Shown here: positions 1 to 64,000 of the stretch, piece by piece | Layout of the letters: every line of letters starts with the position of its first letter | Numbering within the stretch: the stretch's first letter is position 1 | Source: Monocercomonoides exilis PA203 | Lineage: Eukaryota; Protista; Preaxostyla | Length of the DNA: 64,000 nt | Assembly: GCA_001643675.2 (NCBI GenBank) | Contig: LSRY02000043.1 | Coordinates: 682,001 to 746,000, forward strand | Direction of reading: 5' to 3' | Program-made: the position numbers and the translations under genes | Notes under the pieces: model-generated | The model's database searches: none | What the model saw: only the letters and a program-made list of their open reading frames with translations | What the model was told of the DNA's origin: nothing

Positions 1-165
1 ACTAATTGAATAAACAAAAATTTATTAAAGCAAATACTACCTATATCAAAACTTGAAAAGTCTTTTGGCTGCATTAAATGGATTTTTTTTTTGATCATTT
101 CCCAAAAAATTGATTTGTATAATAATGATCAAAAAAAAAAAAAAGCTGAAGAAGGAAAAAGAAAA

Positions 166-1728
166 ATGCAAGCAGAAATGGCGTCGATAAACTATCGCAT
201 TTATGAAAATAGACTCGAGAGAATGGCGCGAATTCTGATTGAAGGAAAAGCCAGGCTTGTGGATGCAACCAACTTCGGTGAATTTTCAAAAAAAAACTCT
301 CATCCATGCAGTGAAGGCTGTTAAAAGTGACAGGGATGTTGCCAAAGTAGGAAGACCGTCATTGCTGCGCAAGGAAAAAAAGGAAATTGTTACAGACGTA
401 ATTAAAATTGAAGCAAAGTGTGGAACAAACCTGACAGTGAAGAAAACAAAAGAATTGGTTTGAAAAATATTTTTTTTTCTATTTATTTGTTTCTATTTAG
501 ATTGAAAATGCGATAGAAGATGAAGATTCAGAGATTTCAGTTGATGCTTCACCAAAAAAAAGAAATTTCAAAATCCGCAACTTATTCCTTCTTGCGAAAT
601 CAACCCGAATAGAATGTACAAAAGCCAAAAATTTTGGATTCAAAACGTCCTGCAGCATCTTGCCAGGACATTTTGAAACCTTGGTACGAAATGCTTGATG
701 ATTTGCATTCAAAATACAAATACCGAAGGGAGCTAATCTTTAATGTGGATGAAACATCACTGAGATTATCAGATAATTGCCAAAAACTTGTTGCGACATC
801 CTCGGAATCTCCTTCAGCCTATTGTCTAGCACCTTCGAGAGTTCAAAATGCGACGCTTGTGGCTGCTGTTGCATCAGATGGATTTTCTTTGCCTACAATT
901 GATCTTTGGCCAAGTTCAAATGTTCCTGAAGAGTTGACTCCTTTACTATCTCCTTCGCTTGATGTGTGGAGCAATACGAACGGTTGGATGAACTTTTTTT
1001 TATTCGAACGATACTCTTTGCGTGTTCTTCTTCCAGAAATATTAGAAAGAAAGAAAAGGATGAAATTGACTGAAGAGAGATGTTTTCTTTTCGTTGATTC
1101 GCACAGCTCTCGTGCAAACCCTATTATTTGGAGAAAATTTATGGAATCGAATGTGGATGTCATCACATTTGTTCCTCACACAACACATATTTCACAACCT
1201 CTCGATAGAGGTGTTTTTGCTGTTCTTAAATCGGTTTTAAATTCATCAAAAGAAATCCCTCAATCTTCAACAGCTTCTTCCAACAGAAAGGCTTTGGCGG
1301 ACATCCTTCCTCAAGCTCTTCACTCTGCATTCGCACCATCAGTAATTAAGAATGCATTTGATGCAAGTGGTGTTTTGTTCAGATCGTCAGGACCAGTTTT
1401 ACGTAAATTGCCCAAACACTCTTCATTTCCTTTGCCCACTTATTCAAATCGTTTTGATTTTTACGGAAAACTGCTCACAAATGAGGATTTCTTAGAAAAG
1501 TGGAAAGAAGATATCTTTATTCGAACAAGTGCGAAATGTTCCGAAGCCGAAGAAAAAACAGAAAACATTGAAGATACTCTTCCATTAAAGTCAAAGAAGA
1601 AAAGAGTTTATCTAAGAATTTTGCATGATGATTTAGAAAATATCGAAGAAGAAAATTCTGCAGATCAAAGTTCAGGAAAAAGAAAAATTCGAAGACTATT
1701 TGACCCAAGTTTTGTTTATTTTTGCTAA
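166..1728 (+). pseudogene. pogo/Fot1-like DD35D (DDE_1) transposase, copy 1, disrupted 5' part, one intron (458-500)
   Basis: ORF 634-1728 has NVDET, FVDSHSS and HISQPLDRG, with 35 residues between the 2nd and 3rd Asp. N-terminal part (RLERMA..., VGRP) lies in shifted frames 166-457. GT..AG intron at 458-500, frameshifts in A-runs and an in-frame TAG near 610. Confidence 0.88.
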
Positions 1729-2570
1729 TTGAGTCTGTATTTTTTGAATTTTATCACTTCAAAAATTTGGTGCCAATAAAAAAATGGTTCCAATAAAAAC
1801 ACTAACCTAAGTGGAAGAAGTTTGGAACAAAACATGGAATTTTTCAATAACGAAAAAATTTTGCATCATTTATTAATTATTTTTAATTTTTGAAGAAATA
1901 CATCTCATTAACAAAAAACGCAAATTACAATTGAAGCCAAAAATATCCCTATAAAATTTGAGTTTGTGCAAATTCTTCACGCAATTTTGGCAGAATTCTC
2001 AAAAGGCATGAATTGCAGAAAAGCAAAAACAGAATTTGAAAAAGTCGTAATTGTCTCATTTGAAAAAAAAACAAAGAAAATCGAAGAAAATAATAAATAT
2101 GAACATGAATTAATATGCATACAAAGATTTGACAATTCACCAAAGAATTGTATTTTCTCAAAACAAAAACAAATTTACAATCAAAAGTGAATATATTTTG
2201 TAAAATAAACTTAAAATTAAAAAAAAAAAAAAAAAAAGGAACGAAAAAGAAAAGAAGTAGTTCACCCAAACAGATATTTGGGACTATACTCTCATTTTCT
2301 TTACATGCCAACTTTAAAATTTTTCATCAAAACACAAAAATTTTCAAAAGACAATCTTTGAAATAGATTATAACGTAAAAATTAGAACAAAAAAATTAAT
2401 TAATAATTAAAGCATGACACACAAATCAGAAAAAATAATAACTGTGCAATCTCAAAATACATAAACAACTCTCAAAAACAATTTTTTTCTGAAACACAAA
2501 AAATTATAATCATTTTAAAATTTAAAGTTCATTCATAACATCAATCACTTGTATAATCGATGTAACCTTA

Positions 2571-5500
2571 TTAGGATCTCATGCAATCTGCAATCTGCAT
2601 ATGCCTCAGATACGACAAAGGTGCAGAAGTAGACAAATATCCCATCAGCAACGATATAAAAACCAACTCAATTAGTGTCAAATAAGGAAAGTAAAAAGCA
2701 ACTTTTCTAGCTGACAGCAGCACTGTTATCTGAGACGACAGCATATACGACAAGAGCATTCCTGAAACCATTCCCATCACAGACGCAGCCATCACTAAGA
2801 TAAACGCCTCTTCAATGTATACACGCCGCGTCTGGAACTGCGTCATTCCCATCGATCGCATCATTCCGTAGTCCTTTTTGGATGAAAGTACATTCGATGA
2901 CATTGCAGCAACAAGAGAGCATTCACCAAGAAAACTCATAAAAAATGCACAAATGGCAAACACAATGTGTAAAATATTGATCGTTAAACTATAAGTTCGG
3001 TCTAAGGTTTTCTTTGATGTTGTTGAAACATGATAATTTGCAATATTATCGGATGCAGACGATGATAGAGATAATTCATTGTCTGTTTGAATTAATGCTT
3101 CACTTCCCAATTGTTTATCAAACGAACTAACTGACTTAAAGTCTTGTCTTGTAAAATCATCGGTGCTGCAATTAGCTTCGTCCTGCTCAATTCCATCTTC
3201 TCCAGAATTAAATACACGTTCATCGCTTGTGCTAAAATTGAAACACTTATTTGAGGCGCCTTTTGAAGAAAAAAACGAATCAACATTGTTTGTGGAAGAG
3301 AAAAATGTTGATGAGGATGTAGTTCTGTTCGATTGAAAGAGTATGAGATCGTCCTCAAACTCTTCTGTCCTTGAAGGTGATGCTACTTTCTTATATTTCA
3401 CTTCGATGGATTCAACACGCAGATCATCATAAGCAGACAATGCAAAAGCAAAGCTTATGTTGTCTATAACTTCAGACATTAACGGGAATGAAATAGGCAA
3501 ATATGAAATTGGCATATCATCATATTTGTTTTGATAGCTAGAAAACGGAATGGAAGAGGCAAATCCTCCAATTGTGACATTCTTGAAAAAAGAAGAAAAT
3601 GAAATAACATTCGACTTTCCATCTGCGTTTTCATTCATTTTTTTCACATAATCTTTGTCCATTTCATTAAAAATAGTATTTGAACAATACGGAAGGTAAA
3701 AAGATGCTTTTGGACTGAGATTCTTTTTCAGCACGTACCTTTCTCCCAAACTAGTCCCCAGCTGCTTTTTAAAGCCTTCTGGAACAATTACCATAGTCGA
3801 ATCAAAGTAGTCTGCATACATCTGTTTGATCACGTCGTCTCCTGTCTTTCTCTTTTTGTCATTCAAAGTGGATTCAATGCCCCAAACTTTCTCGTCTGTC
3901 ACTTCTTTGAAATACGGAGAGACGGCTGCAAGTTCGAAATAATTTTGGTGTGTCCTCCCTCTGTTAGTCACCATCACATTGACCTCGCTTCCTCCTTGTT
4001 GCTCCCAAAGATCACAACCCTTGTATGCATATGCTTCAATAATATCCTTGTATTTATCCAAAAGTGACTGCAACGCTCCAAGATCCTTCATTTTGATTCC
4101 TTGAAATGAAACAGTGTCTTTTATTAGCGGAGGAGGAAAAAACACAGAGCCGTTCCAATTCTCATAGTCTTTGAATACTGAAGCATATTGATCACCTTCC
4201 AAGACTGGAGCAATTCTCAGATCGCAGTCCAAATTTTGGCATTCAGTAGCCATTATGGTTTCTATCAGCGTGTTTATCATCACATCCATAGAAAACAAAA
4301 AGCACATAATCAACGCAAACATTATCGTCGTCCCACGATTTCTCAGTCTATGCAAGCTCAAATTCGTCAATGCCAATTTTCGCACTGCTTTTTTCTCCCA
4401 AAATAGCAGCACAACAGTCACAATTGCTTCGAAGATATACTCAAAATTCACACAAATCAGCACCAGAGCTGTCATCACGCAGATCACCAGCCCAATCAGC
4501 AGAATTATCATCAACACCATATTTCTTGAAACAAGTGAAAGGGGGAAAAGCAAATAAACGCATGCTCCAATTACTGTCAAGATTAGGCCATCAACAAGCA
4601 GAGTGAACGACGAGTGATTGGAATCACTTCGCTCGATGGTGATGAGCACGGTAGATGTGTTTGTGTGCTGCGTATCTATTGAATCGTGCAGTTTTGTTGA
4701 CAGTGCTGTCTTGATCGGGAAGAAAGAAGCAACCAGCGTCGCAGCTAAAACAACCAGAATCGTTATCACCACCGACCAAAGGGAAAGCATAACGCCCAAG
4801 CGGTATCCTGTTTTTTTAGAAATATATATTATCAATGCCTCGTTGATTCCTTGAGATCCAAGAATCCCGATAATTATTCCTGGCGCAGCAAAAGTGAGGG
4901 CTTGTATCAGAATCAGCATTACCACGCCGAACCTGCTCATTCCATGCACACGCATCAGACCAAGCTCGTAAGCTCTTCCATCGACAGACCTTTGGATTTG
5001 TGAGTAAATGATTAAAATCGTGACGGCCAAAATGATCACGATCCCTATTCCAACAGCTAGCAGAATGATGCTGTCGAAAGATGAGAATGAATTGGATATT
5101 GGACTTATTCGAGCATATAGCTCGGCAAAATCCAGTGCATAAAGAATGTTCATTGACCAAGAATTCAGTTTTCTGAAATAATAACAGATTTAATTTTTTT
5201 TAAAAAGCATGTAAGAGATTGTTGCTGCTTTTTTGGAATAAAAAAGATTCAAACAAACCGTGTTGCGATCGAGCTATCAATATACAAATATGTTTTGTTT
5301 CTTGGAACTTGTAAGTTGCAATCAAGCTCAGTTGCATTATCATTCAGATTGGCTTCTTGAAATTGTTCTTTACCAACAATTTCCAAAACAGAACGAGGCA
5401 AATATTCAACAATCTGAAGCAAACAAGAGAATATGAGCAAAAAAAATAAGTACATAAAAATTAGAAGCATTCAATTAAAAGCAAATGCATACATGTTCCC

Positions 5501-6674
5501 AGATATTGTCGATTTCTGCGTAAAATATAGTTCTTCTAAATAAGTCATTGTTTCTTTTTTGAACCTAAAAATTTATTTAAAATAAAAGATGATGTTTGAA
5601 TAAGTTTTTAAAAAAATAACATTGTTTCGATAAAACAAATATTTTTCCACAAAAATTAAAAAAAAAAAAATAAAAGAATAAAAGATTCAAAACAAATCAC
5701 AGGAAAAAGAAAAAATAACATTATCATTAAAATTTACAAAACTGCAAAAATTACAAAAACAAAAAATATTCAATGAATTAATCTTCAGACCTCTGCAATT
5801 TCAAATGGAACTGTAAAATTTTGTAAATATTTCCCAGCTTCAAGTAAACGATTGAGAGCATATTTCTTTACAACATCAAAAGCAATAGGTGAAAATTATT
5901 CCATATTCGATTGTAAATTTACAACATTTCCAACGCTCCAACTGCAAGAATAACCACTAAAACAACAAACAATGACTTTTCCTTTGGGTATTGAGTTATA
6001 ACTACTCTTCCAACCAAGGTCATAATTTTCCTAAATCACAGAAATTGAAATAAAACGAAAAATATAATTTGTTTATGTTGTAAGAGATATTAAGAATTTT
6101 TAATAATTTATCCATTGATTATAGAAATTCGTTAGAAGCATACTTCGAGCCTGCTATTAATTGCCTTGAAACCTGCGGGTAAAAAATAATTAGAAATTGA
6201 CGCATATAAGTAATTTGTTGATACGCGAGGAGTGCACATTGAATGCTGTTATCAAGTTAACGTTTCATAAAATGCTATTTCAAACAAAAAATGCACACTT
6301 TATTCCCAAGTCAATTGAGTATTTCTTTCGCCTGTGTCGCATTCAATCCAGTAGCATCAGTTTTAATGTAAGGAGTTATAACCAAATCTGTATTTCCATA
6401 GTTTCTGACCAATTTTGAATACGAAATTTACGGATGTTTTGTAACAAGGTTTAAAACGATAGGAATAATCAAACTTACAAGGTAATATCTGGTTAAGAAA
6501 AGCGTTGCTTTTAAATGTTAATTGATAATTCATATCAAACCCAACAACACCCCAACAAAAACTGCATTTGTTGTGCTTCATCTCTCTCCAACTTTGTGAA
6601 ATATAAAATCTTAAATAGGCACATGCAATTTTTCCTTGATTTTCCTCTTCTTTAATAGGTTTATACAAAGTCAT
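2571..6674 (-). CDS. FtsX/MacB-like ABC-type permease family protein, multi-exon; last exon (2571-5172) intact, 5' exons contain in-frame stops
   Basis: Two FtsX-type motifs (RAYELGLMRVHGM; KKDYGMMRSMGM), each with hydrophobic helices. N-terminal exon MTLYKP...WREMKHNK starts at 6674. Apparent exons near 6130-6480, 5790-6030 and 5260-5415. Stops at 6428-6430, 6311-6313 and 5896-5898. Confidence 0.8.
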
Positions 6675-6898
6675 TATAAATTATCAACACTATCCAATTT
6701 ATGAATATTACCCATAAATTATATTATTCATTTTGTGTTGATTTGGAAAAACTTTTGAATAACTTCATAACTTTGTAATTATTTATATTCATAATAAAAC
6801 AGTTTTAAGAAACAATATGAAATCAGAATAAAAAAAAAATGTTTGAAAAAAAAGAAAGTTGATAGAACGCAGTGAGACAGGATTTGCTCCGAAATAAA

Positions 6899-6942
6899 GA
6901 GTTTGATCTTAAAGTATGGGTGGTTTGAGTGAAAAACTTCGC
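6899..6942. repeat. DIRS 3' inverted terminal repeat
   Basis: gagtttgatcttaaagtatgggtggtttgagtgaaaaacttcgc is an imperfect reverse complement of 12802-12844. Confidence 0.88.
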
Positions 6943-7513
6943 CCTCCCCAAACGACGTGGAAAAGGAGCGAGACAAAAGTATAAAACAATAACATTAGAA
7001 AATAAAAAAGTGTATTATGAATTGTCCGCTTCACTTCACCACCGACTTCGCCTTTTGCCATGGTCTCGAAGACCAGAGGGCAGGGGACGTTGCCCCTCGG
7101 AGCTGTCTCCTGCAGGCTGTGCAGGGGATCCGGTGAGGCGAGTTCTCTAATAGGAGCAGAAAGAAAAACCGCTCTCGGTTCCTCGAGGCGTTGAAAAGAA
7201 AACTGCATGTCATGTGCTCTGCCTCCCGCTCTTCTGCTGATCCAGCAGAGCTAATCCACCCACCGCGCACTGTGTGGGTTAGTCTGACTCTTCTCTTTGC
7301 ATTTGTTCGATACTTATTAAAGGAGTAGGATTCTTCTTCCAACTTTTTATTCATTCACTGTTTCTCAATACAGATTTAGGTGCGTTAGATCTCTCTGGGC
7401 GGTCTCTCCTTTCTTCTCTTTTCTGCTTTCTCGCCCTTTTCCTCATCATCTTCCTACTCTGTTTCTCTCTCTTACGCACCCAGCCGCTCTGAGTCTCTCC
7501 ATCCGCATTCGTA

Positions 7514-7607
7514 TTATTTCGGAGCAAATCCTGTCTCACTGCGTTCTATCAATTCTCAATAAAGCGAATCTATGAACGCAAGGAGCAGGTTTGCTCCTCA
7601 ATAATGA
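7514..7607. repeat. DIRS internal complementary region (ICR)
   Basis: 7514-7552 is the exact reverse complement of 6859-6897. 7550-7607 is the reverse complement of 12843-12900 with one mismatch (7556/12894). Confidence 0.96.
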
Positions 7608-7761
7608 TTCCTGAAATCCCTCGTTTTCTTTTCTCCCCTGATCTTAAACCCTCCTGCCTAGCACTTTCTCGTGCGGCGGATGAATAGAGGGACTGCGGAT
7701 GAAGGTGCGGCTACTGTCTCTACTCCCTCCCTCTCTTAGAATGTTCTCGGGGTGTTCTTGA

Positions 7762-9183
7762 TCAGGTCTTCGACACTTGAGAGGAACTGGCAATTTGTCC
7801 TATGCTTCTCTCTCCGCGTTTCCTCCTAACAGATACAAGCTTTTTCTGTGAGGCCGTCTGTCTGCCCTTCGTCAACTCCATAATGCTGCAGGGAATTATG
7901 GGGGGTGTCTCATCACCTTTGGGGGGTTGTGTTATATCGTTCTCCTGCTGCGACCTCCTCTCTCGAATTGGCACAAGTCTCTTCGCTCTCTTTCTCTTGC
8001 CCCTCTCCACTTCACCCCCCAGCTGTGGTGTCTCCTCAGGATACTCCTTTGTTTCAGATTCTGTATTCTCGTTGATAATATCCTTTCTTACGTTATCCTT
8101 CTCCGACTTGTCTCCCTTTTCCGCAAGGGGTACTGGGCCGCCGATTGTCTCCAGGATCCATCTCGTATCTTGGACTGGTAGCACGGTGTAATACTCCTGG
8201 GTTACTCTAGAACCTGGCGCACATCTCGCGTACGCATTGATTGCTTTCCAATCTACATCATGTTGTTTTGCTAAATGTGTTATCACCGCGTGTCTTATCG
8301 AGTACGCGGTAAATGTGTCGGGTATTCCGTTTTCTCTCAGGACCGCCACTAATTCTTCTTTGATCCTCTGCAAGTTTGCAGGTTGTCTCTCACTGATATT
8401 GAACCACACATGTTCGTCTTTAAACGTCATCTTAGTATAGTCCATCCAACGTTGTAGTACTGCAACAGGATCTATACGTGGGTTTGGATGTTTATTTATG
8501 ATAACATTAACCGTCTCACCCCCCGATGTTTTTGTTTGTACTTTTGTCTGGACTAACTCGTCCTTAAATAAAGTTGTATCACTTCTCATTCTCTCCAGCT
8601 CTGCTGGCCTTAAGGCGCCGAAAATCATGGTCAGGATGAGAGCTCTCCTTTGGATGGTCTGTGTGTCCGTCCTTTCGTATGTGACTTCTGCCCATTTGGT
8701 GATTATTGTGAGATCCCACGTCGTCCTGTACCGTTTGCTCTTTCTCGGCTTATCTCCCACATACGTCTTTAAAAATATTTCTATGTCCTTTCGGTCGATC
8801 TTAGTCTCTCTGAAAAGGTTAATGGAATCCAGTACTTTCCGGACTGTCTGATGAATCACTCAACTGGAAAGGTCAGTATTCGAAAGCGTTTCGGTAAACT
8901 CTCCAATAATCCATATGGCATCTCTGGTTGTGAGGGGGTAGGTATCATCCATGCTCTCTCTATCCAGAAATTGTTTAAATCTTCGCAGCGATCTCCACGT
9001 GTCTCTTTCGCTCTTTTGATTTCTAAGTATTGCTGCTGCTATATCTCTTGCTCCAACGTATTCTCCCCATGTAAGGAAGAGGTCCCTCCCTGGGATATTT
9101 TCCTCTCCAGTATAACGCTTATTACCTCTCCTGGGGGTAGTTTCCATCCTTCCCTTCTCATCTTCGCTCCCGGAATCATGCAC
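7762..9183 (-). pseudogene. DIRS tyrosine recombinase with one in-frame stop
   Basis: 8860-9183 and 7762-8859 are contiguous in frame across TGA 8860-62. ALRPAEL, TKT, YSIRH and ARC...EYY match the R-K-HxxR-W/H-Y layout with variants. Confidence 0.88.
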
Positions 9184-11444
9184 TCCTGAAAGGTCCCCAG
9201 GGTCTTTATCGAATGCCCAGGCTGCAGTAGCGGGGTCCAGGTCTGCCCCCTCCAGGCTGGCAGAATCAGAATCGTCAGATCCCTATGAGCTTCGTTCATT
9301 TTCTCTTTCAAAGTCCATCCAATGTTTCTCAGGAACGGATGGACAAGAACTACCTCATCTTCTGGCATTTCTTTTTCTCTCTTCCTTCTCAAAGAGGATA
9401 GTCTCCAAATACTTCCACAGGACACAGGCACAATCGGTTCTGATATTGTATCCAGTGTTCTCTGTGCGACTATTTGCAATATCTCTGAGACTCTCTCCCC
9501 CCTCAGTGCATAGTCCGGCTTTTTCGCCATCCGGCTGAGTGCATCTGCTTCCATGTTCTGCTCTCCCGGGAGATGTTCCGTTTGTATCGTAATGTCCAGG
9601 CTGTTCTGTTTCTTCTCCAATGCTCTCAGTGTTGGAATGAGCGATGGCGCTCCCCTCTTCTTCTGAATTGTCCATCTCGTGGACATGTTGTCTGTCCTCA
9701 GACGAATATGGTCTATCTTCTGTTGTTGCAGCTATGCTCCCTTTCTCTCCAGTGTCCTCAACACTGCTCTGGACTCCTTTTCGTTTATCTCTAACGCACT
9801 CTCCTGGAGGGTCCAACTCCCATGGACATATATCTTCTCCTCTTTGTTCTCCCTCGGTATTGTTAACACTGCACCCCATCCCAGCTCTGACGCATCCGTT
9901 GTAAGTACTGCTGTCCTTGTTCTCTTCCTCAGACATCTCGGTCTGTTCTCCTGCAGGGTTTTCCTCCAATGTGTTAATTCTCCCAGAATCATTGGGTTGA
10001 CTATCACGATTCCTTTCCAACATCCGCGGGCTATTGCCTGCCTCAGCATGTGTTGCATGCGCTTCATCCACAAGCTCGCTGGTGGGTGTTGTAACCTCAC
10101 AAAATTCAACCTCCCGAGGAGTGCTGCAAAATCCCTCGTCCTTTGTCTCCTCCTTTTCTTTGCATATGCTATCCAGGTTCGCACATCCTCCAGGAGCAGC
10201 ACTCTCTTCCTTTCTTGGATCGTTACTTCCATCTTCTCTGAGTTCCACAACCATCCCAGAAACTCCACGCTCCTTGCGGGTTCCAACATTAGCTTCTCTT
10301 CCGACAGTATCCAGCCCAGATTTCTCAGGAACTGGGCTATCTCCTGTGAGATCGATCTCAATGCATCCCTGTTTGGGTGCATGAGGAGAATGTCGTCCAG
10401 GTAAATTACTAGCTTCACTTTCCACTTTTCTTTGATAAATGACGCCGCCCTTCTCATAATCTTCGTGAAAACCCTGGGCGCGTCCTTTGCCCCAAATGGC
10501 ATCCCTACGTAAGCATAGCATTGACTTTGAAAGCTGAAGCACAAATAGGGACTGAATTTCTCGTCCACTTTGACATGCTGGTATGCCTTCGATATGTCCA
10601 GAGTTGTCATCCAGTCGTTCTCCTCCAGGAGTTCCACAACTGTCTCCTGGGAATCCATCTTGAAATGCTTTCCCTGAACTTCATCGTTTTGTGTTCTGCA
10701 ATCCAGGATCTTCCTCCACTTTCCGTTTTTCTTTCGCACCATGAATGTGGGGTTGAACCACTTCACCTCCGACTCCTGCACCAGCTTCACCACTACGTCC
10801 TTTAACTCCTCCTCCAAGAGGGCTAAATAATTGTTCGTCATCTCCGTTGTTCCCCGAAATTCTTGTTTGTGTTTTCTTTCCTCGAGTGAGATTGGGGATT
10901 GGGGACTTTTTCATCGAGCTTTTATACAACGGTTCACTAGTTTGTCTCCCCCAATCTTCTTCCACTCGCTCAGTCTGTTCACCAGTCTCCCAGGAAGTGG
11001 CTCCTTCGGTGGTCCACTCGCTGTTCTCCTCTTCACTCCTAGCGTCTTGTGGCCAGGCTGCATTTGTGTATTCCCTTCTCCTTCGAGAGTATCCACAATA
11101 GCTGTCCTCGAGCTCACCTCCAGGGTGCTCCCAATTAGGGACTCGATAGCAGTCCCAAAAGCTCTCGAGACTCCCTTCTCTTCCTCCTTCTCGGATTTCT
11201 GCTCGTTCTTCTGTTTTGTCTTGCGGGGATCTACGGAGTCTTCTTCCGTGTTCTCTTTCCGAATTTTCGTCTTATGATCTTCCGAGGTTTCTTGTTCTAT
11301 CGTCTTTTTGCGATCGAATGGCCTCAATGCCTTTTCGTTGTTCTCGCAAACTCCCGCGGGTTCCGTTCTTGTAACTATCTGTTGATTGAATGGGACTCCC
11401 TGTGGCATTGTCGCTCCCTCGGAGTTCGATAGCATTCTGTCCAT
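9039..11444 (-). pseudogene. DIRS reverse transcriptase / RNase H / methyltransferase-like ORF with two in-frame stops
   Basis: ORFs 10911-11444, 9732-10841 and 9039-9686 share one frame. Motifs: PLPGRL, LDISKAY, MPFG, YLDD (RT); TTDASELGWGA, INEKE, TDN, NMEADALSR (RNase H); VHPF...LILPAWRGQTW (degenerate DIRS MT-like domain). Stops are TGA at 10911-13 and TAG at 9732-34. Confidence 0.93.
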
Positions 11445-12759
11445 CTCCGTCTAGCTGCAAAGGTCGGCTCTTTCTTCTCTCACTGTCTCGCAGCAAAGCG
11501 CGGCCTCCTTTCCCCTCGCTTCTTTTAGGCCCATTGGCTCGATCCAGAAGCTGCACCTGTTGCTGGTCCTCCTTGTATCCTCGGAGGAGCTGGGGGGAGG
11601 GGAACTGTGATCGAAGCCACTCTCCCAGGTGAAGCTGGTGCATGCTGTGGTAGGGCCTGTGTTGATCTCTTTCTTTCCCTGAAATTCGTGAAGCTCCCCT
11701 CGAAGCCATGCTTTTGGAGCTGTCTGTAAGCGAAGCCCTGAGGTTCCTACCTGTGCTGTACCTCCTTGGGCTTCCGCTCCTGGCTGCGACAAGGCTGAAG
11801 GCTGTGGGAGAAGCGGGGGATACTCCATACCCTGGACCATCCCCCTCTGGACGAAAAAAGCTGGTACTCTCCACAAACCTCCTCAGGCTCTCTGGGACGT
11901 CCTTGGACGTTCCCCCTTCCAGGAAACACTTCACATTCTCCCAGTTTGACTGGGGTATAACTTTTAGTAAATTAATCCGGCTGATACAGTCCGCTATCAG
12001 GGCGTAAGAGCTGAAGAGTCCCCTCAATCGCTCTTTCTCTTCTTCTCCTAAATGTGCCTTCCTCAATTCTCTTGTTGTAAGGGCTGCAATCGCCTTGGCA
12101 GCTTCAAACCCCGATTCGAGAGCAGGTTGGAGCAGTTCCATAACCCTGACAGCTTCTGGTGAGTCCTTTCTTCCTTCAGCGGTGACCCCCTTCACTGCTA
12201 AGGCGTTCCAACTCGCATCAGTGTGTCTGGTGAAGAAACTCTTTTCCGTCTTTGGAATAAACGTGTTTAAGATATCATCATTTATCCTGATTGATCCAGC
12301 CTTGCAAAAATCGATGAATCTTTTCAGCTTACCCGCCTGTCTCCTGGGCGTCAGCCATTCATCCGGGAAAATTACCAAAAAATCATCCGATCTTTCATCA
12401 TCATCCCGCTCTTCTGTCTCTTCGGAATCATTATCACTGACCTTTGCGACTCTCAATTTCTTTGTTTGACTCCGTGTACGACGGCCCCTCAACGGCTGTA
12501 TGTGTTTTTTCTTTGTGATCATATCTGAAATATTTGTTTCGGACTCCGATTCGCTCGATCTCGACCGAGATCTTCTTCCTTGTCGATCCTTCCTTTCCTT
12601 TCTCATTGGTAATATTCCTATTGCTCCAGAGTGACTTAGTCCTTCTCTGCTCCTCGACACTTGATCGATCCAATTTTCAACTCTCTTGAGCCTTTGAACA
12701 AGATCAAAGGTCTTCTCCTCGCTGTCGCTGTCTGCCATACTAACAGGATCTAGCGTCAT
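11272..12759 (-). CDS. DIRS ORF1, gag-like protein
   Basis: First long ORF after the 5' ITR (first ATG at 12759); its 3' end overlaps the start of the RT frame. Assigned by position. Confidence 0.7.
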   Translation of the reverse strand: MTLDPVSMADSDSEEKTFDLVQRLKRVENWIDQVSRSREGLSHSGAIGILPMRKERKDRQGRRSRSRSSESESETNISDMITKKKHIQPLRGRRTRSQTKKLRVAKVSDNDSEETEERDDDERSDDFLVIFPDEWLTPRRQAGKLKRFIDFCKAGSIRINDDILNTFIPKTEKSFFTRHTDASWNALAVKGVTAEGRKDSPEAVRVMELLQPALESGFEAAKAIAALTTRELRKAHLGEEEKERLRGLFSSYALIADCISRINLLKVIPQSNWENVKCFLEGGTSKDVPESLRRFVESTSFFRPEGDGPGYGVSPASPTAFSLVAARSGSPRRYSTGRNLRASLTDSSKSMASRGASRISGKERDQHRPYHSMHQLHLGEWLRSQFPSPQLLRGYKEDQQQVQLLDRANGPKRSEGKGGRALLRDSERRKSRPLQLDGDGQNAIELRGSDNATGSPIQSTDSYKNGTRGSLREQRKGIEAIRSQKDDRTRNLGRS

Positions 12760-12801
12760 TTCAGCTGCGGACAATGGTCTGAACAAGAAGTGAATTCGTT
12801 A

Positions 12802-12844
12802 GCGAAGTTTGATCTTAAACCACCCACACTTTAAGATCAAACTC
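12802..12844. repeat. DIRS 5' inverted terminal repeat, itself a 14-bp perfect stem-loop
   Basis: agtttgatcttaaa (12806-12819), 10-nt loop, tttaagatcaaact (12830-12843); pairs with 6899-6942. Confidence 0.88.
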
Positions 12845-13250
12845 ATTATTGAGGAGCAAACCTGCTCCTTGCGTTCATAGATTCGCTTTATTGCGAATTG
12901 TGATATATGTGGCAATATTTTTGCAATTATGAAAAAAACTGAGATTTGTTCCAAACTTTTTCGACAATCATATCATTAAAAATCAATTGTAACAATACAC
13001 ATAATTACTGAATAATTCCAAAATTGAAAAAAAATATTTGAAAGAGTAGAATGTAACAAAATTCATTAAGCAAAATATTTTGTCCCATATCTGAATGGAA
13101 TGAAAAGAATGATTTGAACAGCAATAATAAGTGAATTTTCGAAAGCTCATAAAACAAAATAATAGCTTCAATCAATTGTTATTTCAAAAAAAATTTGTTG
13201 TTAGATCTATCGGTGTATTTTGTTGCAATCTGTTATTTTTTATTATTACT

Positions 13251-13604
13251 GTTTGTGCAAAAAATGCCGGACAAGATCGATATCTCAACAACCGCAAGAA
13301 GAAAAATTCTAATAAATTTCCTCAATATACATCTCGTCTACACAAACTCACGTGTCATACCAGACTTTTAAAATCGCCTCATTCGTACTCAGAGAAAATT
13401 ATTTTTTATATTTCGGAGAAATAGGATTTCAAGTTTCTCCGAAGTATAAAAAATAATTTTCTCTGAGTACGAATGAGGCGATTTTAAAAGTCTGGTATGA
13501 CACGTGAGTTTGTGTAGACGAGATGTATATTGAGGAAATTTATTAGAATTTTTCTTCTTGCGGTTGTTGAGATATCGATCTTGTCCGGTATTTTTTGCAC
13601 AAAC
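13251..13604. repeat. near-perfect 354-bp hairpin (171-bp arms, 12-nt spacer)
   Basis: 13251-13421 is the reverse complement of 13434-13604, with no indels and two mismatches seen. Confidence 0.97.
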
Positions 13605-13777
13605 TGTATCATTATTATTATTATTATCACGAAAGAACCAGTTTGAATATAAATTTGTTTTCAAAATGAAATCATGAAATTAAAATAATTTGATATGATA
13701 AATATTCATTCAAATGATGATGAGTGCAAAGTTTTATTCTGTTATGATAGAGGATTTGTTCATTCAAATCAAAACAA

Positions 13778-15166
13778 GGTGATAGTCGATTAGAAGACAC
13801 CCTAAAAAATCGATATGTCAACATTATTTTTGCATCAAATGAAATCTATTATAAATATGAACAATGTCACAACGTGAAAAACAAGGATCTTTTTCTAATT
13901 TAATTATCAAAAATAAACGGAAAAATTTTATATAAAAGGGATAATGATCATTAAAAACAATTGAGAAATTGAGTAAAAGAGGGAGATTTCATCTCATTAT
14001 TAAATGTTTCATAACGAAGAAATTTGCTGGGATTGGTTTAGGTTACAAATTTTATCGGACAAAAAGAAGGAGTGCGAGAAGTGCGGATCAATAACGTATT
14101 TTACAAAGGATTCTGTTCAAGATAGAATTTTTACGTGTCCGAATTGCAAATCAAGAAAAACAGTGTTCGCAGATACACATATGAAAAATTCTAGATTGGG
14201 AATTTCAAAATTATAACTTTAGCTGCTCTTCATATTCATTTGATTAAAAAAAATAAGTATATTTGCATATTTCTTAATGTCAATAAAGACACAGTTTCAT
14301 ATAACATGAATTTATCACGACAAGTGCGAGTTACGGACCTGTGTCGAAATATTGAACAGTTAGGAAAAGATGAAGAGATCGTCGAAATCGATGAAATGCT
14401 GCTCTGACGAAGAAAATATCACCATGGAAGAAGAAAAAAGAAATTTTGGCTTTTTGACATGTTCGAAAAAAAAACTGGAGGAGGTCAAGGAAATTTTATT
14501 ATCATAAGAATTAAGAACAGAAAAAAAGAGCAATTATTACCTTTAATAATGACAAACATAACCACAGGTTCTACAATTTTCTCCGACGAATGGAAGGCTT
14601 GCGCTTCATGAAAATCATTGGGATTCGATCATCACACCGTATGCCATAAATACAGATACAAGACTGAAAAGGGCGTGTGTACAAATACTATTGAATCTGT
14701 ATGGAGTGAATTTCAGAAATTTTTCCCTTCGTGTGGAATACAAAATAGATATATAGACGATAGAATAGCAGAATTTATATCAACAAAAAGAAAATCAATG
14801 GAATTTTCTGAATTTGCGGAGGGCATGTTTTTTTACAAAGAAGTGGAAAATAAAAAAATGGGAACTCCGATCGAATTTAGCGATGAAGAATCCATAGAAT
14901 CTGACGGAGATGATGATTCTTCTTTAACAGCAACAGAAGAAATATCATCAGACAGATCTTCAGATAGTGATCATATTTATGAAAAAGATAAGGAATTCAT
15001 CCCCTGGACAGTTTTTTTATTTTACTCCTTTTCCCACTTCAAACCCTTATGTCAAAACTCAAATGCCACAAAACACATTTATAATTACCAATTTGTTATT
15101 TCTATCAAATAAAAAAAAAAAAAAAAAAATGAATATTTCGGGGTGTCGATCCAACCGACTAATGCC
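13778..15166 (+). mobile_element. Merlin/ISXO2(IS1595)-like DNA transposon relic
   Basis: Broken transposase with Zn ribbon (CEKCG..CPNCK), VEIDE, RRKYHHGR, IFSDEW, HHTVCH and TNTIESVW. Degenerate ~30-bp GG-starting TIRs (13778-13807 / 15136-15166). Imperfect 8-bp TSD caaaacaa/caagacag. Confidence 0.85.
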
Positions 15167-15799
15167 CAAGACAGCAAAAGATTGTTATTTAATTAATGAA
15201 GTTACTCTCTTAGTCTGTTTGAGATAAAGAGATTATATTATAGTTATTTTATTTTTTTAATCATCATCAGAATGCTAATTTATCATGTCATGTTTTTATT
15301 GTTTTATCATTTCATTATGAAACCAAAGAAAAATTGATAAATGTTCTTTCGTGTTTAAATAATAAAAAAAAAATACAGAAAAATTTTTTTTTCGAAATCG
15401 AATCGCTATTTTCGAATTGAAATAATAATGTATTTTTTGTTGTTAATTATGTTTTTTTGAAATAGAATTATTTTCGGAGTACATATCAGATAATTTTTCT
15501 TTAAGAATAAAAGTTATTAAAAAAAAAATAAATCAAATGTTAATAAATGAAACTGATTCTCTTTCAAAAAATCATAGATTTCTTTAAACCAAAAGCAGCA
15601 TCTTGAAATCTTCCTCCTCAACTATTGCTAGAAAATTATCATTTACATCAAATACTCTATTTCATCAGAACAACGATGAAAAATATGAGATCACTTTCGT
15701 TTTTGTTAGCATAAAAAAATAAACCTTTTGAGCAATCATCTTTCAAAATTTAAATGGAAAAATTTAAACATTCAATATCTCTTTCAGGAAAGATACATA

Positions 15800-16614
15800 C
15801 ACCAAAAATAATTCAAAGTCGAAAAACTTTCAATCAAAATCGAAAAACTTTCAACCAAAGTCGAAAAACTTTCAATCGAAATTGAAAATTATTATTCAAA
15901 GTCGGAAAACTTTCATTCAAAGTCGAAAGTTTTCATTCGAAGTCGAAAAAGTTTCATTCAAAGTCGAAAATTATTATTCAAAGTCGAAAAAGTTGCAAAC
16001 GAAATCGAAAAACTTTCAATCGAAATCGAAAATTTCACAAAAAAATAACCGTTTAATAAAAAGTATTCCACAATAGAAAAATAATATTCTTTTGTTTTCG
16101 GAAATATTATCTGCAATGTTTGCGTTGCTGATTTCTGCAAATTTTGAAGATTTCGAACCAAAATTAATTCAAAAATCAACTCAAAACACATCTTAGAACA
16201 TTTGTTTCCTTCAATAAGAAATGAGTTTTTTGATATTAAAAACGCGAAATTAGAGAGCCAAAATTGCGTGCATCATTCTTCATTAATTGAGAAAAAACAT
16301 AAATAAATAAATTTTACAAATCTTTTGAAAAGCAGCGTTCTTTCAATTGAAATAAGATCAAAATGTGTCAGTATTTCTCTCATATTTATAAAATTTGTAA
16401 TTGAATAAAAGAAAGCAAAGAAAAATATCGGAAAAAACATGAAAAATCATTAAAATAACAAATATCATTGTTATTTTAACAATCACTATGTTTTTTTGAC
16501 TTTTATTGATTTTTGTCATCGTTTTGAAAATTTGAAGTTTTTCGAACTTTCGATTTTGCTTGAAAGTTTTTCGATTTCGATTGAAAGTTTTTCGATTTTG
16601 AATAATTTTTGGTG
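15800..16614. mobile_element. non-autonomous fold-back/MITE element with TIRs built of ~21-bp tandem subrepeats, TA flanks
   Basis: TA|CACCAAAAATAATTCAAAGTCGAAAAACTTTC... at 15798 and its reverse complement ...GAATAATTTTTGGTG|TA ending at 16616. Subrepeat caaagtcgaaaaactttcaat is arrayed at 15813-16040 and inverted at 16535-16600. Confidence 0.82.
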
Positions 16615-16720
16615 TAATAATATATCACAAGAAAGAAAACAGAAAAAATAGTAGAAATATCACTTCTTTTAGTAACTGCATTTATAAAAAAGTTTCAAAC
16701 ATAAACCACTTTCCGCCTTT

Positions 16721-18775
16721 CTATTTCATAGGGACAATGGGGTGAGCAATCATTTTTGGCTTTGGATGGGCAACATTTGCTGCATCTCTTGCGTTTCCAG
16801 CATAAGGATTTGCTTTGGGAACGACTTTTGGAGCAACTTTTGGAGCAACTTTTGGAGCAACTTTTGGAGCAACTTTCGGAATCACTTTTGGAGCTGCCTT
16901 TGGAGCCACCTTTGGAGCAACAATTCGAATGCCTTTAGGCTTAGCTTTTGGAACAGGATGAGCATGATTTTCTAATTGTGGGGCTCCAATGTTGCGTATC
17001 GCAAGCCTCGCAGGCCGAGGGCCGTGGTCAAGCACACCCGGCGCGCGGCGTGCGGCTTTCGGCACTGCGCGATTTATCAAACGCCTCGGAGGAGCTCTTT
17101 TTTGCGGCCGAACAATCATTTCGCGTATGGCGGCAGGGAGAAACCTCGCATCGACGTGATCCGCGCCGTAATATCGCTGAGTAGTGTGCAGAGGAACAAG
17201 CGCAGCTTCGTCCATCAAATTCAGTTTCACTCCGGAGTAATTCGGATGGGCAGCACGCCATTCCGCTTCAGCTTCGTTCCTTGCTTGCTTCACACGCTCG
17301 GCATCGGCTGCGGCGCTGTCTTCCCATAGATAACACACATTAACTTTTTTCTTTTTCAATTTATCTGCTTTACGATTTGCAGCGGCATTTTCGATTTCTC
17401 CATCTCGTATTTCTTCATCATCATCGTCATCTTCTTCTTCTGACTCTTCGTCATCGTCATCGTCATCATCATCATTCGGGGCTGTTTTAAAATGATCATA
17501 TGGATTTTCTTTTGGCAGAGCCTTTCTGCAGACATAGCACATTTTCTGCCCACACATGCAAGTCAGCATATTGCACCCTTCCTGCTTGAAAATAGGTGCT
17601 CTGCAGCGCGGATTGGCACAATGGCGGATAAGAGCATCTGTCATCCGCTTTTCCACGAATTTTCTCAGATCTTCTTCTCCTTCCATCAGCATTTTGCGGC
17701 AAGGATTGGGCAGATGCGACTCCTCTCTGCATTTCCGGCACGAAACCTTTCCGCAGCGCGGGTTGAGGCAGCGCAGTTCGACGTCATTGGGATCGTCCAT
17801 CTCCATGAAAAACGAGCAGAACGGACATTCAACGATGTTTGGGAGGAGCTGTGGGTCGCTCACCAAGTGCGATGCTCTTAATGTGTCAAGTTGGTACATC
17901 TCATCCTTTGTCAAAAGAGACAATAAAAATGATTCCGTATAAATACCTTCACAGTCATTTTCTCCAATGCATCCAATTTTCACCGTTCCGACTTTTAAAC
18001 CTGCAATAATATTCTCATGAACGCAATCCCCACAAACAAGATGCCCTTCTGTGCATTGAACGAGTTCATCAATGGCCTTCTCTGAATAGCATATTGGGCA
18101 TTCCATTAAGCTTCCTCCACACAATTCATATTCTTTTCTTTGTTTTTCGTGCATCACATGTTGCATATGATCTCTTTGAACAAAAAACGATTCTTCCTCA
18201 AATTCATCATCGTCAAAAGTGCCTAATGTATCTTCTCGAGGAAATGTTAATTCTTCATATTCGGACCCCTCAAATCTTACAATTCCATTATCAATTGATA
18301 AATTTTCATCCAAATATCGAACACAAGGAGTTAGATGAAAATTGAACCTTCTAAGAACTTTCATAAGAAGGTCAAGAGGAACAGTGGAAAATAAAATGGA
18401 TGTCAGCTTATATGACAGTTGCATGTATTTTCGTGAAACAGCACTATCATATTTTGAATAATCTTTTTTTGGTTTTCTCTCGCTTTTTTGTAAAAACAAA
18501 GCTTGTGGTTTTTGCTTTGGATATGATCCCTTCATGTCAATAAGTTCCATAATCAATTGCTGAATATAATCCAAATTGCTTGCATTTAAGATAACCTTTT
18601 CGCTGACATAAGCTTCGTTTATTCCAGGAAACATGCTTTTTATTAACGAAACAGTTTCACTAATTTCCATTGGTTTTATTTGAATATCCACCGGTTGAGG
18701 TGGAGGCTGATTATCATTTAATGAGAGAGTTATTGCATGCTTTAACTCTTCATCCTCTTCAATATCTTCCGCCAT
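16721..18775 (-). CDS. RBR (RING-IBR-RING) E3 ubiquitin ligase, RNF216/TRIAD3-like
   Basis: UIM-like EDEELKHAITLSL, CUE-like segment, CPICY..CTEGHLVCGDC, CPFC..CLNPRC..CRKC..H, and catalytic EGCNMLTCMCG. First ATG at 18775. Confidence 0.92.
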   Translation of the reverse strand: MAEDIEEDEELKHAITLSLNDNQPPPQPVDIQIKPMEISETVSLIKSMFPGINEAYVSEKVILNASNLDYIQQLIMELIDMKGSYPKQKPQALFLQKSERKPKKDYSKYDSAVSRKYMQLSYKLTSILFSTVPLDLLMKVLRRFNFHLTPCVRYLDENLSIDNGIVRFEGSEYEELTFPREDTLGTFDDDEFEEESFFVQRDHMQHVMHEKQRKEYELCGGSLMECPICYSEKAIDELVQCTEGHLVCGDCVHENIIAGLKVGTVKIGCIGENDCEGIYTESFLLSLLTKDEMYQLDTLRASHLVSDPQLLPNIVECPFCSFFMEMDDPNDVELRCLNPRCGKVSCRKCREESHLPNPCRKMLMEGEEDLRKFVEKRMTDALIRHCANPRCRAPIFKQEGCNMLTCMCGQKMCYVCRKALPKENPYDHFKTAPNDDDDDDDDEESEEEDDDDDEEIRDGEIENAAANRKADKLKKKKVNVCYLWEDSAAADAERVKQARNEAEAEWRAAHPNYSGVKLNLMDEAALVPLHTTQRYYGADHVDARFLPAAIREMIVRPQKRAPPRRLINRAVPKAARRAPGVLDHGPRPARLAIRNIGAPQLENHAHPVPKAKPKGIRIVAPKVAPKAAPKVIPKVAPKVAPKVAPKVAPKVVPKANPYAGNARDAANVAHPKPKMIAHPIVPMK
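16812..16920 (-). repeat. 12-bp coding tandem repeat (PKVA)n
   Basis: ttttggagcaac units, about 9 copies with variants. Confidence 0.9.
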
Positions 18776-19077
18776 TAATAATTTAACTCCAAAAATAAAA
18801 AATAATGGATAGATCACTTATGCTTTGGTGATAAAAAATGTTATTTTTTTATCAAAAAAAGAATTGAAATTTCACACACACAAAAAAAAATTTAACAAAA
18901 TTTAAAAAAATTCAAGCAAGAGTTTTCTGCATATCAAAATTTGCATTTAACCTTTTTACACATGAAGTAAATTATTCAAACACTTCTTGAATCTTAACTG
19001 AGCTTTTCATTTTGTCTCTAACAGAGAAGGAAGCTGGAAATTATCTTATCCAAAATATAACAAAACCAAATTCAATT

Positions 19078-19542
19078 TCATGTGCTTTCCTTTTTTATTT
19101 GTTTTTCTTCTGGTAATTGTTCAATTTTTCTCTCTTCATTTTTAACTTCAGTATTATCGATTTCTTCTTTTTCTTGTTCCTCATCTTCTCCTTGAACAAT
19201 TGTGTAAAGCTCTTGCACAATATCATTTATGTCATCTTCAGAAAATCTTGTAAGGTCTGATGAAATTATTGGTATGAATTCTTCATGAGAAATTGGCAAA
19301 GTATTATATATCTGTAATTTTTCCTCTTCACTGAAAGGATATTTTTCGATAAGATTTTGTATAGAATCAATCCACGCTTTTTGGCACTGAAGAATTGGAG
19401 TTTGTCCAAGATATTCCACGAATTGCCATTCGAATTGAGTCAATTTTCTCATAGAGTTAAGCTGGTTAAATACAAGAACAGATTCATAGTTTGTGAGATG
19501 GTGTGGCTTTGACGTGTCTTCGGTCTCTGAAGGATTAGACAT
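19078..19542 (-). CDS. RNA polymerase Rpb4-family subunit, most like Pol III RPC17/RPC9
   Basis: LTNYE N-terminal motif and an HRDC-like FSEEEKLQIYNTLP...RFSEDDINDI segment. ATG at 19542. Confidence 0.75.
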   Translation of the reverse strand: MSNPSETEDTSKPHHLTNYESVLVFNQLNSMRKLTQFEWQFVEYLGQTPILQCQKAWIDSIQNLIEKYPFSEEEKLQIYNTLPISHEEFIPIISSDLTRFSEDDINDIVQELYTIVQGEDEEQEKEEIDNTEVKNEERKIEQLPEEKQIKKEST

Positions 19543-19623
19543 CAAAAAACAACAAATATAAATATAAATAAAAGGTCTGATCATGGACTTTGTTGTTTTT
19601 TCAAAAAATAAAATATAACTTGC

Positions 19624-21327
19624 ATGTCAGAGGAACAAGAAGATGAAATTGAAATTGAAATAGATGAATCTGATAGAAGATGCAATGTATATTTTTCTAA
19701 TGCAACAAAGGAGATGACTGAAGAAAATTATCGAGAATTTTTTGGATATTTTGGAGAAATAATTTCAATGACTTTATCAACGTTTGTTTTTCTTTCTTAG
19801 TCATAAAATTTATTTTGTGAGCAGAGATCCTTCTAACGAAAAAACATACCATGGCTTTTTAGAATATAAAGAATTAAAAGGAGCTCAAAAAGCTGCATCA
19901 ATCGATGGCACTGTTTTGAATGGAATTCCTATATCAATTAAAAGATATGGTCCAAAAATTTTAATTGATTCAAAGCTTGAATGTGAATCAGAAAGTTCGC
20001 AAAATCCAACAATTAAAGATTCTGATTTTACTCTTAAAACTATTGTCATTGAAAATCTTCATCCATCTGTTTGCATGTTACTTGTTTTTTTGTTAAAGAA
20101 TCCATTATTTTATAACAGATATCAATGGATCAAGTTCTTCTCATCTTTTCTCCATTTGGTCAAATTCTTAAAAGTGAGATTTTTAAAGTGTTTTCAAATC
20201 AACGATTCACAGATAACTTACAGTGTACAAGTGAAAATGAGATATCGCATCCACATGCAGAGTTGGAGAGTAATTCAAAGGGCGAATCAACAAAATCGGA
20301 AAACTTAATCGAGTCATTTTGCGGGTGTGAATCAAAAGTTGCATTGATTGAATATCGCCTTTCTTCATCAGCACACGGAGCCCTTTGCTTAAACGGAACA
20401 CCGTTTGCCCTTTTCCCTATGCGAATTGCTTTATTACGCAATTGGATCTCGTCTGAAGCTGAAGCTGAAGATGATGAATTTACAAATGAAGGATCTGAAG
20501 ACTCTGCTTCACATGTGAAAAACAATTCTTCCAACAAAGCAAGTGAAGCCAGTCGTCTTTTATCAAAAACAGAAGAAAACAATAAAATTACTGTTAAAGA
20601 AGAGAAAAAAATTGAAACAAATAGAGAAAACGAGGATCAAGATGAACATACTGCAAAATCGATGCAGAATATCACAGAAAAAGGAAAAGAACACTCGGAA
20701 AATGCACGAGCATCAAGCTTTCTTCCTTTTGAGCCGCACTGCAGCGACGTGGATTTGGAAGCAGCGAAGTTGATGAGTAAAGTGAAATGTGCCTTGCGCT
20801 TAAATGAGATTCGACACAGAATCAAAGAGGCAGAGCTTCTTCTACAGAAAAGCCAGCTGCGAATGGAATTAGTAGTTGCAGAAGAAGAGATAAGAAAAAG
20901 AGAAAGAAGTGTTATGCTTTTGAAACAGAGGGTGGTTAATGAAGAGAGGCTTATGGAGACAAAGAAAAGGGAGATTGAGAGAAAGAAAAGAGAGGAAGAG
21001 AGGCAAAAAATTGAAGAAGAAAGGAAAAAAAGATTGGAAGAAAAGAGAAAATTAGAAGAGGAGAAAAAGAAGAAAGAAAAAGAAGAAACCGCAGAGGAAA
21101 AGGACAAGAGGATTGCTGCAGAGCGAGAAGAACGAGAAAGAAAAAGAAAAGAAAGAAAAGAAGCGTTAAGCCAAGCGGAAAAGAAGGTTAATTCTTTATC
21201 ACAATCTTCAAGTGTATCCTCAAAAAATAATACAAATAAAAAAGAGGAAAGCGGAAAGCTTCTGGACAAAATTGCCGAACGTAAAAAGCGATTTGAAACA
21301 GAGTCCATTTTAAAGAAAACAACTTAA
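19624..21327 (+). CDS. two-RRM RNA-binding protein with C-terminal charged coiled coil; introns 19782-19824 and 20069-20118
   Basis: Removing two GT-AG introns joins VYFSN..FGYFGEI / HGFLEY..IDGTVLNG (RRM1) and IVIENL / FSPFGQI..ALIEY..LNGT (RRM2) in frame. E/K/R-rich tail. Confidence 0.85.
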
Positions 21328-21713
21328 GCATTTCACTATTCAACATTTGAGATTCATCACTTCAAATAGTTTGTAATCTTCTAAACTTCATTTCATTTTG
21401 CTTTTCTTTTTGTTCAAGCTTTTTATGAAAAATGAAAAAAATGATGCAAAAAGAAAAAATTTTAGCACTTGTAACTTTTTGTACGATGTATTAAAGATAT
21501 TTGTATTTTCTCATCATTAACTTTCTTTCTTTTTTTTTTAATTTTATTTTCATTTTTTAATTCTTTTCGTTCTTGTTTTGATTAAAATTGTTTTCTCAAA
21601 TGGAAATTCAAAACGAGGAATAAAACACGATATGGCTGATCCTTTTTGAAATCTTTCTTTCGTTCGAGTTTTGATCATAATTTTAAACTCAGTGGGATTT
21701 TCGAAAAAAAGTT

Positions 21714-21961
21714 ATATGGGTTATTCTTTTTGAAAAGTCGCAAATGTTGAATTTTCAAATTAATCAAAAATTTCATATTTTGCTAAATATTTTGTTAACA
21801 AATATCAAACTTCACTTAAATGGAATCTATTTCTTGATAATGCTATTTCAAACATTCTTGAGAAGATTTGTGAGCTGAAACAGAAATGTGAGCAAAATAT
21901 GAAATTTTTGATTAATTTGAAAATTAAACATTTGCGACTTTTCAAAAAAAATCAGCCATAT
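21714..21961. repeat. ~240-bp fold-back family copy A (left end of DD35D element 2)
   Basis: 21714-21784 pairs with 21891-21961 with few mismatches. Begins tgggttattctttttgaaaagtcgcaaat. Confidence 0.9.
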
Positions 21962-22109
21962 TTGGATATAAATTGGTAAAGTGAGTTTTGTCAGTTTTTT
22001 AAAAAGTGTCATATTTTTATTTGCACACATTTTTTTATAAGTACCAAATTTTTTCGAAATGAAATAATCCAAAAAAAGTTATTATTATAAAACAAAACTT
22101 GAATCAAAT

Positions 22110-22245
22110 ATGCGAATGTTTTTTCCTTCACCTTTTCGCTTCTCAATTTCATCAGGTGAACCATTTCCAATATCGTTTTCATCGAGAGCAATTTTGAACT
22201 TTCTTTTCTCTTCTTTTCTTTCTTTCTTTCTTTTTTTCCTTCCTT

Positions 22246-22277
<32 letters not shown>

Positions 22278-23750
22278 GTAAATATATATGCAATTCATTG
22301 TTCCTTTATTTTCTTTATCCGAACTGTTTCATTTATTTTTTTTTCCATTTTTATTTTCTTTTTCAAACTATCATCCCACTCATTTAACACCTTTTCTTCT
22401 GTTATTTCTTTGCCGTTGAAGTCAAATCGATTTTTATGAGAAGGAAAAGGATAAGTCGATGATAGAAAAAGCTTCATCAGAACTGGCCCAGACGAGTCTT
22501 TCAGCACACTGCTGCATTTGGATGCTCGTTTTTTGACAGAATGTGATAACTCCGAATGAATTGATTGATAAAGAGCTTCCACCAGAGCTGTTCTCTTCGC
22601 AGCTGAAGACGACGAAAAAGGTGCTTCGAACTGTGAACTCATCTCAGACTTCAGGACAGCAAACACTCCTCGGTCAAATGGCTGGCGGATGCATGTGCTT
22701 TGAGTGACGGTTATCACAACATCCACATTTTCTTTTTTGAATTCTCTCCAGATTGTTGGTTCTGCTCGAGAAACAAGGGAGTTGGTTGAAAGCAAGGAGA
22801 GTTATTCGTCGAGTTTCATGAGTTGCCTTCTTTCTTTGATCGAAGGGAGAAGAATTGAAAGTGCACACTTCCTAAACGTTGAAGATTTCATCCATTCGCA
22901 TTTGTTCGGTTAAATCTCAAGATTTGAAGACTGAAGAGGCTTCAAGTCATCAGGAAGTTTGAGACTCGGGCACAGAATCACTGAAGAAAGTGATTGTCCA
23001 TCAGCTGCAACCGCCGCAATCAGTGTAGAATTCGTGATTCTCTCAATAGATTAAGCGAAGCTGGATTTTGAATTTGATAGATGAACAACATTTCGATAGG
23101 AGCTATCGGGAACTCTGAGTGATGACTCGTCCACATTAAATATCAGTGCATTGATGTTATTTTTTGTTCGATGAAATCCATTGAGAATATCATCCCAGGG
23201 CTTTGAAACTTGTTGGCATGATACCAAAAGCCTGTTCTCGTCAACAATTTTCGGTTTTGATGTCTTCAGCTCTGGATGTCGTTTGATGAAATCGTAGGCA
23301 ACTGACGCAGAAATTTTAACATCTGGCTTGTTTTCTGGTTGACAAGCATAAACAATGTTTTTGATCCGTTTGATATTAATTAATACATTTCAAAGAATAT
23401 TTATGCAAACCAGTTCACGCATTTTCTTGATGGTTAAGCTTGCTCCAGACAGTGATTCAATTTTTGTTTCGTCCAGCACTGTTTGCTCTTTTTCGCCAAT
23501 TTCCACAGCAGGTCTTCCAATTTTTGAAACAAGTCTGCCTTGCCGAACAGCCTTCACAGCACGCATGATTCGAAATTTGTTGAATTTTTTGCTGTTGTTT
23601 GCATCCACCATGCGCACGGCCCCATCATTAACTATATGCGCCATTCGCTCCAGCGGATTCCGAAATAATTGATATTTGAACGACAGCATCTCCCCCCCGC
23701 AGCTTCATCTGACCCGCAGTAGATTTCCTTGCAACTTCCTTTTTCATTTT
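22110..23750 (-). pseudogene. pogo/Fot1-like DDE_1 transposase, copy 2, degenerate
   Basis: Fragments PLERMA..IGRP, FIKRHPELK, FNVDES and QPFDRGVFAVLK are homologous to copy 1. Multiple frameshifts and stops. Boundaries approximate. Confidence 0.88.
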
Positions 23751-24050
23751 TAATTTTTGGGTTATTATCATTGAGCCAGTTAATAAATTTTATTATCGCA
23801 AATTTCAATTTTCATTGAAATTTAATTTTTTTATCATTAAATGCATATTTTTTTGAATTTCATACATTAGAACCAACCTGTAACTGAAAAAACTTCAACG
23901 GGAGGCTTTAAACCCCCTTATTTCCCCTCCCCCTATAAGAAACAGGTTCTACATTTAAATGCATTTATTCAGTTGATAATATTTTTCTAATATACCTAAA
24001 AACTATTAATTAATCGAAATGTGGGTAGTTAAATAACTGATTTTAAAAAA

Positions 24051-24292
24051 TGTCAAAATTTTTTTGAAAACTTCCATTTGTTTAATTTTCAAATAAAGAA
24101 AAAATTTCAAATTTCGATCAAATTTCTGTTCCCACTTACCGAATTTTGCTGTCATGAAAACATAATCTTGACAATGTTATTATTTTATTTTAAGTGAAGT
24201 TTCGTAAGTGGGAACAGAAATTTGATCGTAATATAAAATTTTTTCTTTATTTGAAAATAAAACAAAAGGAACTTTTCAAAAAAATTTTGACA
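24051..24292. repeat. ~240-bp fold-back family copy B (right end of DD35D element 2)
   Basis: 24051-24143 pairs with 24201-24292. Arms align with copy A. The loop 13-mer at 24189-24201 is the reverse complement of 21808-21820. Confidence 0.88.
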
Positions 24293-25281
24293 AATAGGAT
24301 CGAATGAAAAAAAAGGATCTTTTAAAAATATGACCGTATTTTTAAATATCACAAAACCTAAATGAACCATTACATTAAATTGAAGTCTTATGCATTGAAT
24401 TATACATCAAAACAGATTTTGATACAAATATAAAATCCTAATCACCTGGACACAATTTTTGTGTTCTCCTTTAAAAATTATCAAAAGGCTTTCATTTCTT
24501 ATGTTGTGCAAACATATTCATTCTCGTTGAATATTCATTTTTGGTTCAATTATCAAAAAGAAAAGCCTTTTTTACATTCATTGTTAACCTTCTTTTATTT
24601 TGAAAATGGGAAAAACAAGGATGTTTGTATTTGTTGATTATATTCCTTGTTAAAAATTTCCCCATTTCTCCGTGAACAGGATATACTATGAACAAAATAT
24701 GTCCAGTTCATCTAGATGAGGAGGAGGAAGAAGAAGACAATGAGACTTTGTTGAGTGTGAAGAAGAAGATGGGGAAGAAGATTACAATGAAAAATGCTTC
24801 ACATGCTTTCAGAGAATGCGTTATTTTTTCAACAAGGAATATATCGAACATTATAAATTTATATAAGATGATTCTATTTTGAATGTTTGATGAAAATTAT
24901 AAAAATTCCCCCAGAATAATGTTCGTTTATCGTTACAAAATTCAACAATCACTTGAAATATTAGATTGTCAAAATCTTTATTTCTTTTTCATATTAAAAA
25001 ATTAATTTATTTCACTAAAATGAAAGAAAACAACCACATTAAATAAACAAATGGATTTTATTTGCATTTCCATTAAAATGATAATCATACAAATGTAAGA
25101 TCAATCATAAGTCAGTTTAAAAAAAATGATTAATTGCACTGAATTAGAAAAAAAGATAATTCACATTCTTAATGAGCTATGGAACAGAAAATGAATTTGT
25201 CATAATACATAAAGATTCAAAAAGAATGGGTTATCAAATACCCAATATTGGAAAAAACTTTTATTTCTGTTTTAAGTTTCC

Positions 25282-28200
25282 ATGCTCGACAAGTGCTTGC
25301 TGATATCTGCATTCATTTCCATATCCTTTCAATTAGCCGCCAACACAAGAATTGAATATCTTTCAAAAAGTGCCAGCAAGAGGGTTGTTTCCTTTGGCCT
25401 TGACGAGATGGATAATGGACCGATTTCAGTAGAAAGAAGTGCTCCGTCCATTGCAGTTGATGAAGATGCAAATTTGAAACACGAAAACGAAATTGCGGAA
25501 AAGAACTTCACAAAGCCGGTGTCTTCGACCATCGACACATTTATTGAAATGCACAACAGCACTTTTTGTGCCTCAAAACTCACCTTCTTTCCCACAGGAA
25601 GACAGTGTCAGATAGTGACATCTTGTTCGTCTCTTTTTCTGAAGCAGGTTTCTGTGTCATTTGGGGCAAAGGCGATTTCCAGATTTTGTGAAGCAGAAGG
25701 CGGACGGATTGAGATCTGCAATTTGAGTTTGCTGTTCCGAACACAAAACCGTTCGATTTCATCGCTTGTTGAGTGGAAAGAAAGTGCAGAGGGCGAAATT
25801 GGCTGTGGCAAAGCCTTTTTGTCAGACACTTCGTTTTCGTGCTTGTCGACTCCACCCTTCTTGTCTGTGTTTGGTTCGCTGTCTCTTTTGCACACGTCGA
25901 TGGAAAACGTGGTGTTTATGAATGCGTCAACAAACATTGCACACAGCAGCACCACTGCTTTCTCAGAAGCAAACCATCTCCAGAAATCTCTTGTCTCCAG
26001 CATCTTGCTGGTTGACTGTGACCAATCACTGTTGAGTGTTGATGAGAGTGCAACGAGGCTCGCAAAGTTAGTCGTGTTCAACTCTTCGTTTCTCAGATCG
26101 CATGACATTCAAAAGGATCAATGCTTCAACGCTTCACTGCCTTCGTTTTCGAGTGGACAAATAGAGTTCGACAGTTGCAGATTTGAATCATGCACATCAG
26201 CGACACGGAATGGAGGCGCACTAAATGTTGGTGGGAGTGCTTCTCTGACACTCAGAAGTTGCACTTTCACAAATTGCTCAATAACTTATTGTGGTACAAC
26301 TTATCCAAGAGGTGGTGCTGTTCATTATTCTGGAAATGGAAAATGCTTAACTGTCGATTCATTATTCGATTGTTGTTTTTGTGAATGTTCTTCAAAGTCT
26401 CCAATTGGTGGTGCATTATCAATTTTTAATAAAGATCCAATTATTATTCATTGCTCTTTTAATAAATGTCATTCACTTTCTGGAGGTGCATTAAATGTCG
26501 AATTAAATAACAATGTTGATGTGATAAACTGTTCCTTTAAGAAATGTGAAGCTCAGGACTGTCGAGGATCTATTCATATTATTTTTACAAAAACAAATAA
26601 CATATTGGATAATTGTTTTTTTCTTCAATCAAAAGCTCTTTCAACATTCGCTGGAACAGTGAATATTGACGGAGATGCAAACAGCACAAATCATATTATA
26701 TATTGTTTATTTGAAAACAACACATCTTTTGATAATAGAGGTCATGATATAACATTCGGAGGAAACAATTCAGTAAATGCAACAAAAGAATGGATAATAT
26801 ATTCATATTCGACATCAAGTCAGATTGGGCGAGTGTATTGCAACGGAGACAAAGCAGGGTGGCTCCCAGATGTGCCTGCAGTGTACGATCCTCTGAGAGT
26901 CGACTCAGATAGGGGAAGTGATGATGCAGGATGTGGGGAGAATGGAGCAGAGTGCAGGACAATCGCGTTTGCGGTGACACAGTGGGTGAGCCACAGACAC
27001 ACAGGGGTTGTGGTGTGCAGCGAGGTGAGTGTGGAGAAGGCTGTGAGCATCTCCGGGCTGGAGATTTGCATAAGCAAAGATGCAGCAATGGAACATGGAA
27101 CGATTCGGTCGGATGTGGAAAGCGGCTCGCTGTTCAGTGTGGGGAGCGGGAAGCTGGAGTTGGAGGGGTGGACAGTGATTCATGATACAGGAAATTCGAG
27201 GGGTTCGTCTCTGTTTGCAGTGGATGGGTATGAGGGTTTGGCGCATGTAAAGAATTGCACGATACAAGCGGACTCTGTGGATTTGTCGTTTCACGAGCCG
27301 CTTTTTGTGGCAGGGAGGGGAGAGATTGCTATCGAGGACTGCCAAGTGGAGAATGTGTGTCTGGAAGGGTGCAGTCTGCTGATGTGGAGTGCTGGAGGAA
27401 GTGTTTGTGTTCGAGGCGGGAATATAACTCAGATAACGAGAAGAAATGGAAACGGGGCAGTGGCAGAGAAGGCGTTGGAGGCAGGAGAGATGTTTGAGTT
27501 TGGGAATGTGACGATGAACGGGTGCAGGTGCAGTGCGGGGGATGGCGGAGCGATTTGGGTGGAGATGGTTGGAGGAAGCTGTGCGAGAATAGGATCAGAA
27601 AGTTCAGTCACAGGGATGAAGCAATGCTGGGCAGAACGGAGTGGGGAAGGAGGTTTTGCTGGAGAGAGCAGAGGTGGAGGGATATGTTTGGTGCTGAAGG
27701 ATGGAGGCGAAGACTTCTGTGTGGCTCGCCCGTTGTTTGAGGAGAACAATGCGGATTGGGGGCGAAATGTGTTTGTCAAATCTCCGGACCTCAAGAAAAG
27801 CACTGTTCAAGCACATTTTCCGTTCTATCCAGAGTATTTCTCGGAGCAAGAGATGCAGGGAGAAGATGGAAGAACACCGAATATTGGAATCCCGCTGGTG
27901 TATTTCCTGCAGCTGCGAGAAGTGCGAGTGAGTGTGGGAGACGGGGGAGTGGATGTGAGTGCATGTGGATTTGCAAAGTATCAGTGCAAGACGATGGACT
28001 ATGCATTTGGGCAGCAGGAAGGGATGCATCTGGTGCTGTACAACAAGAGCTACACATGGAGAGAGTGCCTGGTGCTTGATGGAGCAGAGGGATATGACTT
28101 GAGCGGGAAAGAAGGGATGTCGGAGGTGAGGATGGTTGGGAACGAGAGTGGGCTGTACGAGATGGTGAAGGTGGGGAGCAGTGTGCAGATATCACTTGTG

Positions 28201-31200
28201 GCATTTGCCTTGGAGCCTGGACTGAAACAGTCGCAGACTTGTGTGTTTGAAGTCGAAGGGGAAGGGAATGGTGCGCTGACGCTCTCTTCATCGCGGGTGA
28301 GCGGCGATGCGGATGTGCTGTCTGTCCCGTTCTGTTTTGTGTGCGTGAGAAAGGGGAAGATGCTGATGAGCAGTGTTGTTGTGGAGCATTTGTGCTTTTT
28401 GGTAGAGCCGTTTGTGAGGTGCAGCGGAACGGAGTCTGAAGCGGTGATGATGCAGGCAACGTTCGCTGACACGACAAGCGGGGGAGAAGAAGGGTTGATT
28501 GTGCTTCGCGATGGCTCCACGGCAAAAATCAGCAAGAGTGCGTTTGAAAGCAGCAGCGGAAGCAAGCAGCCGATGATTGTTGTGAACAAAGCCAGGAAGA
28601 CCAATGTGAGCGAGACAAGCGTAGACTGCTCTCTTTCTGGTCAAGGAGATGGGTGTTTCCTTCGCGGAACGCTGGGAGTGGGGTGCGAAATGGCTGTAGA
28701 TGGAGGAAACATGAGTGGGACATGCCCAAGAGGAAACGGGGGAATGCTGAGACTGGTGCTGGAAGGTGGAAGCAAGCTGCAGATTGGAAGAAGCATGGAG
28801 ACGATTGTGAGCAAGTGCAAAGCAGTTTTTGCAGCAGGGAGTGGGGGTGTGGAGGAGGGATGTACTTGGAGACAAATAGCAGTGACGTGGAATTGGGGCT
28901 GAATGCAGTGAAGTTTGATGGATGTCAAGCAGACAGGCATGGACACAATCTGTTTTTAACAGCCCCCAACTTCACAGCTTCTGTGACAAAAGCCACACTC
29001 GGATTTGTGGCTGACACCACAAATGAAGAGGAGCTTGAGGGATATGAAGGAGGAAACAGCACATATGCAATCCCGTTGGTGCTGTATCTGCGGGACGACC
29101 CTGAGCCAGTTATGGTTGGTGGAGATAACAAAAAAGATTTCGACAGATGTGGATATGCTGGACACGGGTGCGAAACGATGGACTTTGTGATGGCTCGGTG
29201 GGTGGAGGAAAACGGACTCAACGCATCAATATCAAACACTGTGCCGCTATACTCGGAGGCAAGTCTTGTCAGCGGAGTATTTGTGCTGAACGGCACATCA
29301 GTATATTCTCAAATAGACGTGTACGAAAATGCTGCAAAGAAACAGGATGGGATGATAGAGACAAGCTGTGCGACAACATTTACGGGACTGAAGATTACTG
29401 GGCCAGCGAGCTTGAACACGAGGTTTTATCTAATATGCACGAAAAGTGGAGTCTTGACATTGAGCTCGTGCGCTCTGAGTGTACGCTCGTCACTCACAGC
29501 TGCATATTCCATGATCGCCTGCACAGGAGGGCAGACAACGTTGAATGATGTGACCATCAGGAATGCTGTGTGTGCGTGTGGAGCCATGATTTGGATCACA
29601 GGAGAAGGAAGCTGCACCATGGATGAATGCACAATGATGAATGCAAAGGGTTCGGAAGCAACAGATGGATGCGTTGTCTATGCATCATCTGGCACTCTGG
29701 AAATAGGAAACACGACATTTTCAGAGGAAGGGGCAGATGACAGATCAGGCAGCGCGAGGCTGGCAGATAAGCTGGGAAAGTGGATGGGAGTGAGGAACTG
29801 CACGTTCAGAGGCTTGTCAAGGAACGGAGAAAAAGGATGTGTGCTGTTTGGGATGTTGGATGAAGGGATGGTGCTTGAGCTGAACGATGTGAACATGGAG
29901 AACTGCACTGTGAGTGGAGGAAGCGGAGGAGGATGCTTTGTGGAGTTGTCGAAGACAGCAAGACTTCGTGTCGGAGAGAGTGGGAATAGAATGCTGGCTG
30001 AAGGATGCCGAGCGCTGGCTGGCGAAGATGGCGGATTGAAGGGATTTGGAGGAGGAATGCTGGTGAAGTGCATTGAAGAGGCAAGTGATATGATAATTGC
30101 GGGGGTGAAATTTGGAGAAGGGGAAAAAGCGAACATGGCTGACAAGGGAGGAAACAATGTGTTTGTTTCGTGTGTGAATTTATCAATGGTGGTGAATGAA
30201 GGCTCGTTCAACTTTGACTTTTTGAAGAAAGTTGAAGAGTCGCCCAGGCTGTGGGATTTGATGGGGATGGAAAATGGAGCAAGAGAGAATCCGATTCCGC
30301 TTGTTGTGTTCTTTCGAGAAAGCGCAGGGAATGTGTTTGTTGGAGACAAAGGGTGCGATTATGTATTATGCGGATTTGAGGATTATCCGTGCAGAGGAAT
30401 TGTGCATGCTGCAGCACTGCGAAAAGGATCGGAAAACGTGGTGGTTACGCTTCTTGCAGACTTTGGGTTTTGCGATTCCATAATTCTGGATGCTCAAGAA
30501 ATGACCATCAACACCCAAGGCAACAGCCACGAAAGAATGGTCCATGGAGAAGGAGAAGGAGAATCCAACTGGTTGATAGAGACCAAAAAGAACATCACTT
30601 TTGAAGATGTCTCATTTGGGATGCCGCCTTCATTTAACTGCCAACGTGAAAGCTTTCTGAAGTGCAGAAAAGACAAACTGGAGCTCAGAAGGTGTTTGGC
30701 GAAGGTTGATGCAGACTCAAGGAGGATTGATTATTCATTTGTTAGTGTGGAAGGAGGGATGCTTGTGATGGATGATTTTTCAGCGATGGAGTTGTGTGCT
30801 GTGCAACATGGGCTTGTGGATGGAAGAGGGCTGGACTCAAAAGTGGAGCTAAGTGGGGTGAAGTTTGAGGGTGTTTCTGTGGAAGGAGAAAGAGGAGTTG
30901 TGTGTGGGCAAAGCTGTGGATTGCTCAGCATGAATGATTCTTGGATGAATTCGTCTGCTCTTGGAGACAGCTGCTTGGTGTGGTTTTGCGGGTGCGAATC
31001 CGTTAACATGAAAGGGCTGAGCATCTGGAATGTGTCGAGAACAGCAGGGAGTGGAGGGGCATTCAGTGGAGAAATAGGAGAAGGGTGCAAGTGCGAGATC
31101 CGTGGGAGCACATTTGGCAATGTGAGTTGTGGGGAGCATGCTGGAAGGGGAGGGTGCGGAGCTGTGGAGGTGATGAGAAATGGGAAGCTGATTATTGAGG

Positions 31201-34200
31201 GGTGCGTTTTCGAAAAAAACGGAGTGGACGAAGAAGCAGGGTTTGGGGGAGGGTTGTTTGCTCGGTTTGTGGATGTGAGTGTAAAGTACAGCATGAAGCA
31301 CAACACATTTGCAGAGAACAAAGCAAGCGTGGGGAAAGATGTGTATGTGATTTGCCCGCAGGCGAGAAAGATGCTGTATCAGGAGTTGTGGGAAGGAACA
31401 GTCGAAGAGGATGATGAAAAAGAGCGGTTTTGGGTTTATGATGAGAGTTCTGGAGTGGTAATCAACACTTCGATATTAGTTATGCTTTTTCCGGCAGGCG
31501 AGGAGATTGTATTTGTTGATGGAACAGTGATAAATTCAGAGGGGTGTGGTCACGAAGAAACACCATGTGGCGATGTGTTGCATGGGTTCAAAGCAATGAA
31601 CGAAAATCAGACCACAATAAGGATTGTGTCGGGTACATTTTTGGGATCAGTTATTGATCGAGACTCATCGCTCGCAATTGAAGGGGCAAAGGCGATTCAC
31701 CCAGAGCTGGAGATAAAGCAAAGCGGGCAGCTATGTGTGTCTCATGATAACATATCTCTTACGCTTCGAGGCTTGACTTTCAGATTTGCAACAGAACTTT
31801 CGCCAGCATTAACTTCTTCACAATTATCTTCGGCATCTTCTTCTGCGTTGAGTTCTGTCTTTGCCATCAGTTGCGGACGATGCGCAGTGACGGATTGTGC
31901 ATTTGGAAGAGGAGGCGAAGGAGAAGGAGATGAAGACCAATCAGAGGTGACAAGATGGCTGGTATATGAAACCGGAGGTGCAGTTGAGATGAGTTCTGTT
32001 CGGTTTGAAAGTGTTGATTTTTGCAATGAATGCGGGATTGGGCTTTGCCTTGGCGGAGAAATGGTTTGCCAAAACGTCACAATTTCCCACATTGCAACAG
32101 ATGGCCCGAATATATTTGAAAGCAGAGGCAATGCTCTGGTGGAATTCAGCATGATGAACGTGAGCCATGCAAGAGCAGAGAAAGGGCGATTTGTCACTGT
32201 GAAGGAAGGGTCGAGCTTGATGATGGGCGAGGAGTGTGCGCTTGAGGGTTGTGGGCGAAGTTCAGTGAATGGGAGTTTTGCTTGCTGCGAAATGAGCAAG
32301 GAAGCAGAGCTGAAGATAGAATCTGGGGCAATGAGTCATTGGGCATGCGACAATGAGAAAGGTTATGGAGGATGCCTGTTCGTCAAGCTGTGTGCCGGGT
32401 TTGGTGGAGATTTTTACTTCAAAAATATTCAGTTGAGTGAGAATGATGCCTTTGGGGGGAAGGACATGTTTGTGGAATGTGTAGAACTAAATGCATCGGT
32501 GACACAAGAAAGGTTCAGGTTTGAGCTGGCAAGTGGGAGCGACGGGAAGGCTGCTGATCTGAAGGGTATTGATGCAATGCGCTTTCCCTCTCCAGTGGAT
32601 TTGAGGCTATTTCTTATTCAGGCGCACTGCATGCAGGCTGTTGTGTCCAGCGAAGGGTATGACACTTTGGGCTGCGGGGTGCTGATGCATCCCTGCCAGT
32701 CATTTTGGAGAGGCTATTGCAACACGCAGGCAGACGCAGATCCAAAGGAGCTGGCAATACAGGAGGGTGCAACAGTCAGTCGCGGATACGATATGTCTTC
32801 ATTTGTTGTTGCTTCGTTGCCAGCAGAAGAATACAGCAAACTGCACATTTCACATGATATCCAGGATGGGATATCTGGTGCAGTGTTTTGGAATGCCAAG
32901 GCGCTGTTGTTCCGCACAATCATATTCTCATTTCCCCCAACAGCATCATCTGCCGTTCGTTCGATGATTGCTTCGTCGTCTGCAAGCTCTTTGCTGTCGA
33001 TTATCAACTGCTCCATATCCAAAGCGAGTGACGCTGCAGTTCAATATGTGGCTGTATCAGTCACAGGGGGCGAGCTTGTTATTGAAAGCAGTTCGTACAC
33101 ATCGTCTGGCGAGTATGCTTCTGCTCCCTTTTCTGTTCGTGGCACAATGTGTGCGATAAACAGCTCATTCAGCACGGCTCAAACGAGATCAAGCAAGGAA
33201 GGAGGGCTGATGCAAATCAAAACGAGTGGCGGTGATTCGGTAAAGATGGAGGGATGCACACTGGAAGGGTGTGCATGCACTGAAGAGAATGGGAAAGGGG
33301 GCGCTTTGTATGTTGATGGGAAAGAAGCCGTTCAGTCTAATTGTTTGCTGCTGAAAAGTGTCGATTTTGCAGCGAATCATGCACAAATCGGGGAGCACAT
33401 GTTTGTTGCGTGCAAAGACCTGAATGCTACAGTGACAAAGTCGAGCTTCATGTTTTCGTTGGATTTTGTCAAGGAAGATGACAATGGGCTGATGGGAAGC
33501 GATGCAGTGCATAATGAAACAACGCTTCTGAGGTTTCTTGTGCAGTACAAAGGAAGCACAGTGCACATTGCTCGAGCCGGGTACGACTTGTTGCGATGTG
33601 GAGGAGCAGAGGATCCGTGCAGGAGCTGGACTCACGGGGTGAAGCAATTTGAGTCAGAGTCCCCCACAAAAATAGTTGTGATCGATGGAGGCTGCAACTA
33701 CAAGGAGAATGGGGTGCTTTCGGATTATGAAGTGAAGTCGATTGGGGAGGAAGAAGAGGAGCAATCAAGAGCTGAGCTTTGCGTCGTGCAGGGCGATGAC
33801 GAACAACATGACGTGTGCATGCGAAATGCAAGGGTGCTTTGTTTTGAAAAGATCTCGTTTGTTGTGGCAGAGGGGTTTTCAAACGAGGAAAACGGGGTGA
33901 TTGTCAGCGAAGATGGGAACTTGAGGTTGACGAGCTGCGAGGCTTGGATGAACGGCAGAGCTTTGCTGGAAAACAGCGCTTCATTTGTCGTTGTGCTGAG
34001 AGGGGCTGTGCTGCTGGAAGGAATGACAGTGAGCCGCTCATCGTTTGGAAGAAGTTTGATGGAAATAGCGTCTCATGTGGATTGTGTGTTGGATTCTGTC
34101 AGTGCAGAATTGATAAATGTTGAAGAAGGATGCATAATTAGCATGAGAGATGACGACTCTGAGCAAATGAACAGCAAAAACGCTGGAGCAGGGATTTCAT

Positions 34201-37200
34201 TAAACAAGTGCTCATTCAAGAATATCACAAACAACGGAGAGAGCGGAAGCGTTGTGGTTGTTGGAGGAAGAGGCAGTGGAAGCAAACTTTGCATTAATTC
34301 GAGTATGCTTGAAATGTGCACAAGCAGCAATTCGCAGAAAGGAGGGGCAATTCTGTTTCGATTGAGCTCTGGCGGATGCTTGGACGTGAGAGGCTCAACG
34401 ATTGGGCTGTGCAGCTGTTCGGCACAGAATGGGTGTGGAGGCGGCTTCTATGTTGAGGCTGTGCATGCAGGAAGCCTGAACATGCTTTTTGCTAATATCA
34501 AGTTCGACTCGAACATTGCGCATATCGGGAGGGATTTGTTTGTGGAGTGCAACAACATCAGAGAGCAGATCAACGAGACGCAGTTCCAGTTTGATCTGAG
34601 AGAATCGAAGTACAACAGTCTGAATGCAATATTTGGAATAGACAGAGCAGAGTTGTGTGTGGAGGCAGTGAATCTGATTGAGTTTATTGTGATATATCAG
34701 AATGACACGATCTTCACGAGCTCGGATGATGGATCAGCAAGTGAAGACAGCAAAAACTGTGGAACTCAGGCGCTTCCATGCTTGTCGGTCGGGTATGCAG
34801 TCGACCATCTCACATATGACTTTGAAAGCCAGATTGTGGTTGTCGGGGAAGGGTTGATTGGAAAGGAAGTGGACGTGGCAAATGTATCGATACGATCGCG
34901 GGGATCAGAGACTGCACTTCTGCGCATTGGTTTGCAACTGGAATGCACACGCCAGTATGTGGTGCTGTGTTCGGAGGCAGTTTTCTTCAGGGGGATTTCG
35001 TTTGTTGTTTGTGCAGAGAGCATGCATGGTCATGGATGCTTTGTAGAGTGCAGCCGAGGCACAACACAAATGACAAGGTGCTCGTTTCGAAATGATGCAG
35101 AGATGGGCAATTCCACCAAGATAAATGCCATTTTGGTGCAAGTGGAGGCAAGGGGATGTCTGCAACTGGAAAACACAACACTGAGGCAGATATCGTCAGA
35201 ATGTCCGCTGATAGCATGTGAAGGACAATCAACGCTGCGCTGCACTTCTCTGATCATGGAATCGCTTTTCTGTGCATGTGATGCGATTCTTGTAAAAGAA
35301 TGCGAATTATTGGGCATGGAAAAAGTCGAGTGCCATGATGTTGTGTGCAGCAGTGGAGCGCTGTTTGCCTTTCAGGGAATAAATGCTGGTGAGAGGAGTG
35401 GAAACAGTGAAGAATACTCTCTTTCAATGGGCTCATTTAAAAACATATCAGTCGAGGCAAGAAAGCAAACACTTTTCTGTTTTACGCGCTTAACAAATCT
35501 GCGAATGCGAAACATCACTTTTAGCAGATGCTCGGCACTTGTGCAGAATGGCATGTTGCTATCTTCTGATAGATGCCATGAAACAGAAATTGAATACTGC
35601 CGCTTTAGCGAGAAAGGAATGGACGACATCGTGGAGTCAAAGACGCCAAGAAGCGAGATATGCAAATGGAATGGATCACTAGTTGCCCTGCAACAGTCTG
35701 AGACAATAATAAGAGGCACCACCATATCAGAATCGCCAATCGGGGGATTATTTGTGTCTGGAGGGAATGTGATGATAGATCAAGGGGAGTTTCGGGACAA
35801 CAATGCAAAGGTGAAAGGATATCCATCTGCACGAAAAAATATAGCATGCGCTGATCGTGGCATGCTGTCAATCGCAAGCCTGAAAGGAGGAGACGGCATG
35901 TTGCCAAGCACATCCATGTGGATTGCAAATAGCAATTGTGTGCTTGGTGGAATTGCTTCAGAGCGAGCATCATCATTTTTTATCCCTGTGCTAGAGTCGG
36001 TGAAGATGGAAAAAGGAGAAATTACAACAGAGCTCACATTCATCGGAAAGCTTCTTCTTCCGTGCAATCTGACGGTTCAGATAGCTTTTTCAATTGGAAG
36101 TGAGTCTCAAATAGAAAAGCAAAATATGAATGAGAGCAACTACAAATCTGAAACTGAGATTCACAGCTGGATATCTTCCACAAAAATAAATGGAGTATCG
36201 GAAGAGGTTGAAGTGTCAGTGTGCATTCTGTTTGGAGACGAGAGCATTCGGCGACCAACTGATTCTTTCATCCTGAAGAACAGAAGCGAGCCCAAATCAA
36301 ATGGAGATGAAAGAATTGTTGAAGGAGGAAACAAAGAAAAATCGATATGGCCAATTGTGGTTGTAATTTTGGCTATTATATTATTGTTTGTAATAATTGT
36401 TTCTGTGGTATTTGCAGTGAGATGGAGAAAGCAGAAGAGAAGGACAAAGAGCTGGAGGTGATTGTGGAAGACACAGTGAAGAAGGATCCGAAAGCGTTTG
36501 AGATGGTGACGATGGAGATGTCACCCGAGGAGCAGTGGAGGAGAGCTGAGAGGGAGGCAGAGAAGAAGAATGAAGAGAGGATAAAGAAGAGAGTGTATGA
36601 GAAAAGCTTGGGACATTCAGAGTCATCAGAGCATTTGTTGAGTGAGAGTGGCTCAACAGAATACATCTTGGGGAGAGATTCAGACAAGATCCCTCAATGG
36701 ATGCTTGAGAAGGTTGATGAGGAAGAGACGAGGAAAAGAACACCATCGCCATCCATTTCATCCACCTCAACAACAGACACTTCAGACACAGAATCCACTT
36801 TTGTTCGAGGAGAGGATCTGTGTCCAACCACCTCATCCATGTCGAATCTGGTGGATGCAATGGCCTGTTCATCGCCGCATGAGAAGCTCATTGTGGACTT
36901 GAGGGATTCGCTGTTCATGCTGCTTCATGGAAGGAATGAGAAGAAAGAGATGGCGATAGGCACTCTGCAAGAGAGGGAGGTCTCTGCTGCTCAGATCCTG
37001 TTCTGGGTGGCCAATCTTGCTCTCCACTCATTTGACGAAATGAACAATCCTCTTTCATCTCTTGCCAACCTCAGCCCTCACATCGTGCTGTTTTCTGAGC
37101 ACATGGTGATCTGCATTGCCCTCCACTCCGACTGCTCCTCAGGCTCAGACACTTCATCCACTTTTTCTTCCACCTCGACAATTGTCACCTCTTCCTCAGA

Positions 37201-37681
37201 TTGCTCAGCCATCAACAAGAAAGGCCAAGGCTCACCACCACCACCTTCATCAGCATTTGAGGATGAGGATGACAACCGGAAAGAGTGTCTGCGGTGGAAG
37301 GCGCCAGAGCTGCTGATGAACAAAGATCTGGGAGCCACAAAGAAGACAGTTGTGTTCTCGATTGGGATGATGCTGTGGGAGAGTCTGACGCTGGAGATCC
37401 CGTTTGGCGAGTATGAAGCAGAGGTGGCGGGGATGTGGCTGAAAGAAGGAAAGCGGCCGAAGACGGGAGGGCTGGAAGGGAGCAGGCTGGAAGGGCTGGT
37501 GAAAGGGTGCTTTTCGCAAGAGGCGAGGGACAGATGCACTCTGACAGATGTGAAGCGGGTGCTAATTGGGTTGTTCCCGGCCGGGACAGTCATGCTCACA
37601 GTGACCGATGCGATTGGGCTGGAGGAAGGATCAGGAAGCTACAGGAAATACAGCAGGTTCAGTGGGGAAGGAAGCAACTGA
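25282..37681 (+). CDS. giant type-I membrane protein (~4133 aa): Cys/Gly-rich beta-helix-like ectodomain, TM helix, TK/TKL-like pseudokinase; left copy, two 1-nt frameshifts (~28845, ~36446)
   Basis: Signal-peptide-like start, repeated GGA(I/L) and FxxN motifs, eight CGx5C modules, TM IWPIVVVILAIILLFVIIVSVVFAV, then LRWKAPE and VFSIGMMLWE..EIPF. Both frameshift sites are intact in the other arm. Confidence 0.88.
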
Positions 37682-39180
37682 GAAGGCAGAAATTAAAGTG
37701 AGCGTGATTTTGACGGATGAGCATAACAATGTTTGAAAATGGAATGACAAAGAAAAGAGAAATGGAAAAAGAAGAGGCTGGTGGAATTGGTCACACAAGA
37801 TTTCACAGATAGAAGATCCATTGAAGAAGCATTGGAAGCAAATGAATGGATGGATTGCAGTCGTTCCATTTTGTGTGACGAATATGGTGAGATGCCCGTC
37901 ATCACGCACAATTGCGATATCTGCTTGAATTTATCTGGCTCTCTTTTCTTTTCTTTCTTTTATTTTTTCCTTTATATTTTTTGTTTGTGAAGAAAGGATT
38001 TCTTCTACGTGCCTTTTCTTCTATTGGCTGATTCATGGCATTTGCACGCATGTGCCACATACACTCTGCATTTCAGCACATGTCTATTTTTGAGGCATTG
38101 GCTTTCTTCCAAGTTGAATTATGTTATTAATAGAATTTTTCATTTCAAAGAAATTCACCAAAAAAATGATTCAAAATCGGGAGAAAAAATCAATCAAGAA
38201 AGCACGACTATGCTTCAATAAAATTCTATGTTTTAACTAAATATAAATTCTATTGTTTTTTCCTATTAAAAATCAAATAATAATTTTTTCTTTTATTTTT
38301 ATTTTTATTTTTTTATTTGTTAATTCAATGCTTAATTTAATGATGATATTAGAAGCAATATTCCACACTTTTTTGGATGTTATTTAATTGTTTGACTGTT
38401 AGCATACAAACAAAAGTATTTCTGAAATTGCATTGAAAAAAATTTCCAATTCATTTTAATAAAATTCAACAAGCCAATTTGTGATTATATTTTTTATTAA
38501 AAAAACAAGATAGTTATTTGTATTAAAAAATTATTATTAAAATAATTTTTAGTCTGTTCGCGTGTGAAAAAGTTTTCAAAAATAGCAAGCAAAAGTGTTT
38601 GTGCACATAATTTTTCGTTGGCACTTCATCAAAAGAAATAATTGTTTATCATCGAAACTTTATTATTTTAATTTCCGAGAGTGTATTGCATAAAAGAAAC
38701 GGAATAGAAAAATTCACACAAAATTTAGTGAGATTGCGTTCATAATTATTTCAATCTGAAAATCAATATGAATATATTTCACTTGATTCTGATTTTTTTT
38801 AAAAGAGAAAAATATATCATTTTTTTTAATATCACATTTTTCTGATTTTAAAATTCACTCAACCAACTTCGTTGAATTCCCAACAAATATTTCAAAATTT
38901 GCATTCAAAATTCAAAGTTCTTGAACCATGATAATATCAATAAATTCAGAAAGAAATGATAAATATCAGCATTATAGGAACTTAAAAATTTTATGGTAAA
39001 TTATGAATATGACAAACGATTATCAACACTTTTCTCAAAATGATTATTTTCTTTTGTTTTTTTTGAATGTTTTTCGAATGAATCAATTCTCTTAATTGCT
39101 ATTTATTTCTTTCCTTTCAAAAATGAAATGTATTTCACCTGTGTGATTGTTTCAAAAATCAAACCATTTTTTCTGAAAAT

Positions 39181-39413
39181 TGGGTTATTCTTTTTGAAAA
39201 GTCGCAAATATTCAATTAATTTTGATTAATATAGAAGCCTCCATTTTGATCAATGTTGAGAACTGATCTGTCAAATAACAAAACTATTCTTTCAATTTCA
39301 TGTTAACAATAAGAAATTATCTGTTTTTAACTTGGTGCTCGCTTTCATCATAAATCATTTCTAATTAATCAGGATTAATTGAATATTTGCGACTTCTCAA
39401 AAAGAATAACCCA
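39181..39413. repeat. ~240-bp fold-back family copy C at the axis of the giant palindrome
   Basis: 39181-39209 is identical to 21717-21745. The 50-bp arms 39181-39230 / 39364-39413 carry three mismatches. Confidence 0.85.
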
Positions 39414-40909
39414 ATTTTCAGAAAAAATGGTTTGATTTTTGAAACAATCACACAGGTGAAATACATTTCATTTTTGAAAGGAAAGAAATAAATAGCAATT
39501 AAGAGAATTGATTCATTCGAAAAACATTCAAAAAAAACAAAAGAAAATAATCATTTTGAGAAAAGTGTTGATAATCGTTTGTCATATTCATAATTTACCA
39601 TAAAATTTTTAAGTTCCTATAATGCTGATATTTATCATTTCTTTCTGAATTTATTGATATTATCATGGTTCAAGAACTTTGAATTTTGAATGCAAATTTT
39701 GAAATATTTGTTGGGAATTCAACGAAGTTGGTTGAGTGAATTTTAAAATCAGAAAAATGTGATATTAAAAAAAATGATATATTTTTCTCTTTTAAAAAAA
39801 ATCAGAATCAAGTGAAATATATTCATATTGATTTTCAGATTGAAATAATTATGAACGCAATCTCACTAAATTTTGTGTGAATTTTTCTATTCCGTTTCTT
39901 TTATGCAATACACTCTCGGAAATTAAAATAATAAAGTTTCGATGATAAACAATTATTTCTTTTGATGAAGTGCCAACGAAAAATTATGTGCACAAACACT
40001 TTTGCTTGCTATTTTTGAAAACTTTTTCACACGCGAACAGACTAAAAATTATTTTAATAATAATTTTTTAATACAAATAACTATCTTGTTTTTTTAATAA
40101 AAAATATAATCACAAATTGGCTTGTTGAATTTTATTAAAATGAATTGGAAATTTTTTTCAATGCAATTTCAGAAATACTTTTGTTTGTATGCTAACAGTC
40201 AAACAATTAAATAACATCCAAAAAGTGTGGAATATTGCTTCTAATATCATCATTAAATTAAGCATTGAATTAACAAATAAAAAATAAAAATAAAAATAAA
40301 AGAAAAAATTATTATTTGATTTTTAATAGGAAAAACAATAGAATTTATATTTAGTTAAAACATAGAATTTTATTGAAGCATAGTCGTGCTTTCTTGATTG
40401 ATTTTTTCTCCCGATTTTGAATCATTTTTTTGGTGAATTTCTTTGAAATGAAAAATTCTATTAATAACATAATTCAACTTGGAAGAAAGCCAATGCCTCA
40501 AAAATAGACATGTGCTGAAATGCAGAGTGTATGTGGCACATGCGTGCAAATGCCATGAATCAGCCAATAGAAGAAAAGGCACGTAGAAGAAATCCTTTCT
40601 TCACAAACAAAAAATATAAAGGAAAAAATAAAAGAAAGAAAAGAAAAGAGAGCCAGATAAATTCAAGCAGATATCGCAATTGTGCGTGATGACGGGCATC
40701 TCACCATATTCGTCACACAAAATGGAACGACTGCAATCCATCCATTCATTTGCTTCCAATGCTTCTTCAATGGATCTTCTATCTGTGAAATCTTGTGTGA
40801 CCAATTCCACCAGCCTCTTCTTTTTCCATTTCTCTTTTCTTTGTCATTCCATTTTCAAACATTGTTATGCTCATCCGTCAAAATCACGCTCACTTTAATT
40901 TCTGCCTTC

Positions 40910-43900
40910 TCAGTTGCTTCCTTCCCCACTGAACCTGCTGTATTTCCTGTAGCTTCCTGATCCTTCCTCCAGCCCAATCGCATCGGTCACTGTGAGCATG
41001 ACTGTCCCGGCCGGGAACAACCCAATTAGCACCCGCTTCACATCTGTCAGAGTGCATCTGTCCCTCGCCTCTTGCGAAAAGCACCCTTTCACCAGCCCTT
41101 CCAGCCTGCTCCCTTCCAGCCCTCCCGTCTTCGGCCGCTTTCCTTCTTTCAGCCACATCCCCGCCACCTCTGCTTCATACTCGCCAAACGGGATCTCCAG
41201 CGTCAGACTCTCCCACAGCATCATCCCAATCGAGAACACAACTGTCTTCTTTGTGGCTCCCAGATCTTTGTTCATCAGCAGCTCTGGCGCCTTCCACCGC
41301 AGACACTCTTTCCGGTTGTCATCCTCATCCTCAAATGCTGATGAAGGTGGTGGTGGTGAGCCTTGGCCTTTCTTGTTGATGGCTGAGCAATCTGAGGAAG
41401 AGGTGACAATTGTCGAGGTGGAAGAAAAAGTGGATGAAGTGTCTGAGCCTGAGGAGCAGTCGGAGTGGAGGGCAATGCAGATCACCATGTGCTCAGAAAA
41501 CAGCACGATGTGAGGGCTGAGGTTGGCAAGAGATGAAAGAGGATTGTTCATTTCGTCAAATGAGTGGAGAGCAAGATTGGCCACCCAGAACAGGATCTGA
41601 GCAGCAGAGACCTCCCTCTCTTGCAGAGTGCCTATCGCCATCTCTTTCTTCTCATTCCTTCCATGAAGCAGCATGAACAGCGAATCCCTCAAGTCCACAA
41701 TGAGCTTCTCATGCGGCGATGAACAGGCCATTGCATCCACCAGATTCGACATGGATGAGGTGGTTGGACACAGATCCTCTCCTCGAACAAAAGTGGATTC
41801 TGTGTCTGAAGTGTCTGTTGTTGAGGTGGATGAAATGGATGGCGATGGTGTTCTTTTCCTCGTCTCTTCCTCATCAACCTTCTCAAGCATCCATTGAGGG
41901 ATCTTGTCTGAATCTCTCCCCAAGATGTATTCTGTTGAGCCACTCTCACTCAACAAATGCTCTGATGACTCTGAATGTCCCAAGCTTTTCTCATACACTC
42001 TCTTCTTTATCCTCTCTTCATTCTTCTTCTCTGCCTCCCTCTCAGCTCTCCTCCACTGCTCCTCGGGTGACATCTCCATCGTCACCATCTCAAACGCTTT
42101 CGGATCCTTCTTCACTGTGTCTTCCACAATCACCTCCAGCTCTTTTGTCCTTCTCTTCTGCTTTCTCCATCTCACTGCAAATACCACAGAAACAATTATT
42201 ACAAACAATAATATAATAGCCAAAATTACAACCACAATTGGCCATATCGATTTTTCTTTGTTTCCTCCTTCAACAATTCTTTCATCTCCATTTGATTTGG
42301 GCTCGCTTCTGTTCTTCAGGATGAAAGAATCAGTTGGTCGCCGAATGCTCTCGTCTCCAAACAGAATGCACACTGACACTTCAACCTCTTCCGATACTCC
42401 ATTTATTTTTGTGGAAGATATCCAGCTGTGAATCTCAGTTTCAGATTTGTAGTTGCTCTCATTCATATTTTGCTTTTCTATTTGAGACTCACTTCCAATT
42501 GAAAAAGCTATCTGAACCGTCAGATTGCACGGAAGAAGAAGCTTTCCGATGAATGTGAGCTCTGTTGTAATTTCTCCTTTTTCCATCTTCACCGACTCTA
42601 GCACAGGGATAAAAAATGATGATGCTCGCTCTGAAGCAATTCCACCAAGCACACAATTGCTATTTGCAATCCACATGGATGTGCTTGGCAACATGCCGTC
42701 TCCTCCTTTCAGGCTTGCGATTGACAGCATGCCACGATCAGCGCATGCTATATTTTTTCGTGCAGATGGATATCCTTTCACCTTTGCATTGTTGTCCCGA
42801 AACTCCCCTTGATCTATCATCACATTCCCTCCAGACACAAATAATCCCCCGATTGGCGATTCTGATATGGTGGTGCCTCTTATTATTGTCTCAGACTGTT
42901 GCAGGGCAACTAGTGATCCATTCCATTTGCATATCTCGCTTCTTGGCGTCTTTGACTCCACGATGTCGTCCATTCCTTTCTCGCTAAAGCGGCAGTATTC
43001 AATTTCTGTTTCATGGCATCTATCAGAAGATAGCAACATGCCATTCTGCACAAGTGCCGAGCATCTGCTAAAAGTGATGTTTCGCATTCGCAGATTTGTT
43101 AAGCGCGTAAAACAGAAAAGTGTTTGCTTTCTTGCCTCGACTGATATGTTTTTAAATGAGCCCATTGAAAGAGAGTATTCTTCACTGTTTCCACTCCTCT
43201 CACCAGCATTTATTCCCTGAAAGGCAAACAGCGCTCCACTGCTGCACACAACATCATGGCACTCGACTTTTTCCATGCCCAATAATTCGCATTCTTTTAC
43301 AAGAATCGCATCACATGCACAGAAAAGCGATTCCATGATCAGAGAAGTGCAGCGCAGCGTTGATTGTCCTTCACATGCTATCAGCGGACATTCTGACGAT
43401 ATCTGCCTCAGTGTTGTGTTTTCCAGTTGCAGACATCCCCTTGCCTCCACTTGCACCAAAATGGCATTTATCTTGGTGGAATTGCCCATCTCTGCATCAT
43501 TTCGAAACGAGCACCTTGTCATTTGTGTTGTGCCTCGGCTGCACTCTACAAAGCATCCATGACCATGCATGCTCTCTGCACAAACAACAAACGAAATCCC
43601 CCTGAAGAAAACTGCCTCCGAACACAGCACCACATACTGGCGTGTGCATTCCAGTTGCAAACCAATGCGCAGAAGTGCAGTCTCTGATCCCCGCGATCGT
43701 ATCGATACATTTGCCACGTCCACTTCCTTTCCAATCAACCCTTCCCCGACAACCACAATCTGGCTTTCAAAGTCATATGTGAGATGGTCGACTGCATACC
43801 CGACCGACAAGCATGGAAGCGCCTGAGTTCCACAGTTTTTGCTGTCTTCACTTGCTGATCCATCATCCGAGCTCGTGAAGATCGTGTCATTCTGATATAT

Positions 43901-46900
43901 CACAATAAACTCAATCAGATTCACTGCCTCCACACACAACTCTGCTCTGTCTATTCCAAATATTGCATTCAGACTGTTGTACTTCGATTCTCTCAGATCA
44001 AACTGGAACTGCGTCTCGTTGATCTGCTCTCTGATGTTGTTGCACTCCACAAACAAATCCCTCCCGATATGCGCAATGTTCGAGTCGAACTTGATATTAG
44101 CAAAAAGCATGTTCAGGCTTCCTGCATGCACAGCCTCAACATAGAAGCCGCCTCCACACCCATTCTGTGCCGAACAGCTGCACAGCCCAATCGTTGAGCC
44201 TCTCACGTCCAAGCATCCGCCAGAGCTCAATCGAAACAGAATTGCCCCTCCTTTCTGCGAATTGCTGCTTGTGCACATTTCAAGCATACTCGAATTAATG
44301 CAAAGTTTGCTTCCACTGCCTCTTCCTCCAACAACCACAACGCTTCCGCTCTCTCCGTTGTTTGTGATATTCTTGAATGAGCACTTGTTTAATGAAATCC
44401 CTGCTCCAGCGTTTTTGCTGTTCATTTGCTCAGAGTCGTCATCTCTCATGCTAATTATGCATCCTTCTTCAACATTTATCAATTCTGCACTGACAGAATC
44501 CAACACACAATCCACATGAGACGCTATTTCCATCAAACTTCTTCCAAACGATGAGCGGCTCACTGTCATTCCTTCCAGCAGCACAGCCCCTCTCAGCACA
44601 ACGACAAATGAAGCGCTGTTTTCCAGCAAAGCTCTGCCGTTCATCCAAGCCTCGCAGCTCGTCAACCTCAAGTTCCCATCTTCGCTGACAATCACCCCGT
44701 TTTCCTCGTTTGAAAACCCCTCTGCCACAACAAACGAGATCTTTTCAAAACAAAGCACCCTTGCATTTCGCATGCACACGTCATGTTGTTCGTCATCGCC
44801 CTGCACGACGCAAAGCTCAGCTCTTGATTGCTCCTCTTCTTCCTCCCCAATCGACTTCACTTCATAATCCGAAAGCACCCCATTCTCCTTGTAGTTGCAG
44901 CCTCCATCGATCACAACTATTTTTGTGGGGGACTCTGACTCAAATTGCTTCACCCCGTGAGTCCAGCTCCTGCACGGATCCTCTGCTCCTCCACATCGCA
45001 ACAAGTCGTACCCGGCTCGAGCAATGTGCACTGTGCTTCCTTTGTACTGCACAAGAAACCTCAGAAGCGTTGTTTCATTATGCACTGCATCGCTTCCCAT
45101 CAGCCCATTGTCATCTTCCTTGACAAAATCCAACGAAAACATGAAGCTCGACTTTGTCACTGTAGCATTCAGGTCTTTGCACGCAACAAACATGTGCTCC
45201 CCGATTTGTGCATGATTCGCTGCAAAATCGACACTTTTCAGCAGCAAACAATTAGACTGAACGGCTTCTTTCCCATCAACATACAAAGCGCCCCTTTCCC
45301 ATTCTCTTCAGTGCATGCACACCCTTCCAGTGTGCATCCCTCCATCTTTACCGAATCACCGCCACTCGTTTTGATTTGCATCAGCCCTCCTTCCTTGCTT
45401 GATCTCGTTTGAGCCGTGCTGAATGAGCTGTTTATCGCACACATTGTGCCACGAACAGAAAAGGGAGCAGAAGCATACTCGCCAGACGATGTGTACGAAC
45501 TGCTTTCAATAACAAGCTCGCCCCCTGTGACTGATACAGCCACATATTGAACTGCAGCGTCACTCGCTTTGGATATGGAGCAGTTGATAATCGACAGCAA
45601 AGAGCTTGCAGACGACGAAGCAATCATCGAACGAACGGCAGATGATGCTGTTGGGGGAAATGAGAATATGATTGTGCGGAACAACAGCGCCTTGGCATTC
45701 CAAAACACTGCACCAGATATCCCATCCTGGATATCATGTGAAATGTGCAGTTTGCTGTATTCTTCTGCTGGCAACGAAGCAACAACAAATGAAGACATAT
45801 CGTATCCGCGACTGACTGTTGCACCCTCCTGTATTGCCAGCTCCTTTGGATCTGCGTCTGCCTGCGTGTTGCAATAGCCTCTCCAAAATGACTGGCAGGG
45901 ATGCATCAGCACCCCGCAGCCCAAAGTGTCATACCCTTCGCTGGACACAACAGCCTGCATGCAGTGCGCCTGAATAAGAAATAGCCTCAAATCCACTGGA
46001 GAGGGAAAGCGCATTGCATCAATACCCTTCAGATCAGCAGCCTTCCCGTCGCTCCCACTTGCCAGCTCAAACCTGAACCTTTCTTGTGTCACCGATGCAT
46101 TTAGTTCTACACATTCCACAAACATGTCCTTCCCCCCAAAGGCATCATTCTCACTCAACTGAATATTTTTGAAGTAAAAATCTCCACCAAACCCGGCACA
46201 CAGCTTGACGAACAGGCATCCTCCATAACCTTTCTCATTGTCGCATGCCCAATGACTCATTGCCCCAGATTCTATCTTCAGCTCTGCTTCCTTGCTCATT
46301 TCGCAGCAAGCAAAACTCCCATTCACTGAACTTCGCCCACAACCCTCAAGCGCACACTCCTCGCCCATCATCAAGCTCGACCCTTCCTTCACAGTGACAA
46401 ATCGCCCTTTCTCTGCTCTTGCATGGCTCACGTTCATCATGCTGAATTCCACCAGAGCATTGCCTCTGCTTTCAAATATATTCGGGCCATCTGTTGCAAT
46501 GTGGGAAATTGTGACGTTTTGGCAAACCATTTCTCCGCCAAGGCAAAGCCCAATCCCGCATTCATTGCAAAAATCAACACTTTCAAACCGAACAGAACTC
46601 ATCTCAACTGCACCTCCGGTTTCATATACCAGCCATCTTGTCACCTCTGATTGGTCTTCATCTCCTTCTCCTTCGCCTCCTCTTCCAAATGCACAATCCG
46701 TCACTGCGCATCGTCCGCAACTGATGGCAAAGACAGAACTCAACGCAGAAGAAGATGCCGAAGATAATTGTGAAGAAGTTAATGCTGGCGAAAGTTCTGT
46801 TGCAAATCTGAAAGTCAAGCCTCGAAGCGTAAGAGATATGTTATCATGAGACACACATAGCTGCCCGCTTTGCTTTATCTCCAGCTCTGGGTGAATCGCC

Positions 46901-49900
46901 TTTGCCCCTTCAATTGCGAGCGATGAGTCTCGATCAATAACTGATCCCAAAAATGTACCCGACACAATCCTTATTGTGGTCTGATTTTCGTTCATTGCTT
47001 TGAACCCATGCAACACATCGCCACATGGTGTTTCTTCGTGACCACACCCCTCTGAATTTATCACTGTTCCATCAACAAATACAATCTCCTCGCCTGCAGG
47101 AAAAAGCATAACTAATATCGAAGTGTTGATTACCACTCCAGAACTCTCATCATAAACCCAAAACCGCTCTTTTTCATCATCCTCTTCGACTGTTCCTTCC
47201 CACAACTCCTGATACAGCATCTTTCTCGCCTGCGGGCAAATCACATACACATCTTTCCCCACGCTTGCTTTGTTCTCTGCAAATGTGTTGTGCTTCATGC
47301 TGTACTTTGCACTCACATCCACAAACTGAACAAATAACCCTCCCCCAAACCCTGCTTCTTCGTCCACTCCGTTTTTTTCGAAAACGCACCCCTCAATAAT
47401 CAGCTTCCCATTTCTCATCACCTCCACAGCTCCGCACCCTCCCCTTCCAGCATGCTCCCCACAACTCACATTGCCAAATGTGCTCCCACGGATCTCGCAC
47501 TTGCACCCTTCTCCTATTTCTCCACTGAATGCCCCTCCACTCCCTGCTGTTCTCGACACATTCCAGATGCTCAGCCCTTTCATGTTAACGGATTCGCACC
47601 CGCAAAACCACACCAAGCAGCTGTCTCCAAGAGCAGACGAATTCATCCAAGAATCATTCATGCTGAGCAATCCACAGCTTTGCCCACACACAACTCCTCT
47701 TTCTCCTTCCACAGAAACACCCTCAAACTTCACCCCACTTAGCTCCACTTTTGAGTCCAGCCCTCTTCCATCCACAAGCCCATGTTGCACAGCACACAAC
47801 TCCATCGCTGAAAAATCATCCATCACAAGCATCCCTCCTTCCACACTAACAAATGAATAATCAATCCTCCTTGAGTCTGCATCAACCTTCGCCAAACACC
47901 TTCTGAGCTCCAGTTTGTCTTTTCTGCACTTCAGAAAGCTTTCACGTTGGCAGTTAAATGAAGGCGGCATCCCAAATGAGACATCTTCAAAAGTGATGTT
48001 CTTTTTGGTCTCTATCAACCAGTTGGATTCTCCTTCTCCTTCTCCATGGACCATTCTTTCGTGGCTGTTGCCTTGGGTGTTGATGGTCATTTCTTGAGCA
48101 TCCAGAATTATGGAATCGCAAAACCCAAAGTCTGCAAGAAGCGTAACCACCACGTTTTCCGATCCTTTTCGCAGTGCTGCAGCATGCACAATTCCTCTGC
48201 ACGGATAATCCTCAAATCCGCATAATACATAATCGCACCCTTTGTCTCCAACAAACACATTCCCTGCGCTTTCTCGAAAGAACACAACAAGCGGAATCGG
48301 ATTCTCTCTTGCTCCATTTTCCATCCCCATCAAATCCCACAGCCTGGGCGACTCTTCAACTTTCTTCAAAAGTCAAAGTTGAACGAGCCTTCATTCACCA
48401 CCATTGATAAATTCACACACGAAACAAACACATTGTTTCCTCCCTTGTCAGCCATGTTCGCTTTTTCCCCTTCTCCAAATTTCACCCCCGCAATTATCAT
48501 ATCACTTGCCTCTTCAATGCACTTCACCAGCATTCCTCCTCCAAATCCCTTCAATCCGCCATCTTCGCCAGCCAGCGCTCGGCATCCTTCAGCCAGCATT
48601 CTATTCCCACTCTCTCCGACACGAAGTCTTGCTGTCTTCGACAACTCCACAAAGCATCCTCCTCCGCTTCCTCCACTCACAGTGCAGTTCTCCATGTTCA
48701 CATCGTTCAGCTCAAGCACCATCCCTTCATCCAACATCCCAAACAGCACACATCCTTTTTCTCCGTTCCTTGACAAGCCTCTGAACGTGCAGTTCCTCAC
48801 TCCCATCCACTTTCCCAGCTTATCTGCCAGCCTCGCGCTGCCTGATCTGTCATCTGCCCCTTCCTCTGAAAATGTCGTGTTTCCTATTTCCAGAGTGCCA
48901 GATGATGCATAGACAACGCATCCATCTGTTGCTTCCGAACCCTTTGCATTCATCATTGTGCATTCATCCATGGTGCAGCTTCCTTCTCCTGTGATCCAAA
49001 TCATGGCTCCACACGCACACACAGCATTCCTGATGGTCACATCATTCAACGTTGTCTGCCCTCCTGTGCAGGCGATCATGGAATATGCAGCTGTGAGTGA
49101 CGAGCGTACACTCAGAGCGCACGAGCTCAATGTCAAGACTCCACTTTTCGTGCATATTAGATAAAACCTCGTGTTCAAGCTCGCTGGCCCAGTAATCTTC
49201 AGTCCCGTAAATGTTGTCGCACAGCTTGTCTCTATCATCCCATCCTGTTTCTTTGCAGCATTTTCGTACACGTCTATTTGAGAATATACTGATGTGCCGT
49301 TCAGCACAAATACTCCGCTGACAAGACTTGCCTCCGAGTATAGCGGCACAGTGTTTGATATTGATGCGTTGAGTCCGTTTTCCTCCACCCACCGAGCCAT
49401 CACAAAGTCCATCGTTTCGCACCCGTGTCCAGCATATCCACATCTGTCGAAATCTTTTTTGTTATCTCCACCAACCATAACTGGCTCAGGGTCGTCCCGC
49501 AGATACAGCACCAACGGGATTGCATATGTGCTGTTTCCTCCTTCATATCCCTCAAGCTCCTCTTCATTTGTGGTGTCAGCCACAAATCCGAGTGTGGCTT
49601 TTGTCACAGAAGCTGTGAAGTTGGGGGCTGTTAAAAACAGATTGTGTCCATGCCTGTCTGCTTGACATCCATCAAACTTCACTGCATTCAGCCCCAATTC
49701 CACGTCACTGCTATTTGTCTCCAAGTACATCCCTCCTCCACACCCCCCACTCCCTGCTGCAAAAACTGCTTTGCACTTGCTCACAATCGTCTCCATGCTT
49801 CTTCCAATCTGCAGCTTGCTTCCACCTTCCAGCACCAGTCTCAGCATTCCCCCGTTTCCTCTTGGGCATGTCCCACTCATGTTTCCTCCATCTACAGCCA

Positions 49901-52900
49901 TTTCGCACCCCACTCCCAGCGTTCCGCGAAGGAAACACCCATCTCCTTGACCAGAAAGAGAGCAGTCTACGCTTGTCTCGCTCACATTGGTCTTCCTGGC
50001 TTTGTTCACAACAATCATCGGCTGCTTGCTTCCGCTGCTGCTTTCAAACGCACTCTTGCTGATTTTTGCCGTGGAGCCATCGCGAAGCACAATCAACCCT
50101 TCTTCTCCCCCGCTTGTCGTGTCAGCGAACGTTGCCTGCATCATCACCGCTTCAGACTCCGTTCCGCTGCACCTCACAAACGGCTCTACCAAAAAGCACA
50201 AATGCTCCACAACAACACTGCTCATCAGCATCTTCCCCTTTCTCACGCACACAAAACAGAACGGGACAGACAGCACATCCGCATCGCCGCTCACCCGCGA
50301 TGAAGAGAGCGTCAGCGCACCATTCCCTTCCCCTTCGACTTCAAACACACAAGTCTGCGACTGTTTCAGTCCAGGCTCCAAGGCAAATGCCACAAGTGAT
50401 ATCTGCACACTGCTCCCCACCTTCACCATCTCGTACAGCCCACTCTCGTTCCCAACCATCCTCACCTCCGACATCCCTTCTTTCCCGCTCAAGTCATATC
50501 CCTCTGCTCCATCAAGCACCAGGCACTCTCTCCATGTGTAGCTCTTGTTGTACAGCACCAGATGCATCCCTTCCTGCTGCCCAAATGCATAGTCCATCGT
50601 CTTGCACTGATACTTTGCAAATCCACATGCACTCACATCCACTCCCCCGTCTCCCACACTCACTCGCACTTCTCGCAGCTGCAGGAAATACACCAGCGGG
50701 ATTCCAATATTCGGTGTTCTTCCATCTTCTCCCTGCATCTCTTGCTCCGAGAAATACTCTGGATAGAACGGAAAATGTGCTTGAACAGTGCTTTTCTTGA
50801 GGTCCGGAGATTTGACAAACACATTTCGCCCCCAATCCGCATTGTTCTCCTCAAACAACGGGCGAGCCACACAGAAGTCTTCGCCTCCATCCTTCAGCAC
50901 CAAACATATCCCTCCACCTCTGCTCTCTCCAGCAAAACCTCCTTCCCCACTCCGTTCTGCCCAGCATTGCTTCATCCCTGTGACTGAACTTTCTGATCCT
51001 ATTCTCGCACAGCTTCCTCCAACCATCTCCACCCAAATCGCTCCGCCATCCCCCGCACTGCACCTGCACCCGTTCATCGTCACATTCCCAAACTCAAACA
51101 TCTCTCCTGCCTCCAACGCCTTCTCTGCCACTGCCCCGTTTCCATTTCTTCTCGTTATCTGAGTTATATTCCCGCCTCGAACACAAACACTTCCTCCAGC
51201 ACTCCACATCAGCAGACTGCACCCTTCCAGACACACATTCTCCACTTGGCAGTCCTCGATAGCAATCTCTCCCCTCCCTGCCACAAAAAGCGGCTCGTGA
51301 AACGACAAATCCACAGAGTCCGCTTGTATCGTGCAATTCTTTACATGCGCCAAACCCTCATACCCATCCACTGCAAACAGAGACGAACCCCTCGAATTTC
51401 CTGTATCATGAATCACTGTCCACCCCTCCAACTCCAGCTTCCCGCTCCCCACACTGAACAGCGAGCCGCTTTCCACATCCGACCGAATCGTTCCATGTTC
51501 CATTGCTGCATCTTTGCTTATGCAAATCTCCAGCCCGGAGATGCTCACAGCCTTCTCCACACTCACCTCGCTGCACACCACAACCCCTGTGTGTCTGTGG
51601 CTCACCCACTGTGTCACCGCAAACGCGATTGTCCTGCACTCTGCTCCATTCTCCCCACATCCTGCATCATCACTTCCCCTATCTGAGTCGACTCTCAGAG
51701 GATCGTACACTGCAGGCACATCTGGGAGCCACCCTGCTTTGTCTCCGTTGCAATACACTCGCCCAATCTGACTTGATGTCGAATATGAATATATTATCCA
51801 TTCTTTTGTTGCATTTACTGAATTGTTTCCTCCGAATGTTATATCATGACCTCTATTATCAAAAGATGTGTTGTTTTCAAATAAACAATATATAATATGA
51901 TTTGTGCTGTTTGCATCTCCGTCAATATTCACTGTTCCAGCGAATGTTGAAAGAGCTTTTGATTGAAGAAAAAAACAATTATCCAATATGTTATTTGTTT
52001 TTGTAAAAATAATATGAATAGATCCTCGACAGTCCTGAGCTTCACATTTCTTAAAGGAACAGTTTATCACATCAACATTGTTATTTAATTCGACATTTAA
52101 TGCACCTCCAGAAAGTGAATGACATTTATTAAAAGAGCAATGAATAATAATTGGATCTTTATTAAAAATTGATAATGCACCACCAATTGGAGACTTTGAA
52201 GAACATTCACAAAAACAACAATCGAATAATGAATCGACAGTTAAGCATTTTCCATTTCCAGAATAATGAACAGCACCACCTCTTGGATAAGTTGTACCAC
52301 AATAAGTTATTGAGCAATTTGTGAAAGTGCAACTTCTGAGTGTCAGAGAAGCACTCCCACCAACATTTAGTGCGCCTCCATTCCGTGTCGCTGATGTGCA
52401 TGATTCAAATCTGCAACTGTCGAACTCTATTTGTCCACTCGAAAACGAAGGCAGTGAAGCGTTGAAGCATTGATCCTTTTGAATGTCATGCGATCTGAGA
52501 AACGAAGAGTTGAACACGACTAACTTTGCGAGCCTCGTTGCACTCTCATCAACACTCAACAGTGATTGGTCACAGTCAACCAGCAAGATGCTGGAGACAA
52601 GAGATTTCTGGAGATGGTTTGCTTCTGAGAAAGCAGTGGTGCTGCTGTGTGCAATGTTTGTTGACGCATTCATAAACACCACGTTTTCCATCGACGTGTG
52701 CAAAAGAGACAGCGAACCAAACACAGACAAGAAGGGTGGAGTCGACAAGCACGAAAACGAAGTGTCTGACAAAAAGGCTTTGCCACAGCCAATTTCGCCC
52801 TCTGCACTTTCTTTCCACTCAACAAGCGATGAAATCGAACGGTTTTGTGTTCGGAACAGCAAACTCAAATTGCAGATCTCAATCCGTCCGCCTTCTGCTT

Positions 52901-53309
52901 CACAAAATCTGGAAATCGCCTTTGCCCCAAATGACACAGAAACCTGCTTCAGAAAAAGAGACGAACAAGATGTCACTATCTGACACTGTCTTCCTGTGGG
53001 AAAGAAGGTGAGTTTTGAGGCACAAAAAGTGCTGTTGTGCATTTCAATAAATGTGTCGATGGTCGAAGACACCGGCTTTGTGAAGTTCTTTTCCGCAATT
53101 TCGTTTTCGTGTTTCAAATTTGCATCTTCATCAACTGCAATGGACGGAGCACTTCTTTCTACTGAAATCGGTCCATTATCCATCTCGTCAAGGCCAAAGG
53201 AAACAACCCTCTTGCTGGCACTTTTTGAAAGATATTCAATTCTTGTGTTGGCGGCTAATTGAAAGGATATGGAAATGAATGCAGATATCAGCAAGCACTT
53301 GTCGAGCAT
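40910..53309 (-). CDS. right copy of the giant receptor-pseudokinase; two different 1-nt frameshifts (~48368, ~45291)
   Basis: ORFs 48366-53309, 45238-48369 and 40910-45286 mirror the left copy. Confidence 0.88.
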
Positions 53310-53654
53310 GGAAACTTAAAACAGAAATTAGAGTTTTTTTCAAAATTGGGTTTTTGATAACCCATTCTTTTCCCTTATTTTTCTGATGAACTTTTTTGTT
53401 CTTAAAATTTAAATGTAAAAACATTCAAAAAACTCAATTGATTGATAGTAATTTTGCAAGAGCAGAAAATAGGTGTAACCAAAACACTTTATTCAAATCA
53501 CTCTTTCGTCACGATTTTCATTCAACATGATTTTTTTTTTAAAAAAATATCAAATTTGGAATATGAAGAGATCAACAGAATTGGAATTTTTTTTTTGTGC
53601 TTTTTTCTTTATTGGTACCAAAATTTTATGTAATGAAAAAACGTTAAAAACACA

Positions 53655-55250
53655 TCAAAAAAATACAAAACTCGAATCAATTTCTCTTCTCACTTTTCTT
53701 TTTCCATTTTCACGTTCAAAGGGGTCAAATTCATCACTTGTTTCATCGTCATCATTCTTTATTTTTCTGAATTTCCTTTTCACTTTTTTCTCCAAAGGCA
53801 ATTCTTCTTCTTCAATTTCCTTTTCTTTTTCTTCAATTTCTTCAATTTTCATCTTGTGATTTTCATTATATTCATCCCATTCATCAAGAAGCTTTTCTTT
53901 TGTTATTTCTTTTCCGAAGAAGTCGAAACAATGTGAATGAGAAGGAATGAAGTATTGAGAAGACTGAGGAAGCTTCATGTCCACAGATCCAGATCCATTG
54001 CTGAGGACTCCGCTGTTAATGAAGGCTTTTTTGATCACAGATCATGTGAATGCTGTCTGAAGGGCTTGTGGCAATACAACTGCAACAGCTGTTCTTTTTG
54101 AAGATGAGGAGGTGGATGATAGAGAGCTGTAATTGTTTGAAAGCTCTGACTTCAACACTGCAAATACAACTCTGTCCAGCGACTGCGATGTGTGTATTGA
54201 ATGTGGAACGACTGAGACAACATCAATTACAGCTTCCTTGAACCGTCTCCAAACATTCGAATCTGCACGTGATGAAAGTGAGTACAGCAGAAAAAGGCAA
54301 TGATAAAATTCTTTAAGGATTTGCTTTCTTCTGCAGATGATAGCCGACAGAAGAACTGTTAAGGCGTATTTTTTGAATGACGTTTTATCCATCCAGCCGT
54401 TTGTGTTTGGCCAAATGTCAAGCGACGGCGTCAACAGTGTTGTAAGTTCTTTCGGAAGATTTGCGCTCGGCCACAGCACGACAGACGGAAGAGAGAAGCC
54501 ATCAGCAGCGATTCCAGCAACGAGAGTGGCATTCGGCATCTGTTCAGCAGTCTTTTTGAACCCAGCTTGTTCATCTGCAGGATGAACAACAACGCCGCGT
54601 GTGGAAGTCGGAATTCGAAGCGAAGATTCATCAATATTGAAGATTAATTCCTCTGGATATTTATTTTCTTTATGGAATACTTGTAATTCGGAATACCACT
54701 GCTTTAGGACTTTCTGACAAGATTCTGCAAGTCTGTTGACATCAACTTGCTTTGGAAGCGACGACTTCAATTCCGGATGGCGCTTTATGAAGGCGTAAAC
54801 TGTCTTTAAAGTTGCAGTCTTTTTCTTCTTTTCTTCATTTTCTCCTTCTTCTTCACTATCGTTAATTATATTTTCCATCAAAATACCAATTAATATATAA
54901 TTTAAATATCAATTGCAAACCAGATCGCGTGCTTTTCGTAATGTGAGGCTTGTCCCAGATAGGGATTCAATTGTGACTTCTTCTAAGAATTGCTTTTCTT
55001 TTTCGCAACTTATAATTGGTGGGTGCCCTACTTTTGTAATCGGTCTGCCTTTTTCAAAGCTTTAACGGTGTGCTCCAAAGATTTTTTGCTGATTCCACCG
55101 TATTAAACCCCGTCGACAAGCCTGACAACATTATCATTCACAATGAGTGCAATCCTTTCCAATCTTGTCTCATATTTCTTGTAACGTAATGAAGACATTG
55201 CTTCCTTTAGCCGCTTCTGTGCTGCTTCAGCTTTCTTTTTCACAAAAAAT
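53655..55250 (-). pseudogene. pogo/Fot1-like DDE_1 transposase, copy 3, degenerate
   Basis: FIKRHPELK, FNIDES and SQSLDRVVFAVLK present. Second Asp lost (LLYSLSS). Stop near 54042 and frameshifted N-terminus. 5' boundary approximate. Confidence 0.88.
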
Positions 55251-55329
55251 TTCAAATATATATTATGGGAATGATCATTAATTAATTTTTTTTATTTATA
55301 AATTCTCACTGAAAAATTTCAGATTTTGG

Positions 55330-55572
55330 TTTCTATATTTTTTTGAAAAGTTCCTTTTGTGCAATTTACAAAAAGAATAAAAATTTCCTATTTCGATCAA
55401 ATTTCTGTTTCCACTCACCAAATTTTGCTGTCGTGAAAAAAAAATCTTGACTATGTTATTATTTCTATTTTTGTGAGGTTTCATGAGAAAGAACAGAAAA
55501 TTGATAGAAATATGAAACATTTTTTTAAAATTTGTAAATTCATCACTTGCAACTTTTCAAAAAGAATAACAC
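55330..55572. repeat. ~240-bp fold-back family copy D, upstream of transposase copy 3
   Basis: Colinear with 24051-24292 (tttcgatcaaatttctgtt..aattttgctgtc..aatcttgac..tgttattat). Ends gcaacttttcaaaaagaataacac. Confidence 0.82.
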
Positions 55573-56344
55573 AAGACTTCAGAATAATCATTCTTTCATA
55601 ATCAACCAGAATTGAAATCGCAAAAATAGAAGACAATGAAATCGATTCATCAAGTCTAATCTTGCAAAATAGTTGTGTGATTATTTTTAGAAATTATTTT
55701 TTTCAATCTAAAATTTTTGTTTGTAAATTACATATGAGTTTTCTTTTATTATCCCAAATTGTTATAACTGTTTTCAAAGAGAAAATTTTCAACCTTTAAT
55801 TATCAAACATCGTCATTAAAAAAACAAATATCAACTTATTTCCTTTTGAATAAATTAATCATCTTCAAAGAAACTAAAATTACGAAAAACAAATCCCAAA
55901 AGAAATATGCAATATAAAAAACTTCTTTCTGTCTATCAATCTTTGGAAAAATTTTCAACGTGAATTGTGTGCTAAACACAAATTCAGAAAAAAAGCAATT
56001 TTTGTTGTTTATAAATGGGTGAAAATATGCACATTCAAGCATATTTTCATATTTCTTAATATTTTTTTTTTCACTCATATATTTATTACACATTCTCAGA
56101 TTTCAAAATACAGTTTATTTCCTATCTGAAAACATGAATCATTGATATTATATTATCTTGTTTTGCGAATTCACGCTTATTTAAAAAATGAAGTTATTTT
56201 TTTGATTTATTTCACAAAAAGTTCATCTTCAACATATATTTTTTCTATAAAAAACAACCTGAAGTTTTTAATTTTTGCCTCAGTTATTTTAAAATAAACT
56301 TATGATACCAAAAAACAAGTTGCTTCATTTTCGAAGTTTCCTTT

Positions 56345-57259
56345 AGTCGATTGCCTTTCTCCTTCGAAAGTGCAAAACATGAAACTTGTGGCTGGTGTAG
56401 CCTATGGTAGCTTTTCTTTGACTGCTATTGTTCTTTGGACGAGTTCCAATATTCCAGTAGAGTTAACACCTTTTGCTATCTCCTTCGCTTGATGTGTGGT
56501 GCAATACGAACGGTTGGATGAATTTTTTTTTTATTCGAACGATACTCTTTGCGTGTTCTTCTTCCAGAAATATTAGAAAGAAAGAAAAGGATGAAATTGA
56601 CTGAAGAGAGATGTTTCCTATTCGTTGATTCGCACAGCTCTCGTGCAAACCCTATTATTTGGAGAAAATTTATGGAATCGAATGTGGATGTCATCACATT
56701 TGTTCCTCACACAACACATATTTCACAACCTCTCGATAGAGGTGTTTTTGCTGTTCTTAAATCGGTTTTAAATTCATCAAAAGAAATCCCTCAATCTTCA
56801 ACAGCTTCTTCCAACAGAAAGGCTTTGGCGGACATCCTTCCTCAAGCTCTTCACTCTGCATTCGCACCATCAGTAATTAAGAATGCATTTGATGCAAGTG
56901 GTGTTTTGTTCAGATCGTCAGGACCAGTTTTACGTAAATTGCCCAAACACTCTTCATTTCCTTTGCCCACTTATTCAAATCGTTTTGATTTTTACGGAAA
57001 ACTGCTCACAAATGAGGATTTCTTAGAAAAGTGGAAAGAAGATATCTTTATTCGAACAAGTGCGAAATGTTCCGAAGCCGAAGAAAAAACAGAAAACATT
57101 GAAGATACTCTTCCATTAAAGTCAAAGAAGAAAAGAGTTTATCTAAGAATTTTGCATGATGATTTAGAAAATATCGAAGAAGAAAATTCTGCAGATCAAA
57201 GTTCAGGAAAAAGAAAAATTCGAAGACTATTTGACCCAATTTTTATTTATTTTTGCTAA
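56345..57259 (+). pseudogene. 5'-truncated DD35D transposase, copy 4
   Basis: 56476-57239 is almost identical to 946-1708; the flanks are homologous but diverged. Confidence 0.92.
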
Positions 57260-57649
57260 TTGAATGCGTATTTTTTTTCTTCTCTACAAAAATATATAAC
57301 TAATAAAAAAATGGACAACAAAAACACAAACTTAATGTTTTTGGAACTAATTTTATTAAATCAGAAGATCAGTTCGAAAACAGTTTGCGAAGAAAGAAAA
57401 GATTGCATCGAAATAGCAACACTAATGCTCAGAAGAGTGATTTATAAAAAAAATCATTTGTGGATATAACAGTTATTTTAACTTTTTTCAACATTCAAAG
57501 ATGTATTTTTTTTATTAACAAATTCTTGCAAAAACCAATTCAGCTTTTTGTATTAATTCCCCTTTGAATTTAAAGCTTTCACACCCCCCAATTCACCTCA
57601 GCTTTAATCAATAAATAAAAAAGAATTATTCTCGAATTATCTTTATACC

Positions 57650-59990
57650 TCACAACTCCTTCTTTAAGTTATTATGATATGATTCAGATTTAAATACAAC
57701 CCTATTATCTCTTCCTTCAAAGTTTTTGCTGCAGTGCCAATCTCCAATGTCCATCTTCCATTCTTTTGTTACAAAACGTCCATTTTCGTTCCAGTCTTCT
57801 CTTTGAAATGAATCAATCCTTTGAGCATATAGAGATTCATCCTTTTTTTCACATAAGCAAGGAAGCGATAAAACCTTCAAAAAAAGAAAATAATAAAGCA
57901 AATCAAATATTTTTCATAAAACTCTTTGTTTCATACTGCTTGATATTCCATCTCCGAGATCTGCATCCAGCTGCTTATTGCTGCATCAGAAGAATATCCA
58001 CATTTTAGCCTTACGCTCAAATTGTGAGGAGAATTATTATAATCTTCGCTCTCTCTTTTAGCAAAGTGCATGAACCATTCTTTTTGTCCCTTTTCTGTTT
58101 CGATCATTTTTTCAAGTTTTTCTTCTTTTTCACCTGTGACTTCTTCAAACACGGGACTATTTGAAATGTGATGAAAATAGCTGCTTGTTTTATGCTTACC
58201 CCATTCTTTCGGTGAAACAGTTGCCTTATCAGCAAATTTGAATGTCCATGAAAAACTATATAAATATAAACATTAACATAACAGATTTAAATTATAATGA
58301 TTTTAAATAACTGAATTTCTAATAAAGTTAGCAAACCCTGAAGTTTCTCCCTCAAATGATTCATCAATGAAATGAGTTAAACACATCATCAATGATTGAT
58401 CTGTAAGTCCGAACAAATATGTATAAGGATGTTAAAAAAATAAATTGATGATTTCATTTTAAAAAATTGCTTCATAATTCCAAAAAACTTTAAAGGGTTG
58501 TTGAAATAACAAAAAGATTAAAACAAAACTGAAAAAAAAATATTTGGTTAAAATATAAAATTCCAGAAATTTCTTTACCCACTCGACCAACTCTCAGCAA
58601 ACATAAATTCCATACCACTTTTGTTCTCGACAAAATTTTCCCAACTCTTCAATTTTGACTGAAGATCTTTTAATTCTCTTTCTCTTTCACTTTGCTTCCA
58701 ATCAAAATCGTCGTAGCTGCTGTGATATGAAAAATCATCTTCACTGTCATTTTCCATATCAAATATTTCTTTTCCAAAAAGAGTTTCACCAACTTGATTT
58801 GTCAGTTTTTTAAATGCTCTGTTCGTTTTTTGAAAGACAGAACCGATTTTCCTTCCAATTCTTCTAAAAAAAGTTGTTTTTTCTTTTCCCGTTTCTTCTT
58901 CCGATTGGTCAAATTCTGTTTCATCTTGTTCCACAGAGTTCTCTTCATTGATGTCCCCTTGATATTGTTCTTCATTTTCATGAATCATATTTTCCTCAGC
59001 ATTAATTGAATTACTCATATCTTTTTCAGCGTCTTCTTTAACAATATCTTCATTGATGCTACCATTCTCGTTATTGTTATTGGCTTCTTCAAATTTGTTC
59101 GACTCATCTTCATTTTGAATTGAATTTTGTTCATTGTTTTCTAATTTTTCTCCAGCTTTCTCATTATCAACATTGCTTGTTTCTGTTTCGATTTCTTTAT
59201 CTTCCTTTTCGCTCGATTGATCTTCATTTTCTTTAAATGGAGCACTTTTTTCATTCTGCTTGTTTTTATGCATTTCATCTTCGTAATTTATTTTTTCTTT
59301 CAATTTTTCAATTTTTTTCTTTAAATCAATCAAAGATTTTTGAAATTTGTTCGAATTTCCAGAACTGGAATAGCTTTCTTTGGCTTTCAAAACTTTTTTA
59401 ATTTCTTTTAGTCGATTTGTTATGTTGAATTCGAATTGTTGAATAAACTGAGAACATGATTTGTGTATTTGAGAAGGTGAAGGATGCGTTAATGTCGCTT
59501 CATCACTTCCGTCACAACAATCTAAAAAAGAAAAAAAGTGTCATCAATAATAATTGTTCCAGAAAATCTTCACACCAATGATTCCATCATCAACCCTGCT
59601 GGATTCGATGTAATAGCCTTTGAATCCTGGATTTGAACACCAAAATTTCCCGTTGGGACATGCAGATGTTCCCGGTTCGTCGCTTCCATCAGCGCAATCA
59701 CAATATCCATCATTCACCTGAGATATGGAAATACTGTCAATAATCCAATTTTTTTTTTTTAATTTGAAAAAAAAAAATAAATGAATAACAGTAAAACTTT
59801 TTTGATTGATCAAGACATGTGAAAATCTCACCAGAATAAAAAGATTGTACTAATTCAAGAGATATTTTTTTGGAGTTATAACATTTATTAAAAATTGAGT
59901 CACACGTTTTGGATGAATTCCTCGAATAGAACTGGAAATTGATAACTGAAATAAAGAGCAGAAAACACAAATAAATAGCAAATTATTCAT
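57650..59990 (-). CDS. PRKCSH: glucosidase II beta subunit (PRKCSH/GTB1-like), multi-exon
   Basis: Signal peptide and IRGIHP, then [35 protein letters not shown] / DCCDGSDE, an acidic coil, Cys-containing C-terminal exons (LKCG) and terminal KKEL. Confidence 0.88.
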
Positions 59991-60302
59991 CACTAAAATA
60001 AGTTGAAAAAGAATGATTGCCCTTTGATACTTTATGTTAATAAGAATACCTTTCAATTGATGAATAAACAAACTCACTTATACTCAGTATTTTTATTTTG
60101 GGAACATTTTTTGAAAATTTTTAACAATTTTTAAAAAATAATTTAAATACAATTTATCACAACAAATTTTTTATAAAAAAAAATATCCAAGCAAAATTAT
60201 AATAATAAACAAATTAGAATGGTTGGAATAAGAAAATTCAACTTTGAAAGTATTATAAATTTTTTCACATTGGTCAAAATAAAAGCTGATAACGTTCCCT
60301 AT

Positions 60303-60932
60303 TTATTCGATAAATTTAAAGTAATCATCTTTTCTTGGGCGAGGCTCATCTCCAGAATCAGCAGCTCTATATCCAACTGGAAGAGCAATAAAGAAATCAT
60401 CTTCCTCTGCTATCCCAACATCATGACGAATAATTTCGTCTCCATACCATTTTGCCAAAGCAACAGGAACAGTGGCAAGACCAATTCGTTCTGCAACAAG
60501 AAGCATATTCTGAACAGCAAGTCCAAGATCAAACTCCTTCAAAACTCCTCCACTTTTCTTGGTGCAGCAATAAATCACTGCAGGTGCACCATAAAACACT
60601 GTATCTGGGCATCCGCGTTCATGTGATTTTTTAACCATTTCACCCAGTTTATCAGCAGCAGCTTCTTCAATCTTTTTTCCAATGGCCAAATTTTTCTCTC
60701 TATTGGTTACAACATAAAAGCACCATGATTGAGCATTCATTCCAGAAGGAGAAAGATGGCCAGCATCTAAGATCTGTAACAACAATTCTTTTGGAACAGG
60801 TTTTGGATCAAACTGAATAATGTTGATTTCACACACATAACACATTTTAAAATGACATAAAAGAATATATTCAACAAAAATTCATGCCTTTCTGCAAGAA
60901 TATCTACGCTTGATAAGTTCAATAACTTCCAT
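60303..60932 (-). CDS. FMN-dependent nitroreductase family protein; GC-AG intron 60813-60887
   Basis: MEVIELIKRRYSCRK | FDPKPVP, SPSGMNAQSW, FYGAP, DLGLAVQNMLLVAERIGLAT, PVGY. Confidence 0.93.
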
Positions 60933-61028
60933 CTTTTTTGATTATTGGTTTTGCCGAAAAATAACCATATTTTATTATTTTTGTTTATTTAATAGAGAAT
61001 AAATTATAAAAAGCAAGTAAAAGCGATA

Positions 61029-63528
61029 ATGGAAATGGTAAACATTACCTTAGTAAATGTTCATACGTTTATTGTGAAATTTTAATAATTTATTTTTACG
61101 CTTTCAAGTCGCGAAATGAGTCTGTTATTCGGACAGCTCACGAAGGAAATGTGGCTGTTCAGGATTTGATAAAGATGTGGAAGGCGATGGAAGCAGGAAA
61201 CGGAAAGGAAAAGCAGGCACCTGCTTCGAAACAAGTATGATTTTTTAGAATTTATTGTAAAATCATAAGAACTGTGATTATTCTTTCCTTTTTGTGTTAC
61301 AAATCACAATTATTTTTGAAAACAAATTTAATAGGTTGGCAAACTACATATAGATAGTAAACTTGCTTCTCAAATCCAAAAATCAGTATTTCTTTTGTTT
61401 TTTCTTCAAACATGAGAGATTTTCCAACATTTCCAATTTATTTTTATTTTTTTATTTTTTTTTTTATTTTTGCAGATGTTTGCTGCTAGAAATCAAAAGG
61501 CTCTTGATGCATTTAATAAAGGACATTTGAGAGCTGCAAACTCATCCAAAAATATTGGAAGTATCCAAAAAACATCTGCATTTGAAAGTCTGAAACGATT
61601 TTTCGGATTTGGAAAAAGCGAAAAACAAGGGACACCTAACCAAGGAAACAATAAAGCACGAAGTGATTCACGACCACCAAATATACAATCGTCCCAGACA
61701 ATTCAAACTTCAATTCAACCTCAACCGCCAAAACCCCTTGCTCCTTCTCCGCCTTCTGTACAGCCTCCTAATCCCCCTCCAGCTTCTCAGCAACAAGAGA
61801 ACATTCCATCTTCCTCGAATGCGCCCTCAGCAGCTGCATCCAACGAGCAAGGTGCCTCAAAGGATAGCGAGAAAATGCGTGAAATGCCAGTTCCGTCTGT
61901 TCCTGTTTCGCTTCTGATAGAAAAAAGTCGTTTAAGAGAAGAAATGTATTATGCAGCTGAACGCAACCAAGGAAGACAAGGGAGTGGGGCAGAAGGCAAT
62001 GAAGCATCTGTTGGACATTCAAATTTAAGTGCACTTCAGAATTCAGGAACATTTATGGCTTCTTCCTCATCTTCCTCTTCTTCATCTTCTTCATCTTCTT
62101 CATCTTCTCAGTCTTCTCCTCCCCTTTCGATCGCTGTTCCATCGAAAGAAGCCAAAAGCCAAAATCTTCCTTCTTCTGCCTTTTTCGACGAGGAACTGAA
62201 CGAGTACATCCAGTCAGGCGGGATTATCAGCTCTATTCTGATGAACTCTTCGTTTTCGCTTCCTGATTTCCCGCCGTTCATTTCGTACTCCACAGCCGCA
62301 CTCAAAGTGAACAAGGAGGACTCTGCTGAAGGAGAGGGTAAAGACGAAGAAAACAAAGGGAGGAAGGAGAAGGAGAAGGAGAAGGAAAAAGAGAAAGAGA
62401 AAGACGAATTTTCGAGTGTTTCCTGCGAACAGCGCTGTGCCACAGAGATGAAGCAGATCAAAACGGGGGTGCTGTCGAAGATTGTCGAGAAGATTACGAA
62501 TGGCGAGGCGGAGTGGCTCAACAACATCGACCCTTTTCTGCTCACACACAGAGACGTCGCTTCTTCTGAGGACGTGTTTATGCTGTTGCTGATGCGGTTC
62601 CGCGAGCTCGCAGCACATCTGCCGAATGCTTCTTTGAATAAGATGGAGAAAGAGAAAGAGAAAGAGAAGGAGAAGGAGAAGGATGAAAAGGATAGTGAAA
62701 ACAAAGAAAGAGATAGAATGCTTGAGAATGAAAAGCAGATGCGAGAAGCGAAAGAAGAGCTCGAAGAAATCGAATTTGAGAAAGAGCTGTGGGAGAAGAT
62801 GAAGAAGACACAGAACGAACAAGAACTGTGGCAGACTCCACTGATTCCGTATCCTTCTTTGTCTGCTCGCTTCAGAACATTCACTCCACCCCCACCTCCC
62901 TCATCATCCCCTTCTTCTTCTTCCACTTCAGATGAGAATAAACCAACACCCAAGCGCCCTTCTTTTGCTCCCACTTTGATCTCCACAAAGGGAAAAACGA
63001 ATAACAATGAAACAAATCAACAAGTTGCAACTGCATCACCTTCAAATTCTTCCACTTCTTCTACTTCTTCTTCTACATCACCTGTTTTATCTGCTTCTTC
63101 TTCTTCTTCTTCTTCTTCTTCTTCTGATTCTTCATCTCCTCCTGTTTCATCTCCTTCTGTTTCATCTCCTTCTGTCTCTTCAACAACAACAACTACTACT
63201 ACGACCACGCCTTCTTCTCCTTCATCTTCTTCTTCTTCCTCCTCTTCATCATCATCTTCTTCTTCTTCGGGAACATCTTCTCTTCCCACTTTGCGTGTAT
63301 TAACATTCTCCAAACAGAAAGACAAGGCTGAAGCGCCTTTGTCTCCGTCTCACTCACACTCTTTGCCTTCTTCCTCTACTTCATCTTCTTCCTCTTCTGC
63401 TTCATCTCCTCCTCTTTCTCCAAAAGATAAAGTTTCTCCTTCTCAAACTCCTTCCAATGAATCTTCAACATCTCCAGATAACTCCATTTCATCCTCAAGC
63501 AATTCAACATCATCATCTTCCTCTTCCA

Positions 63529-63559
<31 letters not shown>

Positions 63560-64000
63560 TTCTCTTTCTTCCCCTCCTCCCTTTTCCACCCTCTCCTCCT
63601 TCGCCACTCCCACCCGCTCTGTCTGCAGCATCGTTGCCAGATGGCTTCAGCTGCATCCTTCTGACTTCGATTCTGAGGCGATGTCGTTCATCTTCCGCAT
63701 GTTTTTGCGCGAGCTGACGAAAAAGAAAGGATTCGGAAGAGTTTCCGCTGAGCTGCTGAGGCTGTTTGTGTTGGCGATGGATGAAGACGAAGACGAAGAC
63801 GAAGACGAAGGAGGAAGTGATGAAGAAGAACACGATGAAAAAGAAGCAGATGGCGCCGGCTGTGAAAAGAGCCATGTGAAAGAAGGGAAAACGGAAAGGA
63901 ACGCAGCGAAAGAAGAGAGGAAGAGGAAGAGGATGATGAGAGTGTCTGTGAAGAGAGGGATGCCGCTGGGGTGGGTGTGCGACGGGAAAGAGCATCATTG
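61029..64000 (+). CDS. RasGEF-like protein (REM domain), multi-exon, runs off the window
   Basis: Large exon from 61476, apparently open to the window end, contains IKTGVLSKIVEKIT..FLLTHR..LLLMRF (62448-62600) and, in the same frame, RSVCSIVARWLQLHPSDFD (63615-63671). Small upstream exons; ATG at 61029 is tentative. Confidence 0.75.
63045..63600 (+). repeat. TCT/TCA low-complexity poly-Ser coding tract
   Basis: Runs of tcttcttct inside the RasGEF-like exon. Confidence 0.85.

Follow-up and report, generated by a model that had tools for sequence, protein, structure and literature searches.

How does a giant receptor gene come to lie twice, tail to tail, in the arms of a near-perfect palindrome, and what keeps the two arms alike? 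The question is raised by a 64-kb stretch of the Monocercomonoides exilis genome (the window: contig C40, positions 682001-746000, in an assembly of 82.3 Mb and 101 contigs). Self-BLAST of the window returns one inverted match, 25220-53371, at 99.6% identity, here called palindrome A, with the following parts:

25220..39230, + strand: left arm (AL), 14.0 kb
39231..39363, no strand: single-copy spacer of 133 bp, the interior of a MITE
39364..53371, - strand: right arm (AR), an inverted copy of AL

The self-BLAST and the arm alignment agree with the initial annotation, which had described two near-identical arms of ~14 kb, a 133-bp spacer and a giant receptor in each arm. Across 13,929 aligned inner bases AL and AR differ at 5 sites, all of them substitutions clustered at 31256-31493 (AL coordinates); 5 more substitutions lie inside the last 42 bp of the outer end, 3 in the TIR within the innermost 35 bp at the axis end, and the indels are 7 single-base changes, all in homopolymers. 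The 31-mers of the spacer occur once among the compared loci. The duplicated unit had been said to start only ~60 bp before the ATG, leaving each copy with a different upstream region, and so it does: the ATG at 25282 lies 62 bp inside the start of the unit, and the sequences that precede the unit on the two sides are unrelated.

Each arm carries one copy of the gene, with these features:

25282..37681, + strand: giant intronless receptor-like gene, left copy, with homopolymer breaks at 28842 and 36445
40910..53309, - strand: giant receptor-like gene, right copy, with homopolymer breaks at 48372 and 45295
36336..36431, + strand: transmembrane helix, from a hydropathy scan
37265..37561, + strand: TKL-like kinase C-lobe only (PF07714 positions 160-257 only)

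The four coding indels are single-base homopolymer losses, differently placed in each arm, and the break at 36445 is missing from all four read sets, which restores the frame; if the frameshifts are homopolymer errors, the ORF runs to 4,134 codons (~4,133 aa). The product would consist of a hydrophobic N-terminus, a Cys-rich ectodomain of ~3,700 residues, one transmembrane helix and a pseudokinase tail. Similarity searches were run on separate pieces of the ORF. The tail matches the C-lobes of TAK1, CTR1 and ILK; it does not present the set that marks an active TKL receptor kinase (G-loop, VAIK Lys, HRD, DFG), and motif inspection finds no recognisable G-loop, HRD or DFG in it. The C-lobe-only match and the absence of catalytic motifs thus point to a receptor pseudokinase. 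The ectodomain probably consists of beta-helix repeats: its N-terminal piece has one weak beta-helix/PMP homologue in a search limited to similar lengths, its Atlas look-alikes are beta-helix/PMP and parabasalid proteins of low recognition value, and a structure predicted for the N-terminal ectodomain from its single sequence has a pLDDT of 39.

Candidate places for the 3' end of the receptor number 1,194 genome-wide, and many paralogs agree with the gene at ~80% over its 3' 1.2 kb. The protein tyrosine kinase/TKL family is the largest gene family of the M. exilis genome and overlaps unclassified repeats (PMC6759080; PMC8767320). Judging by its TKL-like C-lobe, the palindrome receptor is a member of that family; unlike the family, it is without catalytic motifs. 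The searched parts of PMC8767320 use neither "palindrome" nor "inverted repeat".

Two things were left unsaid in the initial annotation: the axis is a transposon, and palindrome A has a twin. The axis element is

39182..39412, no strand: hairpin MITE of 231 bp (fold z -9.3)

in which one TIR is shortened by a ~20-bp deletion. Related copies lie in the window at 21714, 24051 and 55337, and the TIR core has 717 matches in the genome against 0 in a reversed control; the family has at least ~360 genomic copies. Its members are short (231-255 bp), non-coding, TIR-bounded and multicopy, and empty-site comparisons give an AT-rich target duplication of 4 bp (AAAT and ATAT). A 4-bp AWWT target duplication is the hallmark of Sola1 MITEs, which measure 200-340 bp, a size similar to that of the present family (PMC3845634). 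The AWWT-type 4-bp TSD, the termini starting with G and a similar TIR core are common to both, and the axis MITE family is by these sequence marks Sola1-like; unlike in the Sola1-derived MITEs, the TSD of the axis copy is imperfect, reading AATT/AAAT, with one mismatch, in the paralog described below.

A genome search with the axis region of A yields two further loci:

C88:4719-34086, also C40 (end) plus C28 (start): palindrome B, 29.4 kb, with the same axis MITE as A
C40:474-489 kb: paralog C, full-length and non-palindromic, with the common part at C40:485011-488791

Palindrome B starts 146 kb from A. C88 carries it in one piece, whereas C40 ends within it and C28 begins within it, so these three contigs join. 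A and B were also considered as alleles of one locus, a reading rejected since they share a contig and have different flanks. The B spacer on C88 is reversed relative to its orientation on C40/C28; reads are shorter than the arms and hence ambiguous, and the reversal may reflect either flip-flop or assembly ambiguity. Paralog C resembles the palindromes at 93-94% over its last 3.8 kb only, comprising the gene end, the 3' flank and the MITE. It carries the same MITE at the same site (C40:488.5 kb), with TIRs of ~65 bp; the homology ends exactly at the far TIR and ordinary flank follows. This post-MITE flank is missing at A and at B, and no second close copy of it was found in the assembly. Paralog C, in which ordinary flank adjoins this MITE, would represent the state that preceded the fold-back.

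The twin makes it possible to ask how the arms have stayed alike. At 482 sites the two arms of each palindrome agree and A differs from B (AA/BB), compared with inner arm-arm differences of 5 in A and 1 in B; divergence within the palindromes is 0.04% (A) and 0.007% (B), that between them 1.2% in the background (27000-36000) and 3.4% overall, with patches far higher, the ectodomain cassette listed below among them, and about 2.6% at synonymous sites. The ONT N50 of 8.9 kb is shorter than an arm, and the consensus could therefore conceal a few true arm differences and makes the spacer orientation unreliable. Polarised with paralog C as the outgroup, the 3' 2.6 kb shows 36 changes derived in A and 58 derived in B, each in both arms. 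Larger changes follow the same pattern, and the exceptions in A are few:

26322..26694, + strand: in-frame ectodomain cassette of 372 bp, different between A and B and identical across both arms of each
38525..38527, no strand: junction of a 618-bp deletion, in both A arms and in neither B nor paralog C
47098..47335, - strand: 5 right-arm-private substitutions, at which AL has the B state; 3 alter amino acids

A close donor of the cassette was looked for and not found, and the same holds for a donor of the five right-arm substitutions, which may be true changes or polishing error. Between A and B the receptor gene is, by its substitution pattern, under purifying selection (background pN/pS 0.31, p=3e-9).

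The 482 sites by themselves are also compatible with two independent fold-backs. A more discriminating signal comes from an island of 415 bp in B that lies beyond the arm boundary, with 290 bp of heterologous sequence and three frozen sites between it and the inner arm. The two sides of B show 0 differences in the island, which is 8% diverged from A; ~5-10 differences would be expected had it been frozen since the A/B split. Because it is both detached and identical, a single continuous copy from the axis cannot account for it, although a later exchange between A and B could also have produced it. Divergence between the arms is far below divergence between the palindromes, with a paralogous twin standing in for an orthologue, and the sequence comparison supports arm-to-arm homogenisation, acting between two arms and not across the family. 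The initial annotation had foreseen both homogenisation and amplification of a surface-protein family. For the arms, homogenisation is borne out by the contrast between the 482 AA/BB sites and the 5 and 1 inner differences; amplification holds to the extent that there came to be two and then four copies of one gene, which does not by itself make it the engine of a family with more than 1,000 candidate loci. Palindrome formation is one amplification route among others.

At the outer edges lie the following features:

21714..25219, + strand: left flank common to twin B, from sequence comparison
53372..55319, - strand: right flank of A, 216 bp of unique sequence and then a DDE_1 transposon
25247..25262, + strand: three frozen edge sites, at 25247, 25251 and 25262, with mirrors at 53344, 53340 and 53329

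The left flank of A matches both sides of B (21714-24920 the left, 24337-25219 the right), which indicates that the ancestral arms extended further out. On the right, no other occurrence of the first 216 bp was found, and the multicopy DDE_1 transposon (1.73 kb) occupies 53588-55319. The right flank of A is unrelated to that of B, so a history with a common ancestor needs an extra rearrangement. B closes in a fringe of ~80-85% identity, A in sequence without homology. At the three edge sites AL equals BL and AR equals BR, each edge allele of B being read in two contigs; as the sites are adjacent, they may stem from one mutational event. The motif around them occurs, genome-wide, only in the arms of A and B. 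It is missing from the other paralogs, which argues that the AR alleles were not borrowed from a neighbour; for the same reason, the outer junction was rejected as a promoter motif common to the receptor family.

These observations are probably best explained by a history in three steps: a single MITE-seeded fold-back, duplication of the palindrome, and arm-to-arm conversion. At birth, a break beyond the MITE, 1.5 kb behind the receptor gene, would have been resected; the ~65-bp TIRs of the MITE would have folded back and primed synthesis across the gene; and the new arm would have rejoined the chromosome ~15 kb out, with loss of the post-MITE flank. We infer the break, the TIR fold-back and the re-synthesis by analogy with described fold-back duplications (PMC10622511; PMC3907307). 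The finished palindrome and its left flank would then have been copied 146 kb away to give A and B; that it was copied as a palindrome is suggested because the left and right edge alleles are common to both. For maintenance the pattern is directly visible, and the process behind it is by analogy intrachromosomal gene conversion, in which the arms of each palindrome would be copied onto one another. Point changes, the 618-bp deletion and the 372-bp cassette swap would in this way become fixed in both arms, with arm differences left only in the TIRs and in the ~40 bp next to the outer heterology. Homogenisation could proceed by scattered tracts or by re-synthesis anchored at the axis; the island, as read from its sequence, needs at least one tract off the axis.

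The same arms could have arisen without any conversion had the gene and its MITE been duplicated, diverged by 1-3% and each folded recently and independently at the same MITE, the arms being alike because they are young. All 482 AA/BB sites and the indels are explained on these terms, and the right outer ends of A and B do differ. A continuous copy of the left arm of B out to the island, however, predicts equal edge alleles and an equal upstream block, both of which are absent; the alleles that AR and BR have in common are found nowhere else; and, given at least ~360 MITE copies, few of which have given rise to giant palindromes, a double strike on one insertion has a low prior. Two separate fold-backs are therefore unlikely. 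A common origin followed by homogenisation mainly through breakage at the axis and re-synthesis of the whole arm accounts well for the co-fixation of large heterologies (618 bp and 372 bp) and for the nearly total inner identity, and the axis does form a strong hairpin. The TIRs beside the axis nevertheless still differ in A, and the isolated identical island of B requires at least one tract that was not anchored there; as the main mode of homogenisation, such resetting is unlikely. The three-step history accommodates both the island and the edge alleles.

The palindrome might instead be an assembly artefact, made by nanopore reads that folded back at the hairpin or by the wrong joining of nearly identical genes; in favour of this, the arms exceed the read N50, and B is spread over three contigs that disagree on the orientation of its spacer. 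The published sequencing used sheared genomic DNA with no amplification described, and the assembly combined ONT reads (N50 8.9 kb) with Canu, Nanopolish and Pilon (PMC8767320). Read evidence was taken from contigs of public runs covering 36400-39440. The asymmetric A spacer is found in them without mismatch (39246-39395 in run X2, 39246-39402 in X3), and the junction of the 618-bp deletion is crossed gap-free by the read contig 38469-38552; within the covered region, no listed read contig crosses a TIR-to-arm or outer junction. Read depth, which the initial annotation had named as a check, gives a mixed answer. In X2 the A-specific arm contigs have mean depths of 129 and 135 and the spacer contig 48 (~2.7x); X3 is ambiguous, at 24-25 per assumed copy versus 32 for the spacer. 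These depths are per-contig means and not a copy number, so the arm/spacer ratio lends weak support. The stronger case against an artefact is structural: fold-back reads would not be expected to give two diverged loci around one common axis, with B on three separate contigs, four outer junctions that all differ and an asymmetric spacer. In addition, some substitutions are found in one arm only, and the post-MITE flank of paralog C is without a second close copy in the assembly. An artefact is very unlikely, and palindrome A is confirmed by these sequence data as a real chromosomal structure. The least probable of the alternatives, likewise very unlikely, is that A is a hairpin-RNA locus, as the initial annotation had suggested: convergent transcription across the axis would make long dsRNA and through it silence the receptor family. 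The geometry permits it, the genome has four Piwi-domain loci, and the 3' end of the gene is similar enough among paralogs (the ~80% noted above). The RNA contigs, which show presence and not absence, lend read-through no support: the A-type contig of RNA run X5 reaches 38133, 450 bases beyond the stop, and no contig lies between there and 39440. In X1, a run of unrecorded library type, the signal is also near zero past 38275. Transcripts thus appear to stop ~1 kb short of the axis (~1.1 kb from 38133), and the A-type transcript is itself present.

The rDNA of Tetrahymena is, like the locus proposed here, a fold-back inverted duplication seeded by a short inverted repeat. Fold-backs of this kind are described in yeast (Al-Zain et al. 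2023, PMC10622511) and in human cells, where some folds lie at Alu/LINE pairs (Hermetz et al. 2014, PMC3907307). As in these, a short inverted repeat that existed beforehand encloses a single-copy spacer: paralog C carries the MITE, placing the inverted repeat before the duplication, and the 133-bp spacer between the arms is present in read contigs. Loss of the distal flank and healing of the end at a second junction, further marks of such duplications, may apply as well: the post-MITE flank is absent from A and B, B closes in its fringe of ~80-85% identity and A in sequence without homology. Unlike in these, the seed consists of the two TIRs of one MITE; A is interstitial, gene-bearing, fixed in a cultured line and old enough for re-duplication; and the initiating double-strand break and hairpin-capped intermediate are presumed past events, as would be any dicentric step. 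A whole-word search of the literature found no MITE-centred inverted duplications.

[quoted passage not shown] For these, conversion has been judged by a criterion (Swanepoel et al., 10.1101/800185) to which palindrome A can be held: its arms are longer than 10 kb and more than 99% identical, divergence within the palindrome is far below that between palindromes, and the protein-coding cargo appears to be under purifying selection. The host differs in being a unicellular protist, the spacer is only 133 bp and transposon-made, and the comparison uses a paralogous twin, not an orthologue of another species. By analogy, palindrome A is a structure that works like the sex-chromosome palindromes without being one of them; we know of no sex chromosome in M. 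exilis.

Fold-back birth is known from experimental breaks and tumours and arm conversion from sex chromosomes, which are separate systems. Here one contig of a culturable protist holds the precursor state, a palindrome and its diverged twin, so that all three stages, birth, duplication and homogenisation, can be followed side by side; the present analysis contributes a test of conversion through a twin palindrome. Although 14-kb arms around a hairpin centre of 133 bp would be expected to make a palindrome fragile, this one has persisted while ~2.6% synonymous divergence built up. For the genome itself, C40, C88 and C28 are linked via palindrome B, and homopolymer errors in palindrome arms can make intact genes pass for pseudogenes. 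A wider reading, which we regard as doubtful, is that MITE-centred palindromes are a recurring, duplicable and self-correcting receptor unit of M. exilis, in which a MITE behind the gene would seed the two-copy fold, ectodomain cassettes brought into one arm would become fixed in both arms and the spacer would flip in living populations, in the manner of a Y palindrome and without a sex chromosome.

The C40 contig, which carries palindrome A, ends at 853.5-869.2 kb in a segment that, like the start of C28, overlaps C88 (the whole contig) at 98-99%; the three contigs are a single chromosome stretch, broken at palindrome B, the related twin of A. The palindrome B spacer lies in opposite orientations in C88 and in C40/C28. 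At the outer end of the left arm of palindrome A, the allele at 25245-25254 of the window is a perfect 10-bp palindrome, absent from the right-arm allele, which suggests that a single template switch produced two of the three frozen edge differences between the arms.

The palindrome is set among ordinary neighbour genes, transposons and foldback sequences:

2571-5153, FtsX-like permease
16721-18817, RBR/IBR ubiquitin ligase
19078-19584, Rpb4-like protein
60303-60845, nitroreductase
6859-12900, minus strand, DIRS-like retroelement with reverse transcriptase, RNase H and tyrosine recombinase ORFs
634-1810, 22199-23993, 53588-55319 and 56311-57335, four DDE_1 (pogo-type) transposase remnants
13247-13608, near-perfect 362-bp palindrome (96%) with almost no spacer

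The DIRS-like retroelement has 58-bp inverted ends (7550-7607 and 12843-12900), the DDE_1 remnant at 53588-55319 is present in at least 40 copies, and the 362-bp palindrome is probably another fold-back element. The two hairpins at 21714-24292 of the window were considered as ends of one transposon; because the 24051 copy carries a 4-bp duplication of its own and is missing from the corresponding site beside palindrome B, they look like separate insertions instead. Elsewhere in the assembly, four loci contain a Piwi domain scoring above the Pfam cut-off (C28:121800, C47:1301934, C47:1987965 and C8:157110); the words Argonaute and RNAi do not occur in the 2019 M. exilis genome paper.

The receptor paralog at C40:474183-488791 is full-length, and its ectodomain shares only ~22-27% protein identity, whereas its last 3.8 kb show 93-94% DNA identity; the paralog is thus a chimeric gene, formed by 3' module exchange. 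Its MITE is followed by a second fold-back element of ~410 bp (C40:488835-489243). Across the assembly, equal-scoring inverted match pairs at C10:1444000-1448426, C69:1820244-1888077 and C91:1139103-1143262 may represent further palindromes.

Follow-up and report, generated by a model that had tools for sequence, protein, structure and literature searches.

A MITE at the exact centre of a 28-kb receptor-gene palindrome in Monocercomonoides exilis: probable seeding by one fold-back duplication and upkeep by arm-to-arm gene conversion

The window analysed here is a stretch of 64,000 nucleotides on contig LSRY02000043.1 (about positions 682,001-746,000; assembly GCA_001643675.2) of the gut protist Monocercomonoides exilis. 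It contains a palindrome of 28.2 kb, whose arms face each other across a short asymmetric spacer (Table 1). Each arm carries one giant receptor gene of about 4,100 codons, whose product has a single membrane helix and, at the C terminus, a kinase-like lobe. Homopolymer indels break the left copy at 28843 and 36446 in the assembly, and the mirror copy elsewhere; frameshifts at different homopolymers in each arm are expected from unpolished nanopore errors in exact repeats. The assembly was built with Canu from R9.4.1 nanopore reads with an N50 of 8.9 kb and polished with a PCR-free Illumina library (PMC8767320). The library methods list no whole-genome amplification, and the palindromes go unmentioned in the genome paper, in which neither "palindrom" nor "invert" occurs (PMC8767320). 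Below, the window locus (L003) is called palindrome A, its near paralog palindrome B, and a one-armed paralog at L010 copy C.

Table 1. Coordinates of palindrome A, its axis element and related elements, numbered from the first letter of the window.
Feature	Position	Strand	Description
Left arm, palindrome A	25220..39230	+	14.0 kb
Right arm, palindrome A	39364..53371	-	14.0 kb
Outer edge, A left arm	25220..25262	+	Variants 25247, 25251 and 25262 in common with the matching B arm
Outer edge, A right arm	53329..53371	-	Truncated relative to the right arm of palindrome B
Receptor gene, left copy (MONOS_16618)	25282..37681	+	Giant, single-pass, C-terminal kinase-like (PF07714) lobe
Receptor gene, mirror copy (MONOS_16656)	40910..53309	-	Homopolymer indels at 48371 and 45294
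Axis MITE	39182..39412		231 bp, G...C termini, AATT at both flanks; ancestral form 253 bp with ~70-bp TIRs
Left TIR, still-paired part	39182..39230	+	Ancestral-TIR homology continues to ~39250
Asymmetric spacer	39231..39363		133 bp: MITE interior plus unpaired 20 bp of the left TIR
Right TIR	39364..39412	-	Shortened by a 20-bp deletion at ~39359, palindrome A only
Related MITE	21718..21957		240 bp, first 37 bp as in the axis element, ATAT duplication; beyond the pogo 3' end
Related MITE	24052..24291		240 bp, AAAT duplication, within the 5' subterminal region of pogo; empty site in L005
Related hairpin MITE	55330..55572		Damaged left end; adjoins the 5' region of a second pogo copy (53655-55255, minus strand)
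Degenerate pogo-type (DDE_1) transposon	22006..24336	-	Own short TIRs; the hairpin ends are not derived from it

Between 25270 and 39170 the arms of palindrome A differ by only five substitutions over 13,895 bp. Taken over their whole length, the differences comprise seven homopolymer indels, five substitutions at 31256-31493, five in the outer 45 bp (25239-25262) and three in the inner 50 bp, so that an earlier note on this DNA, which recorded only homopolymer differences outside the short inverted repeat, needs correction. The substitutions at 31256-31493 (mirror 47098-47335) are all private to the right arm of A, with four of them inside 27 bp, and this cluster is a small recent patch awaiting conversion. 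About 55 bp upstream of the receptor start codon, in both A and B, lies a small inverted motif, TGGGTT...AACCCA (25227-25244 and 53347-53364), which is possibly a promoter element. The arms were also considered as copies of one giant transposon ending at the outer TGGGTTAT. This candidate was rejected because the arms of palindrome B run past TGGGTTAT, which makes the motif merely sequence upstream of the start codon.

The element at the axis is short and non-coding and has terminal inverted repeats (TIRs), as expected of a MITE. Its offset from the palindrome centre is zero (39182 + 39412 = 38370 + 40224), and it folds computationally into a hairpin of -47.3 kcal/mol (z -9.6). The 29-bp identity reported earlier between 39181-39209 and 21717-21745 is exact, and 35 of 37 positions match up to 39217; the three substitutions counted in the 50-bp inner arms are likewise present, at 39198/39396, 39221/39373 and 39222/39372. 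The agreement with a family size of ~233 bp is partly accidental: the element measures 253 bp in B and C, 20 bp of the right TIR are gone in A, and the other hairpins of the window measure 240 bp. Only the first ~37 bp are shared by the axis element and the MITE at 21718-21957, and by a shuffle test the axis interior is unrelated to those of the other hairpins of the window. The axis-type interior was seen in A, B and C only; in most copies of the family the interior is of the 21718 type. Two of the three TIR substitutions consist of the right TIR retaining the state of copy C beside the 20-bp deletion, and only 39396 is private to A. An assignment of all three to changes in A was withdrawn, since copy C has the right-TIR state at two of them. 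The TIR differences of A mark where conversion fails and have no value for dating the repeat. A spacer contig of run X3 ends at 39395, one base short of the A-specific 39396, and run X2 reads through this position; the stop is possibly variation within the culture.

Every intact hairpin begins with G, finishes with C and is flanked by AWWT 4-mers (ATAT, AAAT, AATT). The target duplication is demonstrated for the MITE inside pogo: deleting the hairpin together with one AAAT restores the pogo alignment, and L005 has the empty site, to within one homopolymer A. Elements of this type are common (~11 in 181 kb of sampled DNA) and dispersed, with many contigs ending with unrelated flanks at 39180/39181 in four of four public runs. 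A 4-bp AWWT duplication is a hallmark of Sola1 (PMC3845634). The Sola1_NA elements of Bombyx mori and Rhodnius resemble the present family in AWWT duplications, a length of 200-350 bp and hundreds of copies, and the silkworm TIR shares with it, in a likeness that is short, a GG start and TTTTGAAA at positions 11-18 in the same register (PMC3845634). In contrast to Sola1_NA, the TIRs here are longer (70-95 bp), and no autonomous partner with such TIRs was found here. The axis element is a complete MITE, and it is Sola1-like in two tested features, the AWWT duplication and the start of the TIR.

The earlier note had taken the axis for a transposon-end hairpin, possibly cut by its own DD35D transposase; the transposon in question would be pogo. 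Hairpins do lie near two pogo copies of the window, and in its first 7 bases the MITE TIR is similar to the termini of M. exilis pogo elements of the Tc1-mariner DDE_1 type (GGGTYAT), which leaves a small doubt about the separation of the two families. However, the intact pogo copies L001 and L002 have different, short TIRs that start with GGGTYAT, TA duplications and no hairpins; in an alignment to these copies the degenerate pogo of the window covers about 22006-24336. Among the MITE ends examined none has the TA flank of pogo ends, the 4-mers being AWWT instead. The hairpins of the window lie inside or outside the pogo ends, and one, whose empty site is preserved in a paralog, interrupts the 5' region of a pogo copy. 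The hairpins are independent MITEs that insert into pogo, their reading as pogo TIRs is rejected, and a pogo terminus at the axis is scarcely credible.

Further mobile elements occur in the window and in the sampled loci. A second hairpin family of 360-400 bp, with ends TACAG/TACTG ... CTGTA, is present at 13247-13608, where the copy is a near-perfect fold-back, and at L001 5411-5774 and L009 7678-8077. A DIRS-like tyrosine-recombinase retroelement with RT, RNase H and integrase domains and split terminal repeats occupies 6859-12900, and an ISXO2/Merlin-like transposase fragment and a 21-bp tandem array with an inverted partner are found at 14618-15112 and 15798-16616. Another pogo family is represented by two copies (782-1810 and 56311-57335) that are 93% identical and lack hairpins at the 3' end.

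Palindromes of this kind may arise as artefacts, when nanopore fold-back reads at a hairpin make a false mirror arm. The Canu assembly of R9.4.1 reads lends itself to this reading, as the read N50 is smaller than one arm and palindrome B splits the assembly into three contigs. However, unique DNA follows the right arm of A, variants peculiar to this arm recur in the right arm of B, and homopolymer errors are separate in each arm. In run X3, A-specific arm contigs have about twice the depth of the spacers (122-135 against 45-64 for three spacers), which is support and not proof, since contig depth is no true copy number and all runs come from one sample. Arm depth was taken from A-specific contigs only: an X3 contig of depth 313 was dropped, and its interpretation as six arms withdrawn, because it includes high-copy TIR words. 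The spacer of A is recovered without differences in contigs of two 2022 public runs (39246-39402 and 39246-39395). Among the contigs listed none bridges the right junction of A, and no read was seen to run from the axis to the outer edge. The artefact reading is largely refuted and very improbable, the right-arm variants shared with the paralog being a stronger argument than depth, and palindrome A is regarded as real.

Close copies of the receptor gene led to palindrome B, which is distributed over the end of contig 43 (LSRY02000043.1, L005), the whole of contig 87 (LSRY02000087.1, L006) and the start of contig 32 (LSRY02000032.1, L004/L007), 147 kb from A at the contig end. Its axis is the same element in a 253-bp form with ~70-bp TIRs, and the spacer is common to A and B. 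The B arms, which are well polished and present in three contig copies, differ by less than 0.1%, and the B spacer is at single-copy depth; B is thus probably one locus that broke the assembly, and contigs 43, 87 and 32 probably join through it. With respect to the pogo-side flank, the L006 spacer has the opposite orientation, which reflects either a flip-flop isomer or an assembly ambiguity.

Comparison of the two palindromes separates the age of the arms from their identity. A and B differ at 309 fixed positions in 13,387 sites, each difference being present in both arms of its copy, and also by a swapped block of 400 bp and an indel of 600 bp that both arms of each carry. The divergence is 0.036% between the arms of A against 2.3% (fixed) between A and B. 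At the outer sites 25247, 25251 and 25262 the variants sort by arm, the left arm of A agreeing with the left arm of B and the right with the right. Both arms thus predate the split of A and B, which stem from a single palindrome, and their near-identity has been maintained. In palindrome B, the 33 sites of an outer island (24538-24876) have been homogenised even though the island is cut off from the main arm by a non-homologous block and by sites that escaped conversion, a pattern that requires patchy gene conversion and not one recent re-copy from the axis. The arms of each palindrome are kept alike by patchy arm-to-arm gene conversion, from which the spacer, the outer edges and sites beside indels escape. 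A recent origin, once inferred from arm identity, was rejected on the 309 A-B differences found in both arms. For the same reason the dating argument of the earlier note, three substitutions set against identical arms, falls, because arm identity reflects gene conversion; its conclusion that the short inverted repeat is older than the long arms nevertheless stands.

Several other exchanges are visible between the copies. The 400-bp block (26300-26720 and its mirror) lies in the ectodomain, is swapped in frame between A and B, diverges much more than the sequence on either side and does not differ between the two arms of each palindrome; it is a conversion from another paralog. At 38524 and its mirror, both A arms are without ~600 bp found in B and C, including a 257-bp MITE flanked by AWWT. 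The left flank of A (24920-25225) matches the right arm of B (L004 9636-9945) at 99% and the neighbouring 340 bp differ by about 10%, which possibly indicates exchange between the two palindromes. The homology between the B right arm and the left flank stops at a TA beside the pogo 5' end (L004 8772; window 24337). Between the receptor codons of A (25282-37681) and B (L005/L006) there are 98 silent and 119 replacement differences in ~3,950 codons, which as a rough estimate indicates moderate purifying selection.

Copy C lies on the same contig, 233 kb upstream. It contains a receptor gene end, the 3' flank known from B and A, at a divergence of 2.5-4%, and likewise the 253-bp element. A simple repeat and unique DNA come next, and no mirror arm occurs in the following 18.7 kb. 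A pre-duplication allele, which the earlier note had proposed to look for, would have just this composition of 3' flank, element and unique sequence. The variants of C match a third spacer type in the reads, and C-specific arm contigs of run X2 are at single-copy depth. The C element lies between AATT and AAAT, which would be a perfect duplication but for one mismatched base. The tree of the three copies built from the 3' flank is unrooted, with branches of 29, 10 and 36 sites for A, B and C, so that "C ancestral" rests on parsimony; on this sequence comparison the one-armed C is favoured by parsimony as the ancestral state. The right flank of C matches neither outer flank of A or B, and the original distal DNA is therefore untraceable to the second junction.

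The arrangement suggests, with a probability of roughly 0.7, that the MITE seeded one fold-back duplication, that the resulting palindrome was copied whole into A and B, and that its arms were then kept by conversion. In this sequence of events, a Sola1-like MITE first inserted downstream of a giant receptor gene, 1.5 kb away, as the intact element and its AWWT flanks attest. A break on the far side of the MITE would have been followed by resection, after which the two ~70-bp TIRs may have annealed, within one strand or between sisters, and the 3' end would have copied the gene-side flank, as the zero offset and the one-armed C suggest. A second junction at least 14.9 kb (about 15 kb) out, now eroded, may have stabilised the interstitial palindrome, which would have formed once and then been copied whole to give A and B. 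The break could have been spontaneous (at the hairpin or a stalled fork) or a one-ended transposase cut, and the data fit both; a transposase, if involved, would have been the MITE's own enzyme and not that of pogo. Several steps have precedents: a break near an inverted repeat of 42 or 79 bp gives such palindromes in yeast and hamster (CHO) cells (PMC7999016), fold-back flaps are trimmed by polymerase delta (PMC10622511), and annealing of inverted repeats can occur within a strand or between sisters (PMC6103520). The proposal of the earlier note that a dispersed hairpin element nucleated the inverted duplication is, given the zero offset and the one-armed L010, the most likely one. Here the short inverted repeat is kept at the exact centre and also exists without a mirror arm in C, as expected of a fold-back-primed duplication. 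Given one element per 16 kb and a window of 5-10 bp, a MITE would be centred in this way by chance at about 1 in 1,500 to 3,000 axes. Since MITEs are common any break has one nearby, yet this abundance fails to explain the zero offset.

The main rival explanation reverses the order of events. The palindrome would have come first, and either the MITE landed in the AATT at the centre of a palindrome that was perfect or nearly so, and stabilised it, or inward conversion of an old convergent paralog pair reached the MITE. In either case copy C would have been derived by loss of one arm precisely where the element ends. Because the 4-mer AATT is its own reverse complement, the flanks of A cannot separate insertion from fold-back and a single locus is insufficient for the decision, and the flanks of C mismatch by one base. 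The far end of the B right arm, only ~82-85% like the left flank, also speaks against the fold-back reading and could be a relic of an older pair, and at L011 convergent paralogs have an inner part made identical by conversion. Against this order, an extra event is needed, the loss of an arm precisely at the TIR end, and the left flank of C ends in register with the simple repeat on the right, as an ordinary target would. Inward conversion moreover predicts no zero offset, and L011 and L008 keep unique spacers of 0.9 and 1.4 kb. A palindrome older than its MITE is therefore considered unlikely, and fold-back at the MITE remains the preferred reading. Under fold-back, the far-end divergence of B may be older than the split of C, and a convergent paralog could already have been present.

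Whether this origin belongs to a recurrent process is a separate matter. The candidate TE-seeded amplification system of the earlier note is not supported, as the traced copies go back to one event and two of two unrelated receptor palindromes lack the motif. At L008 (5633-8525) a head-to-head receptor palindrome surrounds a 1.4-kb unique spacer and has a 257-bp MITE in each arm, not at the axis. At L011 (8907-14758) tail-to-tail receptor paralogs are about 70-75% alike outside, with inner parts of 2.1-2.3 kb that are identical and a unique spacer of 0.9 kb; this is homogenisation without fold-back. No MITE ends were found at the inner edges of the L008 and L011 palindromes, and L009 contains no palindrome. 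Programmed amplification would entail a dedicated break signal and recurrence at each locus, and neither was seen in this small sample. A system in which the cognate Sola-like transposase cuts one MITE end, repeatedly making palindromic amplifications, mostly of receptor genes, is attractive in that a one-ended cut would leave a flapless 3'-terminal TIR, an ideal primer. It is quite improbable, however, with the MITE retained intact and showing no excision footprint, A and B deriving from one event, no cognate transposase identified, the two unrelated palindromes lacking the motif, and MITEs so common. As a wider conjecture, Sola-like MITEs might act as a recurrent genome-wide source of stable, heritable gene palindromes, perhaps through one-ended cuts by their own transposase, with the MITE interior as the minimal spacer on which survival of the palindrome depends and arm conversion maintaining the pair; this is rather doubtful but, if true, would constitute a transposon-driven route for the expansion of a giant receptor-kinase family.

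The palindromic rDNA of Tetrahymena is primed by a short inverted repeat, next to a programmed break site. In contrast, the M. exilis locus has no programmed break site. Transposons at duplication junctions are also produced by hybrid-element insertion of the Drosophila P element. Alternative transposition and hybrid-element insertion of maize Ac equally place a transposon at the junction (PMC3744419), but in these reactions an end is joined to a new target and the duplication is offset or direct, whereas in M. exilis the mirror symmetry sets in with the very first base next to the TIR. The fold-back palindromes studied experimentally keep a short inverted repeat with an asymmetric loop at their centre, and 70 bp is within the tested range (PMC7999016, PMC10622511, PMC6103520). 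Unlike in those experiments, the palindrome described here is natural, interstitial and heritable, its repeat is the TIR pair of a transposon, and its second junction is old and eroded. In their later history, palindromes A and B resemble P6 of the human Y chromosome: arms more than 99.9% identical, whole copies 2.3% apart, patchy tracts, a spacer and edges that escape conversion, and a spacer orientation that may flip (PMC3723533). In contrast to sex-chromosome palindromes, the spacer measures 113-133 bp and not kilobases, the chromosome is an ordinary protist one and the cargo is receptor-kinase-like (PMC3723533).

The mechanisms are thus known ones, and the locus, rather than a new amplification system, is an unusually well-documented natural case of a break-repair palindrome. 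Most of what is known about fold-back at short inverted repeats comes from engineered strains and tumours, and here one chromosome keeps the likely states before (C) and after (A and B) the event. A 28-kb palindrome with a spacer of ~130 bp has persisted in a protist to a divergence of 2.3% under arm conversion, as a warning that arm identity is unusable for dating such palindromes.
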